Source: Pirellulales bacterium (lineage in GTDB: Bacteria > Planctomycetota > Planctomycetia > Pirellulales > PALSA-1355). Taken from it: DNA of 64,000 nt. Below, piece by piece: positions 1 to 64,000 of the stretch. Made by a program: the position numbers and the translations under genes. The notes under the pieces are model-generated. The model made no database searches. It was given only the letters and a program-made list of their open reading frames with translations, and was not told the DNA's origin. Numbering within the stretch: the first letter of the stretch is position 1; each line of letters starts with the position of its first letter. The DNA lies in contig CAVTBU010000006.1 of assembly GCA_963733035.1 (NCBI GenBank), positions 237,665 to 301,664 on the forward strand, written 5' to 3'.

Positions 1-207
1 GCTTCGAATACGTCATTCATGTCGCGGATCCGTTCGTGCATGATCATCCTTGCGATGTATGTGTGACGCTGGACTGTGACCACATACTAAATAGCGAGTC
101 GCAATTGCGTCGTGAAGCAAACCGACTGCTTTCAGCAAAGTAACTCACTTTCGGCGATTGAAAGCAGGCCAGGCGTCGTGCTACCTTTCTGTTACTCAAC
201 GATGCAC

Positions 208-298
208 TCGTTGGGCCGGTCATCCTGAGTGACCGGGGTATCCGAAGAGCTCGACAGCACGTCCTCGTCCAAGTAGGCACCTGACAACGAGTATCCAG
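208..298. repeat. Left arm of ~100-bp inverted repeat (about 90% identical to the reverse complement of 12268-12365)
   Basis: Direct reverse-complement comparison of the two segments. The spurious ORFs 44..325(-) and 12202..12390(+) share the peptide ITGSLDTRCQ..RALRIPRSL because of this repeat. Confidence 0.8.
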
Positions 299-299
299 A

Positions 300-350
300 G
301 AGCCCGTAATCGGCATGCGCTGCAACAGCGCGCCGACTACGGGCTCTTTT
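300..350 (+). terminator. Hairpin-in-hairpin followed by a T7 run (agagcccgtaatcgg..ccgactacgggctct+ttttttt), immediately 5' of the 352 gene
   Basis: Outer stem agagcccgta/tacgggctct. Inner stem gcgctg/cagcgc. U-run on the + strand. Confidence 0.6.
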
Positions 351-351
351 T

Positions 352-1749
352 TTGTGGGGTTGTCTATCAGGGAGATTCAACGCCATGTATCGCGACCGTC
401 AATACTTGGGAACTAATGAACTAAGGAACAGCACCGCGCAGAGTCGAGCCCACCTGTTTGCGCAAACGCTGCTCGGCAACCAGAGTCCTGCTCCAGTGGC
501 CGGTTCCATGCAATCACATCACGCAAGCGACGCTCTCGAGTTTGTGGCGAGCATCTCAGGCCGAGCACTCGACAGGTTGCGCCAAGTTCGAGCCATCTCG
601 GCACAGGCTCAACGAGATCGAGAGTTGCTCGAATGGCTGGCCTTGATTTCGGACGGGCACGACCGCAAGTTGCGGGAAATTCAGCTCCTGGAAGTGGAAC
701 GGCAACTAGTCGAGCAGCGCTCTGAGCACCGCAGCGACTTGCTTGACCTGCAAGAGGCGGAATGGGACCCCGCCAAACATCCTCGTCGCGGCTCGGCGCC
801 TAATCCAGGGTGGTTCGCGACAACAGGAGGGACGGGGACGGGTGCCGGTTCGTCAACCCCTGGTCGCGCAACCGGTGGCGAATCTAGCAGTGGAAGCGAG
901 GCTTCTACCGTTTCTAAACCTTCGGCCACTGCGCCAAAGAGCACCAAGCTTGATACACCATCAGAGCCGACCAAGCCTTCTCGCGATGGGGTACCGGCGG
1001 TACAAGCCGTCTACTCAGGGCGGAGACAGATAGCAGCGCAACAAGCGGCGTGGCCGTCACCGGTCGGGCATCACTGGGTGCCGATCGGCGTGATTCAGCA
1101 TCCCGACATCCGTCCATTCTTGTCAGATGAGGCCGCCCAATACGCAGCCGGAGCATACTCTGGCCCCACCAGTCCACACCACGGAAACAGGACATATGGC
1201 GACGTTGCCCATCCCAAGTACAGTGCGGAAGTACGGAAGGAACTGAGGGCGTTCATTGACGCGCGCGGCATCAAGAAAATGACGGCAAAGGATATGGCAG
1301 AGTTTACAGACTTGATTAAGGGCGGACGCGGCGCAAACGGAAAGCCAAATAAGGTGATTGCTTCTTTTAACAAGGCCATCAAGGGAATCGTCCCCAAGGG
1401 CACGAAGCCTCTCTCATCAATGGACGAGATCATGGCTGCAGGAGCCAAGCATATGAGGCACTCCCGCTTCAAGCTGTTGGCCGCAGGCGCGGTCATCTCC
1501 GGTGTTCTTGGCGAGGTAATCAACCAGCAAGTGAATGTCTTGGATGTGGCCGCGAACAGCGGTCATTATCGCCGCGCGCTAAAGGCCCTTGAAGAGGGCG
1601 ACCTAAGTAAAGCGCATAGCCTACTCATCGGCGATGGCAATAGCTTGTATCACGAGATACTCGGCCAGGTCGGTGCTCACGCTGCCCTGAATTTCAAGAA
1701 GGCTATGGAACGCGTATTCGAGATGGCAAGAAATCAAGACTATAGGTGA
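352..1749 (+). CDS. Hypothetical protein, paralog A. The N-terminal ~150 aa (RDRELLEW..EWDPAKHPR..G.F) is shared with 11487..12260(-). The C-terminus is unique (polymorphic-toxin-like architecture).
   Basis: ORF of 465 aa. GGGAG lies 9 nt upstream of the ATG. Paralogy to the frameshifted gene at 10933-12260. Confidence 0.6.
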   Translation: MWGCLSGRFNAMYRDRQYLGTNELRNSTAQSRAHLFAQTLLGNQSPAPVAGSMQSHHASDALEFVASISGRALDRLRQVRAISAQAQRDRELLEWLALISDGHDRKLREIQLLEVERQLVEQRSEHRSDLLDLQEAEWDPAKHPRRGSAPNPGWFATTGGTGTGAGSSTPGRATGGESSSGSEASTVSKPSATAPKSTKLDTPSEPTKPSRDGVPAVQAVYSGRRQIAAQQAAWPSPVGHHWVPIGVIQHPDIRPFLSDEAAQYAAGAYSGPTSPHHGNRTYGDVAHPKYSAEVRKELRAFIDARGIKKMTAKDMAEFTDLIKGGRGANGKPNKVIASFNKAIKGIVPKGTKPLSSMDEIMAAGAKHMRHSRFKLLAAGAVISGVLGEVINQQVNVLDVAANSGHYRRALKALEEGDLSKAHSLLIGDGNSLYHEILGQVGAHAALNFKKAMERVFEMARNQDYR

Positions 1750-1814
1750 AGACTTTGCACCGTTGCCATAGCGTCGCTCGAAGCACAACTCACGGCATAA
1801 CTCAATCAGGCGCT

Positions 1815-2429
1815 CTAATGACTTTCGTCCAGACTCAGCAAGACTCGCCCGATATGAGTCGCCAGCAACGAGTGGCCCGAACTTTCATCGCATGAGTGGC
1901 CTGCGGTATGCCAGCGGCTGCGTGGCCCGTCCACAACGAGCCAACCCGGCTTGCCTAGGCGCAATGCGCGCGCCAGTGCAATCAATCGCTGAGGATATCC
2001 CAGCTCCTGAGAAAACTCAGCCACTAGCGTAATGGTCACCGAATCACAGTCCTGAAACGAAGATGGAGGCATCAAATGATCAAACTCATTGGAATGCTCA
2101 GCAATCGACACTTCCGAGATCATTCCAAGATTTCTCATCTCCCAATAGCAGTGGACTGCATAGACATCGTCGGGAGGTCGATCACAGAGATCGTTTGAAA
2201 AGAGGCACAACGTTACACTCCCCACCATTCCGACTCCGACATCGTAGCCATGATAAGCTGTCGAGTCGTTCATACGGTACCTGATCAGCCACACCTCTTT
2301 CGGCTCGCGTGTGGGCGGCCAAGCCACTGTTCGGTGATCGACAATTTTCAGTTCGTCGGGCGCACGGCCGAGCTCGTTCGGATGGGCGAGCCAATCGGCG
2401 AAGGCCGCCATGGCTTGGAAGTTCGGCAA
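1815..2429 (-). CDS. Hypothetical protein
   Basis: 204-aa ORF with no recognisable motif. Confidence 0.4.
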   Translation of the reverse strand: MPNFQAMAAFADWLAHPNELGRAPDELKIVDHRTVAWPPTREPKEVWLIRYRMNDSTAYHGYDVGVGMVGSVTLCLFSNDLCDRPPDDVYAVHCYWEMRNLGMISEVSIAEHSNEFDHLMPPSSFQDCDSVTITLVAEFSQELGYPQRLIALARALRLGKPGWLVVDGPRSRWHTAGHSCDESSGHSLLATHIGRVLLSLDESH

Positions 2430-2548
2430 TTGGCACTCGGAAGGAATGTAACCGCCCTGTTCGAGATCTCTGAGGCACTGTTGTGCTCGGGCAGAATACC
2501 TCGCATCACGACAACATCGCGTCAGCCACGCGAATCCAGCTTGGCGAC

Positions 2549-3406
2549 CTAGTTTGGCCGCTGCATGCGCGCAGCCATTTGCACATCAAGGTCCACATGG
2601 TCTAAGGCTAAGGCCATAAGCGCATCTCGCCCGGAGGTACGAAGATACGGCAACGCCACGGCTGCACTTTGTGCATAGCTGACGTGCTCGCTGTCGGTCA
2701 ACCACTTCTCAAGTTGTTCAATCCCTTTTGGTGTATCAAATGGATGTGCACTGCAAACTCCGTCGCGACACGCGCTATTAGAACAATCGAGGAGGGCCAC
2801 GGCGAGAAAGCCTGTCGGCCGTAAGTTGCTCAATTTAACGAGCAGGCGTTTGCGTTCCGGATGATCGTTTTCATACCGTGCGAGTATGACGCTCCATAGG
2901 CTTGAATCTGGCGCAAAAGCCTTTCGTGCCGCTCGTATCACCGCATCGGTACCCTCGCGCGTACAATACATCGCCAACACGTCCAGGGCGAACAATACGT
3001 CGTCGGCCGGGTGGTGGGCCGGTGTACGCAAGCCTTCGTCGACCACTTTCAGTAGAAGGTCGCCCCCCTGCTTCGCAAGGATTGCGAAGGCGGGACACTC
3101 GGCGCTCTCAACCAAATCAAACAAGTGAATTAGTGAACTCAGTGCAGACCGGTTCACATCCATTGGAGGCAGATCCAAAATCCACTCCAGGACATGGCAA
3201 ATAGCTTCCGCGTCAATACGCGACTTGATAGGTTGCTCGCCCAGCTTCCACAGTTCGTCACTGACGCTTGCACCATGCTCCATTCCGCGTCTCAGTGCTA
3301 AAATCAGAGGCGTGTGTGTTGAGAAGTCGTCGAATCTCATCATCGGTCGGTCACCAAATCCAAATCTTCTGCCCAACTTAATGCTAGCCGAATATGTCGG
3401 GTCCAT
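2549..3406 (-). CDS. Hypothetical protein
   Basis: 285-aa ORF. Confidence 0.4.
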   Translation of the reverse strand: MDPTYSASIKLGRRFGFGDRPMMRFDDFSTHTPLILALRRGMEHGASVSDELWKLGEQPIKSRIDAEAICHVLEWILDLPPMDVNRSALSSLIHLFDLVESAECPAFAILAKQGGDLLLKVVDEGLRTPAHHPADDVLFALDVLAMYCTREGTDAVIRAARKAFAPDSSLWSVILARYENDHPERKRLLVKLSNLRPTGFLAVALLDCSNSACRDGVCSAHPFDTPKGIEQLEKWLTDSEHVSYAQSAAVALPYLRTSGRDALMALALDHVDLDVQMAARMQRPN

Positions 3407-3472
3407 CAGCAGTCAGAGAGCTCAACGCATATCTCGACCTGGCTCGAACCGGCAAGATTTTCAGATTTCCCC

Positions 3473-3502
3473 ATGAACCCACGAAACCCTTCCGGCGTCT
3501 AA
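3473..3502 (+). other. Conserved 9-codon uORF (MNPRNPSGV) at the 5' end of the candidate RNA
   Basis: Copy 2 at 24179..24208 encodes MNQRNPSGV. The Ser codon differs by two nucleotides (tcc vs agc) yet stays Ser. Confidence 0.3.
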
Positions 3503-3712
3503 GGTGTCGACAGGGTCGAGGCCGTGTTGGCGTCCGACTGCAGTTGTGACAAGCTTTTACGGGTTGTTCCTTCCATGATGTTCTTACGGCCAAGACTGTT
3601 CCAAGAACACGTAGCCGGGAGTTATTGCGCAGCACAAACGATTGCTGCAAGGTAATTCCCCCGCGCTACCGCTACGCTTGTGACGCTTGGCCTTTAGGTC
3701 TGCTGGCTGCCA

Positions 3713-3747
3713 AAGCCCGATGTCACAAGGACATCGGGCTTTTTTGT
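3713..3747 (+). terminator. Rho-independent terminator (10-bp stem, 6-nt loop, T6)
   Basis: gcccgatgtc acaagg acatcgggc tttttt. Confidence 0.7.
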
Positions 3748-3791
3748 TAGCCTCATGTCGCGCGACAGCGGGAACCAAACAACAAACGAAT

Positions 3792-3863
3792 GGGTCGGTA
3801 GCTGAGACGGTTTAGCGGTGGCCTGAAAAGCCGCAGACGAGGATTCGAGCGCCTCCCGACCCA
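3792..3863 (+). tRNA. tRNA-Phe(GAA)-like
   Basis: Acceptor gggtcgg/ccgaccc. Anticodon loop CTGAAAA. T-loop TTCGAGC. Confidence 0.5.
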
Positions 3864-3899
3864 CTGCGCTCTGCGTGCGCGCTGACGGAGAACACTCAC

Positions 3900-3972
3900 G
3901 GCTCGTTCGTCTATCGGTTCAGGATACTGCCCTTTCAAGGCGGAGAGGTGGGTTCGATTCCCACACGAGCTA
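3900..3972 (+). tRNA. tRNA-Glu(TTC)
   Basis: TCGTCTA..GGA D-arm typical of Glu. Anticodon loop CTTTCAA. Acceptor ggctcgt/acgagct. Confidence 0.6.
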
Positions 3973-3990
3973 CTGAAGCAACAAAATCAT

Positions 3991-4062
3991 CGGGCTGAAG
4001 AGGGACGGCGCCTCGCGTGCCTTGGGAGCACGAGACAGTCGGTTCGACTCCGACCTGCCCGA
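3991..4062 (+). tRNA. tRNA-Pro(TGG)
   Basis: Anticodon stem cgtgc/gcacg. Loop CTTGGGA. T-stem gtcgg/ccgac. Confidence 0.55.
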
Positions 4063-4072
4063 CTTGCGTGAC

Positions 4073-4144
4073 GGTAGTTGAGGGCTGGTTGCCCAAACCC
4101 GGCTGATAACCAGGTGGCGCTGAGTTCGATTCTCAGAACTACCA
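4073..4144 (+). tRNA. tRNA-Ile(GAT)
   Basis: Acceptor ggtagtt/aactacc is perfect. Loop CTGATAA. Confidence 0.6.
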
Positions 4145-4233
4145 CTGAACGAGAGATCACAAGAAGGAGAAACGACGTTGGCAACTCGCATGCGACTCAA
4201 ACGCATACGCCCACTCCACATTCGGGGTCGTGG

Positions 4234-4305
4234 CGTAACGGCAGCGCTTCCGCCTTTTAAGCGGGAAGGTAAGGGTTCGACTCCCTTCGGCCCCACTGCG
4301 TTGGC
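4234..4305 (+). tRNA. tRNA-Lys(TTT)
   Basis: Acceptor ggggtcg/cggcccc. Loop CTTTTAA. Confidence 0.6.
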
Positions 4306-4333
4306 TTCGGCCAGCGATCGCGGCGGCGCGTAG

Positions 4334-4406
4334 CTCAGTGGTGAGAGCAGGTCTCTTATAAGGACCAGGTCGAGGGTTCGATTCCCTCCGCGCCCACTGT
4401 GCGCGC
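4334..4406 (+). tRNA. tRNA with anticodon TAT (Ile-UAU type, unusual), C1-C72 mismatch
   Basis: D-arm gctc-agtggtgaga-gagc. Anticodon stem ggtct/ggacc. Loop CTTATAA. Confidence 0.45.
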
Positions 4407-4427
4407 AGAAACGAGGAACAACACGAA

Positions 4428-4500
4428 CGGGATCAAGGTGCTAGCGGCAGCATGCCTGGCTCTTAACCAGGTCGGTGAGGGTTCAAGTCCCTCTGATCCC
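4428..4500 (+). tRNA. tRNA-Lys(CTT)
   Basis: Acceptor gggatca/tgatccc. Loop CTCTTAA. T-loop TTCAAGT. Confidence 0.6.
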
Positions 4501-4630
4501 ACTGGAAACAGGCGAGAGGCACGAGGCCACAGGCTAGAGGGCGACCTTGAACCTCTACTGCTGACCTCTGGTCTCTCGCCTCAGGCCTCTGGCCTGTTTC
4601 GATCTTTGACAATTCGACCAGCGATTCGAC

Positions 4631-4697
4631 GCGCCCATGATGTAGCGGTAGCCTGCTGCCTTGCCATGGCGTGCGGGTTCAACTCCCGCTGGGCGCT
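4631..4697 (+). tRNA. Atypical short tRNA-like (Gly-GCC-like loop TTGCCAT), no variable region
   Basis: Acceptor gcgccca/tgggcgc is perfect. Only 67 nt. Possible pseudogene. Confidence 0.35.
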
Positions 4698-4704
4698 TCA
4701 ATTT

Positions 4705-4778
4705 CAGGGTGTGGGATAGCCTGGTAGTCCGCCTGCGTCGGGAGCAGGAGAGCGTCGGTTCAATTCCGACCACCCTGA
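4705..4778 (+). tRNA. tRNA-Pro(CGG)
   Basis: Acceptor cagggtg/caccctg. Anticodon stem cctgc/gcagg. Loop GTCGGGA. Confidence 0.5.
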
Positions 4779-4816
4779 CTTTTTGAGAACGCTCTGACCG
4801 GTACAATGAGCGAATC

Positions 4817-5134
4817 ATGAATTGGCTTACGCCGTGGACTCCGATTGTCGAAAGCGATCGCGCGGAAATGCTGACTACCGAACTTCGTCGCGAAGTTGGA
4901 GTCGGCCACGTGCTGTTCGGCATTCCGGTAAAACCAATTGCAATTCGCCAAGATTGCGACGACGTGCTCTTCGAGCTTCTTGATGGCTCGGGCCGATTCG
5001 CCGTCACTCACTTGACGTACGCTCAGCATCCCGAGCCAGATTCGCAATGGCCTGCAACTCGTCTCTGTGACGATTTGACTCAATTCGAGCGGAGCATCAT
5101 GCACGTCGATCATTCGACCGCGACCGGCTTATAG
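4817..5134 (+). CDS. Hypothetical protein embedded in the tRNA array
   Basis: 105-aa ORF between tRNAs. Confidence 0.4.
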   Translation: MNWLTPWTPIVESDRAEMLTTELRREVGVGHVLFGIPVKPIAIRQDCDDVLFELLDGSGRFAVTHLTYAQHPEPDSQWPATRLCDDLTQFERSIMHVDHSTATGL

Positions 5135-5151
5135 CGATCGACTCCAGCTCG

Positions 5152-5225
5152 GAGGGTGTAGCGAAGCCTGGCATCGCGCAAGCTCGGGGAGCTTGAGATC
5201 GCAGGTTCAAATCCTGCCACCCTGA
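5152..5225 (+). tRNA. tRNA-Pro(GGG)-like (G1-G72 mismatch)
   Basis: D-arm gcga/tcgc. Anticodon stem caagc/gcttg. Loop TCGGGGA. Confidence 0.45.
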
Positions 5226-5244
5226 CTCGAACGTCGTCGATTGT

Positions 5245-5793
5245 TCAGCGCTTCCAAATCGTTACGTCGCTGCTGATCGCGATCAATAGCGTTCGGCCAG
5301 TGTACGAAAAGCCAAACCCGCGAAGCTCACGCTCAATGGCTAGTTTCCAGAATCGTGAGGCAGGTGGATAGATGCTCTCGTACTTGCCAAGAAGCAAAAG
5401 ACTTGTGTCCGGCCAATCGATGGACAAGGCTTCGACGCCCCATCCGTCATCGGTCTGAGTCGGGAGGCCACCACCGACAAGTCCACAGACGCGAATCTCC
5501 CTTCCATCAAGTGGACCAAATCCGATGGCAGTCATGGCGTCTTTGCCGAACCACGATTCTTGATCTGATTCGTCACGATCTCGAGCGACTTTTTCGCCGG
5601 TGCGGCAATCGATGATTCCACGCCCTTGAGACGACAGTACCAGTAGCAGTTCAGAGTCGTCCGCAAAACCAATCTCAGTAAGTCCGCCAATTGCGACGGA
5701 CGCGACGAACGACCATGGCTCTGGCGGAGCGGTGACCGCAGCACGGCGAATTTTGTCTCGCACAGGTTCGAGGTGGTCCATAAGGTTTGCCAT
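5245..5793 (-). CDS. Hypothetical protein embedded in the tRNA array
   Basis: 182-aa ORF. Confidence 0.4.
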   Translation of the reverse strand: MANLMDHLEPVRDKIRRAAVTAPPEPWSFVASVAIGGLTEIGFADDSELLLVLSSQGRGIIDCRTGEKVARDRDESDQESWFGKDAMTAIGFGPLDGREIRVCGLVGGGLPTQTDDGWGVEALSIDWPDTSLLLLGKYESIYPPASRFWKLAIERELRGFGFSYTGRTLLIAISSDVTIWKR

Positions 5794-5836
5794 GGGTTCA
5801 TAGGATGGCTCGCCAGTATACCGGATTGATCAATAT

Positions 5837-5911
5837 TGCGGTGGGGCCTGTGTTGGTACAGGCAGGCGCCTGTTAAGCGCCCCTTCGCAGGTTCGATTCC
5901 TGCCGCCGCAG
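5837..5911 (+). tRNA. tRNA-Asn(GTT)
   Basis: D-stem gcct/aggc. Anticodon stem ggcgc/gcgcc. Loop CTGTTAA. Confidence 0.6.
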
Positions 5912-5933
5912 CTTTCTAGGGACGGAAGGGCAA

Positions 5934-6017
5934 GCCAATGGGCGATGGCAGCTGTTTCGAAAACAGTCGAGCGATGAGCCTTGAGGGTTCGACTCCCTCT
6001 CCTTCCGCTTCGTGCTC
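5934..6017 (+). tRNA. tRNA-Ser(CGA), class II
   Basis: Loop TTCGAAA. 16-nt variable arm. T-stem gaggg/ccctc. Confidence 0.55.
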
Positions 6018-6021
6018 TTGG

Positions 6022-6093
6022 CCGATCGGCAGAGGCGTCAGCCTTCCAAGCTGAACAGGCGGGTTCGATTCCCGCAGAGCACTTTCGATCAAT
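6022..6093 (+). tRNA. tRNA-Gly(TCC)
   Basis: Acceptor gtgctct/agagcac. Anticodon stem tcagc/gctga. Loop CTTCCAA. Confidence 0.6.
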
Positions 6094-6106
6094 CATTCGG
6101 GGATCG

Positions 6107-6177
6107 GCTAATGGTCGGCCGCCTGGCTTTGAACCAGGCTATGGTAGTTCGAATCTACCTCCCCGAGCTTGGAAGAC
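6107..6177 (+). tRNA. tRNA-Gln(TTG)
   Basis: Acceptor tcgggga/tccccga. Stem cctgg/ccagg. Loop CTTTGAA. Confidence 0.55.
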
Positions 6178-6184
6178 TACCGCC

Positions 6185-6262
6185 CTGCGCTCGATTGCCG
6201 CCCGGCAATCGTGCTCGGTTGCTGGTTTGATTCCTTCTCCCCGAACTCGGTGACAAAACATT
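6185..6262 (+). pseudogene. Degenerate tRNA-like element (T-stem not pairable). Related to 12700-12772.
   Basis: Shared ctaccgccctgcgctcg..gtgctcggttgctggtt. The hairpin has a CCC loop with compensatory stem changes between copies. Confidence 0.35.
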
Positions 6263-6336
6263 CCGGGGTAGCTGCTGCTGGTAGTGGCGCCTGGCTCTGA
6301 ACCAGGAGGTCGTTGGTTCGATTCCAACTCCCGGAG
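6262..6336 (+). tRNA. tRNA-Gln(CTG)
   Basis: Stem cctgg/ccagg. Loop CTCTGAA. T-stem gttgg/ccaac. Confidence 0.55.
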
Positions 6337-6356
6337 CTGTTTCGAACGACACGATC

Positions 6357-6442
6357 GGAAGTCATCCGGCCGGATGAGGAGCCTGTCTTGAAAACAGGTG
6401 GCGGCCTCGCGCCGCTTGTGGGTTCGAGTCCCACGGCTTCCG
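6357..6442 (+). tRNA. tRNA-Ser(TGA), class II
   Basis: Stem cctgt/acagg. Loop CTTGAAA. 20-nt variable arm. Confidence 0.55.
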
Positions 6443-6470
6443 CTCAACAGGTCGATTCGTTCAGCAACAC

Positions 6471-6541
6471 AGTCCCGTGGTCCAACGGCAAGACTCCTGC
6501 GTCACATCCAGGAAACGATGGTTCAACTCCATCCGGGACTA
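6471..6541 (+). tRNA. tRNA-Val(CAC)
   Basis: Acceptor agtcccg/cgggact. Loop GTCACAT. Same family as Val(GAC) at 7870. Confidence 0.5.
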
Positions 6542-6547
6542 CTCGAT

Positions 6548-6621
6548 GTCCAGGTACGCCAATTGGCAGAGCGGCACGGCTTAAACCCGCGCGGATGCCG
6601 GTTCGACTCCGGCCTTGGGCA
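6548..6621 (+). tRNA. Class I tRNA with anticodon TAA (Leu-type anticodon but no long variable arm)
   Basis: Loop CTTAAAC. Only 5-nt variable region. Confidence 0.4.
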
Positions 6622-6631
6622 CTGTCAACGC

Positions 6632-6704
6632 GGCTCGGTCGGCAACGGCAGACCACCTTGGCTTAGAACCAAGGATGCTGTGGGTTCGAATCCCACCTGA
6701 GCTA
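6632..6704 (+). tRNA. Class I tRNA with anticodon TAG (Leu-type anticodon, short variable arm)
   Basis: Stem cttgg/ccaag is perfect. Loop CTTAGAA. 73 nt. Confidence 0.45.
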
Positions 6705-6718
6705 TTTAGTAGAGACTC

Positions 6719-6793
6719 GTCCTCGTGGAGTAGTCTGGAGTGCTCGCCTGCCTGTCACGCAGGAGATCACGGGTTCAAATCCCGTCGGGGACG
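6719..6793 (+). tRNA. tRNA-Asp(GTC)
   Basis: Stem cctgc/gcagg. Loop CTGTCAC. Acceptor gtcctcg/cggggac. Confidence 0.6.
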
Positions 6794-6875
6794 CCTTTTG
6801 ATTGTTGTACGCGAAATCGTCTGTGGCGCGGAGTGTTCCGCAACGCCTCGACGAACTGCAACGCAACGTAAATCT

Positions 6876-6949
6876 GGCACGGTACGCCAATCGGCTGAGC
6901 GGCGAAGCTCAAACCTTCGTGTCTGCGGGTTCGACTCCCGCCTGTGCCA
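6876..6949 (+). tRNA. Class I tRNA with anticodon CAA (Leu-type anticodon, short variable arm)
   Basis: Stem cgaag/cttcg. Loop CTCAAAC. Confidence 0.45.
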
Positions 6950-6955
6950 CTGTTC

Positions 6956-7042
6956 GGGTTGTGCTCCTCGTGGCGGCCTGTAAAGCCGTTGTCACAAAAG
7001 AAGCGAGGTGGGCGACGAATGGTTCGATTCCTTCACAACCCA
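6956..7042 (+). tRNA. tRNA-Tyr(GTA)-like, class II, weak T-stem
   Basis: Acceptor gggttgt/acaaccc is perfect. Loop CTGTAAA. Long variable arm. T-stem has only 3 of 5 pairs. Confidence 0.4.
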
Positions 7043-7047
7043 ATTGA

Positions 7048-7120
7048 GGCCCGCTCGTCTATCGGTTGAGGACGCCAGCCTCTCAAGCTGGAAGGACGGG
7101 TTCGATTCCCGTGCGGGTCA
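7048..7120 (+). tRNA. tRNA-Glu(CTC)
   Basis: TCGTCTATCGG..GGAC D-arm. Stem ccagc/gctgg. Loop CTCTCAA. Confidence 0.6.
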
Positions 7121-7126
7121 CTGTAT

Positions 7127-7209
7127 GGCCAAGTGGTGTAACTGGTAAACACGCGACGCTCAGAACGTCGTGCCCTTGCGGCGTGGGAGTTCGAGTCTCC
7201 CCTTGGTCA
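7127..7209 (+). tRNA. tRNA-Leu(CAG), class II
   Basis: Stem cgacg/cgtcg. Loop CTCAGAA. 14-nt variable arm. T-loop TTCGAGT. Confidence 0.6.
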
Positions 7210-7226
7210 CTGAAATATTGAATTGA

Positions 7227-7295
7227 CGCAGGTGAGCCAGTGCTCAGCCGAGTTTCATAAGCTCAGCCCGTCGGGTGCGACACCCGAACCTGCAA
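7227..7295 (+). tRNA. tRNA-Met(CAT)-like with C1-A72 mismatch (initiator-like) and non-canonical T-loop TGCGACA
   Basis: Loop TTCATAA. Acceptor cgcaggt/acctgca. Short (69 nt). Confidence 0.35.
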
Positions 7296-7300
7296 CTTAC

Positions 7301-7376
7301 GGCCGGGTACGCAAACTGGCAAAGCGACGAGGTCGAGAGCCTCGTGATTTTGTGAGTTCGACTCTCACTCCGGTCA
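7301..7376 (+). tRNA. tRNA with anticodon GAG (Leu-GAG-like, 9-nt variable region)
   Basis: Stem cgagg/cctcg. Loop TCGAGAG. T-stem gtgag/ctcac. Confidence 0.45.
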
Positions 7377-7405
7377 CTTGAATGAGATTGCGGCCAAAAC
7401 TGATC

Positions 7406-7843
7406 CTACAGTGCGAGCACGCGGCACACCTCTCGAATCCAGATCTCACCGATCCATTCCAGGTCGGCATACGGAGAGATGCGTGAAGCGGTCCAGCCGC
7501 TTTCGTCGAGTACTCGCATCATGCCGGGTGCCGCCAAGGCGTTCGTTGTGTGGATGATCACTGGGCATGTCGGCGGTTTCGTCGCGAGAAAGTCGGCCAC
7601 ATCGCGTCCGGTGCCGGGGTCACGCATGACACCGCCGATCAATCGGTTGGGTCCGAGATCGTGATCGAGGCAGATGAGAATCGGTTCGCCGCAGTGAACC
7701 TTCAGCCAGACGATCATATCTGGTGCATTGTCGAACACAATTGATTCATGGCCTGGGCAGCGACTTGCGAGGCACGGCAACATTGCGGCGATCCGTTCCG
7801 GCTCGTCGTCAAGAATTGCGACTACTTTTGATTCGCTTGCCAT
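7406..7843 (-). CDS. Stand-alone receiver (REC/CheY-like) fold protein, possibly of the cyclic-phosphate-processing receiver type
   Basis: ILDDEPE acidic pocket, CLDHDLG candidate phospho-acceptor region, no output domain, 145 aa. Sits inside the tRNA array. Confidence 0.4.
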   Translation of the reverse strand: MASESKVVAILDDEPERIAAMLPCLASRCPGHESIVFDNAPDMIVWLKVHCGEPILICLDHDLGPNRLIGGVMRDPGTGRDVADFLATKPPTCPVIIHTTNALAAPGMMRVLDESGWTASRISPYADLEWIGEIWIREVCRVLAL

Positions 7844-7869
7844 GTCAACAAGTCTAACAAATCACATTC

Positions 7870-7942
7870 GATCCCGTGGTCCAACGGCTACGACGCCTGG
7901 ATGACACCCAGGAGGCAGATGGTTCAACTCCATCCGGGATCA
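7870..7942 (+). tRNA. tRNA-Val(GAC)
   Basis: Acceptor gatcccg/cgggatc is perfect. Stem cctgg/ccagg. Loop ATGACAC. Confidence 0.55.
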
Positions 7943-7952
7943 TTTGCGAATC

Positions 7953-8023
7953 GGTCTGTAGGTGTGTTCGGCGGCACACCTCCTCGGTAAGGAGGAAGGC
8001 CGGGTTCGACTCCCGGACGGACC
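7953..8023 (+). tRNA. tRNA-Thr(GGT)
   Basis: Stem cctcc/ggagg is perfect. Loop TCGGTAA. Confidence 0.5.
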
Positions 8024-8093
8024 TTCAACCGAGCACGCGACATAGGCGTGCCGCGAGCGCAGGGCGAAAGGAATCGAGATGGATAGAAGTGAG

Positions 8094-8167
8094 GGGCTGC
8101 TGGTCCAACGGCAAGACGCTTGGATTGAAGTCAGCGTCGATGGCAACGGCGGATCGACGCTCGTCAA
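8094..8167 (+). pseudogene. Degenerate tRNA-like fragment lacking a T-arm
   Basis: Acceptor and D region gggctgctggtccaacggcaaga match neighbouring tRNAs, but there is no TTCGA T-loop. Confidence 0.3.
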
Positions 8168-8173
8168 ATACAT

Positions 8174-8244
8174 GGGCTGCTCGTCCAACGGGAAGACGCC
8201 TGGCTTGCAACCAGGAAATCGGGGTTCGACTCCCCGGCGGTCCA
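8174..8244 (+). tRNA. tRNA-Ala(TGC)
   Basis: G3-U70 present. Stem cctgg/ccagg. Loop CTTGCAA. Confidence 0.6.
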
Positions 8245-8255
8245 CTGAATAAAAC

Positions 8256-8326
8256 GGGCTCATGGTCCAAAGGGAAGACATCAGGCTGGCAGTCTGAAGA
8301 TCCGGGTTCAATTCCCGGTGAGTCCA
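8256..8326 (+). tRNA. tRNA-Ala(GGC)
   Basis: G3-U70 present. Stem tcagg/tctga. Loop CTGGCAG. Confidence 0.55.
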
Positions 8327-8344
8327 CTGATACGGGAAACCTTT

Positions 8345-8647
8345 TTACATCGGAATACCGGCATCAATCGCAGCTTGTCGATTGTGGCCGGGTTCGAGAA
8401 GTGTCGTTCCTTGATAGACCTCGACGTTCGCGTCCATGAGATCAGAAAGAGGCAGCTCAACATAGACCTGGGTATTACGGTCGGTCTCGACAACGTTGAA
8501 CCACGGTTGTGCAACGAAACTGCGCACCTGGATTTCCAGTGACTCGCCGGGCAACAGCGTGAAGTCGTGAGGCCACGGCTCGACCCAAATGACGCGCAAT
8601 TGCGCTTCGTCGTTGGTCACGCCGATCTTTGCGAAGAACTCACTCAT
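8345..8647 (-). CDS. Hypothetical protein
   Basis: 100-aa ORF ending 43 bp from the IS copy. Confidence 0.4.
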   Translation of the reverse strand: MSEFFAKIGVTNDEAQLRVIWVEPWPHDFTLLPGESLEIQVRSFVAQPWFNVVETDRNTQVYVELPLSDLMDANVEVYQGTTLLEPGHNRQAAIDAGIPM

Positions 8648-8689
8648 TACCCTAGCGTATTGCGGAAGCGTACGACAAACAAGTGATTC

Positions 8690-10500
8690 GGAAGGTAGAT
8701 GCTATGGCAGCGGCGAGGGACTGCGTTAGGCTCCGAGTCACGAGGGATTGTTTTATCCGTTGTTTTGAGGAGCTCAATCATGGCCACTCGACCGCAAGAC
8801 TGCAGCACAACGAAGCCAGTACTGTTCCTGGGTCTCGAATTAGGGCAGCGAACCTGGAAGTTGGGGTTCACCGTGGGTTTGGGTCAGAAGCCGCGGCGAC
8901 GTGAGATCGCTGCCGGTTGCATTCAGGCACTGAAACGAGAGATCAATGAGAGTAAGCAACGTTTTGGTCTGCCTGCGGATGTGGAGGTGATTAGCTGTTA
9001 CGAGGCAGGCCGTGATGGGTTTTGGCTGCATCGTTGGCTGGTGTCTGAGAACGTCACAAACTTGGTGGTTGACTCGTCTAGCATTCAAGTGCCGCGGCGG
9101 CAGCGACGGGCCAAGACCGATCGTCTGGATTTGGAACAATTGTTGACCATGTTGGTGCGCTGGCATCAGGGCGAGTCGAAAGTCTGGAGCGTGGTGACGG
9201 TGCCGAGTGAAGCGGAAGAGGACGTTCGGCATTTGCATCGCGAGTTGGAAACGCTGCGGGCGGAACAGACCAGCCACATCAATCGAATCAAGGGGCTGTT
9301 GATCGGTTGCGGCGTGGTGATTGATGTGAACCGCTGGCTACCGAAACGGCTCAAAGCAATACGGCTTTGGAATGGCTCGCCGTTGACCAGCGATTTGCGG
9401 CAACGGGTATTGCGGGAGTTCGAGCGGATGCAGGTGGTCAATCGACAGGTTCGCGAGCTGGAAAAGGAGCGTGCCGCCCGGATTCGCAGCAACGAAACTG
9501 ACAAGAGCGTCGCCCAGGTGCGGACGTTGTTGGGCGTGAAGGGCATCGGCGTCAACAGCGCGTGGATGTACGTGCAGGAGGTGTTTGGCTGGCGAAAGAT
9601 CAAGAATCGTCGTCAATTGGGTGCGCTCGTGGGGCTGACCGGCAGTCCGTATAGCAGCGGCAACTTGGAGCGCGATCAGGGAATTACAAAGGCTGGAAAC
9701 CGCCGGATGCGAACAATGGCTGTCGAAATCGCCTGGGGATGGTTGGCATTCCAACCCGGCAGCGATCTGAGCCGTTGGTATCACGATCGATTCGCGGCCG
9801 GAAACAAGCGTCTTCGTCGCATTGGAATTGTGGCGCTGGCAAGAAAGCTGTTGGTGGAGTTGTGGAAATACCTGGAGACCGGCGTGCCGCCTTGCAACGC
9901 GGAGCTGACCGAGTGGGAGGACAAGATTCACTACACCCCTTCCCTTACGCCGGCGTAGCGATTGGATCGGTGCGAGTATGGAGCGTCTGAACGACTGACG
10001 TCGAGACTGGAAAGCGACCGAGTATCCGGCGGGTACGAGTTAGGCTCACCGAAAGGTAGATGGGATCGCTTTCATTATGGCTTCCCGAGAGCGTCCAGGA
10101 CGCATAGGGCATAGGGTGATCGGCGATGATGCCGGCACGGATAGAAGCTAGTCGTTGGCCTCGGCCACAACGATCAGCGGAAGCCGCCAGTCATGACGTT
10201 GAACCGACAGAAGAAGTGTTTTGAGGAATGGCAGGACAAATGAATGTGCATCCCAGCACGGCTCCAGCCGCGGCGTGCGGCCAGAGCCGTCACGGAATCA
10301 TTCACCCGCCCTGACCTGGCTATCCCTTGTTGGGTTGCTCTTCAGCAGAGCTCAACTCCGTTTCACCAGGCAGGCGAAAGTATATCACGACTCAACGTTG
10401 GATGAGGAGCTTGACAGGTGCGCATCCATAGAAGCCGGATACGGTTGGCCGGGCCGCTCTGCTAAGGCGGTTCCCGCTCGTCGGGATGAGGGTTCGAATC
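8690..10500 (+). mobile_element. IS110-family insertion sequence, copy 1. The 1811-bp repeat unit is identical apart from 1 nt to 25952-27762.
   Basis: Repeat boundaries defined by alignment of the two copies. The transposase is followed by a ~540-bp non-coding 3' region. No terminal inverted repeats, as expected for IS110/IS1111. Confidence 0.75.
8780..9958 (+). CDS. IS110-family transposase (DEDD N-terminus plus a C-terminal transposase_20-like region)
   Basis: N-terminal VLFLGLELGQRTWKLGF and C-terminal LLGVKGIGVNSAWMYVQEVFGW..ALARKLLVELWKYL motifs. Start moved to MATRPQD. Confidence 0.8.
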   Translation: MATRPQDCSTTKPVLFLGLELGQRTWKLGFTVGLGQKPRRREIAAGCIQALKREINESKQRFGLPADVEVISCYEAGRDGFWLHRWLVSENVTNLVVDSSSIQVPRRQRRAKTDRLDLEQLLTMLVRWHQGESKVWSVVTVPSEAEEDVRHLHRELETLRAEQTSHINRIKGLLIGCGVVIDVNRWLPKRLKAIRLWNGSPLTSDLRQRVLREFERMQVVNRQVRELEKERAARIRSNETDKSVAQVRTLLGVKGIGVNSAWMYVQEVFGWRKIKNRRQLGALVGLTGSPYSSGNLERDQGITKAGNRRMRTMAVEIAWGWLAFQPGSDLSRWYHDRFAAGNKRLRRIGIVALARKLLVELWKYLETGVPPCNAELTEWEDKIHYTPSLTPA

Positions 10501-10554
10501 GGGCACCGCGGCAAAGCCGTGGTCTACCTTCCGCTGGTGAAAAGGCTCCTCCAA

Positions 10555-10917
10555 TCACTTCGCCTGTTCCACGTCGATCGCGGCCCGCAGCTCCTCAACA
10601 TTCGCGAATTGTTGAAGTGGAAGATCGAACGAGTAGTCGAGATCAATGATTCGAAGGGGGATGCCGAGATGCCTTTGAACGATCAGCGCGGCACTTAGGG
10701 CGGCGTCTGTCATCCCCGATATCGAGATCGCGTCGCGTTTCCGGCTGAGGTCGACCATCGTGAAGTCGTCGCCCTCAGAATAGTCCGCTTCAATTGGGAT
10801 TCCGATGGACGTATTATATCGAATCTCACCGAATCCCCTGACCGACTTGAAAATGTCTTGCAACGCCTCGACGGTAAATAGCCGTTTGTCGTCGCTGAAC
10901 AGCAGAAGACTTTGCAT
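10555..10917 (-). CDS. Hypothetical protein, candidate immunity-type partner just downstream of the nuclease-like toxin C-terminus
   Basis: 120-aa acidic ORF 15 bp downstream of 10933. Confidence 0.35.
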   Translation of the reverse strand: MQSLLLFSDDKRLFTVEALQDIFKSVRGFGEIRYNTSIGIPIEADYSEGDDFTMVDLSRKRDAISISGMTDAALSAALIVQRHLGIPLRIIDLDYSFDLPLQQFANVEELRAAIDVEQAK

Positions 10918-10932
10918 AGCAATTACGTACTC

Positions 10933-12260
10933 CTAGGGCTCGAGTCGCACCTTGCCGGGCACGGATAGTTCCTTGAGCAGGGCTTCAAAAGCTGACTTCG
11001 CCTCGGGCGAGTTGGTGATGATTTCGATTGATTTAAAAGGCGTTTCGCCACTCTTGATAATTGTGCGAACTCTCGTCAAATCGTCACGCACTTTGTCCAG
11101 AATCACGGCCCGGATGTCCTCTCGGATAGATGAGCCGGGCACATAAGGACTCTTGCCGGCCTTCGCTACGTGCTTCGCTTCAAGAATTATCGTATCCCGG
11201 TATCCATCGATTGCAAAAGACTGGCCGCCGCCTGATATCGTGTAGTTGTAGGGGCCGGTCTGCTTGATTTCATATTGACTCGCTGCCGATTTCGTGGGTG
11301 TAGGCTTGCGAGGAAGCTTCGCGACGAAGTCATCAAGAGTGCCTCCCACTTTTCCAGGAACTTTGCGAAGCGCCCTGCCGAGCACAGCCTTCCCGAGTCG
11401 CAGGATTGCCGGTGCGGCCACGACGGCGGATGCAATTTCAAACTCAATGCCGGTTGACTGCAAACCACTCGGTGTGCCGCCCCTGGCTACGGCATGCCCG
11501 ACTTCCTCGATACCCTTGCCACCGACGATCGTCTCTGCCGGGGTGAACGCCGAATGCTGTTTCGCTGGGCGTGATAGCTCTTAATGCGTTTCGGCAATTC
11601 CTTGATTTGGCGACGGGTGTGATCCAATGCATTCTTTGTCTGCCACCAAGCGTGTGCCAGGTCCAGCATGTGTGAGTCGGAACCGTCGGACTCGTCGCTT
11701 CCGCCGCTACCGGGCCCCTTGCTGCGGGGTGAGCGACTCTTGCCGGTGTTGATTCCGCCCCCACCGCCCCCCTTATTGATCCACTGCCCGCCGATCGGCG
11801 TTCCCTTGGGCGCCCGGGGATGATCGGCCTCGTTCCATTCGACAACAAGTGAGTCTGATTCAGTGAATCGCTCGATCGCATGCCACGTCCTGCTGTCCCG
11901 TGCCTCGATCTGTTGAATCGCACGCAGTTTGTCTTCCGCCTCGGCCGAGATCTGAGCTGCCCATTCCAGAAGCTCACGATCGCGACGAGCGTTGGCTTCG
12001 GCGGATTGCAGCTCGCGCAGCTCCTTTGCCTGTCGATACGAGAATCGTGCTAGCCGCCCCAACTCCTCGCGTTGAGCTTTCGCCTGTGCCTCGGGAGGCA
12101 TCATTCGTGGAATCGGCCTACCGAGAATCGCTTGTGCAAATAGCCAACCTTCGCTGGGCTGCGAAACTCCGGCGACATCCCGTGTCTTTTTGTAACGGTC
12201 CATGACGCTCCTCTTCATGGGTGCGAGAAAAAGAGCCCGCACCCGGTGCGCGCTTCGCAA
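10933..12260 (-). pseudogene. Paralog B of the 352..1749 gene, disrupted by at least two frameshifts. Its C-terminal domain is PD-(D/E)xK nuclease-like.
   Basis: Three consecutive reading frames (11487..12260, 11444..11977, 10933..11463) each match successive parts of paralog A (RDRELLEW / DHPR motif / HHWVPIGV ~ MHWITPV). The first frame switch is at the C/G homopolymer tract near 11755-11775. The C-terminus has AIDGYRD..ILEAKH. Confidence 0.6.
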
Positions 12261-12290
12261 GCGCGCACCGATTACGGGCTCTTTGGATAC
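12224..12290 (-). terminator. Hairpin-in-hairpin plus U-run on the minus strand, mirror copy of 300-350, immediately 5' of paralog B
   Basis: agagcccgtaatcgg..ccgggtgcgggctct with inner stem tgcgcgc/gcgcgca. The inner stem differs from copy A by compensatory changes. Confidence 0.55.
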
Positions 12291-12365
12291 TCGTTGTCAG
12301 GGGCCTACTGGCACGAGGACGTGCAGTCGAGCTCTTCGGATACCCCGGTCACTCATGGTGACCTT
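12268..12365. repeat. Right arm of the inverted repeat (partner of 208-298)
   Basis: Reverse-complement alignment. Confidence 0.8.
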
Positions 12366-12525
12366 GCCCAGCGATCAGCTCGCCGATTGATTCGGAACCT
12401 AGCACAAAGGGCGGCCTAGTTTCTAGTCGAAGATTTAATGGAGTGATTGGTCTGAGCAAATACGTCGCGCGAACCGTGCGGCGTGGATCTGTTTCCTTTT
12501 CTAATGTCTCAGCTCGCCTCGATGG

Positions 12526-12605
12526 TGAAACGGACGATCACTCCTTGCTTCTAACAAGGCCCGGTATTTCTGGGAGACGCGGGGGTTCGAATCCTGGTCG
12601 GGGCA
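12526..12605 (+). tRNA. tRNA-Arg(TCT)-like with an enlarged variable region and an imperfect T-stem
   Basis: Acceptor gcctcga/tcggggc. Stem ccttg/caagg. Loop CTTCTAA. Related to 27793-27865. Confidence 0.4.
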
Positions 12606-12699
12606 TTTTGAAGAAGAGTGGTTGGTGGTCAGTGGCTAGTGGTCAGTGAAGCAAGGGGCGGCGAACACAAAGCGTGCTCGTCTGTCCTACCTGTGGCCT

Positions 12700-12772
12700 G
12701 TGGTCTACCGCCCTGCGCTCGGCAGATGCCCATCTGCCGTGCTCGGTTGCTGGTTCAATTCCTCGGCGAGGC
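12700..12772 (+). pseudogene. Degenerate tRNA-like element
   Basis: Related to 6185-6262 and to the 3' part of tRNA-Arg(TCG) at 29219. T-stem disrupted. Confidence 0.3.
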
Positions 12773-12793
12773 ACTGAGAAGGCGGCGAGTTGA

Positions 12794-13444
12794 ATGATCA
12801 TGTTGCGAGCGATCCTAACAGCGTTGAGACGATTCCTGTTTGGCCAGCCTGTGGCCAGCAGGGTGACCGCGAAGAAACCGTCGGCAGAAGCCGTCGCGTG
12901 TGCGGTCGTTCATTCGACGACGTCGGCGGATCGCAACGAAGGGAGGCCTACCATGAACGCAGCCTATGACAAACTATGCGAACACCTGACCAACCAGAAC
13001 GTCGGCTTTTGGTCGCGCAGCGAGGACTTGTCGATCTGCACCGACTTTCGGGGCGAGGTCGGTACGTACCGGATCTTCGCTCGGATTGATGCTGATGACA
13101 GCTTGTTCCAGGTCTTCGGTCATTCGCCGGTTCGCGTTCCGCCAGGCTCGCGGCCGGCGATCGCCGAGGCCGTGGCGCGGATCAACTGCGGTCTGAAGGT
13201 CGGCAAGTTCGAGATGGATTGTGACGAGGGCGAGCTGCGGTTCCAGGCGGCCCAGATCCTGCCCGACGACGATCTCGACGAGCAGACGATTCGGCGACTG
13301 ATTGGTACGACCATGTCGATGTTGAACATTTACCTTCCGGCCATCTTGTCGGTCATCTACGGCAACGAACTGCCGAAGGATGCCGTCAGACACGCAGAGC
13401 CCGGGCGGTATGTGTCCGACGAAAACGAGCGCGGTGAGGCCTGA
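12794..13444 (+). CDS. YbjN-like protein (T3SS-chaperone-like fold), copy 1
   Basis: 216 aa, ~93% identical to 29313..29957. Two-lobed pattern GTYRIFARIDADDSLFQVFGHSP / ELRFQAAQILPDD fits the YbjN family. Confidence 0.45.
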   Translation: MIMLRAILTALRRFLFGQPVASRVTAKKPSAEAVACAVVHSTTSADRNEGRPTMNAAYDKLCEHLTNQNVGFWSRSEDLSICTDFRGEVGTYRIFARIDADDSLFQVFGHSPVRVPPGSRPAIAEAVARINCGLKVGKFEMDCDEGELRFQAAQILPDDDLDEQTIRRLIGTTMSMLNIYLPAILSVIYGNELPKDAVRHAEPGRYVSDENERGEA

Positions 13445-13457
13445 TCACCGCGCATTT

Positions 13458-13530
13458 GTCCTCGGAGTGTGCCGGATTCGCACGCGACCCTGCGAAGGTC
13501 GAGGACCAGGTTCAACTCCTGGCGAGGACA
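13458..13530 (+). tRNA. tRNA with anticodon GCG (Arg-GCG, unusual isoacceptor), copy 1
   Basis: Acceptor gtcctcg/cgaggac is perfect. Stem cgacc/ggtcg. Loop CTGCGAA. T-stem ccagg/cctgg. Confidence 0.5.
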
Positions 13531-13577
13531 TTTTGGAATGTCGCGGGATTGTGTACCGTAGTAGCGGGAGACACTCA

Positions 13578-14042
13578 ATGAACTTGCAGCATGAAAATCA
13601 CGGTCCCTTGCCGACGCGCGAGGACATTAATGTCTTCGACTCGCTTGACGAACGTTGCGCTTGCGATCACTTTTTGGGCAAGAACATGGACGAGGCTCAG
13701 GCACTGTTCAGTGATAATTTCTTGCGTTACCAGGAGGATTTGGTGTTTATGGGGCCTCGTGCCTTCCGCTTCTACGTTCATGCTGCCATGCAATACCTCA
13801 TGAGCCCCGATGCCTCAGGTGACGGCGATGCCGCCAACAGTTTCGCAGGGCTACTTGAATTCAGACTTGAACATGAGAGGAACGAAGTGCAGCCAGTGGC
13901 AGGTGAGCTAGCGCGGATATGCAATTACCTCTTCGAAAATATTAGTCGATTCGAATGTGAGCCATCCATCTATGGCGATGTTGGCGCTCGTTATGCAGCT
14001 CTGAATAGCGCGCTCGAACAACTCGCCACGACACAGCCCTAA
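13578..14042 (+). CDS. Hypothetical protein
   Basis: Approximately 154-aa ORF starting MNLQHENH. Confidence 0.4.
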   Translation: MNLQHENHGPLPTREDINVFDSLDERCACDHFLGKNMDEAQALFSDNFLRYQEDLVFMGPRAFRFYVHAAMQYLMSPDASGDGDAANSFAGLLEFRLEHERNEVQPVAGELARICNYLFENISRFECEPSIYGDVGARYAALNSALEQLATTQP

Positions 14043-14086
14043 CCCAACATGGTCCGGCTCGTGCAGCAGCATCAATTCTCAAATCT

Positions 14087-14158
14087 GACGCTGAAGCCAG
14101 ACGGCGTGGCAACTGCCTGCAAAGCAGTTCACAGCGGGTTCGACTCCCGCCGGCGTCT
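14087..14158 (+). tRNA. tRNA-Cys(GCA), copy 1
   Basis: Acceptor gacgctg/cggcgtc. D-stem gcca/tggc. Stem actgc/gcagt. Loop CTGCAAA. Confidence 0.6.
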
Positions 14159-14302
14159 TTCAACGAAGTCAGAAAGGAGATTGAAGCGAGGTTGATTCAG
14201 CCGGTTCCAGCGGCGCGCGGTGGCTCGTCCTTGATGAAAGGCGATTGCTACACGTGTGTTCCGTGAATGGGTTCTGCAGAAGGCTGCGTCTACCGCAACC
14301 AA

Positions 14303-14376
14303 CAGATGGTTAGCTCAGTGGGTAGAGCACCAGACTTTGCATCTGGCTGTCACGGGTTCGACTCCCGTACCAAACG
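14303..14376 (+). pseudogene. tRNA-Ala(TGC)-like pseudogene (acceptor arms do not pair)
   Basis: Good D-arm, anticodon arm (loop CTTTGCA) and T-arm, but the 5' segment cagatgg cannot pair with the 3' segment accaaac. Confidence 0.4.
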
Positions 14377-14775
14377 CGGCGAAAGCCGCCCGAGGGGCGC
14401 CGGTCAGCGCCGTCCAACCGCCCGCGGGGGCGGGCAAGCCTAGGTCTGCCGCTGGCATTGTGCTCGCATGGCGCGGTTTCGCGTCGTGACGTGTCACATG
14501 TCGGTGGCAACACAAGACGGTGCCTTGCAGTGCGCAGATTCCGCTTGTGCGAGTCCTTGGCAACGACGAACCGACGCCGTTGGCAATGCGAGAGCCATGC
14601 TCACGCAGCGCCTTCGGCTGAGCCAAACTGGCGCCTTGGATAGCACAAGCTCAAGCGCACTCCGCATACGGATGTGGGACCGACGTCTCGCTTCGCCCCC
14701 AAGGGCATTTTTATGCGAACTAACTCGGTGGCTCGGACGTCCAATACGTTCATGCACCGAGAGGAGGAATAAACA
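14370..14775 (+). promoter_or_regulatory. Conserved ~350-nt 5' leader upstream of the SPFH paralogs (duplicated at 31030-31444)
   Basis: Blockwise conservation between copies, a strong GC hairpin gcccgcgggggcgggc, and RBS gagaggagg. Confidence 0.35.
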
Positions 14776-15690
14776 ATGAATATCTACATCATCAAGACCA
14801 TCAAGATCCGCAGCTACGAAATGGGTCTGTACTTCCGCGACGGCGAGTTCCGTGGCTTGCTGCGCGAAGGTCGCCACTGGTTCGTAGATCCGCTGGGGAA
14901 GGCCAAGATCGAGGTCGTATCGCAGCGGCAGCCGTGGCTGGCGCACGAGAAGCTCGACGTGATCTCGCGCTCGGGTGCGCTCGAGGACCGCGCGGTGGTG
15001 CTGGACCTGAAGGACTACGAACGGGCTTTGGTCTGGATCGATGGTCACTTCAGCCACATCCTGCCGCCGGGCCTGTACGCCTACTGGACGGCTCTGCGTG
15101 ACGTGAAGGTCGAGGTGGTCGATGCCCGCAAGGCGCGGTTCGAGCACCCGGATCTGAAGGTCATCCTGCAGTCGCCGCTGGTGGACCGTGTGCTGTCGCT
15201 GGCGACGGTGCAGGCGCACCACATGGGCGTGTTGTTCATCGACGGCGACTTCGTCGAGACGTTGCCGCCGGGCCGCTACGCCTTCTGGAAGAACCTGGCT
15301 CAGGTCAAGTTCGTCGAGGAGGATATGCGCGAGGCGATGTTCGACGTGGCCGGCCAGGACATCATGACGGCCGATAAGGTGACGCTGCGAATGACCGAGC
15401 TGATGGAGAAGTTCCCGGTCCACGTGGTGTGCGGCTGGACCGGCAACAGCGAGGCGATCGCGCTGAAGCACTACCTCCAGGTCACCGACGACCATTTCGA
15501 GCGGGCCGTGCGGGGCGAGGCCGAGATCGGGCCGGAAGTCACGCCGACTGTTACCAACACTCTCGCCAACACAACGGCGCAAAAGCGGCGCAGCATGCGC
15601 ACGCAGGGGGTAGCGGCGAGCAGCAGGCGGCTCAGGGCACCAACGCAAAAGCCCCGGGATTGCCGGGGCCTGCGACTTCCCGCGATATAG
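14776..15690 (+). pseudogene. Chimeric ORF: the N-terminal ~205 aa of the SPFH-associated protein family (compare 31445..32557) fused in frame at about 15394 to the last ~70 codons of a tyrosine integrase
   Basis: Protein matches the 31397 ORF up to ADKVTLRM, then matches the integrase C-terminus TELMEKFP.HVVCGW.GNSEAIALKHYLQVTDDHF. Confidence 0.6.
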
Positions 15691-15726
15691 CGAACACTTG
15701 TTCACGCGGGGAGTCGAACCCCCAGC
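15394..15726 (+). repeat. Direct repeat of the integrase 3' end plus att region (partner 40091-40425), ending in a partial tRNA-Glu T-arm core ggggagtcgaacccc
   Basis: Alignment of the two segments, about 93% identical. Confidence 0.7.
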
Positions 15727-15985
15727 GCAACTCTCGGGAAACTCGGCCAATTCCCAACCCCGCGGCGCACAAAACGGCGCCGTCGCCGCACGGGGCAGTT
15801 TAGACGCCGAAATCAGCCCCCAGGGCGCCGCTTTGAGCGATGGCCAAATCGACGTCGGCCTCGTGGTCGTCATCCAGGCCTGGCCGCACCTGCCCCAGGC
15901 GATCGGGAAGGGGATCCTGGCACTGGTGCGGGCGGCTGAGAGCTGATTCGCGCCCCAAGTTCATCTCATGACTTGAAAGGCCTGA

Positions 15986-16696
15986 CTACTCTGAACCAAG
16001 CCGATACCCGATGCCTGGCTCGGTCAGTAGATACTGGGGGCGGGAGGGGTCGGACTCGATCTTGCGGCGCAGGTGGGCCATGTAGACGCGGAGGTAGTGC
16101 GTCTCGAACACGCTGTCGGGGCCCCAGACTTCCTTGAGGAGCTGCCGGTGGGTGACGAGCTTGCCGCCGTGGCGGATGAGGGTCGTCAGCAGCCGATGCT
16201 CGATGGGAGTGAGGTGCACCTCCTTTTCGCCGACGAAGACCTGGTGTCGGCCGAAGTCGACGCGCAGCTCGCCAAGGGTGAACACGGGGGCGTCTGCTTC
16301 GGAAACTTCTGGCAACCGCCGCAGCGCCACTCGGACGCGGGCCAGTAGTTCGCCGACGCCGAACGGCTTCGTCAAGTAATCATCCGCGCCACTGTCGAGT
16401 GCCTTGATCTTGTCGGCCTCGTTTCCGCGCGCGGACAGGACGATGATCGGGACATTCGACCACTGGCGCAGCTTGCGAATCACCGACAGCCCATCGATGT
16501 CCGGCAAGCCCAGGTCCAGCAGCAGCAAGGCGGGCTTCTCGTCCTTCGCTTTCTGCAGCCCATCCTCGCCTGTCGGCGATTCCAGCACACGATATCCACT
16601 GCCGAGCAACGTGGCTCGCAGGAATCTGCGAATCTCTGCCTCATCCTCGATGATGAGGATTCTTGGGAATTGAGCCGGGACTGGTTCCTTAACCAT
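15986..16696 (-). CDS. kdpE: KdpE response regulator (OmpR family)
   Basis: REC plus winged-helix domains. Position downstream of kdpD. Confidence 0.85.
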   Translation of the reverse strand: MVKEPVPAQFPRILIIEDEAEIRRFLRATLLGSGYRVLESPTGEDGLQKAKDEKPALLLLDLGLPDIDGLSVIRKLRQWSNVPIIVLSARGNEADKIKALDSGADDYLTKPFGVGELLARVRVALRRLPEVSEADAPVFTLGELRVDFGRHQVFVGEKEVHLTPIEHRLLTTLIRHGGKLVTHRQLLKEVWGPDSVFETHYLRVYMAHLRRKIESDPSRPQYLLTEPGIGYRLGSE

Positions 16697-16755
16697 TTTG
16701 CATCAGGACGTAAGGCTGCCTGGGCCGGCGGATTGCTGCGGCGTTGTTGCGTTCA

Positions 16756-19463
16756 CTATCTCAACGTCCCGCGGCGGTGGGCCATCGGACACGAACTCCA
16801 GGCGAAACGCGGCACCACCCCCTTCGCGATTTCGGGCGCTGCGCGCCCGCCATGAGCATCCATGATGGCACGGCAGATTGCCAGTCCCAGCCCCGCCCCG
16901 CGCGAATCGGACTTGGCGTCCTCGCCACGCTGGAACCGCTCGAAGATCCGCTCCTCGTCCCCTGGCTTCAATCCAGGGCCGTGATCGGCGATCTCCAAAA
17001 TCGTCTTACGTCCGTCTTGCCAGGCACGGATCTCAATGGCCGTTCCGGCCGGCGTGTACCGGCAAGCATTGTCCAACAAGTTCACGATGGCCTGCTCGAC
17101 CAGGACGGCGTCTACGTGCGCGAGCAAAACTTCGGGCGGCAGATTGACGTTTACGGGCCGATTCGCGAGCGTCCGATCGAGCCGCCGCAGGGCCGAGGCG
17201 ACGATCTCTTCGACCGGCTGCCATTCCTTGCTGATTGCCGGCTTTTCGGAGGACGAAAGCTGCGTCATTCGCAGGATGTTCTCCACCAGCCGCGACAGGC
17301 GATCGGATTCTTCGAAGACGGTCTCCAGCAGTTCGCGTCGCGTCGGTTCGTCCATCGATGTACCACCGTGCAGGAGGCTGCTGGAAGCCCCGACGATCAC
17401 GGCCAGCGGAGTGCGCAAGTCATGCGAAATGGAGGAAAGCAGCGTGCTGCGAATCCTCTCCGTCTCCGCCTGTAGATGCGCCTGGTCCGACTCAAGCGTG
17501 AGCCGATCGCGCTCGATCGCCAAGGCAACCTGCGTCGAGTAGTTTTCCAGGATTTGCCGGTACTCGGGCAGGAGAAGTTTAGCGGCGTCGCTGTGGCGAA
17601 CCGCCAAGACACCCATCGTTCCGCTGGGAGATTGGAGCGGAAGGTAGAGCGCCCGGGCGGAGGGCAAAGTATCGGTGCCGTGGCCAGCCGGCTGGCCGTG
17701 GTCAAATACCCACTGCGCGACGGCAATCTCGGACGGATCGGCGGCGAATCGAGCGCGGTGGTCCAGGATCGGCTGTAACTTGCCGGCACGCGACAGGAAT
17801 ACGGCCGTGTCGCCGCCGAGGAACTCCGAGACGGCACGTTCCGTTTCTGCCGCGATGAAATCTTCGCCCACGATGCCGGTAAGCTTGCGGCCCAAGCGAT
17901 AGAGGGCCTCGATGCGTCGTTCGTTTCGCCGGGCGGACTCGGCCTGGCGTCGGACCCGCGCCGTTAGAGCCGCAATACTAAGCCCTGCAACGAGCATCAC
18001 CGCAAACGTGATCAGATACTGTGTGTCGTTGACAACCACGGTGTAATACGGCTGGGTAAAGATCACATCGAACAGCGCGACCGACACGACCGACGCCACG
18101 ATCGAGGGGCCTCGCCCATACCGGAACGCGACGAACATCACGCCCAGGAGGTAGGTCATCACCAGATTGGCTTCGGTCAGGCCTGCGCGATGCCAAAGTA
18201 ACGAGACGGCAGTGCACGCTGCCAGAACGATTGCCGTTCCGATCCAAGCACGCCACCGAAAACCAATCGTAGACGGAGTGGACGGCGGCGCATGCGGCAC
18301 CAGCTCGGCGGTTCCGTGGATCACGTACACGTCAATGTCGCCGCTCTCGCGAATCAACCGGTCCGCAGGCGACTGCCGTGGCCGGAACCATCCGCGCGTC
18401 AACTCGGACTTGCCGACGACGATCTTGGTCACGTTGCGCTCTTGAGCGTACCCGATCGTCTCGGCGACAAGGTCCTCGCCGCTTACGGTGGCGGTTTCCG
18501 CTCCCAGGCGCTCGGCGAGTCGAAGATGCGCGAGCAGCCGCGCGCGATCCTTCGCGGACATCTCGCCCGATTGCGACGATTCAACGTTGATGGCAATCCA
18601 CTCGGCTCCCAGGGACTCGGCCAAGCGCTTGGCCGCGCGCACCAGCCTGGCTGACGTGGGGCTGGGACCGACGCAAACCAGCAGTCGTTCGCGGGTGGCC
18701 CACACTTCGTGCCGGGCGCGAGCGAGCCGGGCGGTCTGCACGTCGGCGTGCACGCGTTCCGCCGTGCGGCGGAGAGCCAGTTCTCGCAGGGCGACGAGAT
18801 TCTCCTTGCGGAAGAAGTTCTCAAGCGCCCTTGCAGCTTGCGCCGGGATGTAGACTTTTCCCTGCTCAAGACGCTCGAGCAGGTCCTCCGGCGGCAGGTC
18901 GATCAGCGTCAGCTCGTCGGCCCGATTGAAAACATCATCGGGCACGGTTTCGCGCACGATGACGCCGCTGATCTGGGCAACGACATCGTTGAGCGATTCG
19001 ACATGCTGCACATTGCAGGTCGTGTTGACGTTAATTCCGGCGTCCAACAGCTCTTCGACATCCTGCCATCGCTTCACGTGTCGCAGTGATGGCGCATTCG
19101 TGTGTGCCAGCTCGTCGACGAGAATCAGTTCCGGTTTTCGTGCCAAAGCCGCATCCAGGTCAAATTCTCTCAGCGTCGTTCCGCGATAGGGAGCCTCCAG
19201 GGCGCAAGCCGCTCCAGACCTTCGAGCAGCTTCTCGGTTTCGGGCCGCCCGTGCGGTTCGACGTAGCCCACGACGACGTCCGCGCCCGCGGCTTGCTCGC
19301 TGCGAGCATCAAGCAACATGGAATACGTCTTGCCGACACCCGCGGAGTAGCCGAAGAATACTTTCAAGCGACCGCGCTTTGCCTGGTCGGATGACTCCGT
19401 GTCTCCCTCCGTCTTGAGACGAGCCAGCATCTGCTCGGGTGTGGGGCGATCACTGTCGGTCAT
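16756..19463 (-). CDS. kdpD: KdpD sensor histidine kinase, apparently frameshifted (97-aa N-terminal piece 19170..19463 plus 796-aa piece 16756..19146)
   Basis: KdpD N-terminal motif GYSAGVGKTYSML, then USP, GAF, HisKA and HATPase domains. The frame switch lies near 19190-19215 (LAPW.. versus ..PYRGTTLREFDLDAALARKPEL). Confidence 0.8.
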
Positions 19464-20047
19464 GGCGCGGCATTCGCTGGCGGCTTAGCAAGTTGGTCAA
19501 GGGCCACGTTAAGCTCGAGAATATTGACGATCGGCTCTCCTCCCAGAGCGACGATCGTCGGAGAGTCAATGTGCTGGCGAACCAGCTCTTCTACCTGCTC
19601 CGGCCGAAGGTTTCGCGCATCAGCCACCCGTGGCACCTGAAACATCGCAGCGGCCAGCGAAATGTGGGGGTCCATTCCCGAGCCGGATGTCGAGACGAGG
19701 TCGGCCGGAACGAGTTGCCCCGCATCGGGCTTTAGCTCGCCGATGATCTGCCGCGCTTTTTCCGTGAGCAAGGGATTCCTGGGCGACAAGTTGCTGCCTC
19801 CGGTGGCACTGGCATTGTAGTCGCATGCCGAGGGCCGCGGCCAGAAGTAGTCGTGTCGTGAGAAACCCTGCGCGAGCAGCCGCGAGCCGATGATCGTTCC
19901 GTCGGAACTCCTTACGAGGCTTCCCTGTCGCGACTGCGGCGCGGCGAGCACGGCGAAGCCCAGAATGACGGCCGGGTAAGCCACCGAGCAGACCAGAAGG
20001 CTCAATAAGAACAGTCGCAATGACGTGATGATGTCTCTCATGTTCAA
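19460..20047 (-). CDS. kdpC: K+-transporting ATPase subunit C
   Basis: Single N-terminal TM, KdpC-like sequence, operon position. Confidence 0.8.
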   Translation of the reverse strand: MNMRDIITSLRLFLLSLLVCSVAYPAVILGFAVLAAPQSRQGSLVRSSDGTIIGSRLLAQGFSRHDYFWPRPSACDYNASATGGSNLSPRNPLLTEKARQIIGELKPDAGQLVPADLVSTSGSGMDPHISLAAAMFQVPRVADARNLRPEQVEELVRQHIDSPTIVALGGEPIVNILELNVALDQLAKPPANAAP

Positions 20048-20072
20048 TTCTTTCTCACCCCGGGGCCAAAGG

Positions 20073-22181
20073 CTATGCCAATCCGAGGCCCGACAGGACC
20101 AAGTCGATCAACTTGATTCCCACAAACGGCACCACCAATCCGCCCAAGCCGTAGATGAGCAGGTTCCTCCGCAACAAAGCGTCGGCTCCCACGGCCCGGT
20201 AGCGCACGCCCCGGATCGCGATGGGAATGAGGCACGGGATCACGACGGCATTGAAGATCACGGCCGAAAGGATGGCACTCTGAGGCGTGGCGAGCCGCAT
20301 GATGTTCAGCACTTCCAACTGAGGCAGTGCGACCATGAAGATCGCCGGGATGATCGCGAAGTACTTGGCGACGTCGTTGGCCACGCTGAACGTGGTCAAC
20401 GCGCCGCGCGTCATAAGCATCTGCTTCCCCACCGATACGACGTCAATGAGCTTGGTCGGATTCGAATCGAGGTCGACCATGTTGCCGGCTTCCTTGGCGG
20501 CCTGTGTCCCGGTGTTCATCGCCACGGCCACGTCGGCCTGAGCCAGGGCAGGGGCATCGTTGGTGCCGTCGCCGGTCATGGCCACGAGATGCCCGTCTTT
20601 TTGATACTCCCGGATGAGTTCCAGCTTGGCCTCGGGCGTGGCTTCCGCGAGAAAATCATCAACGCCTGCCTCTGCGGCGATCGCAGCGGCCGTCTTGGGG
20701 TTGTCGCCGGTAATCATTACCGTCTTGATGCCCATGCGGCGCAACTCGATGAAGCGTTCTTTGATCCCGCCCTTGACGATGTCTTTCAGGTAAACGGTTC
20801 CCAGTACACGGCTATTCTCGGCAACCACAAGCGGCGTCCCGCCGGCGCGGGCAATCACGTCCACATCGTGTGCGACTTGCTCAGGAAAATCGCCGGCCTG
20901 TTCGTCTATAAATCGCCGGATCACGTCGGCCGCGCCCTTGCGGATGCGCCGACTGTCGAGGTTGATCCCACTCATTCGCGTGCGGGCCGTGAAGTTGACA
21001 AACTCGGCCTGCTTTGCTTCCAGCTCCCGGCCGCGGATGTTGAACCGCTCTTTGGCCAGGACGACGATGCTGCGCCCCTCGGGCGTTTCGTCAGCTAGTG
21101 AGGCCAGTTGGGCCGCATCTGCCAGTTGCCTCTCTTCGATTCCAGACGCGGGCCGGAATTCGGTGGCTTGGCGGTTCCCTAGCGTGATCGTGCCCGTTTT
21201 GTCCAACAGGAGCACATCCACGTCACCGGCAGCCTCGACGGCGCGGCCGGACATGGCCATTACATTCGCCTGGCTCAGACGCGCCATGCCGGCAATGCCA
21301 ATCGCGGCCAACAGCGCGCCGATCGTAGTAGGTATCAGGCAAACCAGCAGGGCGACCAGCGTTGGCACGTCGATGGTCACATCGAAGTATTGCGCAATGG
21401 GATAAAGCGTCGTGCAGACCATCAGGAATATCAAGGTGAAGCCGGCCAGCACGATGGTCAGCGCGATCTCGTTGGGGGTTTTTTGACGCTCCGCTCCCTC
21501 GACCATCGCAATCATGCGATCCAAGAAGCTTTCGCCGGGTCGGGCCGTGACGCGAATCACTAGATGGTCCGATAGCACGCGTGTTCCGCCCGTGACGGCT
21601 GAGCGGTCGCCACCGCTTTCGCGAATCACCGGAGCACTTTCGCCGGTGATCGCCGATTCATCGACCGAAGCGACGCCCTCGATGACTTCGCCATCGGCGG
21701 GAATCGTCTCGCCGGCTTCCACACGCACAAGGTCGCCGTTTTTCAACTCGGAGGCCGGCACGTCTTCGACAGTGGATTGGCTTTGATCGACGAACCGATG
21801 AGCGGTGACGTCTTGCCGCGCCTTGCGCAGGCTGGACGCCTGGGCGCGCCCCGCGCCTCGGCCACGGCCTCGGCGAAGTTCGCGAACCAGTCCGTCAGCC
21901 ACAGCCACACCGAGATGGCGAGGAAATAGCCGGTGCCTTCGCTTCTGGAGACGGCCGCCGAGAGCGTTGCCAATGTGGTCAACATGGCTCCAAGCTCCGT
22001 GACGAACATCACCGGGTTGCGGGCCATTGACCATGGGTTCAGCATTTTGATGGCCTGGCCGACCGATGGCAGCAGCATCCTGGCGGTGAAAAGCGACTTC
22101 TCCTTGCGAAAGGACGAGCCCCCGGAAGAGCCGCCGGCCGACATTGCTTCGACTTGCATGGAGTTTGGCCCTTCGAATCAA
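20073..22181 (-). CDS. kdpB: K+-transporting P-type ATPase subunit B
   Basis: DKTGTIT, TGDN and GDGxND motifs. Confidence 0.9.
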
Positions 22182-23848
22182 CGCGGATTGAGGTGTTCGG
22201 CGATCGGACCCAGCATCGCCAAGGGCAGGAACAACAAGGCTCCGACAATGAGGATCGTTCCCAGCAGGACGACGCCGAACAGCAGCGTGTCAGTGCGGAA
22301 AGTGCCGGCGGTCTCGGGAGCAGCCCGCTTGGCAGCCAATGAGCCAACGATGGCCAGCGGCGCGATGATGGGGATGAACCGACCCAATAACATGACGACT
22401 CCCGTGGCGATGTTCCACGGCACCGTGTTATCTCCCAGACCCTCAAAGCCAGACCCGTTGTTGGCGGCCGCGGAGCTGAACTCGTAGACGATTTCGCTCA
22501 AGCCGTGGCTGCCAGGATTGTGCAGCGTGTCCAGACCCCACGACGTGTCTGCGAACAGCGCGGTCCCGCCCAGGATGAACAGCGGATGAGCCAATAGCGC
22601 GATCAGCGCCAGCTTCATCTCCTTGGTTTCCACCTTGCGAGTGAGATACTCCGGTGTGCGGCCGACCATCATGCCGGCCAGGAATACCGCAGTAATCACG
22701 AACAGGAACATATTGATAAGCCCCACCCCGACGCCCCCGAACACGACGTTCAGCCACATCCCGGCCATCGGCACGATGCTCGTCAGCGGGTTCAGGCTGT
22801 CATGCATCGCGTTCACGCTGCCGTTGCTGGTCGAAGTGGTCGACACGGCCCATGTCGCACCGGCAGTTGTGCCGAAGCGCAGCTCCTTGCCTTCGAGGTT
22901 CATCGAATGCGCGACCGGCAAATCCTCTAAGGCGGCTGTCGGCTGGCTTTCAAGCCAACAAGCAGAGACGACGAAGCTCAGGTAAAGCGCCAGCATCACG
23001 CCGAAGAGCACCGCCGCGTGCCTGACGCGAGCGGTGATGCGGCCGAACATCCAGACGGTCGCCATCGGCACAAGCAGGATGGCAATGTTGGAAAGCACGT
23101 TCGACCAGAACGTCGGATTCTCGAAAGGATGCGTGCAATTCGGCCCGAACCAGCCTCCGCCGTTCGTGCCCAATTGCTTGATCGCGATGAAGGCCGCCAC
23201 CGGGCCACGGGCGATCGTCTGCGTCGCGCCTTCGAGCGTTGTGGCGACCGCCGCACCTTCCAGCGTCATGGGCACCCCGCAAACGACCAGCAGACCGGCC
23301 CAGACGATCGACAGCGGTAGCAGGATCAGGGCCGCCGCTCGCCAGACGTCTTGATAGAAGTTGCCCAGGCGCGAGAACCCTGCGAGCCCTCGGGCGAGCG
23401 CCGTGACGACCCCGATGCCCGTCGCCGCACTGACGAACTGCAGCCACATCAATGCCCCAAGCTGAGAGAAGTAGCTGAGCGATACTTCACCTGAATAGTG
23501 CTGTAAGTTTGTGTTGCTGGTAAAGCTGGCCGCGGTATTGAAGGCCAGGCTTGGTTCGATCGGGCCCTTGTCATCGGGATTGAGCGGCAACCACGGCTGA
23601 GTCGTCAATACGAGATACGCGAACACGAACATCAGCAGATTGAAGGCCAACATCGAGACGCAGTACTGTTTCCAACTCTGCGGCCGGCATATCTCATATC
23701 CAAGCAGCGCCACGCACGCTTTGTCGTAGCGGACGCGAATTGGTCCGGCGTCGCTCGGATCCATCGCCCACTGCATGTATCGCGCCAGCGGCCAAGAGAG
23801 GACGAGCGCTACCACGACGACGATTGTTGGAATAGTCAAACCGAGCAT
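22178..23848 (-). CDS. kdpA: K+-transporting ATPase subunit A
   Basis: 556-aa polytopic membrane protein, [14 protein letters not shown]-terminus typical of KdpA. Confidence 0.85.
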
Positions 23849-23864
23849 CGTCTGGTTTCCACTG

Positions 23865-23957
23865 CTAGAACTGCTCCGGCCGGATGATCACGTAGCAGAG
23901 ATAGCCGAATGCGAAGATCGTCGTCACGATCACGCAACCATTGACAAGCACTTCCAC
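23865..23957 (-). CDS. kdpF: Candidate KdpF (30 aa, GTG start), not present in the ORF track
   Basis: Hydrophobic peptide VEVLVNGCVIVTTIFAFGYLCYVIIRPEQF. GAGGAG RBS. Stop codon 17 nt before the kdpA start. Confidence 0.35.
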   Translation of the reverse strand: MEVLVNGCVIVTTIFAFGYLCYVIIRPEQF

Positions 23958-24166
23958 GGCATTCTCCTCACAGCCGCTCGCAGGCCCAAGTGAAACCAAG
24001 CATCGCCGTGAATTCGGCTATTCCAATGAGGAGCATCAAGATCCACATTCTATCGCCACTCAGGAACCGGCCAGCAAGTCGTCGACGGATGGATTCTAGT
24101 GGGGGCCGCGCTAAAACGGCGTCAAAAAGCCGGCCGCCCAGAATCCCCCAGACGGCGCGAGAATTC

Positions 24167-24480
24167 TTAGATTTCCCCATGAACCAACGAAACCCGAGCG
24201 GCGTCTAAGGTGTATAAGAGGGGTCGGGGCCAAGGGGCTGCTGACCGCTGTTGTGACAAGCTTTTACGGGTTGTTCCTTCCATGATGTTCTTACGGCCAA
24301 GACTGTTCCAAGAACGGATAGCCGGGAGTTATTGGCGCAGCGACAGTGTGCATTGATCGCGAAGCGATGCCGACCGCTGCAAGGTAATTCCTCCCCGCTA
24401 CCACTCCGCTTGTGACGCTTGGCCTTTAGGTCGATCTGGCTGCCAAAGCCCGGTGTCGCAAGGACATCGGGCTTTTTTTG
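24167..24480 (+). ncRNA. Candidate structured RNA, copy 2 (same element as 3461-3747)
   Basis: Same conserved blocks and terminator (gcccggtgtcgcaaggacatcgggc+T7). One variable hairpin is expanded. Confidence 0.45.
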
Positions 24481-24525
24481 TTGGCCTGACGTGGAGGTGG
24501 TGGCGGGGAACCAGGCAACACACAT

Positions 24526-24616
24526 GGGTCGGTAGCGGAGACGCGGGCACCATGCGCAGCATGGTCGGCGGTGGCCTGAAAAGCCGCAGACGAGGATTCG
24601 AGCGCCTCCCGACCCA
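24526..24616 (+). tRNA. tRNA-Phe(GAA)-like with a ~19-nt insertion in the D region (first member of array 2)
   Basis: Same acceptor, anticodon arm and T-arm as 3792-3863. Confidence 0.4.
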
Positions 24617-24621
24617 CTGCG

Positions 24622-24704
24622 CCGGGCACCGACCGCAGGTTGGTCGGCGCGACACTCAGACTGTCGTGCCGTAAGGCGTGGGAGTTCGAGTCTCCCCTTG
24701 GTCA
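24622..24704 (+). pseudogene. tRNA-Leu(CAG)-like pseudogene (no 5' acceptor strand)
   Basis: 3' two-thirds match 7127-7209. The 5' part is diverged. Confidence 0.35.
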
Positions 24705-24738
24705 CTGAACTGTTGGCGGGCAAGAACCCGTTGAACGA

Positions 24739-24807
24739 CGCAGGCGAGCCAGTGCTCAGCTGGGCCTCATAAGCCCGGACCGTCGGGTGCGACACCCGAA
24801 CCTGCTA
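24739..24807 (+). tRNA. tRNA-Met(CAT)-like, initiator-like (GGGC/GCCC anticodon stem, C1 mismatch), with non-canonical T-loop TGCGACA
   Basis: Loop CTCATAA. Paralog of 7227-7295. Confidence 0.4.
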
Positions 24808-24892
24808 CTAGCAACTGAGGCCGCCGAGCGATTAGCGAGGATGAAGACCGAAGGCGGTAGTCATCAGACAAGCCGCCGCGCAGCAGACATTT

Positions 24893-24966
24893 GGCCGGGT
24901 ACGCAAACTGGCAAAGCGACGAGGTCGAGAGCCTCGTGTTTGTGAGTTCGACTCTCACTCCGGTCA
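24893..24966 (+). tRNA. tRNA with anticodon GAG (copy of 7301-7376)
   Basis: Near-identical sequence. Confidence 0.45.
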
Positions 24967-24971
24967 CTGAC

Positions 24972-25044
24972 GATCCCGTGGTCCAACGGCTAAGACGCCT
25001 GGATGACACCCAGGAAACAGATGGTTCAACTCCATCCGGGATCA
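24972..25044 (+). tRNA. tRNA-Val(GAC) (copy of 7870-7942)
   Basis: Near-identical sequence. Confidence 0.55.
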
Positions 25045-25517
25045 CTTTGCAACCGAGTTGCGCAGCGAATCAGTCGGACATCGTTGACGAAAGTCGAGCG
25101 GCGAGCTTTCTGCCACACCAGGCTGCAACAGCCATCGGAATCGCTGCAGCAGCAAATTGAATCGGCATCACGATTGACAACGGTCCAAGGCCCGACGGAT
25201 CCGGCTCAAAGAGCGTGAGCAGGTACACGACGATAAACGCAGCCCCACAAACCATGCCAAGCAGGACTCCCTGAGAGGTGAGGAGTCCTACTAGATAATG
25301 CGATCGAACTTGCCGTTACGACAAGGTTCCATTCGCCATCGTCCGGTGAAATACGCCAGAATCCACCGACAAGGCAAATAGCCGTCACGGCAACGAACAG
25401 AGTTCGCAAGTTGAACTGTGACCGTGACTGTAGCTCGTTGTCTCCACCCATGATCGCCATTATACGGTACGACTTCTGGTTCAGGGCACCACGACAGAAC
25501 ACCGTTTACGTCGCAAT

Positions 25518-25588
25518 TGGGCTGCTCGTCCAACGGGAAGACGCCTGGCTTGCAACCAGGAAATCGGGGTTCGACTCCCCGGCGGTCC
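25518..25588 (+). tRNA. tRNA-Ala(TGC) (copy of 8174-8244)
   Basis: Identical sequence. Confidence 0.6.
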
Positions 25589-25599
25589 ACTGAACAACA

Positions 25600-25687
25600 C
25601 GGGCTCATGGTCCAAAGGGAAGACATCAGGCTGGCAGTCTGACCAGTGTCTATTGGAAATGCGGCGGGTTCAATTCCAGGTGGGTCC
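25600..25687 (+). pseudogene. tRNA-Ala(GGC)-derived element with an extended variable region and an unpaired T-stem
   Basis: The 5' half is identical to 8256-8300. The 3' half is diverged. Confidence 0.35.
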
Positions 25688-25711
25688 ACTCATCAATCAT
25701 GGAGACGTGAA

Positions 25712-25948
25712 ATGGCCGATTCTGTGTTGATCCGGTTCGTCGGCGAAAGAGGGAAAGCACATCACTTTTTGAAGCTTGGCCCGGTAGAGGTTTGGAACCC
25801 GCCGGAGCGTGAGTTTCAGGGTGGCGACGAAATCAGGGTGCAGATTCGCCCGAATGCCTTAAACCCAGATTGCGTGGACCTGACATTTGACGATGGACAA
25901 TACGCGATTGAAGTTCCGAAGGATTTCTTCGTGATCGTTGAGGAATGA
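25712..25948 (+). CDS. Hypothetical small protein
   Basis: 78 aa from MADSVLIRF. Ends 4 bp before IS copy 2. Confidence 0.35.
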   Translation: MADSVLIRFVGERGKAHHFLKLGPVEVWNPPEREFQGGDEIRVQIRPNALNPDCVDLTFDDGQYAIEVPKDFFVIVEE

Positions 25949-25951
25949 AAT

Positions 25952-27762
25952 GGAAGGTAGATGCTATGGCAGCGGCGAGGGACTGCGTTAGGCTCCGAGT
26001 CACGAGGGATTGTTTTATCCGTTGTTTTGAGGAGCTCAATCATGGCCACTCGACCGCAAGACTGCAGCACAACGAAGCCAGTACTGTTCCTGGGTCTCGA
26101 ATTAGGGCAGCGAACCTGGAAGTTGGGGTTCACCGTGGGTTTGGGTCAGAAGCCGCGGCGACGTGAGATCGCTGCCGGTTGCATTCAGGCACTGAAACGA
26201 GAGATCAATGAGAGTAAGCAACGTTTTGGTCTGCCTGCGGATGTGGAGGTGATTAGCTGTTACGAGGCAGGCCGTGATGGGTTTTGGCTGCATCGTTGGC
26301 TGGTGTCTGAGAACGTCACAAACTTGGTGGTTGACTCGTCTAGCATTCAAGTGCCGCGGCGGCAGCGACGGGCCAAGACCGATCGTCTGGATTTGGAACA
26401 ATTGTTGACCATGTTGGTGCGCTGGCATCAGGGCGAGTCGAAAGTCTGGAGCGTGGTGACGGTGCCGAGTGAAGCGGAAGAGGACGTTCGGCATTTGCAT
26501 CGCGAGTTGGAAACGCTGCGGGCGGAACAGACCAGCCACATCAATCGAATCAAGAGGCTGTTGATCGGTTGCGGCGTGGTGATTGATGTGAACCGCTGGC
26601 TACCGAAACGGCTCAAAGCAATACGGCTTTGGAATGGCTCGCCGTTGACCAGCGATTTGCGGCAACGGGTATTGCGGGAGTTCGAGCGGATGCAGGTGGT
26701 CAATCGACAGGTTCGCGAGCTGGAAAAGGAGCGTGCCGCCCGGATTCGCAGCAACGAAACTGACAAGAGCGTCGCCCAGGTGCGGACGTTGTTGGGCGTG
26801 AAGGGCATCGGCGTCAACAGCGCGTGGATGTACGTGCAGGAGGTGTTTGGCTGGCGAAAGATCAAGAATCGTCGTCAATTGGGTGCGCTCGTGGGGCTGA
26901 CCGGCAGTCCGTATAGCAGCGGCAACTTGGAGCGCGATCAGGGAATTACAAAGGCTGGAAACCGCCGGATGCGAACAATGGCTGTCGAAATCGCCTGGGG
27001 ATGGTTGGCATTCCAACCCGGCAGCGATCTGAGCCGTTGGTATCACGATCGATTCGCGGCCGGAAACAAGCGTCTTCGTCGCATTGGAATTGTGGCGCTG
27101 GCAAGAAAGCTGTTGGTGGAGTTGTGGAAATACCTGGAGACCGGCGTGCCGCCTTGCAACGCGGAGCTGACCGAGTGGGAGGACAAGATTCACTACACCC
27201 CTTCCCTTACGCCGGCGTAGCGATTGGATCGGTGCGAGTATGGAGCGTCTGAACGACTGACGTCGAGACTGGAAAGCGACCGAGTATCCGGCGGGTACGA
27301 GTTAGGCTCACCGAAAGGTAGATGGGATCGCTTTCATTATGGCTTCCCGAGAGCGTCCAGGACGCATAGGGCATAGGGTGATCGGCGATGATGCCGGCAC
27401 GGATAGAAGCTAGTCGTTGGCCTCGGCCACAACGATCAGCGGAAGCCGCCAGTCATGACGTTGAACCGACAGAAGAAGTGTTTTGAGGAATGGCAGGACA
27501 AATGAATGTGCATCCCAGCACGGCTCCAGCCGCGGCGTGCGGCCAGAGCCGTCACGGAATCATTCACCCGCCCTGACCTGGCTATCCCTTGTTGGGTTGC
27601 TCTTCAGCAGAGCTCAACTCCGTTTCACCAGGCAGGCGAAAGTATATCACGACTCAACGTTGGATGAGGAGCTTGACAGGTGCGCATCCATAGAAGCCGG
27701 ATACGGTTGGCCGGGCCGCTCTGCTAAGGCGGTTCCCGCTCGTCGGGATGAGGGTTCGAATC
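25952..27762 (+). mobile_element. IS110-family insertion sequence, copy 2
   Basis: Identical to 8690-10500 apart from 1 nt. Confidence 0.75.
26042..27220 (+). CDS. IS110-family transposase (copy 2)
   Basis: One amino-acid difference from copy 1. Confidence 0.8.
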   Translation: MATRPQDCSTTKPVLFLGLELGQRTWKLGFTVGLGQKPRRREIAAGCIQALKREINESKQRFGLPADVEVISCYEAGRDGFWLHRWLVSENVTNLVVDSSSIQVPRRQRRAKTDRLDLEQLLTMLVRWHQGESKVWSVVTVPSEAEEDVRHLHRELETLRAEQTSHINRIKRLLIGCGVVIDVNRWLPKRLKAIRLWNGSPLTSDLRQRVLREFERMQVVNRQVRELEKERAARIRSNETDKSVAQVRTLLGVKGIGVNSAWMYVQEVFGWRKIKNRRQLGALVGLTGSPYSSGNLERDQGITKAGNRRMRTMAVEIAWGWLAFQPGSDLSRWYHDRFAAGNKRLRRIGIVALARKLLVELWKYLETGVPPCNAELTEWEDKIHYTPSLTPA

Positions 27763-27792
27763 CCTTGCCTTCCGCTCGTGAACGATACGTGA

Positions 27793-27865
27793 GCCTCGAT
27801 GGTGAAACGGACGATCACTCCTTGCTTCTAACAAGGCATTCCGGGTTCGAATCCTGGTCGGGGCA
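27793..27865 (+). tRNA. tRNA-Arg(TCT)
   Basis: Acceptor gcctcga/tcggggc is perfect. Stem ccttg/caagg. Loop CTTCTAA. T-stem ccggg/cctgg. Confidence 0.55.
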
Positions 27866-27891
27866 TTTTTGAGGAATACGACAATATATAT

Positions 27892-27966
27892 GGCGTCCGT
27901 GGTGTAGCGGTTTCTGCACGTCTGGCTGTGAACCAGAAGGTGGCGGTTCAACTCCGCTCGGACACC
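27892..27966 (+). tRNA. tRNA-His(GTG) with an encoded G-1
   Basis: G-1 and C73 present. Stem tctgg/ccaga. Loop CTGTGAA. Confidence 0.55.
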
Positions 27967-27983
27967 CTGAAAGGAAGTGAAGC

Positions 27984-28580
27984 ATGGTCGCAAAGGTACT
28001 TGAACATCCAACGCTGGTGCTCAACCGCAACTGGCAGCCGGTGAACGTGGCCACGGTGGCCCGGGCGCTGGTGCTGTTGTGGAACGACTCGGCTCGCGTG
28101 GTGGACCCGGCGGACTACCGGCTCTACACCTGGGCCGATTGGTCGGAGCTGCGCCCGGACGAAGGCGAGCGGTTCATCCAGGCCGTGCGGCTGCGGCTGC
28201 GCGTGCCCGAGGTGATCGTGCTGGCCGAGTACGACCGGCTGCCGACCGCCGCCGTGAGCTTCAGCCGCCGCAACGTATTCAAGCGGGACCATTGGGCCTG
28301 CCAGTACTGCGGCTGCCAGCCGGGCGGAGAGGAGTTGACGATCGATCACGTGATTCCGCGGTCGCACGGTGGCACCTCGACGTGGGAGAACTGCGTGCTC
28401 GCGTGCATCGGCTGCAACAAGCGAAAGGCCGACCGCACGCCGCACCAGGCCGGTATGCGGCTCCACAAGGTGCCGGTCCGGCCGACGTGGAAGCCGATCT
28501 ACGCCCGCGACAGCGTGCGGATCGAAAGCTGGTCGAAGTTTATCAGCGAGACGTACTGGAATGTTCCGCTGGAGAAGTAG
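27984..28580 (+). CDS. HNH endonuclease
   Basis: HWACQYCGC..DHVIPRSHGG..WENCVLACIGCN motif. Confidence 0.75.
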   Translation: MVAKVLEHPTLVLNRNWQPVNVATVARALVLLWNDSARVVDPADYRLYTWADWSELRPDEGERFIQAVRLRLRVPEVIVLAEYDRLPTAAVSFSRRNVFKRDHWACQYCGCQPGGEELTIDHVIPRSHGGTSTWENCVLACIGCNKRKADRTPHQAGMRLHKVPVRPTWKPIYARDSVRIESWSKFISETYWNVPLEK

Positions 28581-28616
28581 CCAGTTGCCCGCAGGGCTTG
28601 TTCCTGCGGGCCTTAC

Positions 28617-28686
28617 ACGAGTGTGCTCCTGGGAGAGCAGTCAGCCTCCAAAACTGACGGACGGGGTTCGACTCCTCGCGCTCGTG
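28617..28686 (+). tRNA. tRNA-Trp(CCA)
   Basis: Acceptor acgagtg/cgctcgt. Loop CTCCAAA. Confidence 0.5.
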
Positions 28687-28689
28687 CTT

Positions 28690-28763
28690 GCCGACGTGGC
28701 TCGAAACAGAAAGGCACCTGTCTTGTAAACAGGTTGATGCTGGTGCGAATCCAGTCGTCGGCT
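28690..28763 (+). tRNA. tRNA-Thr(TGT), T-loop TGCGAAT
   Basis: Acceptor gccgacg/cgtcggc is perfect. Stem cctgt/acagg. Loop CTTGTAA. Confidence 0.5.
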
Positions 28764-28774
28764 CTTAAGAGTTT

Positions 28775-29080
28775 TCAGCTTGTCGCAGGCCCGCTACGGG
28801 CGTCGTCGAGCATAGTCACTAAAGATCTTCGCAGATCAGAACCGGGCTCCTGCAACCACCGATTGTCGTAACGCGCCAAATCTGTGGCGATGTTTGCCTC
28901 GGTGAACCACTCGCCGTCGCCACGAATTAAAGCTGGGACATTGTGCAATGCGTCCAAATAGTCGTGAACCTCGTCAATTGCGATCTGCTCTCCGTAGCGT
29001 ATCCGCATCCGCAAATGCGTGATCGCTCGTTCCAGAAATACCAGATAAACGTCGGCGTCGTCTTGCGGCAGGCGGAGCAT
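28775..29080 (-). CDS. Hypothetical protein
   Basis: 101-aa ORF. Confidence 0.35.
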   Translation of the reverse strand: MLRLPQDDADVYLVFLERAITHLRMRIRYGEQIAIDEVHDYLDALHNVPALIRGDGEWFTEANIATDLARYDNRWLQEPGSDLRRSLVTMLDDARSGPATS

Positions 29081-29134
29081 GGCACATCGCAGTCACGGAT
29101 TTCGTTTGGGAGAACTGCATTCATTGTAACGCTA

Positions 29135-29206
29135 TGGCCTGTGAGTGTGTGGGATCGCACGGCAGCCTCCGAAGCTGCAAGACCAGGTTCGATTCCTGGA
29201 TGGGCT
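29135..29206 (+). tRNA. tRNA-Arg(CCG)
   Basis: Stem gcagc/gctgc. Loop CTCCGAA. T-stem ccagg/cctgg. Confidence 0.55.
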
Positions 29207-29218
29207 ACTTGAACAATG

Positions 29219-29291
29219 CGTCTCGCGGGTGTGCCGGATGAGCACGGCAGTGTTCGAAACTGCAAGACGAGGTTCGATTCCTCGGCGAGGC
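29219..29291 (+). tRNA. tRNA-Arg(TCG)
   Basis: Acceptor gtctcgc/gcgaggc. Stem gcagt/actgc. Loop GTTCGAA. T-stem cgagg/cctcg. Confidence 0.55.
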
Positions 29292-29312
29292 ACTGATAAG
29301 GCGACAGACTGA

Positions 29313-29957
29313 ATGATCATGTTGCAAACAATCCTGACAGCACTGAGACGAGCTCTGTTTAGCCAGCCTGTAGCCGGCGGGGTGACGGCGAAGCCACCGT
29401 CGGCAGAGGCCGTCGCGTGTGCGGTCGTTCATTCGACGACTTCGGTGGATCGCAGCGAAGGGAGGCTTACCATGAACGCAGCCTATGACAAACTATGCGA
29501 ACACCTGACCAACCAGCACATCGGCTTTTGGTCGCGCAGCGAGGACCTGTCGATCTGCACGGACTTTCGGGGCGAGGTCGGCACGTACCGGATCTTCGCT
29601 CGGGTTGACGCTGATGACAGCTTGTTCCAGGTCTTCGGTCACTCGCCGGTTCGCGTTCCGCCAGGCTCGCGGCCGGCGATCGCCGAGGCCGTGGCGCGGA
29701 TCAACTGCGGTCTGAAGGTCGGCAAGTTCGAGATGGATTGTGACGAGGGCGAGCTGCGGTTTCAGGCGGCCCAGATTCTGCCCGACGACGATCTCGACGA
29801 GCAGACGATTCAGCGTCTGATTGGTACGACCATGTCGATGTTGAACATTTACCTCCCGGCCGTCCTGTCGGTCATCTACGGCAACGAACTGCCGAAGGAT
29901 GCCGTCAGGCACGCAGAGCCCGGGCGGCAGCTGTCCGACGAAAACGAGCCGCGGTGA
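29313..29957 (+). CDS. YbjN-like protein, copy 2
   Basis: 214 aa, paralog of 12794..13444. Confidence 0.45.
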   Translation: MIMLQTILTALRRALFSQPVAGGVTAKPPSAEAVACAVVHSTTSVDRSEGRLTMNAAYDKLCEHLTNQHIGFWSRSEDLSICTDFRGEVGTYRIFARVDADDSLFQVFGHSPVRVPPGSRPAIAEAVARINCGLKVGKFEMDCDEGELRFQAAQILPDDDLDEQTIQRLIGTTMSMLNIYLPAVLSVIYGNELPKDAVRHAEPGRQLSDENEPR

Positions 29958-29977
29958 GGCCTGATCACCGCGCATTT

Positions 29978-30050
29978 GTCCTCGGAGTGTGCCGGATTCG
30001 CATCCGACCCTGCGAAGGTCGAGGACCAGGTTCAATTCCTGGCGGGGACA
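29978..30050 (+). tRNA. tRNA with anticodon GCG, copy 2
   Basis: Near-identical to 13458-13530. Confidence 0.5.
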
Positions 30051-30083
30051 TTGAGGAACATTTAGAACTAAGCGAAGTGGTCA

Positions 30084-30743
30084 GTGGCACGCACAATCGG
30101 AAGCATCACGATGACTGAACTTGAACACCTTTCATTTGAGCAACTGTTGGACGGGTGCGAAAAGGGACTCAAAAACGCGCAGTCACTGGCCGCTGAGGCA
30201 GGGCTCCTCTACGAACATAAGTACTTTGCACGGACGTACGCTCTTAGTCACCTAGCAAGAGAAGAACTCGGCAAAGTCATGATGCTATATCACGCCGCCA
30301 TCGACGTCCTCGTTGGTGCGACCGTTGACTGGAAGAAGCTGAGCCGACGGTTCCGAAATCACCAAGAGAAGATCATAAACGATCAAATGTTCCAATCGCA
30401 CACGATGGATCTCTTGAAGGCAGCTGAATTGCTAACGGAGCAAGAGCAGGGTCAATTGGCGGCAGCGCAGCATCTCCAATTCACGAAACAGGCGATCGCG
30501 TATCGTAATCGCAGAAAAAACGCGTCCCTCTACGTGTCCTGGGAGGATCTTGCCTTTCAGATGCCCTCTGAGGTATTCACCGAGCAACAAGCGTATCGAA
30601 TCTGGATGATTGCCAAATTTGCATGCGACGACTTCACTCGGATAGTTGAGTCACTTAGAAAATGGGGTGCCCTGGAGCGAGAGCAGTTACTCGGAGTCTG
30701 GAAGCCTGTCATCGAACAGATACAAAGCCTCCTGAAGGAATAA
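30084..30743 (+). CDS. Hypothetical protein
   Basis: 219-aa ORF. This slot is occupied by a different gene in the other duplicate region. Confidence 0.45.
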   Translation: MARTIGSITMTELEHLSFEQLLDGCEKGLKNAQSLAAEAGLLYEHKYFARTYALSHLAREELGKVMMLYHAAIDVLVGATVDWKKLSRRFRNHQEKIINDQMFQSHTMDLLKAAELLTEQEQGQLAAAQHLQFTKQAIAYRNRRKNASLYVSWEDLAFQMPSEVFTEQQAYRIWMIAKFACDDFTRIVESLRKWGALEREQLLGVWKPVIEQIQSLLKE

Positions 30744-30747
30744 CAGC

Positions 30748-30819
30748 GACGCTGAAGCCAGACGGCATGGCGACTGCCTGCAAAGCAGTTTTTAGCGGGT
30801 TCGACTCCCGCCGGCGTCT
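30748..30819 (+). tRNA. tRNA-Cys(GCA), copy 2
   Basis: Paralog of 14087-14158. Confidence 0.6.
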
Positions 30820-30964
30820 TTGAAGCGAAATCAGAAAGGAGATTGAAGCGAGGTTGATTCGGCCAGTTCCAGCGGCGCACGGCGGCTCGTCCTTGATGAG
30901 AGGCGATTGCTGCACGTGTGTTCCGCGAATGGGTTCTGCAGAAAGCTGCGTCTACCGTAACCAA

Positions 30965-31038
30965 CAGATGGTTAGCTCAGTGGGTAGAGCACCAGACTTT
31001 GCATCTGGCTGTCACGGGTTCGACTCCCGTACCAAACG
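30965..31038 (+). pseudogene. tRNA-Ala(TGC)-like pseudogene, copy 2
   Basis: Same as 14303-14376. Confidence 0.4.
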
Positions 31039-31444
31039 CGGCTAAAAACCGCTCCGGCGCGAAAGCGTTACCAAACGCCCGCGGGGGCGGGCAAGCGTAG
31101 GTCTGCCGCTGGCACAGCGTTGAAAGACGCGGGCCCGTGCGGCGCAAGCGTCGCAACGTGCCACGTGCCAGTGGCAAACACAAGACGGTGCCCTGCAGTG
31201 CGCAGATACCGCTTGTGCGAGTCCTTGGCAACGACAAACCGACGCCGATGGCAAAGCGCGAGCCATGCTCAAGCAACGCCCTCGGCAAAGCGAAATCAAC
31301 GCCTTGGATAGCACAGGCTCAAGCGCACTCCGCATACGGATGTGGGACCGACGTTTCGCTTCGCCCCCAACGGCATTTTATTTGTGAACTAACTCGGTGG
31401 CTCGAACGTCCTATCAGTTCATGTACCGAGAGGAGGCAATTCCA

Positions 31445-32557
31445 ATGAACATCTTCATCATCAAGACAATCAAGATCCGCAGCTACGAAATGGGTCTGTA
31501 CTTCCGCGACCGCGAGTTCAAGGGCTTGCTCGGCGAAGGTCGCCACTGGTTCATAGACCCGCTGGGCAAGGTCAATGTTGAAGTCGTCTCGCGGCGTGCG
31601 CCGTGGCTCGCGCACGAGAAGCTCGACGTGATCTCGCGCTCGGGTGCGCTCAAGGACCGCGCGGTGGTGTTGGACCTGAAGGACTACGAACGGGCTCTGG
31701 TCTGGATCGAGGGTCGCTTCAGCCACATCCTGCCGCCGGGCCTGTACGCCTACTGGACGGCGCTGCGTGACGTAAAGGTCGAGGTGGTCGATGCGCGGCA
31801 TGTGCGCTTCGAGCACCCGGACCTGAAAGTCATCGTGCAGTCGCCGCTGGTCGAGCGCGTGCTGGAGCTGGCCACCGTGCAGGCGCACCACGTGGGCGTG
31901 CTGTTCATCGACGGCGACTTCGTTGAGACGTTGCCGCCGGGCCGCTACGCCTTCTGGAAGAACATGGCCCAGGTCAAGTTCGTCGAGGAGGATATGCGGG
32001 AGGCGATGTTCGACGTGGCCGGCCAGGACATTATGACGGCCGATAAGGTGACGCTGCGGATGAACGCGGTCGTCACGTATCGCGTCGCCGATGCCCGGAC
32101 GGCTGTGAGCACGGTGGACGACGTGCGGCAGGCCTTGTACCGCGAGGCCCAATTGGCGCTGCGTGCCGTGGTGGGTGCCCGCGAGCTCGACACGTTCTTG
32201 ATGGAGAAGGACGGCGTGGCGAGCGAGTTGGCCGACATGGTGCGTGCGCGTGCCAAGACCTTGGGCGTGGAGCTGATTGCCGTGGGTATCCGCGACATCA
32301 TCCTGCCGGGCGAAATGAAGGATCTGATGAACCGCGTCACGGAGGCCAAGAAGGCCGCCGAGGCCAACCTCATCGCTCGCCGCGAGGAAACGGCCGCCAT
32401 GCGCAGCCAAGTCAACACCGCCAAGCTGCTAGCCGACAACCCGACCCTGATGCGCCTCCGCGAGCTGGAGGTCCTGGAAAAGGTTGCCGCCAACTCGAAG
32501 CTCAACATTGTGTTGGGCGAAAAGCGGTTGACCGAGCGGATCGTCAATGTGCTGTAG
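31445..32557 (+). CDS. SPFH/Band-7 (stomatin/prohibitin-like) domain protein with an ~200-aa N-terminal domain of unknown function
   Basis: C-terminal half QDIMTADKVTLRMNAVVTYRV..LRAVVGARELD..GVELIAVGIRDI..AEA fits the SPFH domain. Confidence 0.7.
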   Translation: MNIFIIKTIKIRSYEMGLYFRDREFKGLLGEGRHWFIDPLGKVNVEVVSRRAPWLAHEKLDVISRSGALKDRAVVLDLKDYERALVWIEGRFSHILPPGLYAYWTALRDVKVEVVDARHVRFEHPDLKVIVQSPLVERVLELATVQAHHVGVLFIDGDFVETLPPGRYAFWKNMAQVKFVEEDMREAMFDVAGQDIMTADKVTLRMNAVVTYRVADARTAVSTVDDVRQALYREAQLALRAVVGARELDTFLMEKDGVASELADMVRARAKTLGVELIAVGIRDIILPGEMKDLMNRVTEAKKAAEANLIARREETAAMRSQVNTAKLLADNPTLMRLRELEVLEKVAANSKLNIVLGEKRLTERIVNVL

Positions 32558-32631
32558 CAAGAAGCCCCGAGGGCTGGACGCGAGTCCCGCCCTCGGGATT
32601 ATTCTATTGAGCAAGCGGATCCTCGGCAGCC

Positions 32632-33608
32632 TCAAACACCGAAGATCGGCAATTGCAGCTTCTCTTGCAGCTCTGCCCGCACTTTCCCGCCTAGCAGGAA
32701 CCGGACGAAATCGCCGGCTTCAAGCAACCGGATATCAGCCGCATCCGCTTCCCGCCGCGCCTCGTCGGTGAAGCCGAACACTGACACAAAGCAAAACCGG
32801 CCGATGCCCAGCCTTTCGAAATCGTGCTCAATCTCCGCCCAGCCGACCGGCTGGTTTTGGTACCGCTTTACTTGCACCCGCCACACCTCCTCGCCCAGCT
32901 CGCCGTGATCGAACCGCGCTTCGACATCGATGATGGGCTGATTCTTGCCCACCCGCCGTTCATCCACCACCGCGCCTTGCGCTTCAAGTAGTCGACGACG
33001 AGCCACTCCCAATCCTTGTCGTTGAGCGCCTCCGAGCGCCGGATGATGAGCGTTTGCAGCCGATGGTAGGCATCCTGCACGTCCTTGTCCGGCGCGGCGA
33101 TAAGGTTCGGCGACTGGCCGCGCACGATTTGATCGACAATGTCGAACGCCTCGGCGATTTCCCAGAACGACATCCTCGGCCCGAGCAAGCTGCCCTTGAG
33201 CCGCCCGTAGAAATCGAGAATCTTGATCGCAGGCACCGGGTACTCGACGCGGCGGTAGTGCCAGATATCGGTCTGGTCCTCAAGCTCGAAATCACGATAC
33301 AGCGAGTCAGACGCGACGCGGCAGATTTGCACGCATTTCCCAATCGGGTTGTAGTAGAGAATGTAGTCGCCCGCCGCGCATTCGCGTCCGAAGCGGAATA
33401 GCTGTCCGGTGCCTACCCCTACCTCGCGGTCTTGCTTGTAGAACGCGCACACGCTTTTCACATGCGACCACAACTCGTCACGCGTTCCGCTCGCAAGCAG
33501 CTTCGGATCAACGTCCTGCCAGCCGACGCCGACGATGCCGTGCCGCCGGCAGAACTCAACGCAAATCCCGCCCGAACCGAGCTTGATTCCCCACACCCGC
33601 TGGCCCAT
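32632..33608 (-). pseudogene. Mrr-like (Type IV) restriction endonuclease, frameshifted (246-aa N-terminal ORF plus 126-aa Mrr_cat ORF overlapping in 32868-33012)
   Basis: C-terminal PIIDVEARFDHGELGEEVWRVQVKRYQ catalytic region. Two overlapping frames. Confidence 0.5.
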
Positions 33609-33767
33609 GTCTCATCCCCAAAAAAGCTTCCCGAATACCACATCACCCGCCTTTCCACAACCGCCTGGGTTTTCGCGATGTCCGCCCGCACTGTTTCGTT
33701 CAACGCCAGGCCGCGGGCGACTATACTTGTACCACACTCGCGCCATCACGAATCGCTCGTTAGTGAC

Positions 33768-34259
33768 ATGACGAAAATCGAACTGTACCTCCTGAACCTT
33801 GCGGGCGAATATCGCGTTTGCAGCGAGCTCAATAAGCGCGGCGTGTTCGCCACCATCACGTATGGCAACCGCAAGGGCGTCGATATCTACGCCATCAGCG
33901 ATGCAAAGAATCGCGCACTGAAGATCGAGGTTAAAACAAGCCAGCACGGCCGCTTCGTCACCGGCATCTCCCAGAAATGCCTGGAGGACAGCCCGCACGC
34001 CCCGGATTTCTGGGTCTTGTGCGACATCAAGGCGGGCGACACTGACGCATTCACCGAGCGGTTCTTCATCCTATCCCACCGCACCATCTGCCGCATCCAG
34101 AAGGCGCGCAACCAGAAATACGCCGACAAGTACACTGCCAAGCACGGTAAGGCCCCCGACCTCGCCGGCGGCGTCGACAACGTAATGATCGCCGACGTGG
34201 AGAAGTTTGAGGACAAGTGGTCGAGCATTGTCAAGCGAGTCAGGAAGCCTATCACCTGA
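33768..34259 (+). CDS. PD-(D/E)xK nuclease-fold protein
   Basis: VDIYAI..KIEVKTS motif. 163 aa from MTKIELY. Confidence 0.45.
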   Translation: MTKIELYLLNLAGEYRVCSELNKRGVFATITYGNRKGVDIYAISDAKNRALKIEVKTSQHGRFVTGISQKCLEDSPHAPDFWVLCDIKAGDTDAFTERFFILSHRTICRIQKARNQKYADKYTAKHGKAPDLAGGVDNVMIADVEKFEDKWSSIVKRVRKPIT

Positions 34260-34297
34260 CCGCGGCGAGCCAATCAAGATAGGTATCGCGAATTAGG

Positions 34298-35035
34298 TCA
34301 CTCAGCCTCTTTGCCAAGGAGTTTTTTTACGAGTGCAACCGAACCATCGAGGAAAGCAAGTCGATCCTCGATGGCGATTCGTGCCAATGGGCCCGGCGAA
34401 GCGAGAATCTCGTCAATATAGAACAATCGCACTGGACGCTCGAATATTTCGCTAAGCCTCACTTCAATTTGAGTATGTTCGTCAGAGCGACTCCACAGAA
34501 CGAGATAACTCTCTGCCACAGGTTCCCCGCGAACTACAGACAGTAGCAGGAATAGACCGTCGCGACCGCTAACAAAGTATCGGTCCACATCCTTCCAAGT
34601 AACCGGCCCACTGAAGCCGCCCCAACTCTTGCATTCACCCGAAATCAAACCGTCCGGTGAGCGCAGCAACAAGTCGAGCTGTACACGGCCGCCCGTGGTT
34701 TGGCACTTTCGCGTCAACTCTTTAATGCCCCACGAACGAAGCGGCTCAGGCAAGCAGGGAAAAGTGCCGCTTGTGGCCAGTCGTTCGCCCGATGGAATCA
34801 GTTCGTGTCCCTTGATGGAACGTTCGGCGACGGAGGAGAGTCCGTGATCTTCAAACCACGCTCGCACGACAGGCTCGTAAAACCCCTGGTATCCGAGTAT
34901 CCAATACGCAAATGCCCGCGTCTTGGGGTTCGTTTCCATCAATGTTTGTGCGCTTGTAGCACCACCTGCAACGGGCGCTGTCGACAGCGGCTCGTTTCCA
35001 ACCGATGCAGTTGCCTGCGCAACCTCAATCGGCAA
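34298..35035 (-). CDS. PD-(D/E)xK nuclease-fold protein, co-transcribed partner of the Lon-like protease
   Basis: PDGLISGECK motif. 11-nt overlap with the upstream gene. Confidence 0.45.
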   Translation of the reverse strand: MPIEVAQATASVGNEPLSTAPVAGGATSAQTLMETNPKTRAFAYWILGYQGFYEPVVRAWFEDHGLSSVAERSIKGHELIPSGERLATSGTFPCLPEPLRSWGIKELTRKCQTTGGRVQLDLLLRSPDGLISGECKSWGGFSGPVTWKDVDRYFVSGRDGLFLLLSVVRGEPVAESYLVLWSRSDEHTQIEVRLSEIFERPVRLFYIDEILASPGPLARIAIEDRLAFLDGSVALVKKLLGKEAE

Positions 35036-36692
35036 TTGCTTTAATTAAGGCTTCCCGTGCATCACCGTAAAACACAATCGTCACTTTCGTCGCCAAATCG
35101 TCAGACAGTTCAAAGAGCTGTTTTCGCGATGAAATTGGCATGAGGACAACGGACGCGCCTTTCTCGACCGCCAATTCGACGACATCAATCGCATTGTGCA
35201 CCGGATCAATTGACCCACCGAGATTCAATCCCCCTACAACAACCAAGCCGCCGCGTAGGCTGCGGTTTATCAGTGACGAACAGAGGCCCAAGAGGGCGGC
35301 CATGCCTAGCGACCTTCCGCCCTTGCTGGCGTCAAACGCCCGCAGCTGAATTGAAAACTCGTGCTCCCGCGGGTTGCGGTCACCGACAAGTTGAGACGGC
35401 TGAGAATACAAATTGGCTTCCGCGTACTTCACTGACTCAGAGAACGACGGAGGAGCCGGTCGATTGAGAATTCGCGTCCCATTGCCTGGACCTTCAGAAA
35501 CTTCGATGCGATACAGCCCCGAACCTTCGTCCTGGCCGCCGGGGCTAATCGCCCATACTTGTCCAGGCGGCAATGGATCGCGGCCGATATGGTCCTCGCT
35601 CTGCAATTCCGGGGTGACGACGAACTGTTCGATGCCGTCGCGGCCAAGCGCGTAACTAAACTGCGTGTTTCGGAACTCGGCACTGCCGATTCGCTTCTGT
35701 TGCTCCTTGACGCGTCGGCGAGATTCCAATGCCAGACGCACTGCCCATTCAAGGTCTTTGTCAGACACGTCTTCGTCCGGGCTAGGATGAATGAGCTTGA
35801 GTAGGCCATTGATTGTTTTGTTGGCTGCGTTTTGATCCCGACCACTCAATGCACCTCCGAACGTTACTCTTCCCTGCAGGGTCGATAGCCGATTGTGGCT
35901 TCTTAGGCGGGTCCAACACTCGCTCAGGAAATCGGATACCAGCCCAAAATGGTTCGTCTTTGTTTGTTCGGAGACTTTCGGCACGTCCCAGCCTGGAAGG
36001 TAACCGTGAATTCGGTCCATGAGTGCGGTGTCATCTCGCATTTCGGGCGGCATCGGACCGAATAGGTGCCCGACTCGTTGCTGATGTGCCACATCGACTT
36101 CAAAATTCCCGACCATTACGATACTGCCGTAAGCCCTAATGCTTTCCTTTCCGCGGCTGAATTCACCGGACTCCATGTACCCTTTCATGATGTTGACGCC
36201 GTCCTTTTGATCGAAGGACACGCCGGACACCTCGTCGAAACACACCACATCATACTGACACACCAAGCCGCGCTGCCCCGTGCTGTTATTCACAAACATG
36301 CGGGCCACCGTCGCTTTGCCGCCGGAAACCAGGTGAGCGTACGGCGATATTTGCTGATATAAATGGCTCTTGCCAGTTCCACGCGGACCGAGTTCAACCA
36401 GGTTGTAGTTATTCTCAACAAAGGGAACCATGCGCAGGAGGAGGGCATCCATATTCCGAGGGCTGAGCGACTGCGGCTCCAGCCCGATGCTCCGAATCAA
36501 GAACTGCTTCCATTCATCGGTGGTAAAACGTTGACGCCCTTCATAGAGGCTGTCCAGCACATCCCGTTTCGAGGCAAGTCTGCCTGATGCCAAGAAGTCA
36601 GGCACGGGCTGGTCGGCCTGCTGTCCGGCCCACGACGATCGGCAGCCCAGCCTGTCGATCGCCGAGGGGGAGGACGGCCGGGTCTTGCTCAA
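35025..36692 (-). CDS. BrxL-like Lon-family protease (P-loop ATPase plus S16 Lon C-terminal proteolytic domain)
   Basis: ELGPRGTGKSHLY..VVCFDEVSG..GVNIMKGYMESGEFSRG in the ATPase domain. C-terminal Lon proteolytic-like region. No other BREX genes nearby. Confidence 0.55.
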   Translation of the reverse strand: MSKTRPSSPSAIDRLGCRSSWAGQQADQPVPDFLASGRLASKRDVLDSLYEGRQRFTTDEWKQFLIRSIGLEPQSLSPRNMDALLLRMVPFVENNYNLVELGPRGTGKSHLYQQISPYAHLVSGGKATVARMFVNNSTGQRGLVCQYDVVCFDEVSGVSFDQKDGVNIMKGYMESGEFSRGKESIRAYGSIVMVGNFEVDVAHQQRVGHLFGPMPPEMRDDTALMDRIHGYLPGWDVPKVSEQTKTNHFGLVSDFLSECWTRLRSHNRLSTLQGRVTFGGALSGRDQNAANKTINGLLKLIHPSPDEDVSDKDLEWAVRLALESRRRVKEQQKRIGSAEFRNTQFSYALGRDGIEQFVVTPELQSEDHIGRDPLPPGQVWAISPGGQDEGSGLYRIEVSEGPGNGTRILNRPAPPSFSESVKYAEANLYSQPSQLVGDRNPREHEFSIQLRAFDASKGGRSLGMAALLGLCSSLINRSLRGGLVVVGGLNLGGSIDPVHNAIDVVELAVEKGASVVLMPISSRKQLFELSDDLATKVTIVFYGDAREALIKAIAD

Positions 36693-38933
36693 GTGTCACG
36701 CCGGTTGCCCAGTCGATGCAATCTGTGCGGCGCTCGGCCTCAAGCCGACAGACCTGTTTGCAGTGTCAACGTCAACGGTATTGCACCCAGCCCGGGAAAA
36801 ACACCAATACCGTGGACAGGCAAACGGCAAAACGATGGGCAACTCGTTCGCCACCGCTGACGAGGCAATCCACGAGCTCGAGCGGCGGCATGGCCCTTCC
36901 ACGGCCCGATGGACCTACCGCGATGACAGCGGAGTTGTGGTCGGCGTGGTCGTTCGATGGGACTTGCCGGACGGCAGCAAGAAGATTCGGCCAGTCAGCC
37001 TGCATGGCGACCACTGGCGAATTGCGGGAATGTCCACGCCTCGGCCGTTGTACCGCCCGGAAGACCTGCGTGACGCGAAGCGGGTCTACGTCTGCGAGGG
37101 CGAGAAGGCCGTGGAAGCGGCCCGATCGCTCGGACTGATCGCGACCACTTCGGCGCATGGATCGAAGTCGTCGGACAAGACCGATTGGAGTCCGCTCGCC
37201 GGGAGGGAGGTCGTGCTTCTGCCCGACAACGATCCGGCTGGACTTGAGTATGCAGACGCAGTCGTCGGTCTGTTGGAGCGACTCAAGCCTCCTCCGACGA
37301 TCAAGGTGGTAGAGCTGCCTGACCTGCCGCAGAAGGGCGACATCGTGGAGTGGATCGAATCACATGGCGACGCAGCGGAGCCCGAGTCAATGCGAGACGA
37401 ACTGGAGCAACTGGCCGACCAAGCAGATTTTGTTCAGCGCAATGTTCCGGCGAAATCAGGCGCCCGCGTCGTGAGCTTCACTCCGTTTCCGACGGAGGTG
37501 TTGCCCGAACCGATTCGAAGCTTTGTGCTTGTTGCAGCAAGGGCAATCTGCTGTGACGCGTCGTACATCGTTCTCCCGTTGTTGGCCGTGCTGGCGTCGG
37601 CGATTGGCAACACGCGCCGATTGACACTCAAGCCTGGGTGGAACGCGCCAGCAATCATCTGGACAGCCATCGTGGGCGAGAGCGGCACGGCCAAGACGCC
37701 GGCGTTTTCGCTCGTGATGCGGCCCATCAAGAATCGCCAGGCGAAGGCGCTCAAGCAATACGAAGCGGACATGCAGCAGTACCAGACTGACCTGGCGAAC
37801 TATGACAAGGCGTTGACCGTCTGGAAACGGGATAAGAACACAACGGATCCGCCGCCGGACAAGCCGCATGAGCCACAGCCCAGACGGTGCATGGTCGGCG
37901 ACACAACCGTCGAAGCACTCGCCCCGATTCTCAAGGCAAACTGGTGCGGCGTGCTGGTGGCCCGAGATGAGTTGGCCGGCTGGATTGGCTCGTTCGATCG
38001 ATACGCCAGCGGCAAGGGCGGTGCAGACTCCCGCATTGGTTGAGCATGTTCAATGGCGAGAACATCTCCGTGGATCGCAAGACGGGCATCCCCAAAACCA
38101 TTTTCGTTCCGCTGGCCTCCGTTTGTGTGACCGGCGGCATTCAGCCGGCCATTCTGCATCGGGCCCTGGGAACTCAGCACAGAGAGTCTGGTCTGGCGGC
38201 GCGTCTGCTCGTGTGTTGCCCTCCGCGCAAGGCCAAGAAGTGGACCGATGCGGGCATCGACCCATCCATGGAAGCACAGCTTGCCATGCTGCTGGATCGT
38301 CTGTTTGAGCTCGAGCCCAGGTTCGACGAGGACGACGAGCCGATGCCGGTCCTGGTTCGACTGTCGAAGGAAGCGCATGAGGAGTGGAAGGCCTACTACG
38401 ATGCCCATGCGCATGAGCAGGTCGATTTGACCGGCGATCTGTCCGCAGCGTGGTCAAAGCTCGAGGAATATGCCGCTCGGCTGGCGCTCGTGGTCCATTT
38501 GGTCCGCTGGGCCGCCGATGACCCAACGCTGGAGTCAGAACATGTCGTCGACGTCGACAGCGTTCGAGCGGGCGTCACGATGACCCAGTGGTTCAAGCAC
38601 GAAGTTCGACGTGTCTATGCGCTGCTGTGCGAGACGGACGAGGAGCGAGACGAGCGCCGGCTCGTCGAGTGGATCGATCGCAAAGGCGGAGCGGTCACAG
38701 CTCGCGAGGCGCACATGGGCTGCCGCTGGCTTCGGGAGGCGGGCTTGGCCGAAGCTGCACTGAATGCGCTGGTGCAATCTGGGCAGGGCACCTGGGAACC
38801 ATCGCCTCGCGGAGCTCGTGGCCAACCGACGCGCCGATTCCGACTGACAACAGCGTCAACCGTCAACGGTAATTGTCCCGCACCCGACGAAAAGACGAAT
38901 ACCGTTGACGTTGACGACGCAGACGCAGCGTAG
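36587..38933 (+). pseudogene. P4-type DNA primase (zinc-binding CPAHDD..PSL, Toprim, DUF3987-like C-terminus) split into up to three frames
   Basis: Zinc-binding motif upstream of the 36685 ORF and in frame with it. Toprim VYVCEGEKA..LPDND. The ORFs 36685..38043 and 38040..38933 are contiguous in different frames. Confidence 0.55.
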
Positions 38934-39082
38934 ATCGCACTCGCCAGGGGAACTTTTGGCAGTTCCCCGTCCACCGGGCCCGTTTGCTTTGCAAGATGCG
39001 AAACGTGCCGGTAGTGTCCGCGTGTGGCCCGTCGCGAACCGACGCGAGCCCGTGCAACTTTACAACGACCAAGTTCTAAATC

Positions 39083-40309
39083 TTGAAACGAAAGGAAATG
39101 AAGATGGCAAGTATCGCAACGGATCAAAATGGCCGGCGGCGAATTCTGTTTATTGCGCCGGATGGACGGCGGCCAACGGTGCGGCTGGGCAAGGTGTCGC
39201 AGCGGGCGGCTGAGGGCGTGAAGCACCGCGTGGAACAATTGCTCGAGTGCAAAATGCTTAACCGGCCGATGGAGGCGGACCTGGCAACGTGGGTCGCGAG
39301 GCTGCATCCTCGCATGGCCAAGAGGTTCGCGGCGGTGGGGCTGATTCCCAAGGCGGATGCGCTGGCGGGCCCAACGTTGCAGAACTTCATCAACGAATAC
39401 ACCACGGCACGCAGCGACATCAAACCACGGTCGGTCAATCGATTGGAAGCGGCCGGCAAGAAGCTCGTGGAGTGCTTTGGGCCGGATCGGCGGATGAAGG
39501 AGTTTACGATTGGAGACGCCGACAGCTTCCGTATTTGGCTGCTTGGACAAAGTTTTGCTGAAAACACCGTGCGGCGGCTTTGCGGACGTGCCAAGCAGTT
39601 CTTCAGGGCGGCTGTGCGGCGGAAGCTGATCCCGGAGAATCCGTTCGGCGATCTGGTGTCCGCGGTGCGAGGCAACCCCAGCCGCTTCTACTTCGTTACT
39701 CAAGAGGAGGCGACGAAAGTGCTCGATGCCTGCCCCGACGCCGAATGGCGGCTCTTGTTCGCGCTCAGCCGCTACGGCGGGCTGCGCTGCCCCAGCGAGC
39801 ACCTCAGCATGCGGTGGGGCGATGTCGACTGGGCGAACAATCGGGTGCGTGTGCCCAGCCCGAAGACGGAGCACATTGAGGGGAAGGAGTCGCGGATGAT
39901 CCCCATGTTCCCCGAGTTGAAACCGTACCTCGAGGAGGCGTTCGAGCAAGCCGCGCCGGGCACCGAGTTTGTGATCAACCGCTACCGCAGTTGCAACGCC
40001 AACCTGCGAACCCAGCTCATGCGGATCATCAAACGGGCCGGACTGAAGCCGTGGCCCAAGCCGTTTCAGAACCTGCGGAGCACGCGGGAGACCGAGCTGA
40101 TGGAGAAGTTTCCGGCCCACGTCGTGTGCGGTTGGATTGGCAACAGCGAGGCGATCGCGCTCAAGCACTACCTGCAAGTCACCGACGACCATTTCGATCG
40201 GGCCGTGCGGGGCGAGGCGGAGATCGGGCCGGAAGTCGCGCCGACTGTTACCAACACTCCCGCCAACCCAGCGGCGCAAAGCGGCGCAGCATGCGCACGC
40301 AACGGGTAG
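39083..40309 (+). CDS. Tyrosine-type site-specific integrase
   Basis: C-terminal catalytic region ..LRSTRETELMEKFPAHVVCGWIGNSEAIALKHYLQ. Lies adjacent to tRNA-Glu. Confidence 0.8.
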   Translation: MKRKEMKMASIATDQNGRRRILFIAPDGRRPTVRLGKVSQRAAEGVKHRVEQLLECKMLNRPMEADLATWVARLHPRMAKRFAAVGLIPKADALAGPTLQNFINEYTTARSDIKPRSVNRLEAAGKKLVECFGPDRRMKEFTIGDADSFRIWLLGQSFAENTVRRLCGRAKQFFRAAVRRKLIPENPFGDLVSAVRGNPSRFYFVTQEEATKVLDACPDAEWRLLFALSRYGGLRCPSEHLSMRWGDVDWANNRVRVPSPKTEHIEGKESRMIPMFPELKPYLEEAFEQAAPGTEFVINRYRSCNANLRTQLMRIIKRAGLKPWPKPFQNLRSTRETELMEKFPAHVVCGWIGNSEAIALKHYLQVTDDHFDRAVRGEAEIGPEVAPTVTNTPANPAAQSGAACARNG

Positions 40310-40425
40310 CAGCGAGCCGCAGGCGACTCAGACCACCAACGCAAAAGCCCCGGGATTGCCGGGGCCTGCGACTTCCTGCGATATAGTGAACACTTGTTCA
40401 GTACCCCCACGGGGAGTCGAACCCC
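40091..40425 (+). repeat. Direct repeat partner of 15394-15726 (integrase 3' end plus att core)
   Basis: Alignment. Confidence 0.7.
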
Positions 40426-40474
40426 GGTTTTCGGACTGAGAATCCGACGTCCTGGGCCACTAGACGATGGGGGC
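40402..40474 (-). tRNA. tRNA-Glu(CTC), integration target next to the integrase
   Basis: Reverse complement gives acceptor gccccca/tgggggt, a TCGTCTAGTGGCCCAGGAC D-arm, stem tcgga/tccga, loop TTCTCAG and T-loop TTCGACT. Confidence 0.65.
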
Positions 40475-40627
40475 GTGGCCTTGGGTTGGTCTGCGTTGTC
40501 GGAGGCGGACGACCTTCGACGGCGACCAGGCTATTCTAATCTATCGGCCCCGCCAAGGGCCAAACCCTAGTTGGTATAAAAACGTCGGGGGGCTGTCAAC
40601 GGGTGCGGTGCGGCTCTTTACGTCGGC

Positions 40628-42316
40628 CTACCCGTCCGTCGCGCCTTCATTCGTTGTCGTGCCGCGTGGAGCGCGCTGCAGCCACTCGCGCCAGAGACGG
40701 AAGCTGCGGTAATCGCTTGGAGTCCGGCGCTCCGCGAGGACGACGCCGATGAGCACCCGCATTTCGCCGTCGAGTTCGTTGCGTTGGGGGTATAGGCGTG
40801 TGAGCTTGTCGGCGGCTTCGGTGAACTTGTTTTCGCGGATCAGCACCACGGCCTGCCCCGCCAAACCGAACGCACGCAGTTGCACCTCGGCATCATTATA
40901 TGCCGCAAACTCGTCGAATATTTCCTTGGCCTGGGCGTAGTCGTAGTCGCGCAGGTAGAGCAATGCCAGGCCCTGTTTGGCCCGCTGGACGTCGAAAGTA
41001 CTGTTGGGAAAGTAGTAGGGGACGCTCTTCCAGCCGGCTTCAGTATCGAGCAGTGTGGCGTAGATCAATTGCTCAGCCGACGTATCGTGCTTGGAAACCG
41101 CCGTGGGGTCTTCGGGGGTGGCCACGATCACCGGTGCTGAACGCAGAGCCCAGGCCGCTGCGGCCCCCAACCCCAGACACAACACGCTGGCAGCGATCCA
41201 GGGCAAGATGCCGCGCCGCCGCACAGCCGGCATCGACGAGGTGCGCATCGCGACCGCCAACTGCTGTGTGGCCTGGCGGCGGGCTTCGACGGTGCTCAGC
41301 AGGTCGTCCTGCCAACCATCCACTTCCTCACCCGGATCATCCTGATAGAGCTCGATCGACACGGTTCGTAGTTCGTGGAGGAGTTGCCGCGGCGTGGAAT
41401 ATCGCTCCTTGGGATCCTTGGCCAGCATCGTGTGCACGATGCGGCAGACCTGCGCGGGGATGTCCGCCCGTAGATTCTCAATCCGCTGCGGCGGAGCGTT
41501 CAGGTGTTGCACGGCGATCGACAAGGCCGTTTCGCCGCGGAACGGGGGTTCTCCGGCCAGCATTTCGTAGGCGGTGACGCCCAGCGAGTAGATATCGCTG
41601 CGGCTGTCGAGCGGTTTACCTTCGACCTGCTCGGGGCTCATATAGAGCGGCGTGCCCATCGTGACGCCAATTTGCGTGAGGTTTTGAGCCTCGTCGGCGC
41701 GATACAGCCGCGCCAGGCCAAAGTCGGCTACCTTCACTTCGCCGCTGGCCGAGAGCATGATATTTTCCGGCTTGATGTCGCGGTGGACGATGCCATGCTC
41801 GGCGGCCTTGTGTAGCGCGGCGGCCACCTGGCGAACGATCGCCACGACGCGGGCAACTTCTGGCGGTCCTCGTCGGGTCATCAGTTCGGCCAGGTTAAGC
41901 CCCTGGACGTATTCCTGGGCGATGAAATGGGAGCCATCGGCGTAGCCCACTTCGTATATCTGGACGATGTTGGCGTGGATGAGTTGGGCGGCGGCCCGGG
42001 CTTCTTGCTGAAAACGATCGACGTAGGTGGCGTCGGTAGCCAGGTTGCTGCGGAGGATCTTGATGGCAACTTGCCGGCCGAGCGAGAGCTGGTTGGCCAG
42101 ATAGACTTCGGCCATGGCGCCTTTGCCGAGTCGCCGGAGCAATCGATAGCCGTTTAGAGTTCGTCCCGAGAAGTCGGTATCCGCGGCGGCATCGGTTGCG
42201 GTCGGTCGGACGTCCGACATGGGAGTTCTCGGCGGTACGTCGGTTGGCAGTCGCTGGGATGGTTGCCGTGCCGGTGGGATGCGGCAATCGCTGCAATTCA
42301 GTTCCAAAAGGGTCAC
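40628..42316 (-). CDS. Ser/Thr protein kinase (Hanks type) with a C-terminal TM and TPR-like region
   Basis: GKGAMAEVY..AIK, HRDIKPEN and DFG motifs. Confidence 0.85.
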   Translation of the reverse strand: MTLLELNCSDCRIPPARQPSQRLPTDVPPRTPMSDVRPTATDAAADTDFSGRTLNGYRLLRRLGKGAMAEVYLANQLSLGRQVAIKILRSNLATDATYVDRFQQEARAAAQLIHANIVQIYEVGYADGSHFIAQEYVQGLNLAELMTRRGPPEVARVVAIVRQVAAALHKAAEHGIVHRDIKPENIMLSASGEVKVADFGLARLYRADEAQNLTQIGVTMGTPLYMSPEQVEGKPLDSRSDIYSLGVTAYEMLAGEPPFRGETALSIAVQHLNAPPQRIENLRADIPAQVCRIVHTMLAKDPKERYSTPRQLLHELRTVSIELYQDDPGEEVDGWQDDLLSTVEARRQATQQLAVAMRTSSMPAVRRRGILPWIAASVLCLGLGAAAAWALRSAPVIVATPEDPTAVSKHDTSAEQLIYATLLDTEAGWKSVPYYFPNSTFDVQRAKQGLALLYLRDYDYAQAKEIFDEFAAYNDAEVQLRAFGLAGQAVVLIRENKFTEAADKLTRLYPQRNELDGEMRVLIGVVLAERRTPSDYRSFRLWREWLQRAPRGTTTNEGATDG

Positions 42317-42432
42317 GGGTCACAACCGTCCCATTCTATCAAACGGGGCCAGACCTTAATTTAGTATGAAGCGGCAACGCCCCACTGACAACCGTCGCAT
42401 AAGTTACAAAAAAATGCACGTTCGGCCGGCCG

Positions 42433-44772
42433 CTAGCGGTTCAGCTGTTGGGGCCAGTTGAGATGTCTGTGCAGAAAATCGAAGGTGCCAACGCCGTGAA
42501 TGGTGTGGGGACCGTCGAAGAATTCGATGGCCGTGCGATCGGGGATGCCGAGGTCAGCATAAAGGTGCCGAATTTTGGCATATTCATAAGCAACCCACGG
42601 GTCGGGCGCGACGCCGTCGTGATGGCCCCGTTCGACCATGAACGGTCGCGGCGCGATCAGGGCTGCCATTTCGGCATAGTTGTAGGTGTTGCCCAGGTCG
42701 AACTCGAAGATCTCATATTCACCGGTGGCAACATAACTATAGGGAGCGCGAGTCGAGGCATTCTTCCAAATCCACTCATTGAAGTCGGCCGAACAGATCG
42801 AAAGGCAATAGTTCTCGACAAGGGCGGGCACGCGCATCGCGGTCTTGCCGCCGTACGAGAGGCCATAAAACGCGATCCGCTCCGGATCGACCATCGGCAG
42901 CGTGGCTAGCCAGTTCACGAGTTGCTGGTGTTGCGGCACGATGATCGAGAACAACGTCTTGCCAAGCGGATTGGCCTTGCGCTGCAGAGTGCGGAAACGG
43001 TCTTGAAAAATGTAGGGGTTTTGGGGCGCGTAGACGATGAAGCCGCGCTCGGCGAGCCGGCAGGCGTATTGGTTGTAGGCGGGATTTACTTTCGCGGGAT
43101 CGGCGACGTCGGTCGGGCGTCCTTCCAGACCATGCTGGCAAACCACCACCGGCCGCCGCTCGCCGGGCTGCAGATTCTTGGGCAGCAACAGGATGCCGTA
43201 GGCGAAGACGTCGGGAAAAACGTCGAGCACGACTTCGTGCCCCGTGTAAAGCGTTTCGTCGTAGATCTGTCGCGTGCGCGGATTTGCCGGCAAAAGCGGT
43301 TCGTCGAAGCGGCCGATGACTTCGTCGTAGAAATGTTGGCGGTACGATTGAGTTGATGCTTTCCATTTCTCCCGGTCGTGCGACGCGCGGTCGGCTTTGG
43401 ACCAGAAGTCTTCTCGTACGTACTCGCCTTCGCGCATCAGGTGCTGCGTGTCGGCGTTGATCTGGTCGAAGGCCCGTCGATGCCGATCGGTGGCGTCGGG
43501 CAGTTCTTGCTCGATCACAGGTGACTCGGTGAGGGGGACGAAGACCGCGTCGCGATAGAGTGTCGTAAGAAACGCGGTGACGGCTTTTTCGGTATAAGGA
43601 GCGCCACTGCCGTCATCACTGACAATGCATTGAGGCGGATGTTTTGTCTCGAGGCCCGCGATCAGCGATTTGCCACGATCGATTTCGGCTTGCACGGTGC
43701 TCGCCGCAGGCGTTATCAGCTGCCCAGGCGCAGCCGAGCTATTGCGACCCTCACCTGCCGCCGGCGGACCGGAGACGTCGGGTGCTCGGCAGGCCTCGAC
43801 GACGAGTGTCCGCGGAGCGATCAGGCTGGCTAGCTCGGCGTCTCCGAACTGGTCCAACAGCCCGAAGACGTTGCGGTAAATGGGCTCCTGCCAGATTCCT
43901 TGCCTGCTGCCGAAGTACCCGCTGACAAGCGCCGCGTCGATCCGTTCGTCGAGTGCGGCCGCGTACAACGCTATCAATCCGCCTTCGCCGTAACCGGCCA
44001 CGCCGATCGGTCGTACATCGGCGCCTTGTGCCTGGCGGAACCAGTCGACGGCGGCCAACACCTTTTGCACTTCGTAACCGATGATGTGTCGTCCCATTTC
44101 GAACGCCGGACGATAAAGGAATTCTCGATGCGGTTGGTTTGTGGCGCGGGGGCCAATGGCCGAGAGGTCGTCTTGGCGGTTGATTAGCGCGGGCACGACC
44201 ACTTCGCAGCCGCGCTCGGCCATGCGTTGCGCGATCCGATCGCTCGGTTCGACTCCAGTGATCAGACCCGACAACTGCTCTGGCGTCTGATCTGCGTCGG
44301 GGATAATGACAATGCGGGCATGGACGTTTTCAGCAGATCGAGGGCGCAGCAAAAGGCCCTCAGCGTGGACGCCGCGGACCACTGGCCAGCGAACCGCGAT
44401 AATCTCGATCTCGGGGTGTCTCGCCGTCGCCAACACGGCCGGATGCGAAGATGTCTGCAGGAATTCGATCTCGCGCACTTGGGCGCGGTCGTCGTGGGCG
44501 CCTACGATTTTCGCCAATCGTGCGCGGTTGGGAGCGATCGATTGGCTGTGGGCCTCTGGGCTGGAGACGTCGCGTTTCCAATGCCGCGACCGCCGGGACA
44601 CCGATTCGTCGATCTCGCGGAGCAGAAACCGATCGATGCCGGCCACCATCTGGTCGGCCAAATCGCCGTGCATTTCGAGCGGCTTGGTGCCGGGCAGGGG
44701 CTCGCCTGCGGAAAGGTAAGGCAGCCAACTTAGCAAGAGAGCAATCAGGCAGGCAGCGCAACTCGACTTCAT
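42433..44772 (-). CDS. Secreted alpha/beta-hydrolase family protein (dienelactone hydrolase / peptidase S9-like)
   Basis: Signal peptide. GLSYGG nucleophile elbow. Confidence 0.55.
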   Translation of the reverse strand: MKSSCAACLIALLLSWLPYLSAGEPLPGTKPLEMHGDLADQMVAGIDRFLLREIDESVSRRSRHWKRDVSSPEAHSQSIAPNRARLAKIVGAHDDRAQVREIEFLQTSSHPAVLATARHPEIEIIAVRWPVVRGVHAEGLLLRPRSAENVHARIVIIPDADQTPEQLSGLITGVEPSDRIAQRMAERGCEVVVPALINRQDDLSAIGPRATNQPHREFLYRPAFEMGRHIIGYEVQKVLAAVDWFRQAQGADVRPIGVAGYGEGGLIALYAAALDERIDAALVSGYFGSRQGIWQEPIYRNVFGLLDQFGDAELASLIAPRTLVVEACRAPDVSGPPAAGEGRNSSAAPGQLITPAASTVQAEIDRGKSLIAGLETKHPPQCIVSDDGSGAPYTEKAVTAFLTTLYRDAVFVPLTESPVIEQELPDATDRHRRAFDQINADTQHLMREGEYVREDFWSKADRASHDREKWKASTQSYRQHFYDEVIGRFDEPLLPANPRTRQIYDETLYTGHEVVLDVFPDVFAYGILLLPKNLQPGERRPVVVCQHGLEGRPTDVADPAKVNPAYNQYACRLAERGFIVYAPQNPYIFQDRFRTLQRKANPLGKTLFSIIVPQHQQLVNWLATLPMVDPERIAFYGLSYGGKTAMRVPALVENYCLSICSADFNEWIWKNASTRAPYSYVATGEYEIFEFDLGNTYNYAEMAALIAPRPFMVERGHHDGVAPDPWVAYEYAKIRHLYADLGIPDRTAIEFFDGPHTIHGVGTFDFLHRHLNWPQQLNR

Positions 44773-45001
44773 GCGGGTACCAAAGCGGGGAGTTGATCGA
44801 TTTCGGTAGGTCGTTCAGGGCGATTTCAAGCTTAGCAACGCCCTGGACACCATTCCACCAAAGCGGCAGCGCCAAATGGGTCGGACTGGCTGTAAGTTGG
44901 CAGCTCTTGGCTGGCCCAACTATAATTTGGGCTATTCCGGCGGCCGACAGCGGCGGACCGGTTTTTTCTCCGAAAATCGAGACGCCTCGAAAGTGATCCT
45001 C

Positions 45002-45895
45002 ATGAGCCAACTTTTTGTCACCAGTCGTCGCACTTTCCTGCGATCCACCTTGGCCGGCGCGGCACTCGGCACGTTTGTCTCGCGAGGTTTTGGCGACGAC
45101 TCGAAGCCGCGGCTGAAAAAGGCGGTGAAGTACGGCATGATCAAAGTGCCCGGGGCGTCAATCGAGGAGAAGTTCCAACTAATCAAGCGCTTGGGCTTCG
45201 AGGGCGTGGAAGTCGACAGCCCTAGTGACGTCGATCGCGAGGAAGCCAAGCGGGCCCAGGACGTCACCGGTATCCAGATTCACGGCGTCATCGATTCGGT
45301 GCATTGGCACAAGCGGCTTTCGGATCCCGATCCAAAGGTCCGTGCCGCGGGGTTGGCAGCGCTGCGGACGGCCATCGACGACGCCAAATTCTACGGTGCC
45401 AACACGGTGTTGCTTGTTCCTGGAAAAGTGACCGACCCCAAAACGGAGAACTACGACCAGGTTTACGCTCGCTCGCAGGAAGAGATTCGCAAAGTGCTGC
45501 CGCAAGCCGACGATGCTGGCGTGAAGATCGCAATCGAAGTGGTTTGGAATGACTTTATCACGAAGCCCGAGCAATTGGTGCAGTACGTGGACGACTTTAA
45601 AACGCCAACCGTTGGTGCGTATTTCGACTGCAGCAACATGGTCAAGTACGGCGTGCCTTCGGCGACTTGGATCCGCGAGCTCGGTCCGCGAATGCTCAAG
45701 TTCGACTTCAAGGGCTACAGTCACGAGCGGCAGTGGGTGCCGATTGGCGAGGGCGACGAAGATTGGCCCGAGATCCTCAAAGCCCTGGACGAAATCGGCT
45801 ATCACGGTTGGGCCACCAGCGAAGTGTCTGGCGGCGGTCAGCAAGAGCTGGCGGAAATTGCCGAACGGATGAACCGCGTGTTGGGGCTGAGCTGA
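45002..45895 (+). CDS. Sugar phosphate isomerase/epimerase (xylose isomerase-like TIM barrel), Tat signal
   Basis: RRTFLR twin-arginine motif. TIM-barrel family pattern. Confidence 0.65.
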   Translation: MSQLFVTSRRTFLRSTLAGAALGTFVSRGFGDDSKPRLKKAVKYGMIKVPGASIEEKFQLIKRLGFEGVEVDSPSDVDREEAKRAQDVTGIQIHGVIDSVHWHKRLSDPDPKVRAAGLAALRTAIDDAKFYGANTVLLVPGKVTDPKTENYDQVYARSQEEIRKVLPQADDAGVKIAIEVVWNDFITKPEQLVQYVDDFKTPTVGAYFDCSNMVKYGVPSATWIRELGPRMLKFDFKGYSHERQWVPIGEGDEDWPEILKALDEIGYHGWATSEVSGGGQQELAEIAERMNRVLGLS

Positions 45896-45918
45896 GCCCT
45901 TTTACATGCGATGTCAAC

Positions 45919-46698
45919 CTAGCTGCGTCTGGCAATCCGCTCGGCCGGGTCCTGTCGATAGTAGTCCGCCAGGAGTTCGTATAGCCTTGGATGCCGGTGG
46001 CGCAGTTCCACGGGTGCGTCAAAGAAGCATTCGGTGGCCACGGCAAAGAACTCCGCTTCGCTTTCGGCACCGTACTTGTCGAGTAATGTGGCTCGTCCGT
46101 CGTGGGCGTCGCGCCGCAGCTGCTTGAATTCGGCGGTCATCACATCGTGCCACTGCTGGCGAGCTTCGCGAGTTTCCAGCGGCGGCGTGCCGTTGGTGCT
46201 CCGATCGAGCATGTCGATCTGGTGGGCGAATTCGTGCCAAATGAGGTTATTGCCCTGACCCGGATGCCGTGACTCGTCGGCGATCTCCGCCCAGGAAAGA
46301 ATGACCGGACCGCGATACCAGGATTCGCCCAGCCGAGCCGATTCGCGTTGGATCGACCAGCCATGGTGCCACCGTTCCTCGGGCACCGCGTAGCCGGCCG
46401 GATAGATCAGGATCGACAGTACCGCGCGAAACGGGTCTCCCGGAAGTTCGAGCGCCATCAGCGAGGCCTGGGCGGCGACGGTGACTTTCATCTCATCCGT
46501 GAGGGTCAGCCCGCCGCAGCCTTCCCAATTTTTTTCGACCACGAAGATGCGCAGCTTGTCGCGCAGGCGGGCCTGGTCGGTGGGGGAGAGATGGCGGTAG
46601 TGAGCGACGTTGCGGTCGAGATAGACGAGCCACTCGCCGGGAAAAGGCAAGGACAAAATCTTCCGACGGCGGCGCTCGCGTAGCCAGGAGAATATCAT
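45919..46698 (-). CDS. MtfA-like zinc metallopeptidase (M90)
   Basis: HEFAHQ HExxH motif. Size ~260 aa. Confidence 0.65.
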   Translation of the reverse strand: MIFSWLRERRRRKILSLPFPGEWLVYLDRNVAHYRHLSPTDQARLRDKLRIFVVEKNWEGCGGLTLTDEMKVTVAAQASLMALELPGDPFRAVLSILIYPAGYAVPEERWHHGWSIQRESARLGESWYRGPVILSWAEIADESRHPGQGNNLIWHEFAHQIDMLDRSTNGTPPLETREARQQWHDVMTAEFKQLRRDAHDGRATLLDKYGAESEAEFFAVATECFFDAPVELRHRHPRLYELLADYYRQDPAERIARRS

Positions 46699-46734
46699 CG
46701 TGCGCAGTCCATCCGTGAACGCCCGGCCTTGCGA

Positions 46735-48171
46735 CTACAGGGTCCAGCCTTTGCGATACTCGCGCTGCAAATACTGTTCGGCGGCGGCCGTGTCGGTCTT
46801 GAAGGCCTCGGCGTCCCAGGAAATCTTAGCTTGCCCGGCACGGTAGGCCACGTTGCCCAGCAGCACAGCTTCGGCCAGTCCACCGGAGTAGTCGAAATTG
46901 CAGGTCGTCGGGCCGCGCGACTTGATGGCATCGGTCCATTCTTTCCAATGGCCGACCGAATTGGGAATCGTTTGTGGCGGCGCGGCCGGCGGTTCCCCTT
47001 GGTTCATGAAGTACTTTAGCGTCCCGTAGTCGGCCAGCAGCCGGCCTTCGGTGCCTTCGAACAGAACGGCCGCGGTCTTGTCGTATTGCTCCGCTCCCTC
47101 GGGTCGCCAATCGCCGTGATACCAGGTCAGGTGCACGGCCGGCCGGCCTCCCTTGGCGGGGAATTGATAATCGACCCGCATGTTGTCCGGCACCTGGTTG
47201 TCGCCACCGATCGTCTTTTCTCCCTTGGCTTCGATGCTCGTCGGAGCGCCGAGATCGAGTGCCCAAAACGGCAGATCCATGTAGTGGCAGCCAAAGTCGC
47301 CGAGCGTGCCGTTGCCAAAATCCCACCAATAGCGCCAGTTGAAATGGAAGTGCGACGGATGATACGGACGCATCGGCGCGGGGCCAATCCACAAATCGTA
47401 ATCGACCGTTGCCGGCGGTGTGCCCTTGGCAACGCGAACGCCGGGGCGATTTGTATTCACCTGCCACACGTGCACGCGCTCGACGGGTCCAAGCTGACCG
47501 GACTGCACGATTTCGACAACGCGTCGATAGTTGTCACCGGCATGAATTTGCGTGCCCATCTGGGTAACGGCTTTTTTCTCCGCGGCCAGGTTACGCATTT
47601 GGCGCACTTCGTAAACCGAGTGGGCCAGCGGCTTTTCACAGTATACGTCAAGACCTTGTCGCAGGGCCCGCATCACGGGCATGGCGTGCGTGTGGTCGGG
47701 AGTCGAGACGACGACCGCGTCCAGGTTTTTTTCTTTGTCAAACAACTGGCGAAAGTCGGTATATCGTGCCGCATCGGGGAAACGCTCGGCCATCGGTCCC
47801 AGGTGCTCGCTGTCGATGTCGCACAGCGCAACGATGTTCTCGTGCGTCAGTTGGTTGATGTTGTGCGCGCCCTTGTTGGCCACGCCCACGCAGGCCAGAT
47901 TGAGCTTCTCGTTCGGACTTCGAGCCGCCAAGACCGGCTGGGTTCGACCAAAGACTCCCACGGTTGCCGTGGCCGTTCCGGCCAAGATTGCCTGCTTGAT
48001 GAACTCGCGACGTTCGAGATGCTGCGACATGATCGGGGGTCTCCGCGTGGTGTGTTGTATTCGGTTGGCTGGATTTGGTGGGTGGGTGGGTGTCGCGTCC
48101 GTACCGGCAACAAGTGCGACGGATCGACGGCAGCCCCAATTCTGAATCGAGCCGCGGGCCGCGTCAATCAC
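46735..48171 (-). CDS. Gfo/Idh/MocA-family oxidoreductase with a Tat signal
   Basis: RREFIK Tat motif. N-terminal Rossmann fold. Confidence 0.7.
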   Translation of the reverse strand: MIDAARGSIQNWGCRRSVALVAGTDATPTHPPNPANRIQHTTRRPPIMSQHLERREFIKQAILAGTATATVGVFGRTQPVLAARSPNEKLNLACVGVANKGAHNINQLTHENIVALCDIDSEHLGPMAERFPDAARYTDFRQLFDKEKNLDAVVVSTPDHTHAMPVMRALRQGLDVYCEKPLAHSVYEVRQMRNLAAEKKAVTQMGTQIHAGDNYRRVVEIVQSGQLGPVERVHVWQVNTNRPGVRVAKGTPPATVDYDLWIGPAPMRPYHPSHFHFNWRYWWDFGNGTLGDFGCHYMDLPFWALDLGAPTSIEAKGEKTIGGDNQVPDNMRVDYQFPAKGGRPAVHLTWYHGDWRPEGAEQYDKTAAVLFEGTEGRLLADYGTLKYFMNQGEPPAAPPQTIPNSVGHWKEWTDAIKSRGPTTCNFDYSGGLAEAVLLGNVAYRAGQAKISWDAEAFKTDTAAAEQYLQREYRKGWTL

Positions 48172-48185
48172 GACGGGCCCTCCGT

Positions 48186-49514
48186 CTACGGCAGCGGTGG
48201 GGGGCTCGACGGCGCGGTGGGCCTTGAAACGGGACTAGCCAGCGGTAAGGAGTCCACGCCCGTCCGAGTTTGGGGAGAACTTGGAAAGGGTGCTCCAGCC
48301 GATCCGAGCGGGCCATTGGTCGACGAGGCCGTCCACGGCAAATGCTCCAGTTTGCTGGGGGGCTGTCGGTCGACTTCGACCAGGTGCTCGAGCAGGACGC
48401 GGTGCACTTCGAGGACCGTGAGCGGATGGCGGTGGACCGACGAATGATCCGAATCGACGGTGATTTCCGAGACCGCCGGTTCGAAGTGGGCGCTGGCGAC
48501 GGATACCACGCCGTCACCGTCACCGGTGACGCGCCCGAGTAGCCCATGCTTGGAGACGCGGCCAACGATGTTGTGGTAGCGAATCCGAGGGGCGGCGGGC
48601 GCCTCAAGCATCACCGGCAGAATCGGAGAGTCGGGTGCCAGAGAGTCGATGCTCGTGTTGACTTCCAGCAGGTTATGGCTGCGGAAGTAGTCAGGATTGT
48701 CTTTATAGAGTTGTTGGCGGCCGCTGAGCATCATTTGCGGAAGCGTGATCAGCTTGCTGCCGATCCAACGCGTCGCGGCGTTGGAGAACTCGCTGCCGCG
48801 AAAAGGCGTGGCAATGGTGATCACACGGCGCACTTCGGGGACGGGGCGAAAGAAGAATTCGGCCGCCAATTCCCGCCGTGTGTCGGGGGGCGCGTGAATT
48901 GCTTCAAAGGGCTCGTTGCTGACGATTCTCCAGAAATCGTTGCCGCTGTCGATCGTCTGCAGTCGCGACAGCAGGCCCCCCATGCTGTGCCCCACCAGCA
49001 CCATCTGGTTGATGGCCGGTTGGCGGTGATACGGGTCGATAATCTGGCGGGCCTCGGCCAGGTCGCGGCGCAATTGGGCGGCACTGATCCAGAACGGCTG
49101 GCCGGTCGGATACAGATAGAACCAGAATTGGTAGCGGCTGCGAATTTCTGGTGAGCCACGCAAGTCGTTGAACATTTCCATCCAGGTGATGGGGCTTGAC
49201 CATAGCCCGTGTACCATCAACACGGGGATTTTACCGGGCTGGTAGGGCTCGAGCATGTACAGCCCTTGCAGCTTGGCGGTTTGCGCAGGGTTGAGAAGTC
49301 CGATCGTCGACGAGTCGAGGTGCTGCAGTTCCTTCTGATTTAGCGCGTACGCCAACGGAGTGGTTAGATCGCTCTCGAGCGGCACGCGGCGGCCATCGAC
49401 GCTGATCTCCGATGTATTAAGTGGGTCGTAGAGTTCCAGATGAACGACGTGATGGCCGTTTTCCGGATCGCTATTCGGCATGCAGCGCAGGAATGCGGTG
49501 ACCGGGAAGCTCAT
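48186..49514 (-). CDS. Alpha/beta hydrolase (lipase/esterase-like)
   Basis: GHSMGG nucleophile motif. Confidence 0.6.
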   Translation of the reverse strand: MSFPVTAFLRCMPNSDPENGHHVVHLELYDPLNTSEISVDGRRVPLESDLTTPLAYALNQKELQHLDSSTIGLLNPAQTAKLQGLYMLEPYQPGKIPVLMVHGLWSSPITWMEMFNDLRGSPEIRSRYQFWFYLYPTGQPFWISAAQLRRDLAEARQIIDPYHRQPAINQMVLVGHSMGGLLSRLQTIDSGNDFWRIVSNEPFEAIHAPPDTRRELAAEFFFRPVPEVRRVITIATPFRGSEFSNAATRWIGSKLITLPQMMLSGRQQLYKDNPDYFRSHNLLEVNTSIDSLAPDSPILPVMLEAPAAPRIRYHNIVGRVSKHGLLGRVTGDGDGVVSVASAHFEPAVSEITVDSDHSSVHRHPLTVLEVHRVLLEHLVEVDRQPPSKLEHLPWTASSTNGPLGSAGAPFPSSPQTRTGVDSLPLASPVSRPTAPSSPPPLP

Positions 49515-49573
49515 GCCCGGCGGATAGAATTTCTCCTCGGGGCTTGCGTTTTCGTGGTGCTTGCGAACCGCAA

Positions 49574-50266
49574 TTAGCGGAACGCCGAGTCCGTAGTTGT
49601 GGTATTGATTTCGCAGTCCGCGAATTTCGTAGTCGGAGACGAAACGGAATTCGGCGAAGTCCTCTGCGCCCAGGTATTGCTGCGAACCACGATTGTGGTT
49701 TCGACGACCTGGTTGGCGGTGCGGATGGTCTGCGTGGTGCCGGGGATCAATTTCCCTTGCTTCTTGATGATGCGAAGGGCGCTTTCCAGGGCGCCGTTGT
49801 AGAGGTCGCAGGCCCCGCGAAATTCCGGGTCGTAGGGATTGCGGTACCGCCCGAATCGCTCGTTAAACAAATACTGATAGGCATGGACGACCGCCAGCCC
49901 GTGGAACTCGAGCGCTTTGCGGCGGCTCATTGGTTCGGCCCGCTTGCCCGCCAGATACGACAGCTCCGCGAGCGAATACAGCTTGTCGGTCGACGGGTCT
50001 TCTTGATTCAACTCACTCAGCTTGATCAGGAGTTTGGCGTTGGCGTGTTCGAGGTCGTCCTCGAGGTCATACCGACGCGCGAGCAACTGCGTCCGTTCGG
50101 TCGGTTGGGGACCGTGCGGCGAAAGCAGTTGAAGCGGTCCAGCCAGGGGATTGGCGGGCACCTCGCGCACGCGCACCCACTTCTCCTGCGCAGCCACAGA
50201 CAGCTGCCACGACGGCGAACAGAATAAGGATGACCGCCGGCCGGCCGTGCGCGATTGAGCGCGCAC
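49574..50266 (-). CDS. Hypothetical protein (possibly the N-terminal part of the 48186 gene)
   Basis: Adjacent ORF in a different frame. Confidence 0.3.
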   Translation of the reverse strand: MRAQSRTAGRRSSLFCSPSWQLSVAAQEKWVRVREVPANPLAGPLQLLSPHGPQPTERTQLLARRYDLEDDLEHANAKLLIKLSELNQEDPSTDKLYSLAELSYLAGKRAEPMSRRKALEFHGLAVVHAYQYLFNERFGRYRNPYDPEFRGACDLYNGALESALRIIKKQGKLIPGTTQTIRTANQVVETTIVVRSNTWAQRTSPNSVSSPTTKFADCEINTTTTDSAFR

Positions 50267-50476
50267 GGCCCGCGGACGCCGCGGAATCAGGCATGGACTC
50301 GGCTTTGGAGACTCGCACGAAGATCAAAACAGGGCAATGACTTACCGCCCCTCACGCCGCGTCGGCGCAGGGAGAGACTGCCTCGGGGCCGAACGATAGG
50401 AATTCGTCCCGGCCCGAGCAATGCCGCTTTGACTTTACGGCGTTCTCTAGACAACCCAGGCTTCCGGTCGTGAACT

Positions 50477-51136
50477 TTGCGTGGACTGAAAGGCTCTAGG
50501 CATTCGGTTGACTCTCGTCGTATCCTGCTAGCGGATGTTGCTACCATGCCCGCGAATGCCATCATGCCGCACGACCACGAGATTGAATTGTCCAGCAACC
50601 GGATTTTGCTCCGGGCCTTTCGCTTGGAAGACGCCACTGCGATCTATGACGCGGTATGCGAATCAAAGCCTGAGTTGTCTCGCTGGCTGCCATGGTGCGG
50701 CGCGGACTACGGCCAGAACGACACGCTGGAGTTCCTGAACCACCGCGGCGAGTCGTATCGCAATCACGAGGAACACGCCTTTGCAATCATCGAGCGAGCC
50801 AGCGGACGCTTTCTTGGAGCGACGGGCGTCAATCAAATAGACCGCTCGGCACGCCGGGCCAACTTGGGTTATTGGCTGCGTACCAGCGCCACCGGCGAAG
50901 GCTATGCCACCGAGGCTACGCTGCTGGTCGCCCGTTGGGCGTTCGCGGAACTTGGGCTCGAACGAATCGAGATCGTGGCAGCCACCAGCAACGAGGCCAG
51001 CCAGCGGGTTGCCCTCCGCGCTGGTGCTCAGCGAGAAGGTGTCGCTCGCCGGCGGCTACGAATCGGCGACGAGCAGCGCGACGCGGTCGTGTTCTCCCTG
51101 GTGCCGAGCGATCTGGCAGGCGAGAATAAGACGTAG
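50477..51136 (+). CDS. GNAT-family N-acetyltransferase (RimJ/RimL-like)
   Basis: Overall GNAT pattern. Confidence 0.65.
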   Translation: MRGLKGSRHSVDSRRILLADVATMPANAIMPHDHEIELSSNRILLRAFRLEDATAIYDAVCESKPELSRWLPWCGADYGQNDTLEFLNHRGESYRNHEEHAFAIIERASGRFLGATGVNQIDRSARRANLGYWLRTSATGEGYATEATLLVARWAFAELGLERIEIVAATSNEASQRVALRAGAQREGVARRRLRIGDEQRDAVVFSLVPSDLAGENKT

Positions 51137-51197
51137 TGGGTCAAACCGCCCCGTTACCGTTTCTTGCCGACTTGCGGCGCTACGCAAGCACAAAAGA

Positions 51198-52355
51198 ATG
51201 CCGTTCCATTCGTCCAGCGAACGTCTTGCAGTTGATGGGGGCCCGCGCGCTCTCTGCGGAGATCCGCCGCCTTGGCCGCGACCCGATGAAGCCGTGCGAG
51301 AGGCCCTCGAACGGGCCTGGGCTGATGGCAGCTGGGGGCGATATCACGCGGAGCATACCGATAGACTTGCGGCGGAACTTGCTCGATTGCATGCGGTGGA
51401 GTTCGTCACACTTTGCCCATCTGGCACGTTTGCCGTCGAGTTGGCGTTGCGCGCCTTGAAGGTCGGTGAGGGGGATGAAGTCATCCTCGCCGGATATGAT
51501 TTCCCGGGAAACTTCCGCGCCATCGAGGCCACCGGAGCCCGGCCGGTGCTCGTCGACCTTGCTCCGGGCAGTTGGCGACTCGACCCGCACGAAATTCCGC
51601 CGGCGATTGGCCCGCGCACAAAAGCACTGATCGTGTCGCACTTGCACGGCGAGCTGGTCGACATGGCCAGCGTTTGCGACGTCGTGCGCGGGGGGGCTGT
51701 TTGTGGTCGAAGACGCCTGTCAGGTCCCTGGGGCAAGGATTGCTGGGCGGTGCGCGGCAGCTGGGGACACGTCGGAGTGTTGAGCTTTGGTGGCAGCAAG
51801 CTGATCACGGCGGGGCGGGGCGGAGCGATCCTGACTTCCGACGCCGAGCTACACCAGCGGGCCAAGGTTTTCTGCCAGCGAGGCAACGACGCCTTTCCAT
51901 TAAGCCAACTGCAGGCGGCCGTATTGCTCCCACAGCTAAGTCGGCTGGAAGAGCACAATCAACGCCGCCGCCGAGCCGTCGCCCGCTTGCTGGCGCAGAC
52001 GGCACAACTGCCAGGCCTCAGGCCACTGGCAACATCGACCGAAGACGCGGTGTTCTACAAGCTTCCCTGGCACTATGTAGCCAGCGAATTGGGAGAACGT
52101 TCGCGGGACGAGTTTGTGCATGCGCTGCAGGCCGAGGGTGTGCAGACGGGAAGTGGCTTTCGAGGTTTTGTGCGGCGGACGGCGCGGCGGTGCCGCAAAG
52201 TCGGCGAGTTGCCGCATAGTCAACGGGCCGTCAATACAACGCTGCTGTTGCACCATCCCATCCTGCTGGAATCCGATGAGCGGCTTGACGCCCTGGCCGC
52301 GGCGCTGGCCAAAGTGGCCCGGGCGTTTTCGCGACGTCCGAGCGTCAAAGAATAG
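51198..52355 (+). CDS. DegT/DnrJ/EryC1/StrS-family PLP-dependent aminotransferase
   Basis: Family-typical N-terminal region and size. Confidence 0.7.
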   Translation: MPFHSSSERLAVDGGPRALCGDPPPWPRPDEAVREALERAWADGSWGRYHAEHTDRLAAELARLHAVEFVTLCPSGTFAVELALRALKVGEGDEVILAGYDFPGNFRAIEATGARPVLVDLAPGSWRLDPHEIPPAIGPRTKALIVSHLHGELVDMASVCDVVRGGAVCGRRRLSGPWGKDCWAVRGSWGHVGVLSFGGSKLITAGRGGAILTSDAELHQRAKVFCQRGNDAFPLSQLQAAVLLPQLSRLEEHNQRRRRAVARLLAQTAQLPGLRPLATSTEDAVFYKLPWHYVASELGERSRDEFVHALQAEGVQTGSGFRGFVRRTARRCRKVGELPHSQRAVNTTLLLHHPILLESDERLDALAAALAKVARAFSRRPSVKE

Positions 52356-52360
52356 CCGAC

Positions 52361-53128
52361 ATGTCGAACGACGAGGAGACGATGACTTTCCAGCCGCTCC
52401 ACTTTTTGCTGACGAATGATGACGGCATCGACGCGCCGGGAATTTCCGCGATGCAAGAGGCCTGTGCCTCCCTGGGAAAGGTCGTGGTGGTGGCCCCCAA
52501 TCAGCATCTTTCGGGATGCAGCCATACTGCCACCACGAGCCGAGGCATGTCATTGGCTGAAGTCGGCCCAAATCGCTACGCACTGGACGGCTCGCCGGTG
52601 GATTGCACACGCATCGGACTTTACCGTGTGGCTCCGGATACGCAGTGGGTGCTGTCGGGCGTAAACGAAGGGGGGAACCTGGGAGCCGACGTTTATCTAT
52701 CCGGCACCGTGGCGGCTGCCCGCGAGGCCTGCTTGCTCGGCAAGCCCGCCATCGCCATCAGCCAATACATGAAACGTCGGCCGGCCGACTGGGGTCGCGC
52801 GTTGCGCTGGACCCGCCACGTGCTGCAACTGCTCGTGAGGCGTCCTCCGGAGCCGGGCACGTTCTGGAACGTCAACCTACCTGATCCCGATCCCGGCGCG
52901 GATGATTTACCCGAATCCGTATTCTGCGACATCGATCCTCATCCTCTGCCGATCGAGTACGAACTACGTGAAGGCAAGCTGCACTATCGCTCGCGGTATC
53001 AGGATCGCCAGCGTGCGGCAGGGCGCGACGTGGAGCTTTGCTTCGCCGGGCGGATTACGATCAGCCAAGTCGGTCTGCACGCAATTCCGCCTCAGGCGAT
53101 CGCCGAGAAAGGCGATTTACCGTCTTAA
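52361..53128 (+). CDS. surE: 5'/3'-nucleotidase SurE
   Basis: LLTNDDGIDAPGI N-terminal motif. Confidence 0.8.
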   Translation: MSNDEETMTFQPLHFLLTNDDGIDAPGISAMQEACASLGKVVVVAPNQHLSGCSHTATTSRGMSLAEVGPNRYALDGSPVDCTRIGLYRVAPDTQWVLSGVNEGGNLGADVYLSGTVAAAREACLLGKPAIAISQYMKRRPADWGRALRWTRHVLQLLVRRPPEPGTFWNVNLPDPDPGADDLPESVFCDIDPHPLPIEYELREGKLHYRSRYQDRQRAAGRDVELCFAGRITISQVGLHAIPPQAIAEKGDLPS

Positions 53129-53349
53129 CGAGGTCGTGCGGCCCAGAGTTCGTTGCGCATTCGCTTCGACGCCGGCACTGGTTCGGCGGGCGCTTCGTCG
53201 AATCTTGGCAGTTCTCCGCGGACGATCCGCACGTCCTGCGGGGCCTCGATCCCAAATGTGACACGCTGCCCCAGGATTCGCTTGACCACCAGGACGATCC
53301 CATCACCGATCACCACCTTTTCACCAATTTTGCGACTGAGTACGAGCAT
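53125..53349 (-). CDS. csrA: Carbon storage regulator CsrA
   Basis: MLVLSRKIGEKVVIGDG....FGIEAPQDVRIVRGE. GGAGGG RBS. Confidence 0.85.
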   Translation of the reverse strand: MLVLSRKIGEKVVIGDGIVLVVKRILGQRVTFGIEAPQDVRIVRGELPRFDEAPAEPVPASKRMRNELWAARPR

Positions 53350-53675
53350 GGTTTTGTTTTCCCTCCGTGGCTCACTTTCTGACTGTGGGTCCCGCCCCAG
53401 CTCCGGCGAGCTGGAATTCATGCGGTTGCTTGGCTCGCATTCTTTGCAAGGGCGGTGCCGTGGCCACATTGGTGTCGCCAGAATGTTTGTGCATGCGCGC
53501 TAACTCATTTATGCATTGAGACTTGTGATTCTTCAGGATGGGCCGGCGGCCGTTCGCTGCTACGCCGCGTGCCGTCCGAAGTTGAGAGAGTCGTCTCAAT
53601 TTCAGACGCACTGCCTTGGCCTAGCTTGGATCGCGCACTGGGCACGGCTGGCCGATATCCGCAAAACGTTAATGC

Positions 53676-54176
53676 GTGTATTTACACATCAATCGCGCCA
53701 AATATACTGCAAACATGGAAAATGAATCGGTGTGCTTGCACGAATATTGCGTAGTTCCCTACCGCGTAACGAGTTCGGGAGCGGAGTTTTGCCTACTTAC
53801 GCCACTCTCGCAGAATCGATGGGAGTTTCCCAAGATTCGTCTTGCCGCACCTAACGCCTGCGATCTTGAGATCCTGAAACAGGCGGCCGAATCGGCCGGA
53901 TTGCGCGGCACAATCGCCAGCTACGAGCCCCTTGGCTCCTTTGTCGCAACCAGGCAAAACGAGACCCGTAACATGGTGGGATTCTTGATGCGGGTGGAAG
54001 ATATCGAGGACCCTTGGCCGCGGCAAAATAGCCATCGGCGTCTTTGGTGTCTGGCCGAGGAAGCCCGGGTGCGCATTCGGCGCAAGCCACTTCGTCGCTT
54101 TATTGATTTGGCGCTACAGAACGTGCGGTATGCACCGCGCGATACCCAGCCGTCGAGTGGCTCTCCAAGTTCGTGA
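53676..54176 (+). CDS. NUDIX hydrolase
   Basis: REF..E..G NUDIX-box-like region. Confidence 0.5.
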   Translation: MYLHINRAKYTANMENESVCLHEYCVVPYRVTSSGAEFCLLTPLSQNRWEFPKIRLAAPNACDLEILKQAAESAGLRGTIASYEPLGSFVATRQNETRNMVGFLMRVEDIEDPWPRQNSHRRLWCLAEEARVRIRRKPLRRFIDLALQNVRYAPRDTQPSSGSPSS

Positions 54177-54291
54177 ATTTGGGGGCACGACCATTTTCGA
54201 TGCGCCGCTTTCAACGCGTGGTGTGAGCTGGGCAACCGTTTTACAATGCGAGGCGAGTCCTCTATCGGCCTTCCTTCCGCGGTATTTGCGA

Positions 54292-55080
54292 ATGCGCGCT
54301 TCACTGACCTGCCTGTTCGTTGCATCGCTCGGCGTCTTGTCGCCACTCGTCGCCCAAAATGTCCCAAGCAGCGATGAGCGATCCGCAACGATCGAGTCGC
54401 AGTTGCGAACCGTGTCCCAGGCCCTTGCCTCTCGGCCAAAAGACAAACAGTTGCTCGATCGCCGCGCGGCGCTGCACGCGGCCGCCGGTGAGCCGGTCAA
54501 AGCCATTGCGGATTATGATCGACTATTGAAGCTCGATCCGAGCCTCGCCGCGGCCTTCGACGCCCGAGGAAGCGAGCAGTTCAAACTCGGGCAAATTGAT
54601 GCGTCGATTGCCGATTTCGACCGTTACTTGAAGCTACGGCCCGATCAGGTGCCCTGGCACTGGAAACGCGGCATCTCCTACTACTACGCGGGTCGCTGGG
54701 AAGAAGGGCAACGCCAGTTCGAGGGTTATCAAACCGTCGACGATAACGACGTTGAGAACGCCGTATGGCGTTACCTGTGCATGGCGCACTCCAAGGGTGA
54801 AGCCGCGGCTCGGGCCGACATGCTCAAGATCAAACGGGACCCTCGCGTCCCGATGATGGAAGTCTACGCACTGTACAAGGGTGAACTCCAGCCCGACGAC
54901 GTGTTGACGGCAGTCGAGCGGGGTAAGCCATCGCCCGAGGAACTGAACGCGCGGCAGATTCTACGCGCATTTGTACCTGGGGCTGTACTTCGAAGCGGCC
55001 GGCGACGTTGCCGAGGCGAAAAAGCACATCGATCTGGCTCGGCAGCACAGGATCGGCCACTACATGTGGAATGTGGCTGA
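54292..55080 (+). CDS. Secreted TPR-repeat protein
   Basis: Signal peptide. TPR-like repeats. Confidence 0.55.
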   Translation: MRASLTCLFVASLGVLSPLVAQNVPSSDERSATIESQLRTVSQALASRPKDKQLLDRRAALHAAAGEPVKAIADYDRLLKLDPSLAAAFDARGSEQFKLGQIDASIADFDRYLKLRPDQVPWHWKRGISYYYAGRWEEGQRQFEGYQTVDDNDVENAVWRYLCMAHSKGEAAARADMLKIKRDPRVPMMEVYALYKGELQPDDVLTAVERGKPSPEELNARQILRAFVPGAVLRSGRRRCRGEKAHRSGSAAQDRPLHVECG

Positions 55081-55122
55081 TGTGCATGCCCGGCGGCTCG
55101 CGGAACCGAAAGCCACCGAACC

Positions 55123-56817
55123 CTAGGGCGATGCGACCGCCGTCGGACTCGCTTCCAGGATGCGAATCACGCGCTGCGACTGATGCAGTTTGCCGTTGAC
55201 GTCCGTGCCACGGACACGCAGCAAGTGGATTCCCGGCGTCGGCTTTCCGCTGAGATTGGCTTTCCACAAGTGCGTCGACGGCTTTGGTTTGGGCTGCTGT
55301 CGGAACGCTTCGGGAGACTTGGCCAACAGGGCGGCTTCCTTGTCATACGTTGCCTGGTGCAGCGGTTCGACCTCGCGGGTATGGGCAAGCGGAATCCAAT
55401 CGCCGCCGGCCAGCGACATTTCGACCTTCGACCGCTCGGAGCCATTGAACAGATCGACGTACACGATCGTGCCGGCGACCTTGTCGGCGGCTACGGCGTC
55501 GGGGGCGTGAATGTCCATTTGGTAGTCAGCAGGTCGCCCGGCGGCCTTGAAGTCGAGCGTATATTTGGTGCCGTCGAAGCTGATGATCGAATAGCCGTTT
55601 GGCGCGCCGTCAGCCATGGTGGCGTGCGGAATTCCACGCTCATCGGGAGCACCGCTCCACCAGCCCCCGCAAACCGTGACGTTGATGATATGGTGATGCG
55701 GCTCGGGCCCCAGCCACCCATCTTCCTTCTTGATGTAGCGGTGCTCGTGGTGGTGTGTGTGCCCGGAGATCGAGATGCAGAAGGGACGTTTTTCGATCAG
55801 GCGGTAGAGTTGCTCGCGGTCGCGGACGCCAACGATGGGAATATGCATCATCAATACGACCATCTGGTCCTGGGGGATCATCGAAAGGTCGTTGCGGATG
55901 AACTGCATCTGTTCATCGCCCAGTCCGCCGCGATACGTGCCTTTGCCTCCTTCGTCCGGAATGTACCATTCGATGTCGTCGAGCACGATGAAGTGCACCT
56001 GGCCGTAGTCAAACGAATAGTACGGCGGTCCGTAGACGCGCTCAAAGGTTTCGTCGCTGTGTTGGTCGTGCTTGGCTTCAAAGTTGATGTCATGATTGCC
56101 GATCACGTTGTACCAAGGAATACCGATTAGCGCGATCGTCTTGTTGAGCGTTTCGAAAGTGTCGAGGTTGTTGAAGGCAATGTCGCCAAGCGTCACGCCG
56201 AAGGACGCGTCGGTGCCGATCAACTCCTCGACGACGTCGTGCCCCACGTATTCCACTTCCTGTTGGTTGCGTGGCTGCGGATCGCCGAACAGAATCGCGC
56301 GAAACTCTTCTGGTTCGGGTTGCTCGTAGAGCGGAAAGTTGATGGCGTTTGGAAGTGGGCCCGTCGGGGCCACGCCGGGGAACTCGGAAGGCGGCGAGCC
56401 GTTCGGCTTATGGATATAGTAGAAACGCGGTAGCTTGTCCGCGGAGAGCGGCGTGCGGTAGCCGCGCGGTTTGATCACGAACACGATGTCGTCATCGTCC
56501 ACCTTGAGCGAGTATTTCCCTTGCTCGTCGGTCGTCGTGATGTCGCGGCCGTTCGAAACCTTGATGCCGGACAATGGCTTTTCACCGGCGTCGAACTTCT
56601 CGTTGCCGTTGGTGTCGAGGTAGACCGTACCGTGTGCCTCGTGCACTGCATCCGCGGCGATTGCGCCGTCGGCAAAGACCAAGAGCAGTGAGGCCAGAAT
56701 CACAGTTGGCAAAAGGATAGACTTCATGCGTATCTCCGCGGAGAGCCAAAAGCGGGATGAGGGTGGGCGAGCGTGCGAGTTGATTGTCCCTGCTAAGAGC
56801 TGGGTTCGCAAGCGCAC
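55123..56817 (-). CDS. Secreted calcineurin-like metallophosphoesterase
   Basis: GDPQ, GNHD and GHTHHHEH motifs. Confidence 0.75.
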   Translation of the reverse strand: MRLRTQLLAGTINSHARPPSSRFWLSAEIRMKSILLPTVILASLLLVFADGAIAADAVHEAHGTVYLDTNGNEKFDAGEKPLSGIKVSNGRDITTTDEQGKYSLKVDDDDIVFVIKPRGYRTPLSADKLPRFYYIHKPNGSPPSEFPGVAPTGPLPNAINFPLYEQPEPEEFRAILFGDPQPRNQQEVEYVGHDVVEELIGTDASFGVTLGDIAFNNLDTFETLNKTIALIGIPWYNVIGNHDINFEAKHDQHSDETFERVYGPPYYSFDYGQVHFIVLDDIEWYIPDEGGKGTYRGGLGDEQMQFIRNDLSMIPQDQMVVLMMHIPIVGVRDREQLYRLIEKRPFCISISGHTHHHEHRYIKKEDGWLGPEPHHHIINVTVCGGWWSGAPDERGIPHATMADGAPNGYSIISFDGTKYTLDFKAAGRPADYQMDIHAPDAVAADKVAGTIVYVDLFNGSERSKVEMSLAGGDWIPLAHTREVEPLHQATYDKEAALLAKSPEAFRQQPKPKPSTHLWKANLSGKPTPGIHLLRVRGTDVNGKLHQSQRVIRILEASPTAVASP

Positions 56818-56932
56818 GGTCGCCGAAGGTTAAGTTTGCTGCAAGGCAGTGCCGGTTGCAAGCCGACCGGAACTCTGGAGAATGTGAATCCCAGTTGTCG
56901 CGCGAGCAAATCACCACGCAAATTACGAACCG

Positions 56933-58051
56933 ATGATGAATTCCACACCCGATCCTTATGCAACCGACCCAGATGCCGTGCGGATGCGGCAGAAGCGGTT
57001 GCTGGACCTGATGCAAGAGAAGAAGCTGGACCTGGTGATCCTCACGCAACAGGCCCACGTTCAGTACTTCTGTGGACCGCGTTTTGCCTGGACGTTTTCG
57101 CCGGCCGTCGCCATCACCGACGACGGACGCGTGACGCTGGTGGGTCCTGAGCCGCCGGCGCGTGACGCCGTGGCCGACGACCTGCGAACCTATGAGGCTC
57201 AATCATTCTCGACACTTCGCAACGACCAGCGAAAGAAGTCGACAGACGTTCTGTTCGATGCGCTCGGCAAACGGGCCAGCGCGAAACGCATCGGTCTGGA
57301 GGCATCCTCGTGCGGGACGGAGGTTACCGGCCGTTTGTCGGCGGAACTGATCGATGTTGAATCGGATGTTTACTTCATGCGCCGCCGCAAGGATCCGGAC
57401 GAACTCGCCCGGCTGCGCAAAGCAATTGCAGGCACGGCGGCGATGCACGCCCGGGCGCGCGAGATGATCGAGCCGGGTGTCAACGAGTTGCATGTGTTCA
57501 GCGAACTGCAAGCCGCCGCCGTTGGCGAGTATGGTGAGATGCTAACCGGTACCGGCAACGATTATGCCTGTGGCGAGCGCGGCGGCGCCCCCCGCGATCG
57601 AAAGATCGAAGCCGGGGAACTGTACATCCTCGATCTCGGCCCAGCGTTTCGAGGTTATTTTGCCGACAACACGCGCGTGACTTGCGTGGGCGGGAGTCCA
57701 ACCGATGCCCAACTCGAAGCCTGGAACCACATTCTGCCGGTGTTTGAGATGGTCGAGCGCGAGGTGAAGCCGGGCAAACGGTGCCGCGAGTTGTTCGACG
57801 AGGCTCACGCCTGGTTGAACCAGAAACCGTGGGAGTTCGAACATCACCTGGGGCACGGAATCGGCCTGTTTCCCCACGAGGCTCCGCACTTAAATCCCTG
57901 TTGGGACGACACGTTCCAGGAAGGCGAGGTATTTGCCGTCGAACCGGGGCTCTATGGCGAACCGCTCCGCGCTGGCATCCGCCTGGAGAATAACTACCTG
58001 GTTACCAAGACCGGCGTGGAACTGTTGACGCCATTTCCGCTGGAGCTCTGA
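56933..58051 (+). CDS. M24-family Xaa-Pro aminopeptidase/creatinase-like peptidase
   Basis: HLGHGIGLFPHE and other metal-ligand motifs. Confidence 0.75.
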   Translation: MMNSTPDPYATDPDAVRMRQKRLLDLMQEKKLDLVILTQQAHVQYFCGPRFAWTFSPAVAITDDGRVTLVGPEPPARDAVADDLRTYEAQSFSTLRNDQRKKSTDVLFDALGKRASAKRIGLEASSCGTEVTGRLSAELIDVESDVYFMRRRKDPDELARLRKAIAGTAAMHARAREMIEPGVNELHVFSELQAAAVGEYGEMLTGTGNDYACGERGGAPRDRKIEAGELYILDLGPAFRGYFADNTRVTCVGGSPTDAQLEAWNHILPVFEMVEREVKPGKRCRELFDEAHAWLNQKPWEFEHHLGHGIGLFPHEAPHLNPCWDDTFQEGEVFAVEPGLYGEPLRAGIRLENNYLVTKTGVELLTPFPLEL

Positions 58052-58063
58052 TCGTTCGGAGAT

Positions 58064-58840
58064 CTATCGCCGGGCGAAGTTCATGGCCAGCATGTCGATC
58101 TGGCCCTTCAGGTCGGCGAGCAACAAGTTTGGGTTGGCGCCGTCGGCCATGTGCGAATAGAAGGCCTGCGACGCTGAGCCGTGGGTGACGCCGAGCATCG
58201 AGGTGGTATGCTCAAGCTGTCGGATTTGCGAGTCGAGTTGGCGAAGTTTCTGCACGGCGAAGCGGCTGTTGCGCCAGATCCGCTCGAGCTGCCAAACCAG
58301 ACCGACGAGAAACACGCCTCCACCCCCCGCAGCGATCGTCAAACCCAAGTTCCAGAGGTCGGGGCGGCCTTCAGACAGCGACCAGCCCAGCACGCCACCA
58401 CCCGCCACGAGCGTAAGTAGTCCCAACCACACGACGGAGTGCGCTACAAGACTGGAGCGTCTGGCCGGCCGGTCGGCGCGTCGTCGCCGTCGCGCCGTTT
58501 GCGGTCGTGGAATCGACATGTGCGGTGCGTCGAATCGCCATTGTGGCTGCCGACTGGCCTGCGGCTCGGCATGAGCCGCATGTCGACGCTGCCACGGTCC
58601 GAATCGTGCTTCAAGCGAACGCAGGTTCTGATCGAGCTCCCAATCCTCGTAGCTGCGCGTGCTGGCCGAGGGTCCGGTTTCCAGGTCAATGCCGACTTCC
58701 GCCGGGTGCCCCGAGTCGTGGGCGCCGGGCTCGGTATCGTCGTTGGAGACCAGACCCGCGCCGCAGCGACCGCAACGCATGCCCGACTGTCGGGGTGAGC
58801 GAATGCCGGGTGTATCCTGGCGACAGTTCTTGCACCACAT
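58064..58840 (-). CDS. Zinc-ribbon membrane protein, hypothetical
   Basis: CxxC..CxxC. Two TM helices. Confidence 0.45.
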   Translation of the reverse strand: MWCKNCRQDTPGIRSPRQSGMRCGRCGAGLVSNDDTEPGAHDSGHPAEVGIDLETGPSASTRSYEDWELDQNLRSLEARFGPWQRRHAAHAEPQASRQPQWRFDAPHMSIPRPQTARRRRRADRPARRSSLVAHSVVWLGLLTLVAGGGVLGWSLSEGRPDLWNLGLTIAAGGGGVFLVGLVWQLERIWRNSRFAVQKLRQLDSQIRQLEHTTSMLGVTHGSASQAFYSHMADGANPNLLLADLKGQIDMLAMNFARR

Positions 58841-59001
58841 AAGAGCGACTCGCGAAACGACGCACTAGCTTGACTAGTTGCCCAAGGGCTTTTTGGCCAT
58901 TCCATGCATCGGCGATTCGTCGTGGGGGAATGCAGCGAATTCGGCGACTTTTCCGGATTCGCGGAGCTTGCGGCTAGCTGTCAGGCGGTTGCTGGCAGGC
59001 C

Positions 59002-61137
59002 CTATTCGGCCGTTTCGTTTTCGGCCGGCGATTCACCTTGACCAATTGCTTGCCCCGGCTGGGCGTCCCTGGAGGCCGACGGTTCGGCAGCGCTTTTGGC
59101 AGCGGCCTCGCCGGAGGCGTTTTCCGCCACCGGGATGTTGGCAGCGGGGGCCTCGTACCACTGGCCGCGCAGCCAATCGGCGATCAGCTCAATTTCCCGC
59201 GCGTCGAGCAGGTTTTTTGACGGGTTGCCATCCTGTTCGGCAAACGCCGGCATGCGGTCGTTGGAGTCGGGATAGTAACGCGCGTGCGTCGGGTTGCTTA
59301 TCATGCCGATTAGCCACTCGCGCGAGCCGTAGCCGGTCAAATCGGGCGCCGTGCCCAATTCGCCGACATCGTGGAACTTATGGCACATCGTGCAGTTCTC
59401 TTCGTTGGCGATCAGTTCGCGACCAGCGGCGATTTTGCCGGCGTCCTCTTTGTCGGTTGCCTGCTGCGCTTTGAGTTGTGCTTCGGCCGACAAGGCAATC
59501 ACAACCTTCTGTACGTCCTCGGCCGGCCACTCGGTCATCGTATCTTTGACGAAGCCGGCCATTTCGCCTTCGGCATGTTCGGTGCCGCCGAAGTAGCTGA
59601 GTCCGGAAATCTGCTCGGGATTCAGCAGCCCCGTGATCCAATCCCGACTGGCAAAACCGTATAGATTTGGTGCCGTGGCTTTGGCAAGCACGGGTGATTC
59701 CGCCCCGGAAGGGGGCAAGTGCGTGTGGCAACTGGCACAATGCGCCGCGAACAGTTTGGGACCCTGCGTGCGGGGATCTTCACGTAAGAGGGTGATTGCG
59801 CCGGTCATCGGGATGCGGCCCGGCGCGGAGGCCAATTCAATGACTCGATGAGCCTCTTCGTCGGCGTTTTCGACGGCGGCCAGATACTCCTTCGACTTGC
59901 GGTAATGTTCGTACCTCCGAAATTGATGCTTGTAGTCGGCGATTTTGGCGGGGTCGTTCTGGAAATGTGCGACGATCTTTTTATCGTCGGTGCCCAACTC
60001 CTCGGCCAGTGGAGCGATCTCGGCGAATTGTTCCGGGTCGGTCCAATGGGCCTGATAATCCTCGCCGATCGCTTCGACGGTCAGATAAGCCACGCCGCAC
60101 ATCAGAATCAGCATCGTGGCGATATTGAACCGATGCCCTAACTTCCAGCGGCCGATGATCGGCATCAGAAACAGACCGCCCAGGATCAAGCTGGGGATCA
60201 CGACGGCACCGAGTAGTTCTCCTCGCTCCCCCCAGCCCTCGAAGAACTTGAGAAACTGAAACAGAAACAGGAAGTACCATTCCGGCCGCGCGGCGGAGTA
60301 TTGATTCGACGGGTCGGCTGGCGCGCCGAGTTCGGCGCCGGCAGTGGGACCAAGTGCGGCGCCTCCGTCAGGCGAGAACCAATCGAACGGATGCAGGCAC
60401 AGCACAAGCACCACGGTCAACACGGCCAGGCAGGCCACCGCGTCCTTGAGGACCTGGTCGGGCCAGAAATACGCGTCTGCAAACTTTGGCGGCTGCTTGC
60501 AGTGGATGCCGTGGCGGCGAAACAGCGCCACGTGCAGCACCAGAAAGAAGACCAGCGACGCAGGTAAGATGCCGGCGTGCAGCGCGAAGAACCGCGTGAG
60601 CGTGTGATGTCCGTAGTCGGCTCCGCCGACGACGATTTGCTGCAATTGCGGTCCGACGAGCGGTACCACGCCCAACAGGTTCGTCGCGACGCGCGTGGCC
60701 CAGTAGCCCTTTTGATCCCAGGGAAGCAGGTAGCCGGTGAGCGACAGGCCGAGCACGATCTGCATCAGGATCAGGCCCAGCCAGAAATTCACTTCGCGCG
60801 GCGCGCGATAAGCACCATCGATAACGACTTGCATCAAGTGCAAGGCCAACAGCACGACCATGGCCTGGGCCATGAAATGGTGCATGCCGCGCAGCAGCCA
60901 GCCCCCCTGAGTTTCGTACTGAATGTAGTACACGCTCTCCCAGGCCGTCTGAGCGCTGGGGCTGTAGTACATCCACAGGGCGAAGCCGGTCACGGCCTGG
61001 ACGAAGAACGCGAACACGAGCGTGCTGCCCCAAACGTAGCGCCAGCGGGCGCCGCCGGGTATGCGCTGGTAAAGCGCCTCGTGGACGAGATCGCGAATGC
61101 CAGTGCGGCTATCCAGCCAGTTGACGAGCGCCTTCAT
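59002..61137 (-). CDS. Cytochrome b (bc-complex) fused to C-terminal di-haem cytochrome c domains
   Basis: N-terminal cytochrome b pattern. Two CxxCH motifs. Confidence 0.8.
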   Translation of the reverse strand: MKALVNWLDSRTGIRDLVHEALYQRIPGGARWRYVWGSTLVFAFFVQAVTGFALWMYYSPSAQTAWESVYYIQYETQGGWLLRGMHHFMAQAMVVLLALHLMQVVIDGAYRAPREVNFWLGLILMQIVLGLSLTGYLLPWDQKGYWATRVATNLLGVVPLVGPQLQQIVVGGADYGHHTLTRFFALHAGILPASLVFFLVLHVALFRRHGIHCKQPPKFADAYFWPDQVLKDAVACLAVLTVVLVLCLHPFDWFSPDGGAALGPTAGAELGAPADPSNQYSAARPEWYFLFLFQFLKFFEGWGERGELLGAVVIPSLILGGLFLMPIIGRWKLGHRFNIATMLILMCGVAYLTVEAIGEDYQAHWTDPEQFAEIAPLAEELGTDDKKIVAHFQNDPAKIADYKHQFRRYEHYRKSKEYLAAVENADEEAHRVIELASAPGRIPMTGAITLLREDPRTQGPKLFAAHCASCHTHLPPSGAESPVLAKATAPNLYGFASRDWITGLLNPEQISGLSYFGGTEHAEGEMAGFVKDTMTEWPAEDVQKVVIALSAEAQLKAQQATDKEDAGKIAAGRELIANEENCTMCHKFHDVGELGTAPDLTGYGSREWLIGMISNPTHARYYPDSNDRMPAFAEQDGNPSKNLLDAREIELIADWLRGQWYEAPAANIPVAENASGEAAAKSAAEPSASRDAQPGQAIGQGESPAENETAE

Positions 61138-61790
61138 TGTTTGACGACTTTTTCGGCCTTGCCGGTGTAAAAGTTCTCGAACTTCACGAGGATTTCCGTC
61201 TGCTCGACTTGGCAGGGTAGCGAATCCATCGGCCGTGGGCTGGGGCTCGGCTCGATAATAGACCCGTCGACCGCGAACGAACTGTTATGACACGGACACT
61301 TGAACGTATTTGTCGCCCCGTCGTACGCCACGAAGCACCCGGCGTGCGGGCAGGTGGCTGTCAGGCAGCGCGGCTGCGACTCTCCCGGGAGCCGTCGCAG
61401 GTAGACTGCGCCGATCGGCTGGACCGATTCGTTCCAGGCGTCGATGCGTTCGGCCACAACCGGAAACTGTCGCGGGATGCCGTCGTCGGGAACGGCGCCC
61501 AAAGGGGCCACGGGAATGAAGCTGGCGCCCTTGGCCTTGCGACGGAGAGGATCGAGAAACACGGCCAAACCTGTGGCCGCAGGCACGATGGCAACCAAAC
61601 TGCCCACCAGGACGGCCGCGACGTGATTGAAGAATCCTCGCCGCTGCTCGGTGGAGGGTGTCGTGTGTTTGGTCGGCGGGGAAGCTGAACTGGCCATCGG
61701 GCGGGAGGCCTCCGATCTGCGTGGTTGCGAAGCCGCGGCTTCGCGTTGCGGTAGGACCGAGCCAGGGTTTGCTTTGGCGCGGCGCTTCAA
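61134..61790 (-). CDS. Rieske [2Fe-2S] iron-sulfur protein
   Basis: CPHAGC ... CPCHNS boxes. Confidence 0.8.
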   Translation of the reverse strand: MKRRAKANPGSVLPQREAAASQPRRSEASRPMASSASPPTKHTTPSTEQRRGFFNHVAAVLVGSLVAIVPAATGLAVFLDPLRRKAKGASFIPVAPLGAVPDDGIPRQFPVVAERIDAWNESVQPIGAVYLRRLPGESQPRCLTATCPHAGCFVAYDGATNTFKCPCHNSSFAVDGSIIEPSPSPRPMDSLPCQVEQTEILVKFENFYTGKAEKVVKQ

Positions 61791-61919
61791 TCAGGCGGGC
61801 AATGTTGGCGGGTGGACGGACGTGGTTTCTGTCACCTCCTGCGGGCGTGCCACGCTCCTTCAGCGGACTCGACACGTGAACAAAGCGCAGTCTGCGCCGT
61901 AACGCCATCCAAGTTTCAA

Positions 61920-62906
61920 TTATCGCATGGCTTTGCGCACAGCGTCAAGCACCAGGGATTGCGCTTCGGGCCAGGGGGCGTTTGTGAAAGCACCAGCCGC
62001 CGCTTTGTGGCCCCCACCGCCAAACCCTTTTGCCAATTCGTTGCAATCGACGTCCGCCGTTCGGCTGCGGAAACTAAGCTTGAATCCGCCGCTCTGTTGC
62101 TCGACAAGGATCACGGCCACTTGGGTGCCGGAGATCGCCAGGGTCATGTTGATGACGTCTTCCGTGTCGGAGGCAAGCGCGCCAGTCTCTTCGAAGTCCA
62201 CCTTTAGCGCAGCCGTATGTGCCAGCCGACCGTCGAGTTCTGTTTGCGTGCGAGCCAGGATGCGGCCACGCAATTGCAGTCGCGCGAGCGAATCCCGTTC
62301 GTAGAGCGCGGCATAGATCTCGCTGGGCACTGCGCCAGCTTCAATCAGGTCGCCGGCATAGCGCATCGTCAAGTCGCTTGTCGAACCAAAGCGGAACCAA
62401 CCAGTATCGGTGGCGATGGCCGCGAACAGGGGCCGCGCGATTTCGGGCGTGACTTTGACCCCGAGGTGCCTGGCGGCCTCCAGAACGAGGCGTCCGGTTG
62501 CTTCGGCCGAAGTGTTTTTGAAAAGCTCGGCTCCCAGGTCATCTTCTCCGACGTGATGATCGAGAATGGCCTTGTGCGCCTTGGTCGAGCGGACAACTTC
62601 GGCCATGGTGCCGAGTTGTGCCCAGGCGCTTGTATCAAGCACCATTACCACCTCGCAGCCTTCCAGGTGAAACGGTTCGATGTCGACGCCGAGCGTCTTG
62701 AGTTTGCGGTCCGGGTCGATGAACGCCAGATTGGGCGGTGTCGCCTGGGCGTTGACGATCAGTACGTCCTTGCCAAGCGCCTCGAGCACTCCAGCCATCC
62801 CCAATTCGCTTCCCAGCGCGTCGCAATCGGGGCGAATGTGGCTCGTCAGCAGGAAGCGATCGTGAGACCGGATCAGTTCAGTGAAGCGGGGCCAGGCAAT
62901 CGGCAT
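61920..62906 (-). CDS. DHH/DHHA1 phosphoesterase (NrnA-like nanoRNase/pAp phosphatase)
   Basis: DHH motif. GGGGHKAAAGA DHHA1 motif. Confidence 0.75.
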   Translation of the reverse strand: MPIAWPRFTELIRSHDRFLLTSHIRPDCDALGSELGMAGVLEALGKDVLIVNAQATPPNLAFIDPDRKLKTLGVDIEPFHLEGCEVVMVLDTSAWAQLGTMAEVVRSTKAHKAILDHHVGEDDLGAELFKNTSAEATGRLVLEAARHLGVKVTPEIARPLFAAIATDTGWFRFGSTSDLTMRYAGDLIEAGAVPSEIYAALYERDSLARLQLRGRILARTQTELDGRLAHTAALKVDFEETGALASDTEDVINMTLAISGTQVAVILVEQQSGGFKLSFRSRTADVDCNELAKGFGGGGHKAAAGAFTNAPWPEAQSLVLDAVRKAMR

Positions 62907-62978
62907 CGTCTCGCACGGGGTTTAGAGGAAGGGGCATCAGGGGACGAGCGAAAAGGCGAATCCGTGCCAGCCGCGCCG

Positions 62979-63992
62979 TCAGGCGGGAGACTCCCCGCCG
63001 AAGGAAAGCTTATCGGCCAACTCGTATTCTTGGAATGCCCGTCGGGCCTCGTCGACGTCGTTTTTTAATTGTCCAACGAGTTCTGCGACTCCGGCAAATT
63101 GCTGGATCCCTCGCAATCGGGCGAGAAAGTCGACTTCGAGTGCCTGGCCGTAGAGCGGCGAGCCGTCCCAGCCTACCAGGTGCACCTCGACCTTCATGGC
63201 CCCTTCGCCGAAGGTTGGATTCGGCCCCACGTTGATGGCCGCGGCGAGTCGGCGATTGTCCACCAACCCTCGGCCCGCATAGACACCGGGCCCGGGCAGC
63301 AGCGTGTCGATGGCGTCGAGATTGGCGGTGCCGAAACCGAGCTTCATGCCCCGCCCCGCGCCGTGTACGACCATGCCGCGGATACGGTAAGGTTGCGTGA
63401 GCAGTTGCCGGGCTTGGGCCACGTCTCCCTCCGCGAGGAGTCCACGGATCCGGGAACTGGACACATAGTCGCCGCCGACAACCAGCGGCTCGACCACGTC
63501 GAGGCTGATGCCGGCCGCGGACGTTAATTGCCGCAGGACGTCGATCGTACCGGCGCGATTGTGTCCGAAATAGAAATTGGGACCTTCGACCATCGCGCGA
63601 GCGTCGAGTTGCTTGCGGACAATTTGGTTGAAAAACTCCTCGGGCGAAAGCGAGAGCAATTGCTCGTCCGTTGGGTAGGCGATCACGGCGTCGATGCCCA
63701 GGTCGGCCAGCAGCCGCGCCTTGCGGTCGGTCCAAGTGAGCGGAGGGGGCGCATGCGCGGGACGCAGCAGGCGCACCGGATGGGGATCGAACGTGAACAC
63801 GAGCGCCGCACCGCCGAGGTCGCGCGCTTTCTCGATGACACGGTCGACGATCCGCGCGTGACCGAGGTGCACGCCGTCGAAATTGCCGATCGTGATCGCG
63901 CCTCCGCGAAGTTCGGCTGGCAGATCCGCAACTTGACGCAGGAGCTTCACGTGATGCGTCCGTCGAGTGGCATGGTCCAACGGCAAAATCAA
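62979..63992 (-). CDS. ribF: Bifunctional riboflavin kinase/FAD synthetase
   Basis: GNFDGVHLGH nucleotidyltransferase motif. C-terminal riboflavin kinase domain. Confidence 0.8.
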   Translation of the reverse strand: MILPLDHATRRTHHVKLLRQVADLPAELRGGAITIGNFDGVHLGHARIVDRVIEKARDLGGAALVFTFDPHPVRLLRPAHAPPPLTWTDRKARLLADLGIDAVIAYPTDEQLLSLSPEEFFNQIVRKQLDARAMVEGPNFYFGHNRAGTIDVLRQLTSAAGISLDVVEPLVVGGDYVSSSRIRGLLAEGDVAQARQLLTQPYRIRGMVVHGAGRGMKLGFGTANLDAIDTLLPGPGVYAGRGLVDNRRLAAAINVGPNPTFGEGAMKVEVHLVGWDGSPLYGQALEVDFLARLRGIQQFAGVAELVGQLKNDVDEARRAFQEYELADKLSFGGESPA

Positions 63993-64000
63993 ATTATGGG

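What the first reader, a model, noticed from the sequence alone, without database searches (positions are those of the whole stretch)
8690..10500. Two identical IS110-family copies with a 540-bp 3' non-coding region (bridge-RNA candidate) ending inside a tRNA-Ser(GCT)-like fragment
The 1811-bp units at 8690-10500 and 25952-27762 differ at a single nucleotide, which indicates recent activity. The transposase has only ~90 bp upstream but 540 bp downstream of non-coding sequence, an IS1111-like layout. By established work on IS110/IS621, this region could encode the bispecific bridge (seeker) RNA. The last ~100 bp of the unit fold like the D-arm, anticodon arm (loop CTGCTAA, Ser-GCT), long variable arm and half T-arm of a class II tRNA. 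Identity stops exactly within GGTTCGAATC. Both copies sit at the distal ends of tRNA arrays, so the element may target or recombine at tRNA T-loop sequences.
Basis: partly seen in the sequence, partly recalled or inferred. Interest (0 to 1): 0.6.

Follow-up and report, generated by a model that had tools for sequence, protein, structure and literature searches.

The report
RNA-guided IS splitting a tRNA-Ser gene
Two near-identical copies of an IS110-family RNA-guided insertion sequence each sit inside a tRNA-Ser(GCT) gene of a tRNA gene array, and the guide RNA encoded after the transposase gene matches that exact spot in the tRNA gene; this is a known kind of element with an unusual natural target.

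Summary
Units 8690-10500 and 25952-27762 differ at one base.

The repeat unit is not the insertion sequence (IS). It is a 1736-bp IS110-family element (8699-10434, or 8697-10432, because an AG core is shared) plus both halves of a tRNA-Ser(GCT) gene that it splits between nucleotides 9 and 10. Removing the element from copy 2 restores an 88-nt tRNA-Ser(GCT). The predicted empty site, GGAAGGT-AG-CCGGATACGG, is the normal uninterrupted gene in more than 100 metagenome contigs, nearly always inside a conserved ~40-tRNA array.

The 3' non-coding region does encode a seekRNA/bridge RNA (about 9997-10200). Its helices show compensatory changes across 56 relatives. One internal loop carries GUAUCCGGC, the reverse complement of the right flank. 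It also carries AAGGUAGAUG, which is the left flank plus the IS end. In relatives these two guides change with their own flanks (0 of 3000 permutations do as well). A second loop matches the IS ends.

The ideas that the IS ends in a tRNA fragment and targets the T-loop are not. This is a new member of a known kind with an unusual natural target. Interest is moderate.

The parts
8690..8698 (+). Copy 1: 5' piece of the split tRNA-Ser(GCT) gene (GGAAGGT acceptor strand + AG; AG is the shared core)
   Evidence: It pairs with ACCTTCC at 10526-10532. The same 9 nt start the uninterrupted tRNA-Ser(GCT) genes in 118 of 122 metagenome/viral hits.
8699..10434 (+). Copy 1 of the IS (1736 bp). The boundaries are ambiguous by the 2-nt AG core, so 8697-10432 is equivalent.
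   Evidence: Ends match the conserved LE/RE motifs of 79 related loci. The empty site GGAAGGT-AG-CCGG is confirmed.
8702..8707 (+). Left subterminal inverted repeat CTATGG (partner CCATAG at 10426-10431)
   Evidence: Read directly from the sequence. CTATG/CATAG is conserved in nearly all the relatives whose ends were found.
8780..9958 (+). Transposase/recombinase gene, 392 aa (copy 1 has G172)
   Evidence: NF033542 171 bits against cut-off 140. PF02371. Identical to database protein P0001. Acidic residues and Ser293 are conserved in alignment A2.
9997..10201 (+). Predicted seekRNA/bridge RNA (approximate ends; two-domain fold closed by an outer stem)
   Evidence: MFE fold z = -2.8. Consensus helices have compensatory changes in 20 of 26 pairs, 95.8% of cells paired, 0/500 shuffles as good.
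10022..10030 (+). Target guide 'T' GUAUCCGGC, the reverse complement of G+CCGGATAC (core G + tRNA D-arm, 10434-10442)
   Evidence: The same alignment columns in relatives are complementary to their own right flanks.
10053..10062 (+). Target guide 'B' AAGGUAGAUG = left flank AAGGT + core AG + first 3 nt of the IS (8692-8701)
10110..10114 (+). Candidate donor guide CAUAG (complement of left-end CTATG), 5' side of the second internal loop
   Evidence: Lies in the conserved block 10101-10151 and in alignment A1. The pairing is inferred; it needs wobble pairs in relatives and breaks at the fifth position.
10139..10148 (+). Candidate donor guide GGAUAGAAG+C (= right end ATAGAAG + first base of the right flank), 3' side of the second loop
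   Evidence: GGATAGAAG (GAATAGAAG in two) is present in all 56 aligned sequences. The next base can pair with the bottom strand of the first right-flank base in 46 of 47 loci.
10285..10372 (+). Second conserved non-coding block in the distal 3' region, with a hairpin; function unknown
   Evidence: Close to identical, by eye, with L203, whose transposase is only 71% identical. Absent from L004 and only partly alignable in L079. Fold.
10411..10416 (+). TTGACA, a -35-like box facing out of the right end
   Evidence: CTTGAC is conserved 16-18 nt before the end of CATAGAAG in almost all relatives. A role in a circle-junction promoter is inferred from Siddiquee 2024.
10435..10534 (+). Copy 1: 3' piece of the split tRNA-Ser(GCT) gene; the 3' half of the T-arm is replaced by a 23-nt hairpin (10501-10523), so this gene would stay defective even after excision
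   Evidence: (no spliced version of copy 1 is called a tRNA).
25952..25960 (+). Copy 2: 5' piece of the split tRNA-Ser(GCT) gene
25961..27696 (+). Copy 2 of the IS (tnp 26042-27220 with R172; guides at 27284-27292 and 27315-27324)
   Evidence: Identical to copy 1 except 26555.
27697..27775 (+). Copy 2: 3' piece of the split tRNA-Ser(GCT) gene, intact
   Evidence: Joining 25952-25960 to 27697 onward gives an 88-nt tRNA-Ser(gct) in ARAGORN.

Best explanation
Each repeat unit is a tRNA-Ser(GCT) gene of a large tRNA array, interrupted between tRNA nucleotides 9 and 10 by a 1736-bp IS110-family RNA-guided insertion sequence.

The element has an IS1111-like layout:
- an 81-bp left end;
- a 392-aa DEDD/Ser recombinase gene;
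- a 476-bp right end whose first ~240 nt encode a seekRNA/bridge RNA.

One internal loop of that RNA carries two guides. GUAUCCGGC pairs with the top strand of the target to the right of the crossover (G-CCGGATAC). AAGGUAG pairs with the bottom strand to the left of it, and continues as AUG into the element's own left end, a handshake-type contact. A second loop carries CAUAG and AUAGAAG, which match the element's subterminal repeats.

By analogy with ISEc11 and IS621, the inferred mechanism is as follows. The excised circle (...CATAGA-AG-ATGCTATGG...) and the target (GGAAGGT-AG-CCGGATAC) are held together by this RNA in a recombinase tetramer. They are recombined at the shared AG core, without target duplication and in one orientation.

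Shown here: the element's boundaries, the empty site, the RNA structure, and the guide-flank complementarity with its co-variation in relatives.
Inferred: the circle intermediate, the junction promoter, the RNA ends and current activity.

The target is a sequence signature of the tRNA-Ser(GCT) gene in a conserved, widely distributed tRNA array. The element therefore behaves like IS1111-type elements that specialise on a repeated, dispensable sequence.
For: Boundaries:
- LE AGAT[AG]CTATG and RE CTTGAC-N16-18-CATAGAAG are conserved in relatives from many phyla. Elements are 1551-1764 bp.

Empty site:
- 118 of 122 hits to GGAAGGT-N(0-6)-CCGGATACGGTTGG have exactly AG as spacer. 103 of the hits are called tRNA-Ser(gct).
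- Removing the IS from copy 2 restores an 88-nt tRNA-Ser(GCT).

Guides:
- 10022-10030 and 10053-10062 match the flanks.
- The same alignment columns match each relative's own flanks. The mean longest duplex is 7.9 against 3.3 when flanks are permuted. Mean left-flank identity is 2.5 against 0.53. Both give 0/3000.
- A 71% relative at a different site carries correspondingly different guides on the same scaffold.
- An 88% relative in other genomes splits tRNA-Ser(GCT) at the same position with the same guides. Removing it restores the tRNA in L205 and L211.

Structure:
- 26 consensus pairs, 95.8% of cells paired, 20 pairs with compensatory changes, 0/500 shuffles, slid controls 26-50%.
- The order 'top-strand complement 5' of bottom-strand complement' is the one reported for IS1111-type seekRNAs (PMC11187229).
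- Cross-loop contact: 46 of 47 loci, as for IS621 handshake guides (PMC11208158).

Protein:
- NF033542 above its cut-off.
Against: - No expression, circle-junction or transposition data exist for this element.
- Rfam 15 has no matching family, so the RNA is identified only by my own alignment.
- In the window's own row, the loop-closing stem is shifted by 2-3 columns relative to the consensus alignment.
- The donor-loop pairing is only partial: 5 nt on one side, 7 nt on the other. It cannot be tested by covariation because the IS ends hardly vary.
- The junction promoter predicted for this copy is poor: TTGACA, 19-nt spacer, TGCTAT. No sigma-70-like promoter was found in the integrated state.
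- Copy 2 carries G172R at a conserved position.
- A third, decayed copy in a sister array is as diverged as its flanks. At least one insertion is therefore old and was inherited with the array rather than newly targeted.
Confidence: 0.88

Rival explanations
1. The two copies did not arise by two RNA-guided insertions. One ancestral tRNA-Ser::IS was copied with its array by segmental duplication, or a second array was acquired. The IS copies were later homogenised by gene conversion, or one replaced the other by homologous recombination.
For: A third array on another contig of the same assembly carries the IS at the same site, and that copy is as diverged (95%) as its flanks (89-98%). The two window arrays look like a partly duplicated canonical array, with decayed members on complementary sides. 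Identity between the window copies also covers the 66 nt of tRNA to the right of the IS.
Against: The flanks of the two window copies are 80-98% identical or unalignable, yet the IS copies differ at 1 of 1811 bases. This needs either a recent insertion or a conversion tract that stops just where the tRNA gene ends on the left. The element family demonstrably reaches this site in other genomes. This rival concerns history only. It does not change what the element is.
Confidence: 0.3
2. One reading: the IS is the whole 1811-bp unit, its last ~100 bp are a tRNA-like module belonging to the element, and it recombines at tRNA T-loop sequences.
For: Identity between the copies does run to 10500, inside GGTTCGAATC.
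Against: In all related elements whose right end was found, the element ends at CATAGAAG, within about 13 nt. The 9 nt at the left edge of the unit complete the same tRNA. The uninterrupted tRNA exists widely. The guides match the D-arm side of the gene, not the T-loop. Copy 2 continues as a normal T-arm and acceptor strand, whereas copy 1 has a private 23-nt replacement.
Confidence: 0.03
3. The insertion is an intron-like element of a functional split tRNA: it is transcribed with the tRNA and removed at the RNA level.
For: CTATGG and CCATAG at the two borders could pair and bring the tRNA halves together.
Against: The same borders occur in relatives inserted at non-tRNA sites. The encoded protein is a DEDD recombinase, not an intron maturase or homing endonuclease. 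No group I or II intron or other Rfam family is detected. Position 9/10 is not a known bacterial tRNA intron site (own knowledge).
Confidence: 0.02

Closest known systems
IS1111-type insertion sequences with a 3' seekRNA (ISEc11, ISPa11, ISKpn4/ISPst6; Siddiquee et al. 2024, PMC11187229)
   Same: Short left end and long non-coding region downstream of the transposase gene. Subterminal inverted repeats. No target duplication and a single orientation. The guide RNA has the top-strand complement 5' of the bottom-strand complement. Closely related elements are naturally re-programmed to different sites. A -35 box in the right end points outward.
   Different: The transposase is 392 aa, against 330-350. 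The inverted repeat is only 6 bp perfect, against 11-13. The terminal extensions are not 7 and 3 bp. Protein identity to the classical plasmid-borne family members is at most about 30%. The target is inside a tRNA gene rather than a REP, an attC site, a Tn21 end or a short linear site.
IS621 bridge RNA system (Durrant et al. 2024, PMC11208160; Hiraizumi et al. 2024, PMC11208158)
   Same: One RNA with two internal loops, one matching the target and one matching the element's own ends. Each loop reads both strands around a 2-nt core. There is handshake-type cross pairing between loops and the non-cognate DNA. The recombinase has DEDD and Ser residues.
   Different: Here the RNA lies 3' of the gene, not 5'. 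The guide order within the loop is reversed. The core is AG rather than CT. The proteins align only weakly, over the C-terminal domain (E about 1e-4).
ISPpu9/ISPpu10 of Pseudomonas putida, REP-targeting IS110-family elements (PMC12288879; bioRxiv 10.64898/2026.03.19.712850)
   Same: Specialised on a multi-copy conserved genomic sequence. ISPpu9 has a small RNA gene downstream of the transposase gene.
   Different: Different target class and a distant protein. I did not compare the sequences directly.
Genomic islands and prophages integrated in tRNA genes by tyrosine integrases (own knowledge)
   Same: They use a conserved tRNA gene as the landing site.
   Different: Those integrate at the 3' part of the gene and rebuild it from an attP copy, so the tRNA stays functional. 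This element inserts at the 5' part (nucleotides 9/10), duplicates only the AG core, and leaves the gene split.

Membership tests
IS110 family (ISfinder sense) / NCBIfam NF033542 'IS110 family RNA-guided transposase' | The protein matches the family model over its full length, above the curated cut-off. | tested here: met
   171.1 bits against cut-off 140; residues 17-369 match profile positions 2-342 of 343. PF02371 scores 45.9 against 21.3. PF01548 scores only 22.9 against 29.
IS110 family | Catalytic DEDD residues in a RuvC-like N-terminal domain, plus a conserved Ser in the C-terminal domain. | tested here: inconclusive
   E20 (D in one relative), E75, D98, D114, D117 and S293 are invariant or nearly so in alignment A2. 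I did not map them residue by residue onto IS621 D11/E60/D102/D105/S241. The N-terminal half does not align to the PDB entries.
IS110 family | Site- and orientation-specific insertion without target duplication, at a short core shared by the element junction and the target. | tested here: met
   AG is present once in the empty site and at both junctions. The site and orientation are the same in the window (two copies), L205, L211 and L214.
IS110 family | A non-coding RNA with an internal loop whose two sides are complementary to opposite strands of the target. | tested here: met
IS110 family | A second loop of the same RNA complementary to the element's own ends (donor). | tested here: inconclusive
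   AUAGAAG matches the right end. CAUAG is complementary to the left-end CTATG. The two flank a covarying hairpin. The ends are too conserved for a covariation test. The only supporting covariation is the handshake base (46 of 47 loci).
IS110 family | A circular intermediate with abutted ends that creates a promoter. | not testable with these tools
   A -35 box is conserved in the right end. The modelled junction for this copy has a 19-nt spacer. No read data are available.
IS1111 group | The long non-coding region and the guide RNA lie downstream of the transposase gene. | tested here: met
   81-83 bp upstream against 476 bp downstream. The RNA maps to about 9997-10200.
IS1111 group | Subterminal inverted repeats of 11-13 bp (7-17 bp in Durrant 2024). 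| tested here: not met
   Only CTATGG/CCATAG (6 bp) is perfect; the neighbouring positions are imperfect.
IS1111 group | Terminal extensions of 7 (or 6) bp on the left and 3 bp on the right beyond the repeats. | tested here: not met
   3 and 3 bp, or 5 and 1 bp, depending on where the AG core is assigned.
IS1111 group | A transposase of 330-350 aa related to that of IS1111 over its full length. | tested here: not met
   392 aa. Hits to enterobacterial plasmid IS110-family genes are 23-31% identical over 45-80% of the protein. No ISfinder reference set was available for a phylogeny.
IS1111 group | [quoted passage not shown] | tested here: met
   T at 10022-10030, B at 10053-10062. The order is the same in relatives.
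tRNA-Ser(GCT) gene (class II tRNA) | A complete cloverleaf with acceptor stem, D-arm, GCT anticodon, long variable arm and T-arm once the insertion is removed. | tested here: met
   Copy 2 gives an 88-nt tRNA-Ser(gct) in ARAGORN. Copy 1 does not: the 3' strand of its T-arm is replaced.

The most novel reading that the evidence does not exclude
This IS lineage is a dedicated parasite of a horizontally spreading ~40-tRNA array. That array also occurs on an IMG/VR viral contig and carries an HNH endonuclease gene. The guide RNA is programmed to a 15-nt signature of the array's tRNA-Ser(GCT), so the element uses a redundant tRNA gene as a safe harbour and travels with the array. Because excision of such elements can be precise, insertion and excision could also switch the array's tRNA-Ser(GCU) supply off and on.
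Probability: 0.35. Interest if true: 0.55.

Novelty: new member of a known kind. Interest (0 to 1): 0.42.

Why it matters
This is a clean natural example in which all parts of an RNA-guided recombination system can be read from sequence alone: the element ends, the 2-nt core, both target guides, a candidate donor loop and a handshake base. It comes from a deep-branching clade (at most about 30% identity to the studied enzymes) that combines an IS1111-like layout with short inverted repeats and a larger recombinase.

Its relatives form a ready-made series of naturally re-programmed guide/target pairs, which is useful for learning the targeting rules of 3'-encoded bridge RNAs.

The target, the 5' part of a tRNA gene inside a conserved tRNA array, did not turn up as an IS110/IS1111 target in the literature search I made. 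It also links two kinds of mobile DNA.

For genome annotation, it shows that the '1811-bp IS' and the 'missing tRNA-Ser(GCT)' of these arrays are one and the same locus.

Tried and rejected
- **Rfam 15, permissive mode, on 8300-11000:** no bridge-RNA, tRNA or intron family matched.
- **blastn of the unit against phage and plasmid collections:** nothing in phages, and only weak hits within the transposase-coding part (65-74% identity over 131-300 nt) in Burkholderiaceae plasmids.
- **First splice attempt:** it used coordinates 30 nt off and gave no tRNA. It was corrected.
- **A 4-nt TAGA core** (empty site GGAAGGTAGAAGCCGG): rejected. None of the 122 hits has that spacer, and ARAGORN shifts the acceptor stem for that construct.
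- **Exact look-up of the identical protein's contig:** failed. The organism is therefore inferred only as a probable Planctomycetota/Pirellulales member, from a 67% relative named from a Pirellulales MAG and a Pirellulales locus among the closest genome hits.
- **Fixed-register scoring of the T guide:** it understated the signal, because some subgroups are shifted by 1 nt. It was replaced by a register-free score.
- **Long-range stems closing the donor domain and the whole RNA:** seen in the single-sequence fold and by eye in Burkholderiales relatives. MAFFT misaligns them between clades, so they were not tested formally. I did not build a covariance model.
- **Sigma-70 scan of the integrated element:** no promoter found.
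- **PDB search:** only distant C-terminal matches, so no structure prediction was run.
Full report
**1. Observation**

A base-by-base comparison confirms that 8690-10500 and 25952-27762 are collinear. They have one mismatch (9293 G versus 26555 A), and similarity is lost immediately outside (repeat family D1).

The only long ORF is 8780-9958 (392 aa), with a GAGGAG Shine-Dalgarno sequence 7 nt upstream. It matches:
- Pfam PF02371;
- NCBIfam NF033542 'IS110 family RNA-guided transposase' over its full length, at 171 bits against a cut-off of 140.

The mismatch changes Gly172 to Arg in copy 2. That column holds only G, S or A in 12 relatives.

The window is bacterial chromosome: kdpA/B/D, cytochrome b, a Ser/Thr kinase and brxL are present. 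It holds 45 tRNA genes.

**2. The repeat unit is a split tRNA gene plus an IS**

The unit starts with GGAAGGT. This is the exact complement of ACCTTCC (10526-10532), and it pairs with one G-T wobble to GCCTTCC (27767-27773) just beyond the unit.

Joining the first 9 nt of copy 2 to the sequence from 27697 onward gives an 88-nt tRNA-Ser(GCT) in ARAGORN. That tRNA begins at the first base of the unit. No spliced version of copy 1 is called a tRNA, because the 3' strand of its T-arm is replaced by a 23-nt hairpin at 10501-10523. This private lesion is why identity between the copies stops inside GGTTCGAATC.

**3. True ends of the element**

A scan of one genome per species found 189 stretches encoding relatives, and the best 79 loci were kept. 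The closest have 58% protein identity. Multi-copy genomes define elements of about 1.55-1.76 kb. Nearly all relatives whose ends were found share:
- a left end AGAT[A/G]CTATG;
- a right end CTTGAC-N16-18-CATAGAAG.

The window element has AGATGCTATGG from 8697 and CTTGACAGGTGCGCATCCATAGAAG ending at 10434.

Because AG occurs at both junctions, the insertion is 1736 bp with a shared AG core. The predicted empty site is GGAAGGT-AG-CCGGATAC.

I tested this with the pattern GGAAGGT-N(0-6)-CCGGATACGGTTGG.
- 118 of 122 hits in metagenome and viral contigs have exactly AG as spacer.
- 103 of the hits are called tRNA-Ser(gct).
- An alternative 4-nt TAGA core had no support.

In the longer contigs the uninterrupted gene sits in a conserved array of up to about 43 tRNA genes. 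The order around it is most often ...Ala(tgc)-Ala(ggc)-Ser(gct)-Arg(tct)-His..., with variants. That is the position of both IS copies in the window.

**4. The guide RNA**

The 3' non-coding region contains two matches to the junctions:
- GTATCCGGC at 10022-10030, the reverse complement of G+CCGGATAC (core G plus right flank);
- AAGGTAGATG at 10053-10062, identical to the left junction (AAGGT + AG + ATG).

The same arrangement is found in relatives. A 7-10-nt complement of [G + right flank] lies 45-68 nt after the stop codon in most relatives, later in some. About 30 nt further on lie 2-5 nt of left flank followed by AGAT.

Closely related Burkholderiales copies differ in just these segments, in step with their flanks. 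Examples are GCAGCCGTT, GCCGCCGTT, GCGCCAGTT and GCGCCCACC.

In a permutation test over 32 distinct guide sets:

| Measure | Own flank | Permuted flanks | Permutations as good |
|---|---|---|---|
| Mean longest guide/right-flank duplex | 7.9 nt | 3.3 nt | 0/3000 |
| Mean contiguous left-flank identity | 2.5 | 0.53 | 0/3000 |

A MAFFT alignment of 56 non-redundant regions (A1) gives an RNAalifold consensus in which the two guides form the two sides of an internal loop. That loop lies between a closing stem and an inner hairpin. A second hairpin is flanked by ...CAUAG... and ...GGAUAGAAG....

On that structure:
- 95.8% of cells are standard pairs;
- 20 of 26 pairs show compensatory changes;
- no shuffle of 500 reaches the observed values;
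- sliding the partners drops pairing to 26-50%.

The order 'top-strand complement first' is the one Siddiquee et al. report for IS1111-type seekRNAs.

**5. Donor loop and handshake**

AUAGAAG equals the right end, and CAUAG is complementary to the left-end CTATG. Both lie in the block 10101-10151. This is the only part of the non-coding region that BLAST finds in relatives with under 50% protein identity.

The base after AUAGAAG is C here and G, U or A elsewhere. It can pair with the bottom strand of the first base of the right flank in 46 of 47 loci. Conversely, the target-loop guide runs 3 nt into the element's left end. This cross-pairing resembles the handshake guides of IS621. The donor-loop assignment remains an inference.

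**6. Other genomes**

- **88% relative (JGI samples).** It occurs on 24 contigs. In L205 and L211 it splits a different allele of tRNA-Ser(GCT) at the same position, inside arrays, with the same guides. Removing it restores the tRNA. Some contigs have right flanks CCGTATAC or CCGTATAT. These are either near-cognate sites or assembly chimeras across the repeat.
- **71% relative (L203).** It is at a non-tRNA site and carries guides ATGTCCCC and AAAAGATG, which match its own flanks on the same scaffold.
- **Third copy (L214).** It lies on another contig of the same assembly. It is 95% identical, its transposase gene is broken, and its right end plus 5 nt of the tRNA are deleted. It sits at the same site of a third array whose flanks are 89-98% identical to the window arrays. 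At least one insertion is therefore old.

The two window copies are almost identical while their flanks are diverged. This points to recent transposition or to gene conversion, and I cannot separate the two.

**7. Classification**

The element is a member of the IS110 family in the ISfinder/NCBI sense. Its layout is IS1111-like (Durrant 2024; Siddiquee 2024). It fails three IS1111 criteria:
- the repeats are only 6 bp perfect;
- the terminal extensions are not 7 and 3 bp;
- the protein is 392 aa.

It is at most about 30% identical to the plasmid-borne classical members, and it aligns to IS621 and ISCro4 only in the C-terminal domain. Rfam has no matching family.

NCBI already names a 67% relative 'IS110 family RNA-guided transposase [Pirellulales bacterium]'. 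The kind is therefore known. What is unusual is the target. A full-text search found no paper that combines IS110-family bridge RNAs with tRNA-gene targets.

**8. Verdict**

- The bridge-RNA idea is supported, and the RNA is now localised.
- The claims about the tRNA fragment and the T-loop target are wrong. The element sits inside a complete tRNA-Ser(GCT) gene, at the acceptor/D-arm junction that its guide RNA specifies.

Noticed in passing
window 3792-8327, 12516-14158 and 24526-30819; loci L082, L090, L098, L146, L153, L135, L214, L200: The window's tRNA genes belong to a conserved array of up to about 43 tRNA genes. The gene order is largely shared, with variants: Phe-Glu-Pro-Ile-Lys-Ile(tat)-Lys ... 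Ala-Ala-Ser(gct)-Arg(tct)-His-[gap]-Trp-Thr-Arg-Arg-Arg-Cys. The array recurs in many metagenome contigs and on one IMG/VR viral contig. The window appears to hold a partly duplicated, split version of it on either side of the kdp operon.
   Followed up: partly
window 27984-28580 (+); L214 5124-5720: An HNH endonuclease gene (PF01844) lies between tRNA-His and tRNA-Trp of the array. A gap of about 650-800 bp at the same place in many other arrays suggests that a gene there is a conserved part of the array.
   Followed up: partly
window 25601-25689 vs 8256-8327; 12516-12605 vs 27793-27865; 10501-10523; 24526-24617: One paralogue of several array tRNAs carries a 17-23-nt replacement or insertion in the variable-loop or T-arm region: Ala(ggc) copy 2, Arg(tct) copy 1 and Ser(gct) copy 1. 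A fourth gene, called Cys, is 92 nt long and unlike the other two Cys genes. These could be decaying duplicates or a small-insertion process; I did not resolve which.
   Followed up: partly
window 10285-10372: A block of about 90 nt in the distal 3' non-coding region of the IS is close to identical, by eye, with L203, whose transposase is only 71% identical. It is absent from L004 and only partly alignable in L079. It folds into a hairpin (z = -2.1). Its function is unknown, and it lies outside the predicted guide RNA.
   Followed up: partly
window 10555-11463 (-): A gene with a Tox-REase-2 toxin domain (176 aa) and a neighbouring 120-aa ORF sit between the split tRNA-Ser and tRNA-Arg(tct) of array copy 1. 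In copy 2 and in other arrays these two tRNA genes are about 5-25 bp apart.
   Followed up: no
window 218-333 and 12248-12363: A 116-nt inverted repeat (87% complementary) brackets the whole first array. It was not examined.
   Followed up: no
window 15393-15704 and 40090-40400: A direct repeat of about 310 nt (92-93% identity); the second copy abuts a minus-strand tRNA-Glu(ctc) at 40401-40474. It was not examined.
   Followed up: no
L210 2114 onward; L213 1804 onward: Copies of the 88% relative have right flanks CCGTATAC and CCGTATAT instead of CCGGATAC. These are either insertions at near-cognate sites or assembly chimeras across the repeated IS.
   Followed up: no
window 35025-36692 (-): A BrxL-like Lon protease gene (BREX defence component) is present downstream of the arrays.
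   Followed up: no

Follow-up and report, generated by a model that had tools for sequence, protein, structure and literature searches.

A tyrosine integrase gene converging on tRNA-Glu(CTC), and a long direct repeat of its 3' end some 25 kb away, raise the question of whether the DNA between them is one integrated element, a stack of elements, or ordinary chromosome placed there by rearrangement. We analysed a 64,000-nt stretch of DNA containing this locus (the window), from a species not in the species-representative genome collection, where its best match was 76% at the amino acid level. Its KdpE and sugar-phosphate isomerase-like protein gave no exact match that led to a contig of origin. 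Our reading, to which we give a probability of about 0.78, is that this planctomycete (Pirellulales-like) window carries two related integrative islands in tandem at the 3' end of tRNA-Glu(CTC) (Table 1).

Table 1. Features of the window, in order of position, under the tandem-island reading.
Feature	Position	Strand	Remarks
Island 1	from before 1 to 15704		at least 15.7 kb; without integrase; left end beyond window or eroded
Presumed distal cargo of island 1	1..3456		three ORFs, G+C 0.55-0.57
tRNA-array module copy 1 (island 1)	3457..15397	+	leader 3457-3790; 30 tRNA genes 3792-14158; IS110-family element 8690-10432; 2-kb insert with Tox-REase-2; YbjN-like 12794-13444; truncated SPFH
Chimeric ORF	14776..15690	+	N-terminal 207 aa of SPFH joined to integrase residues ~333-399
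Relic integrase 3' end and P' arm, island 1	15393..15704	+	92% to island 2 copy, 94% to L081 copy
Integrase-tail ORF, P arm of island 2	15698..15946	+	LFTRGVEP / PAQLS...VVVIQAWPHLPQAIGKGILALVRAAES (stop), read through core
attL of island 2, putative former attR of island 1	15705..15722	+	displaced tRNA-Glu 3' fragment CGCGGGGAGTCGAACCCC, degenerate
Island 2	15723-40425		24.7 kb; probably newer, adjoins tRNA-Glu(CTC); attL 15705-15722 to attR 40408-40425; order: integrase-tail ORF, kdpFABCDE, tRNA-array module, few defence-like genes, P4-alpha-like primase, integrase
kdpFABCDE cargo operon	15986..24048	-	kdpE 15986-16696; kdpD ~16724-19463; kdpC 19460-20047; kdpB 20073-22181; kdpA 22178-23848; kdpF 23868-23957
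tRNA-array module copy 2 (island 2)	24163..32600	+	leader with terminator hairpin 24163-24525; 14 tRNA genes 24526-30819; IS110-family element 25952-27694; HNH 27984-28580; YbjN-like 29313-29957; HEPN/AbiV 30084-30743; SPFH 31397-32557
Variable cargo, island 2	32601..36692
PDC-S02-like	32868-33608	-	resembles candidate defence protein
ORF	33432-34259	+	without matches
ORF	34298-35035	-	without matches
BrxL-like Lon protease	35025-36692	-	solitary, N-terminally truncated; profile positions 168-677 of 680
DUF3987/Toprim primase-helicase (P4-alpha-like)	36685..38933	+	frameshift split near 38000-38040
Tyrosine integrase, island 2	39083..40309	+	Phage_integrase and Phage_int_SAM_5 matches; converges on tRNA
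P' arm, island 2	40310..40400	+	rest of ancestral int frame (frame +1: ...KAPGLPGPATSCDIVNTCSVPPRGVEP), runs into core
tRNA-Glu(CTC)	40401..40474	-	ARAGORN and Rfam, 58.7 bits; chromosomal integration target
attR core of island 2	40408-40425		CACGGGGAGTCGAACCCC, inside tRNA-Glu(CTC)
Conserved chromosomal backbone	40628..53128		right of tRNA; Ser/Thr kinase, DLH-family hydrolase, sugar-phosphate isomerase-like protein, others

A probable pair of islands at one tRNA gene

Pfam matches and the agreement of ARAGORN with Rfam bore out the original prediction that the integrase gene abuts tRNA-Glu(CTC) on the opposite strand. The recombinase gene adjoins an intact tRNA gene (92 nt from int stop to tRNA), and a displaced, degenerate 3' tRNA fragment in the same orientation lies at the far end. 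An island of ~25 kb at this tRNA, bounded by the integrase/tRNA junction and a distal repeat, had been proposed, and our results support it; between the two alternatives offered, one element or tandem accretion at the tRNA, collinearity and junction structure favour the second. Self-BLAST showed that 3457-15722 is collinear with 24163-40425 over 12 kb, with a single 8-kb gap at the junction 15393-15397, suggesting that the window holds a tandem pair. From this collinearity and the structure of the junction we infer a tandem origin, in which island 1 would be an older relative pushed away from the tRNA when island 2 integrated. Island 2 would have entered the tRNA-Glu regenerated by island 1, making 15705-15722 the former attR of the latter.

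The repeat itself (15393-15722 and 40090-40425) is 90.2% identical over 337 columns (E 8e-129). An exact 15-mer of the T-arm core, GGGGAGTCGAACCCC, closes both copies (15708-15722 and 40411-40425) and has no other exact plus-strand match within the window; allowing up to two mismatches gave 13 matches against 0.24 expected by chance, the other 11 being T-arms of plus-strand tRNA genes. The longer core at 40408-40425 has just one further plus-strand copy in the window, 15705-15722, which is equally oriented and agrees with it at 17 of 18 positions, and the distal repeat copy carries a 7-nt deletion (GTACCCC, of the tRNA acceptor 3' strand) and one mismatch beside the core. The predicted 335-bp repeat is thus real and ends in the T-arm core, with its distal end at 15722 rather than 15726. 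It marks the island junction without being itself the att duplication: the att portion is only ~18 nt, and the other ~310 nt are the integrase 3' end of the decayed neighbour island, so that this relic together with the core accounts for the length of the repeat. For island 2, the integrase-tail ORF forms the real distal arm. Annotation can be misled here: a long direct repeat at an island's end can be a dead neighbour island and not an att site, and a fragment split from the integrase gene can make up the actual far arm.

Residue matches confirmed the in-frame fusion of the distal repeat to a truncated SPFH-family gene: residues 1-207 of the chimeric ORF are 90% identical to the SPFH protein of copy 2, and residues 203-269 match integrase residues 333-399 at 85% identity. 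A deletion of 8 kb would have taken island 1's cargo and primase together with all of int but its last ~310 nt, and such a loss would explain the joining of SPFH to the integrase tail end.

The same two segments, collinear and equally oriented, could also have arisen within a single composite island of at least 40 kb, through an old internal duplication by unequal recombination in situ and never two integrations. The leaders, 82% alike mutually versus 64-71% to the leaders of L134 or L135, the identical IS at an equal tRNA-Ser position in both copies, and the missing left att site of island 1 are in keeping with this. Apart from the leader, however, the copies resemble one another no more closely than they resemble elements of other genomes: the YbjN segments are 93.3% identical between copies versus 94.1% and 94.5% to L134, the SPFH segments 89.7% versus 93.1% between copy 2 and L134, and the P' arms 92.3% versus 94.4% each to L081. 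These values fit separate acquisitions and not a recent local duplication, and IS110-family target specificity may explain the shared IS position. Moreover, the tRNA fragment at 15705-15722 has precisely the register that the integrase family uses and is followed by the family's tail ORF, a junction predicted by integration into a regenerated tRNA and not by unequal crossing-over. We therefore regard the composite island as improbable and retain the tandem pair.

Neither a second att core, nor a tRNA-Glu fragment, nor a tail ORF was found in 1-15700 by a 2-mismatch pattern, a regular expression or a profile HMM, and the left-flank ORFs (352-3406) had no match in Pfam or NCBIfam. The left end of island 1 therefore lies outside the window or is eroded, and the tandem model is anchored at one junction only. 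A start of island 2 at 24163 was ruled out, as no att core was found between kdpF and the array leader (23850-24200).

Seven relatives show synteny across the chromosomal backbone right of the tRNA. The site is empty in a distant relative (L006), which has an identical tRNA-Glu beside the same kinase, followed by ordinary genes and neither integrase nor kdp; a hint of an integrase relic after this tRNA in a translated search was lost on nucleotide alignment. Different islands of the same integrase family occupy the site in L081, where tRNA-Glu is again identical, and in L002; all three relatives are only ~70-78% identical. Neither an excision product nor an empty site from the same species was seen. 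The int of L081 is 92% identical in DNA to that of the window, versus only 75-78% for the flanking chromosome. No tRNA-Glu repeat was present within the 6.5 kb of L002 sequence, where a tail-like ORF has the opposite orientation, and this locus was therefore unusable for defining the far end of the island.

Islands often lie in tandem at tRNA genes, with 125 tandem arrays in a database of 3919 islands (PMC4383910, PMC6070905). As in Islander-type tandem tDNA islands (PMC4383910), a tyrosine integrase lies by an intact tRNA, an equally oriented 3' fragment of this tRNA has been displaced to the opposite end, the crossover is in the T-stem/acceptor region, and the newer island enters the tRNA regenerated by the older. 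Unlike in Islander arrays, the shared repeat is unusually long, because the integrase relic survives, and the older island lacks an integrase (it keeps only codons ~333-399) and its own distal fragment within the window; the pair therefore falls outside the strict Islander tandem definition, in which each member has its own integrase and tRNA fragment.

An attachment site within the integrase reading frame of the family

The integrase belongs to a family of over 5000 database homologues, which in more than 20 metagenome loci is followed, ~50-210 nt past the end of the int match, by an opposite-strand tRNA of varied identity. In 15 of 18 loci the int frame extends at least 10 nt into the tRNA, versus 6 and 4 of 18 for two control frames. 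Together with the two minimal members described below, this shows that attP of the family lies within the reading frame of int, an arrangement known from phage Mx8. The window's tail ORF is consistent with this: it ends in the family tail, runs in the same frame through the core and stops 40 nt from the kdpE stop. The window's P' arm, which was compared with P0012 and L108, contains a hairpin (GCCCCGG/CCGGGGC).

Two other loci allowed us to see the family in its minimal form. L085 is a complete integrated island of 6.8 kb, whose 24-nt direct repeat ends in the T-arm register of the window core; its attR and attL ORFs stay in a single frame across the core, and the attL ORF closes with the tail motif. 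L136, which lacks a tRNA, is a circular or tandem unit of 6.8 kb whose core and tail lie in one ORF, that of a 488-aa integrase (P0090), showing that the family does form the excised circle (attP). The conserved C-terminal motif (..PDL..VV.AWP.LP..IR.AIL.LVR..) had no Pfam family even at E = 10. In a further locus (L088), a tRNA-like fragment lies upstream of a tail ORF in the other orientation on a contig without the tRNA, and we left it uninterpreted.

The circular form encodes an integrase of ~490 aa with a conserved tail. With attP inside int, integration into the T-arm/acceptor part of a tRNA severs the tail (~45-70 aa) and deposits it at the far end of the island, and the integrated int ends a few codons into the antisense tRNA. 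Perhaps the tail alters integrase activity or directionality, so that free and integrated forms behave differently. We tentatively suggest, at somewhat less than even odds, an undescribed large planctomycete integrase family with a built-in switch, in which a tail removed on integration and rejoined only on excision sets directionality or stability; the same 6.8-kb elements may serve as a chassis that gains large cargo just inside the tail, such as a leader-controlled module of 30-37 tRNA genes or the kdp operon.

The Mx8 and SSV integrases also extend across attP (PMC4383910, PMC6070905), and Mx8 IntP/attP and SSV1-type systems share with this family an attP in integrase coding sequence, a new int 3' end upon integration and a tRNA-gene target (PMC6070905, PMC4383910). 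Unlike in SSV1, the detached part is a short conserved tail and not a large part of the enzyme, and unlike Mx8 or SSV the elements are not phages: they are 6.8-kb primase-integrase elements and cargo-laden derivatives. Homology to Mx8 IntP was not seen; tblastn against 50,697 phage records gave at best 24% identity over half the protein, to Streptococcus phage integrases. Our literature search found no description of planctomycete tRNA-integrating islands. Few mobile elements have been described in Planctomycetota, and this family is now defined by its att register, minimal 6.8-kb form, integrated form and free form.

Probable decay of island 2, and the assembly

The A-tract at 40278-40280 in int has three As in the window versus the five implied by the family frame. 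Past it the gene is out of frame, and int therefore stops 92 nt short of the tRNA, while the tail ORF is still in frame through the core. The primase gene is split, a small HTH_17 (AlpA/Xis-like) gene found 5' of the primase in relatives is missing, attL is damaged, and 1-nt deletions disrupt kdpB (~21852) and kdpD (~19203 and ~16842). With several such signs present-day mobility is doubtful, and island 2 is probably immobile or decaying. At the same time, the int frameshift and every other single-base indel may stem from faults of assembly and not from biology.

An artefact of wider reach would be that the assembly merged two loci with similar islands, or joined them wrongly, at the 1.8-kb IS copies or within the ~90% similar arrays, with the indels as sequencing errors. 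The two IS110-family copies do form an 1811-bp repeat of 99.9% identity, two of the three kdp indels lie within homopolymer runs, and related long-read contigs such as L081 are visibly full of frameshifts. However, a swap across the IS copies exchanges the downstream parts and still leaves island-family DNA on both sides of kdp, with the 15393-15946 junction intact; set against relatives, the 12.5 kb of syntenic backbone showed no frameshift, and ORFs are dense and well formed in the remainder of the right flank. A misassembled tandem is, in our judgement, highly unlikely.

Cargo of the islands

Most of the predicted contents were recovered between the repeats, namely kdpFABCDE, the second tRNA array, an IS110-family copy, HNH, the BrxL-like Lon protease and the DUF3987/Toprim primase. 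An Mrr-like protein and two PD-(D/E)xK proteins were not reproduced: 30084-30743 is HEPN/AbiV, 32868-33608 is PDC-S02-like, and 33432-34259 and 34298-35035 match nothing.

kdpFABCDE is cargo of island 2. In comparisons with the kdp operons of relatives, DNA similarity does not reach beyond 15986-24048, and in another genome, L082, a tRNA 3' fragment and a tail ORF likewise converge on kdpE. The original prediction would have been undermined by relatives carrying kdp at this locus without integrase or repeats; instead L006 is empty, and four relatives have the operon elsewhere, with different flanks in each. All four differ in the flank on the kdpE side, so that no conserved place for kdp in the chromosome emerges. 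Counting against island cargo are the G+C of kdp (0.61-0.64, host-like, versus 0.55-0.58 for the arrays) and its closest relatives, in L137 and L138 (80-82% DNA identity), which lack an adjoining tail ORF.

These points would suit a resident kdp operon, with chromosomal DNA set between island fragments by local rearrangement (inversion, transposition or integrase action at a secondary site), as would kdp proteins 71-92% identical to those of related Pirellulales, as expected from vertical descent, and ordinary kdp contexts in L083, L137 and L138. Yet island-family DNA comes within 40 nt (tail ORF) and 115 nt (array leader) of kdp, and the empty site, the variable kdpE flank and the independent arrangement in L082 likewise speak against residence, which we consider very improbable. 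That the kdp potassium-uptake operon can be island cargo in these bacteria matters when core physiology is inferred from metagenome bins.

At the integrase end, island 2 resembles P4-like satellites or primase-integrase elements in having an integrase and a DUF3987/Toprim primase-helicase at a tRNA, with variable defence cargo (AbiV, BrxL relic, PDC-S02-like); it differs from them in the missing AlpA-like gene and in an integrase that converges on the tRNA with antisense overlap. The BrxL homologue stands alone, its neighbours matching no BREX models, and does not make a BREX system, in which BrxL would come with BrxA/B/C, PglX and PglZ.

Array 1, with 27 tRNA genes in 3792-8327 (~6 per kb) and 30 up to 14158, is a long tRNA array as defined by at least 20 tRNA genes at 2 or more per kb (PMC4758250), and array 2, with 14, is a deletion derivative. 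Rfam at gathering thresholds matched only tRNAs, and the leader is therefore in no known RNA family. The arrays bring in tRNAs foreign to their host; in the case of Glu-CTC, the array gene equals chromosomal tRNA-Glu(CTC) at 51 of 75 aligned positions.

Like the L-arrays of Anabaena 7120 and Acidithiobacillus ICEAfe1 (PMC8421152, PMC4758250), this kind of module has 30-37 same-strand tRNA genes for most amino acids on mobile DNA, an HNH endonuclease gene within the array, and foreign tRNAs. Unlike L-arrays, it is found in a planctomycete host, on a small tRNA-integrating island instead of a 300-kb ICE or plasmid, with a conserved leader of ~330 nt that a terminator hairpin closes, and as two diverged copies 20 kb apart. 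Other genomes carry the module too, in one case on a tRNA-Leu island whose integrase is different, and long tRNA arrays thus travel as a discrete module between island backbones.

A probable pair of related elements at the tRNA-Glu(CTC) gene

Self-comparison of the window matches 15393-15722 with 40090-40425 at 90% identity (E 8e-129), and in the alignment both copies end at an identical base, the last one of GGGGAGTCGAACCCC, the antisense reading of the tRNA T-arm. The original prediction had described this direct repeat together with the integrase/tRNA junction and a chimeric ORF, and the description is correct, apart from a distal end coordinate that was off by 4 nt. No other plus-strand copy of GGGGAGTCGAACCCC occurs in the window. 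A further 11 near-matches to the core are T-arms of plus-strand tRNA genes, against 0.24 matches expected by chance. In the distal copy 7 nt (GTACCCC) are missing and one base adjoining the core is mismatched. The ORF at 14776-15690 is chimeric, joining SPFH residues 1-207 to integrase residues ~333-399. An exact 15-nt att core is also found, as minus-strand matches, in the T-arm of the array-borne tRNA-Ala(TGC) (8221-8235 and 25566-25580), inverted relative to attL and attR; this T-arm is possibly a secondary integrase site, use of which would cause inversion.

Features of the window and of related loci
Feature	Coordinates	Strand	Remarks
Tyrosine recombinase ORF	39083-40309	+	
tRNA-Glu(CTC)	40401-40474	-	ARAGORN and Rfam
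Tail ORF	15698-15946		reads LFTRGVEP/PAQLS...VVVIQAWPHLPQAIGKGILALVRAAES to the stop codon (slash as junction mark); family tail; core read in the frame typical of the family
IS110-family repeat copies	8690-10500; 25952-27762		99.9% identical between the collinear segments
Array leaders, ~330 nt	window 3457-3790 and 24163-24525; L134 475-835; L135 5408-5865		precede all four arrays

The similarity extends well beyond the repeat: 3457-15722 matches 24163-40425 in the same order and orientation at 78-93% identity. The right copy's 32066-40090 is missing from the left copy, and the flanks of this gap join at 15393-15397, the SPFH-integrase fusion point. As the terminal piece of a longer collinearity with a gap at the fusion point, the "335-bp repeat" consists of what is left of the integrase gene of a second, related element, its 3' end, together with the ~18-nt att core, rather than of a duplication produced by a single integration. 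The distance between the two window copies is about equal to that of either to L134 or L081, loci from other genomes or metagenomes, which argues for two acquisitions. The left end of the older, displaced island 1 is not seen within the window.

The IS110-family copies lie inside the collinear segments, and ~470 nt of non-coding DNA follow the transposase gene on its 3' side. The last 68 nt of the IS repeat (10433-10500 and 27695-27762) are not IS sequence; they are the 3' part of tRNA-Ser(GCT), a gene uninterrupted in L134 at 7440-7527. Since this part follows both IS copies, both arrays are broken within this tRNA gene at an identical position, perhaps due to site-specific IS insertion or else to gene conversion between the arrays.

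The chromosomal side of the junction is conserved backbone. The DLH-family protein right of the tRNA has its best matches (up to 76% amino-acid identity) in Pirellulales and other Planctomycetota genome bins, in seven of which the genes of 40628-53128 are syntenic. For example, locus L006 has the same kinase, then an identical tRNA-Glu(CTC), then ordinary genes (for an FAD hydroxylase, for hydrolases and for a TetR regulator), with no integrase and no kdp at the tRNA. In L002 this tRNA is occupied by an integrase of 54% identity, with a primase, and in L081 the integrase DNA is 92% identical to that of the window whereas the flanking chromosome is just 75-78% identical. With one locus empty, two occupied and the integrase closer than the chromosome, the comparison shows tRNA-Glu(CTC) to be a recurrent target and the integrase module to move between species. 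The original prediction is borne out, and its reading as an island at tRNA-Glu was essentially right. The phenomena themselves are known ones (islands stacked at a tRNA gene, tRNA arrays that move, integrases that span attP), found here in one planctomycete; elements of these kinds have hardly been described in this phylum.

An integrase family with attP inside the gene

Databases contain over 5000 homologues of the window integrase, and in more than 20 metagenome loci a tRNA gene (Asn, Val, Arg, Leu, Gln, Pro, Met or Glu) lies after the integrase match on the opposite strand, at a spacing of 50-209 nt in the 18 loci measured. Among 18 non-redundant integrated loci, 15 have an integrase frame that stays open for 10 nt or more of the antisense tRNA; for the other two frames the counts are 6 and 4. 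The complete 6.8-kb island L085 is bounded by a 24-nt direct repeat that begins at the 3' end of tRNA-Val, extends to the T-stem and stops in register with the window core. Its integrase ends at the tRNA in ...GGMGGKGLEP/LTFSV, and its far-end ORF reads ...GGKGLEP/PAQSPEK...DPDLRTVVSAWATLPEHVRQAILLLVRSAGPGVQP, the two sharing one frame across the core.

In the 7.5-kb contig L136 (ERZ4756920 NODE_14016), the first 608 nt (1-608) recur at 6800-7407, and the contig therefore represents a 6.8-kb circle or a tandem unit. No tRNA is found on it, its 488-aa integrase (P0090) holds core and tail within a single reading frame, and it also encodes an AAA_25 replication protein and an HTH_17 gene; L136 probably represents an island of this kind in its free form. 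The tail motif occurs also in L002, L030, L088 and L119, and in L126-L128 it is placed after a truncated integrase relic. Judging from these reading frames, attP of the family lies inside the integrase gene. This arrangement is known from publications on phage Mx8 and on SSV-type integrases (PMC6070905, PMC4383910); the window family has no detectable kinship to phage integrases in the phage collection searched.

The kdp operon and the state of island 2

The tail ORF of the window can be compared with the integrase of L108, which targets tRNA-Glu(CTC) and ends in ...PPRGVEP/LSSD. Considering that 15698-15946 is a family tail in frame through the core, island 2 starts at 15723. The kdpE stop codon (15986) is 40 nt past the tail ORF stop, and the kdpF upstream region ends 115 nt short of the array leader; kdp is thus enclosed by island-family DNA. 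In four relatives kdpFABCDE shows 76-82% nucleotide identity ending exactly at the operon borders, with different kdpE-side neighbours in each. In one of the kdp loci, L082 (GCA_022844125.1, JALHMI010000009.1), a tRNA 3' fragment (GGCGGCGGGAATCGAACCCC) and then a tail ORF converging on kdpE are found at 13509-13760, and taken together the two junctions place kdp just inside attL in two genomes. Beyond the Mnh genes of L082, an integrase is predicted that converges on a tRNA with a 3' end matching GGGGTTCGATTCCCGCCGCCTCCA. The G+C content of kdp is host-like, consistent with capture from a related planctomycete. At the L082 junction a truncated copper-ATPase-like ORF (HMBD ... AQRSRAPIQRL) runs in, echoing the SPFH-integrase fusion of the window.

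Several components of island 2 appear defective. The integrase has A3 at 40278-40280, as against A5 in intact family members (P0012: AAQKAAQQAH), and reaches a stop 13 codons past this tract, the frame into the core being otherwise open. The primase is split (near 38000-38040), the small HTH_17 gene seen 5' of the primase in L081, L085 and L136 is not found in island 2, and attL is without 7 nt of tRNA 3' sequence, such that tRNA-Glu would lose its acceptor 3' strand on excision via the core that remains. Relative to two relatives, kdpB and kdpD carry three 1-nt deletions (~21852, ~19203 and ~16842), two of them in G or C runs; the operon is either a pseudogene cluster or subject to assembly indel errors confined to the kdp region. 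Backbone genes compared with relatives are free of such defects. Those in integrase, primase, HTH_17, attL and kdp could be real decay or assembly errors. The A-tract at the integrase frame break has three lengths, A3, A4 and A5 (40278-40280, 15581-15584 and ~8960 in L081), which could mean a mutational hot spot, a slippery sequence or an artefact of sequencing.

The tRNA-array module

Tracing other module-bearing genomes via homologues of the YbjN-like protein yielded L134 and L135, which share with the window the order leader, same-order tRNAs, HNH, YbjN and SPFH, and similarity to the window from the leader to ~45 nt past SPFH. L134 has 33 tRNA genes and no integrase within 7 kb of the module; L135 (ERZ25039489 contig_53463) has 38, of which 37 are array members. 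At 739-17333, L135 holds a complete 16.5-kb island with the 37-gene array at tRNA-Leu(CAA), with an imperfect repeat of ~56 nt, from the 3' part of the tRNA, at its ends and encoding an unrelated-looking integrase, different from that of the window, as well as DUF5131 and GMT-wHTH genes. Found on different backbones, the module is cargo that moves between them, consistent with reports that long tRNA arrays spread horizontally, often with HNH adjoining (PMC8421152, PMC4758250).

Conserved across all four arrays, the leader has long invariant blocks, and directly ahead of the first tRNA gene it ends in a strong hairpin that, with its T-run, resembles a terminator (24445-24475; 3706-3745 in copy 1). 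No Rfam family matches the leader, and it may act as an attenuator keeping the array silent; for the Anabaena array, translational stress has been reported to relieve such a block.

Array 1 has two embedded minus-strand genes, one for a cyclic-phosphate-processing receiver domain (cREC_REC; 7406-7843) and one for a Tox-REase-2 nuclease-fold protein (10933-11463), the latter in a 2-kb insert (10500-12516) missing from array 2. Its tRNA-Arg(TCT) (12516-12605, versus 27793-27865 in array 2) has a 17-nt insertion near the variable loop that is missing in array 2, L134 and L135 and with which the Rfam score falls from 52.8 to 31.8 bits. Nearly all of array 1 is bracketed by a 147-nt, 86% identical inverted repeat (208-351 and 12228-12374), each arm lying just upstream of an unannotated ORF (352-1749, plus strand; 11487-12260, minus strand).

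Follow-up and report, generated by a model that had tools for sequence, protein, structure and literature searches.

Long arrays of tRNA genes (L-arrays) are defined by 20 or more tRNA genes and a density of 2 per kb or higher (PMC4758250), and known tRNA arrays include the trn operon of Anabaena PCC 7120 and the array of an Acidithiobacillus ICE (PMC8421152, PMC4758250). Tandem accretion of islands at tRNA genes through tyrosine integrases is known from the Islander/TIGER islands (PMC4383910), and tandem SGI1 has been described at trmE/thdF (PMC2297512). The 64,000-nt stretch of Pirellulales DNA analysed here, hereafter the window, probably carries two related integrative islands in tandem at tRNA-Glu(CTC), each with one mobile long-array module. 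Features described below lie on the + strand unless a strand is given.

Like the known tRNA arrays, the locus has supernumerary tRNA genes by the tens, densely packed and co-oriented, a patchy distribution (Planctomycetes are among the phyla listed for known arrays), horizontal transfer, a conserved order with later deletions, insertions and pseudogenes, and an associated homing-type (HNH) endonuclease ORF. It differs from them in having two diverged copies at one locus, on tandem islands and with complementary decay; in its defence- or RNA-repair-related ORF cassettes (cREC_REC, HNH, and AbiV-HEPN), which occupy fixed slots; and in the class I shape of several tRNAs with Leu anticodons. Whereas promoter direct repeats regulate the Anabaena array, the arrays of the window are preceded by a conserved 300-nt leader with an intrinsic terminator. 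As in other tandem islands, an integrase lies beside the 3′ end of the target tRNA gene, the T-arm core is repeated at the boundaries, a second related island occupies the regenerated site, and the integrase end of the older island has decayed. In contrast to those islands, what is carried is a tRNA array, not virulence or resistance genes, and the distal end of island 1 lies beyond the window or has been lost.

Two colinear array modules

Module A opens with a leader (3457-3791) followed by the front of its array, from tRNA-Phe to tRNA-Ala(GGC) (leader and front together, 3457-8327). ARAGORN finds 27 tRNA genes in this front (3792-8327), about 6 per kb, which makes it an L-array under the definition above. 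The truncated back half (12516-15394) holds Arg(TCT) with an H2 insertion, a YbjN-like gene, Arg(GCG), an ORF (13380-14042), Cys, a further tRNA (14307-14372), and an SPFH/Band_7 gene cut at 15394. Module B, some 20 kb downstream, has a leader of its own (24163-24525) and an array front at 24526-25689, and its back half (27793-31034) comprises Arg(TCT), His, Trp, Thr(TGT), Arg(CCG), Arg(TCG), Arg(GCG), and Cys together with an HNH ORF in the His/Trp slot (27984-28580), a YbjN-like ORF between Arg(TCG) and Arg(GCG) (29313-29957), and an AbiV-like HEPN ORF between Arg(GCG) and Cys (30084-30743). A last tRNA, recognized by Rfam (30969-31034), follows Cys, and the SPFH/Band_7 gene, the last conserved gene of the module, is here full length (31397-32557). 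No homology was found between the two ORFs that A and B carry between Arg(GCG) and Cys. All array tRNA genes are on the + strand and are spaced closely enough that they may be co-transcribed; the modules have a GC content of 0.55-0.58 vs. 0.60-0.63 in their surroundings. Taken alone, B falls short of an L-array, with 14 ARAGORN genes in 24526-30819, 6 of them in the front, where 3 are damaged; it is the degraded remnant of an L-array by homology, not an array unit by gene count.

A blastn comparison of A with B gives colinear matches with E-values of 1e-18 to 1e-73, pairing 3457-3869 with 24163-24622 and 7152-7297 with 24648-24809 in the leader and front, 7301-7378 with 24893-24968 and 7869-7947 with 24971-25050 in mid-array, and 8173-8297 with 25518-25642 and 8690-10500 with 25952-27762 (99.9% identical) at the array end. 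Because these matches include the non-tRNA leader and spacers, they reflect more than the paralogy of single tRNAs. They also confirm the common upstream RNA element of the preliminary description and its list of members for the second array (damaged Phe and Leu(CAG), a CAU tRNA-like gene, Leu(GAG), Val(GAC), Ala(TGC), and damaged Ala(GGC)), colinear with the first. Colinearity had been described as far as an insertion sequence (IS) and in fact runs on to 15394 in A and 32063 in B, so that the whole-module match pairs 3457-15394 with 24163-32063/32610.

Within the front of array B, ARAGORN calls six genes: a 92-nt “Cys(GCA)”, Leu(CAG), Leu(GAG), Val(GAC), Ala(TGC), and an 89-nt Ala(GGC). The first call is mistaken, the GCA loop of an inserted hairpin having been read as an anticodon; the gene is a tRNA-Phe(GAA) (24526-24617) whose 3′ 55 nt are 100% identical to the Phe of array A and whose D region is 19 nt longer, hairpin H1a (24544-24570) having taken the place of 7 nt in the D loop and stem. 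Its predicted fold keeps the acceptor, anticodon, and T arms, and its Rfam tRNA score, for a partial length only, is 16.3 bits vs. 54.8 bits for the counterpart in A. The Leu(CAG) pseudogene (24620-24705) has lost the 5′ acceptor strand and D arm and keeps the anticodon arm, variable arm, T arm, and 3′ acceptor strand; it gives no Rfam tRNA match (counterpart in A, 56.4 bits), and its predicted fold has no acceptor stem. In Ala(GGC) (25601-25689), a 23-nt H2 insertion (25643-25665) sits in the variable region and the T stem is damaged, with a score of 27.1 bits (counterpart in A, 58.4 bits). All three fall under the Rfam tRNA threshold of 29 bits. Three further genes, each called by ARAGORN, are intact: a tRNA of class I shape with a GAG anticodon (24893-24967; 43.9 bits), 97% identical to 7301-7378 by blastn, Val(GAC) (24972-25045; 56.5 bits), and Ala(TGC) (25519-25590; 54.4 bits). 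The member first called Met-like (24737-24816) is a non-canonical tRNA-like gene with a CUCAUAA loop, in which a hairpin of 7 bp and a 3-nt loop stands in for the T arm; its only match is a weak, Tymo_tRNA-like one, and it has counterparts in the related loci L001 and L003 and in A (7225-7297, 88% identical to 24737-24809).

Between Val(GAC) and Ala(TGC), a spacer (25046-25518) fills the slot that Thr(GGT) has in A and L003. It shows no homology to A, L001, or L003, and an ORF within it (25206-25502, - strand) has no Pfam match. Beyond the members missing from the main gap described below, array B also lacks Thr(GGT) and a pseudo-tRNA (~8093-8160). Relatives have a 6-9-nt spacer between Ala(GGC) and Ser(GCT), where B has an inserted cassette (25690-25951) with a small ORF (25712-25948) and A an unrelated one (8336-8689) with its ORF on the - strand; the “small ORF” said to follow both arrays is in fact two unrelated ORFs on opposite strands (BLASTP E = 2.6).

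The loss of members 2 to 24, as first described, was right as to a deletion and too large in extent, the gap amounting to 21 genes (2-22) detectable by ARAGORN plus Rfam and the 5′ third of Leu(CAG). Read directly from its junction, the deletion in B (~3.3 kb) starts 6 nt after Phe and ends in the D arm of Leu(CAG). A 27-nt hairpin foreign to both genes, H1b (24623-24649), links the Phe 3′ flank (CTGCGC) with Leu(CAG) at its position 26. Recombination between tRNA genes, also proposed at first, does not fit a junction that holds a foreign hairpin and no hybrid tRNA of the kind left by homologous crossover.

Ancestral array and probable tandem islands

In L001 and L003, a single uninterrupted array of 35-36 genes occupies ~7.5 kb behind the same leader, in the order Phe to Ala(GGC), Ser(GCT), Arg(TCT), His, Trp, Thr(TGT), Arg(CCG), Arg(TCG), YbjN, Arg(GCG), and Cys, and L002, L005, and L008 have the same back half. 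As related Planctomycetota carry one uninterrupted array with this leader, the long form is ancestral, and the origin of the short form by internal deletion is supported. The reverse course, expansion of array 1 from an ancestral array 2, is ruled out by the truncation of Leu(CAG) in B and by the long arrays that L001 and L003 carry. Array B is nevertheless no derivative of array 1, as had been supposed: A and B are sister copies of an ancestor of about 36 genes, and B retains His, Trp, Thr(TGT), Arg(CCG), Arg(TCG), and the HNH ORF, all of which are missing from A.

Over 1604 ungapped columns, A and B diverge by 8.9%, A and L001 by 5.6%, and B and L001 by 6.1%; A and B are the most divergent pair of the three in 1000 of 1000 bootstraps and never the closest. 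The relatives were sampled as one 20-kb locus per genome, so that a second module without a YbjN gene would escape. Where the host kinase protein of two genomes is only 63% (L003) or 61% (L002) identical, their modules share 91-95% DNA identity, and modules so alike in hosts so distant imply that the module has moved horizontally. Against plasmids, megablast with array 1 gave only a 41-nt chance match.

To the right of module B, a tyrosine integrase gene (39083-40309; Pfam Phage_integrase) adjoins tRNA-Glu(CTC) (40401-40474, - strand), with an att repeat at 40341-40425, the whole spanning 39083-40474. The 3′ end of the integrase gene, the intergenic sequence, and 15-16 nt from the T arm of tRNA-Glu recur at 15393-15722, 90.2% identical to 40090-40425, where they mark the boundary between islands 1 and 2 as the integrase remnant and att (15645-15722, corresponding to 40341-40425) of island 1, with a 15-nt T-arm core. 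An integrase beside its target tRNA gene and a direct repeat of part of that gene at the far boundary are the marks of an island that integrates into a tRNA gene, and the repeat at 15393-15722 suggests that the two modules ride on two integrative islands in tandem. In L024 and L027, an integrase of this family occupies the same tRNA-Glu and has the same host genes as neighbours; between L024 and the window, identity is 91.8% over integrase and att and 72-82% in the host flanks. Module identity, GC content, the integrase island, and the difference in sequence between the array Glu(CTC) and the host tRNA-Glu(CTC) (40401-40474) mark the arrays as horizontally acquired and supernumerary. Formally, the left cargo of island 2 is the kdp operon (kdpE, kdpD, kdpC, kdpB, and kdpA; 15986-23848, - strand; Pfam KdpD, E1-E2 ATPase, and KdpA), though its GC content is host-like (0.61-0.63). 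No third att copy that would mark the left end of island 1 occurs in 1-15644, and island 1 is therefore defined from one end. Neither was an empty site or a close relative with a single island found: the contigs of the closest relatives (kinase 86%) end ~300 nt past the kinase on the tRNA-Glu side.

The course of events would then be as follows. The ancestral module would have consisted of a leader with terminator, some 36 tRNA genes in fixed order with small, variable ORF cassettes in some of the intervals, a YbjN-like gene, and an SPFH gene. In the B lineage, a single ~3.3-kb deletion, abutting H1b on its right, would have taken Glu(TTC) to Glu(CTC) along with 25 nt from the start of Leu(CAG); Thr(GGT) would have been lost, hairpin and short insertions would have damaged Phe and Ala(GGC), and the back half would have been kept. 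Decay of module A would have been complementary, with loss of His to Arg(TCG) and then of ~8 kb between the SPFH gene and the 3′ end of the integrase gene. The IS would be no part of the inherited module, having entered both copies after their divergence.

We infer independent acquisition of A and B rather than an old duplication. An ancient tandem duplication of the whole island, for example by integrase-mediated or homologous recombination at att, with some 9% divergence, complementary decay, and an IS that came later or was gene-converted, is the strongest of the competing accounts and still an unlikely one. It would explain the att site and architecture common to both islands, complementary decay is what redundant copies should undergo, and the phylogeny of A, B, L001, and L003 is almost a star, in which A and B have long private branches (46 and 42 changes) and L001 a short one (10); had constraint been relaxed on both copies after an old duplication, the result could look like independent acquisition. 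Yet changes common to A and B are not in excess (9 quartet-informative sites join A with B against L001 and L003, whereas 20 join A with L001 and B with L003, and 13 join A with L003 and B with L001), and the integrase remnant left by island 1 is no closer to island 2 (90.2%) than to the island of another species, L024 (91.3%). The left cargoes, too, are wholly different (the kdp operon in island 2, unrelated ORFs in 1-3457), and the module is mobile between distant hosts.

The origin proposed in the preliminary description, in-place duplication of a leader-array-IS module and loss of members 2-24 from the second copy, drew on the colinear order, the common leader, and the near-identical IS at the same position, and it is now very improbable. 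What is repeated is far larger, a whole integrative island that ends in its own integrase remnant and att; B has five tRNA genes and an HNH ORF that A lacks; and A and B are each nearer to another species' module than to one another. The IS copies are moreover 99.94% identical where the flanks are 86-93% identical, and the deletion junction bears a foreign hairpin instead of a hybrid tRNA. Least credible of all is an assembly artefact joining two strain variants of one island in tandem: the related genomes are metagenome-assembled and their contigs often break at the array locus, but 15645-15722 is built as in a real tandem integration (integrase-side arm, 15-nt core, new left arm), a unique 8.4-kb kdp operon lies between the modules, and what sets A and B apart is large specific indels, not strain-level SNPs.

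Insertion sequence, hairpins, and leader

In module B, a 1734-nt IS of the IS110/IS1111 family (25961-27694) separates nt 9 and 10 of tRNA-Ser(GCT), whose 5′ and 3′ pieces lie at 25952-25960 and 27695-27780; in module A, its copy (8699-10432) is in the same gene, where the Ser 3′ remnant carries hairpin H1c (10501-10524). The copies, first described as identical, differ at 1 of 1734 positions, and the first 9 and last 68 nt of the 1811-nt repeat are tRNA-Ser(GCT). Since the IS copies are 99.94% identical and their flanks 86-93%, the IS probably arrived after A and B had diverged. Gene conversion of the IS between the modules may instead account for this identity; the Ser pieces beside it are identical in L001 as well and hence uninformative on this point.

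The transposase matches PF02371 (Transposase_20; 8.7e-12) and PF01548 (DEDD; 9.4e-05, under the curated cut-off), and homologs carry the name “IS110 family RNA-guided transposase”. A 2024 study by Durrant et al. reportedly concerned the bridge RNA of IS621, an RNA-guided element of the IS110 family. Like other IS1111/IS110 elements, for which seekRNAs are described (PMC11187229), it combines DEDD and Transposase_20 domains with a long non-coding stretch behind tnp, has subterminal inverted CTATGG/CCATAG, and keeps a strict common target across diverged copies; unlike in those elements, the target is the 5′ end of an array tRNA-Ser(GCT), and the guide RNA is a putative one. The junctions GGAAGGTAG and AGCCG(G/T)ATA, to the left and right of the IS, are common to modules A and B of the window and to loci L014-L023, where the IS is 85% identical. 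This relative, at 85% DNA identity, sits between GGAAGGTAG and AGCCGGATACGG in other arrays, and also beside at least two other right-hand contexts starting with AGCCGTATA. The sequence GGAAGGTAGCCGGATACGG is a candidate IS target.

The 3′ non-coding region of the IS contains GTATCCGGC, the reverse complement of the right target, and AAGGTAGATG, matching the left junction; this guide-like 9-mer and 10-mer (10022-10030 and 10053-10062) lie in a predicted, conserved stem (10009-10073) and are 100% conserved in the 85% relative, in which the neighbouring 40 nt have diverged. The arrangement fits the published seekRNA layout of IS1111-type elements (PMC11187229). The IS is thus a putative RNA-guided element of IS1111 type with nt 1-17 of array tRNA-Ser(GCT) as its predicted target, and site-specific insertion explains its common position in A and B. 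Rfam reports no family in the 3′ non-coding region at the gathering threshold, comparison of the IS with plasmids gave only distant IS110 matches, and exact-protein look-ups for the window transposase, two members of its cluster (P0001 and P0124), and KdpA returned nothing on record.

The H1 hairpins have the form CGGGCACC, stem, loop, stem, and GGTC, a pattern found twice in the window vs. 0.03 expected by chance, and H2 insertions lie in variable loops. H1 and H2 occupy the D loop, variable region, and T arm and may point either way; arrays distant from one another have them at the same site, with compensatory changes in the stems. H1 resembles REP/MITE elements in being a 22-31-nt hairpin with conserved flanks and variable, compensating stems, present in multiple copies and either orientation, one of them at a deletion junction. 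It differs in that every copy seen is inside an array tRNA gene rather than intergenic and replaces 5-7 nt, and in that no associated transposase was identified. A simple precise intron was considered and rejected: 5-7 host nt are replaced, and excision leaves no canonical tRNA. That H1 and H2 are two families of miniature elements specifically colonizing the tRNA genes of these planctomycete arrays, and not random decay, is a tentative suggestion, somewhat doubtful as it stands; if true, a mobile or recombinogenic element not described before would be targeting tRNA genes and driving the erosion of arrays. They could alternatively be a functional extra arm or processing signal of array tRNAs. 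We infer that H1b had a part in causing the 3.3-kb deletion. A literature search on hairpin insertions in array tRNAs yielded nothing relevant.

The leader is a conserved non-coding element of ~330 nt, with a 25-nt insertion in B relative to A and homologs in L001, L003, and L006, and it ends in an intrinsic-terminator hairpin ~45 nt before the first tRNA gene (3712-3742 in A). A 9-codon ORF, MNPRNPSGV, occurs in A and B with a Ser-synonymous change of TCC to AGC; its ATG is missing in L001 and L003, and leader-peptide attenuation was rejected. Rfam places the leader in no family, either at the gathering threshold or at E ≤ 10, terminator-like sRNA matches excepted, a sigma-70 scan gives no promoter in it, and its core has no match among viral contigs. 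Leader and terminator could together form an undescribed riboregulator of the array.

Erosion of acquired tRNA arrays

Array B is a decayed member of the known long tRNA arrays, and the probable two-island layout is an ordinary evolutionary route for tRNA arrays acquired horizontally; current understanding is not overturned by the A/B locus. Local duplication gives way here to a probable tandem accretion of mobile islands. For the specialist, the locus offers a natural tRNA-gene target of an IS1111-type element, a conserved array leader, and tRNA-specific hairpin insertions. With an ancestral 36-gene order, two diverged copies, exact deletion junctions, and a putatively RNA-guided IS directed at one array member, it displays in one place how acquired arrays erode.

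Gene content and colinearity of the two modules

ARAGORN detects 45 tRNA genes in the window, with 27 in array 1 (3792-8327), 6 in array 2 (24526-25689), and others at 12516-14158 and 27793-30819. Module A (3457-15394, containing array 1 and its leader) and module B (24163-32063/32610, containing array 2 and its leader) are joined by a strictly colinear series of blastn matches (1-20000 against 20001-40000). It runs from the leader and tRNA-Phe (3457-3869 and 24163-24622, 79% identity with gaps), which recovers the common upstream element of the preliminary description, through the 3' part of Leu(CAG) with a CAU tRNA-like gene (7152-7297 and 24648-24809, 78.5% with gaps), the GAG tRNA (7301-7378 and 24893-24968, 97%), Val(GAC) (7869-7947 and 24971-25050, 95%), and Ala(TGC) with the 5' part of Ala(GGC) (8173-8297 and 25518-25642, 98%). 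Beyond these lie an IS110/IS1111-family insertion sequence (IS) with pieces of tRNA-Ser(GCT) (8690-10500 and 25952-27762, 99.9%), Arg(TCT) (12516-12615 and 27793-27876, 94-100%), a YbjN-like gene with Arg(GCG) (12752-13532 and 29271-30052, 93.5%), and the segment from Cys to an SPFH gene (14087-15394 and 30748-32063, 89%). Since non-tRNA sequence lies within the matches, colinearity is not confined to tRNA paralogs. The array 2 member list proposed earlier is correct, as is the order expected if members 2 to 24 of array 1 were removed, but not the extent: the gap comprises 21 detectable genes and the 5' 25 nt of Leu(CAG), and Thr(GGT) is also absent from B.

The first gene of array 2 is Phe(GAA), miscalled Cys by ARAGORN because the GCA loop of an inserted hairpin was taken for the anticodon. 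Three B members fall under the Rfam tRNA threshold (Phe, partial, 16.3 bits; Leu(CAG), no hit; Ala(GGC), 27.1 bits), whereas their A counterparts score 54.8-58.4 bits. RNAfold predicts acceptor, anticodon, and T arms for the damaged Phe of B, and no acceptor stem for its Leu(CAG).

The CAU tRNA-like gene (7225-7297, 24737-24816), found in A, B, and the related loci L001 and L003, has a 4-nt D loop, its T arm is replaced by a 7-bp hairpin with a 3-nt loop, and it is missed by both ARAGORN and the Rfam tRNA model. Array tRNAs with the Leu anticodons TAA, TAG, CAA, and GAG (6548-6622, 6632-6704, 6876-6950, 7301-7377, 24893-24967) measure 73-77 nt and have class I shape, their variable loop being short, and their amino-acid identity is uncertain; Leu(CAG) alone among the Leu-anticodon set shows the long arm that a bacterial tRNA-Leu should have. 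An Ile(TAT) gene lies at 4324-4397.

Ancestral form and origin of the modules

Relatives were found by scanning species-representative genomes with the YbjN-like protein common to both modules, which yielded four Planctomycetota metagenome-assembled genomes. In both L001 and L003 the leader seen in the window is followed by a single unbroken array of 35-36 tRNA genes, beginning Phe, Glu, Pro, Ile, Lys, Ile(TAT), Lys, continuing through Leu(CAG), the CAU-like gene, Leu(GAG), Val(GAC), (Thr GGT), Ala, Ala, Ser(GCT), and Arg(TCT), and ending His, Trp, Thr(TGT), Arg(CCG), Arg(TCG), YbjN, Arg(GCG), Cys; L002, L005, and L008 have the back half in the same order. Judged from these uninterrupted arrays, the long form is therefore ancestral, which answers the question of polarity left by the preliminary description. 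Neither window copy is intact. Module A kept the front and lost the block from His to Arg(TCG) (B 27876-29271), module B lost front genes and kept that block with its HNH endonuclease ORF, and Ser(GCT) is split in both.

A tyrosine integrase gene (39083-40309) adjoins the 3' end of tRNA-Glu(CTC) (40401-40474, minus strand). A copy at 15393-15722 is 90.2% identical to 40090-40425, which comprises the integrase 3' end, intergenic sequence, and the T-arm core GGGGAGTCGAACCCC. Module A's truncated SPFH gene passes directly into this integrase remnant at 15394; the island bearing module A (island 1) has therefore lost about 8 kb, corresponding to B coordinates 32066-40090, where BrxL, most of the integrase, and a DUF3987 primase gene in two pieces are located. 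Besides module B, island 2 (15723-40400) carries the kdpE-A genes, BrxL, the DUF3987 gene, and the integrase. Two further genomes have an integrase of this family at the same tRNA-Glu, with the same neighbouring host genes (a kinase and a DLH hydrolase among them): in L024 the integrase and att are 91.8% identical to the window and the host flanks 72-82%, and in L027 an 82% identical integrase accompanies a small island without an array. The island 1 remnant is equally distant from island 2 (90.2%) and the L024 island (91.3%). Array modules are 91-95% identical in DNA, as against only 63% and 61% protein identity between the window's host kinase and those of the L003 and L002 genomes, so that the module clearly moves horizontally, to judge by this disparity. 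Taken together, the att/integrase repeat, the L024 and L027 islands, the remnant distances, and this horizontal movement lead us to favour tandem accretion of two related islands.

A less likely origin of A and B is an old duplication, with which the nearly star-shaped module tree is compatible. In every segment common to A and B, their identity is below that of A or B to another species' module; over 1604 concatenated ungapped columns, divergence is 8.9% for A-B, 5.6% for A-L001, and 6.1% for B-L001. A-B is the weakest quartet grouping (9 informative sites against 20 and 13) and the closest pair in 0 of 1000 bootstraps. The recent local form of the leader-array-IS duplication proposed earlier is excluded on these divergences.

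On island 2, BrxL (BREX Lon-like; 35025-36692, minus strand) stands alone, no other BREX component being recognised among the ORFs scanned, and the DUF3987 primase-like gene, undivided at about 780 aa in L027 and the P0133 contig, is here broken into two ORFs (36685-38933, +); the backbone appears to be decaying. Contigs of related genomes often stop at or just inside the tRNA-Glu(CTC) locus (L025/L026 ends, L024 start), which suggests a region that is repetitive or variable in natural populations.

Long tRNA arrays are known to be horizontally acquired and reshaped by deletions, insertions, and duplications, with Planctomycetes among the phyla listed (PMC4758250, PMC8421152), and tandem islands at tRNA genes are already established. 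Array 1 qualifies as an array unit, and array 2 alone, with 14 genes, does not; array 2 is a decayed member of this known, horizontally acquired kind.

The deletion junction, hairpin insertions, and the IS

The deletion in B can be read directly at its junction, ...Phe-CCA CTGCGC / CGGGCACCGACCGCAGGTTGGTCGG / CGCGACACTCAG..., where the normal Phe 3' flank is followed by a hairpin insertion, H1b, and then by Leu(CAG) from position 26. As read there, the event thus did not arise by crossover between tRNA genes; derivation of the short form from the long by internal deletion stands, and recombination between tRNA genes, like recent local duplication, falls away. One end of the deletion coincides with the hairpin, which would have promoted it.

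H1b (24623-24649), a 7-bp hairpin with a GCA loop, matches H1a in the Phe D loop (24544-24570) at 22 of 27 positions, and the differing positions preserve stem pairing; H1c (10501-10524) is located within the T arm of the Ser(GCT) remnant in A. The family (22-31 nt, CGGGCACC-stem-loop-stem-GGTC) occurs in the D loop, variable region, or T arm, with stems differing by compensatory changes. In 185 kb scanned, GGGCACC-N-GGTC hairpins have eight distinct copies, every one within an array tRNA gene, in one orientation or the other, five of them outside the window (L007 427-454; L009 1347-1368, minus strand; L015 584-614 and 281-311, minus strand; L019 2250-2271). The L019 copy shares the Ser(GCT) T-loop site of H1c with a different stem. 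A second, related family, H2 (about 22 nt, CCRGTRTYT...GGRA..GCGG), occupies the variable region of two different tRNAs: Arg(TCT) in A (12561-12582) and L008 (366-386), and Ala(GGC) in B (25643-25665). A and L008, whose array is distant (61% identity in the YbjN protein), carry H2 at the same Arg(TCT) site, where B, L001, L002, and L003 lack it. H1 is not a simple intron, since its excision leaves no canonical tRNA.

The IS (8699-10432 and 25961-27694; 1734 nt, one mismatch between copies) splits tRNA-Ser(GCT) between nt 9 and 10, with AG on both sides and junctions GGAAGGTAG / ATGCTATGG ... CCATAGA / AGCCGGATACGG. The Ser pieces are identical in L001 too and are thus uninformative on inheritance. 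A relative (85% DNA and 88% protein identity) occupies the same junctions in environmental contigs; some of its copies sit in tRNA-Ser genes of other arrays, and others have two different right-hand contexts, both starting AGCCGTATA. The 474-nt non-coding region 3' of tnp carries two strings enclosed by the stem GAAAGCGA...TCGCTTTC: GTATCCGGC, which is reverse-complementary to the right target, and AAGGTAGATG, which corresponds to the left junction. This block (10009-10073 and 27271-27335), invariant in the 85% relative and preceded by 40 diverged nt, is a candidate seekRNA or bridge RNA and agrees with the published IS1111-type seekRNA layout (PMC11187229). Donor-end-like strings GGATAGAAGC and GCATAGGG lie about 60-85 nt beyond it. 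Site-specific IS110/IS1111 elements are already established (PMC11187229), and insertion here was site-specific and probably RNA-guided. The IS would have entered both copies after A and B diverged, which would account for its identity in the two arrays.

Cassettes and the conserved leader

Both arrays had been described as followed by a small ORF and an identical IS; the IS holds, but the ORFs (8345-8647, minus strand; 25712-25948, +) lie on opposite strands and no homology between them was found (E = 2.6). They occupy unrelated cassettes between Ala(GGC) and the Ser 5' 9-mer (8336-8689 and 25690-25951), a place where the spacer of relatives measures 6-9 nt. Fixed slots between tRNA genes likewise hold unrelated ORF cassettes from copy to copy (7406-7843, minus strand; 27984-28580, +; 13380-14042 and 30084-30743, +; 5245-5793, minus strand). 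Among their products are cREC_REC (the kind of cyclic-phosphate receiver domain present in Rtc regulators of RNA repair), an HNH endonuclease, and, in B, an AbiV-like HEPN protein, whose slot is taken by a 220-aa ORF in A and by a 395-aa ORF in L003. After its Ser(GCT) remnant, module A has a 2-kb insertion (10525-12515), absent in B and relatives, with three minus-strand ORFs, one of which (10933-11463) has a Tox-REase-2 nuclease fold. A 147-nt inverted repeat (208-351 and 12228-12374, 85.7% identical) just upstream of ORFs 352-1749 (+) and 11487-12260 (minus strand) may be a common 5' regulatory region or a mobile-element end.

The leader spans about 280 nt (3476-3750 and 24182-24486 in the window; L001 3960-4238; L003 4127-4408; L006 887-1168). 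Across the four copies that precede arrays (A, B, L001, and L003) a 70-nt stretch does not vary, and the element ends in a strong intrinsic terminator about 45 nt 5' of the first tRNA. In L006 it lies directly upstream of a YbjN-like ORF, without tRNAs. In the RNAalifold model it forms long-range helices in which few pairs (4 of 88) are compensatory, and no Rfam family was matched. The leader may act in cis as a regulatory RNA or encode an sRNA. The tRNA-specific hairpin insertions and this conserved leader are the parts of the system most deserving of further attention.
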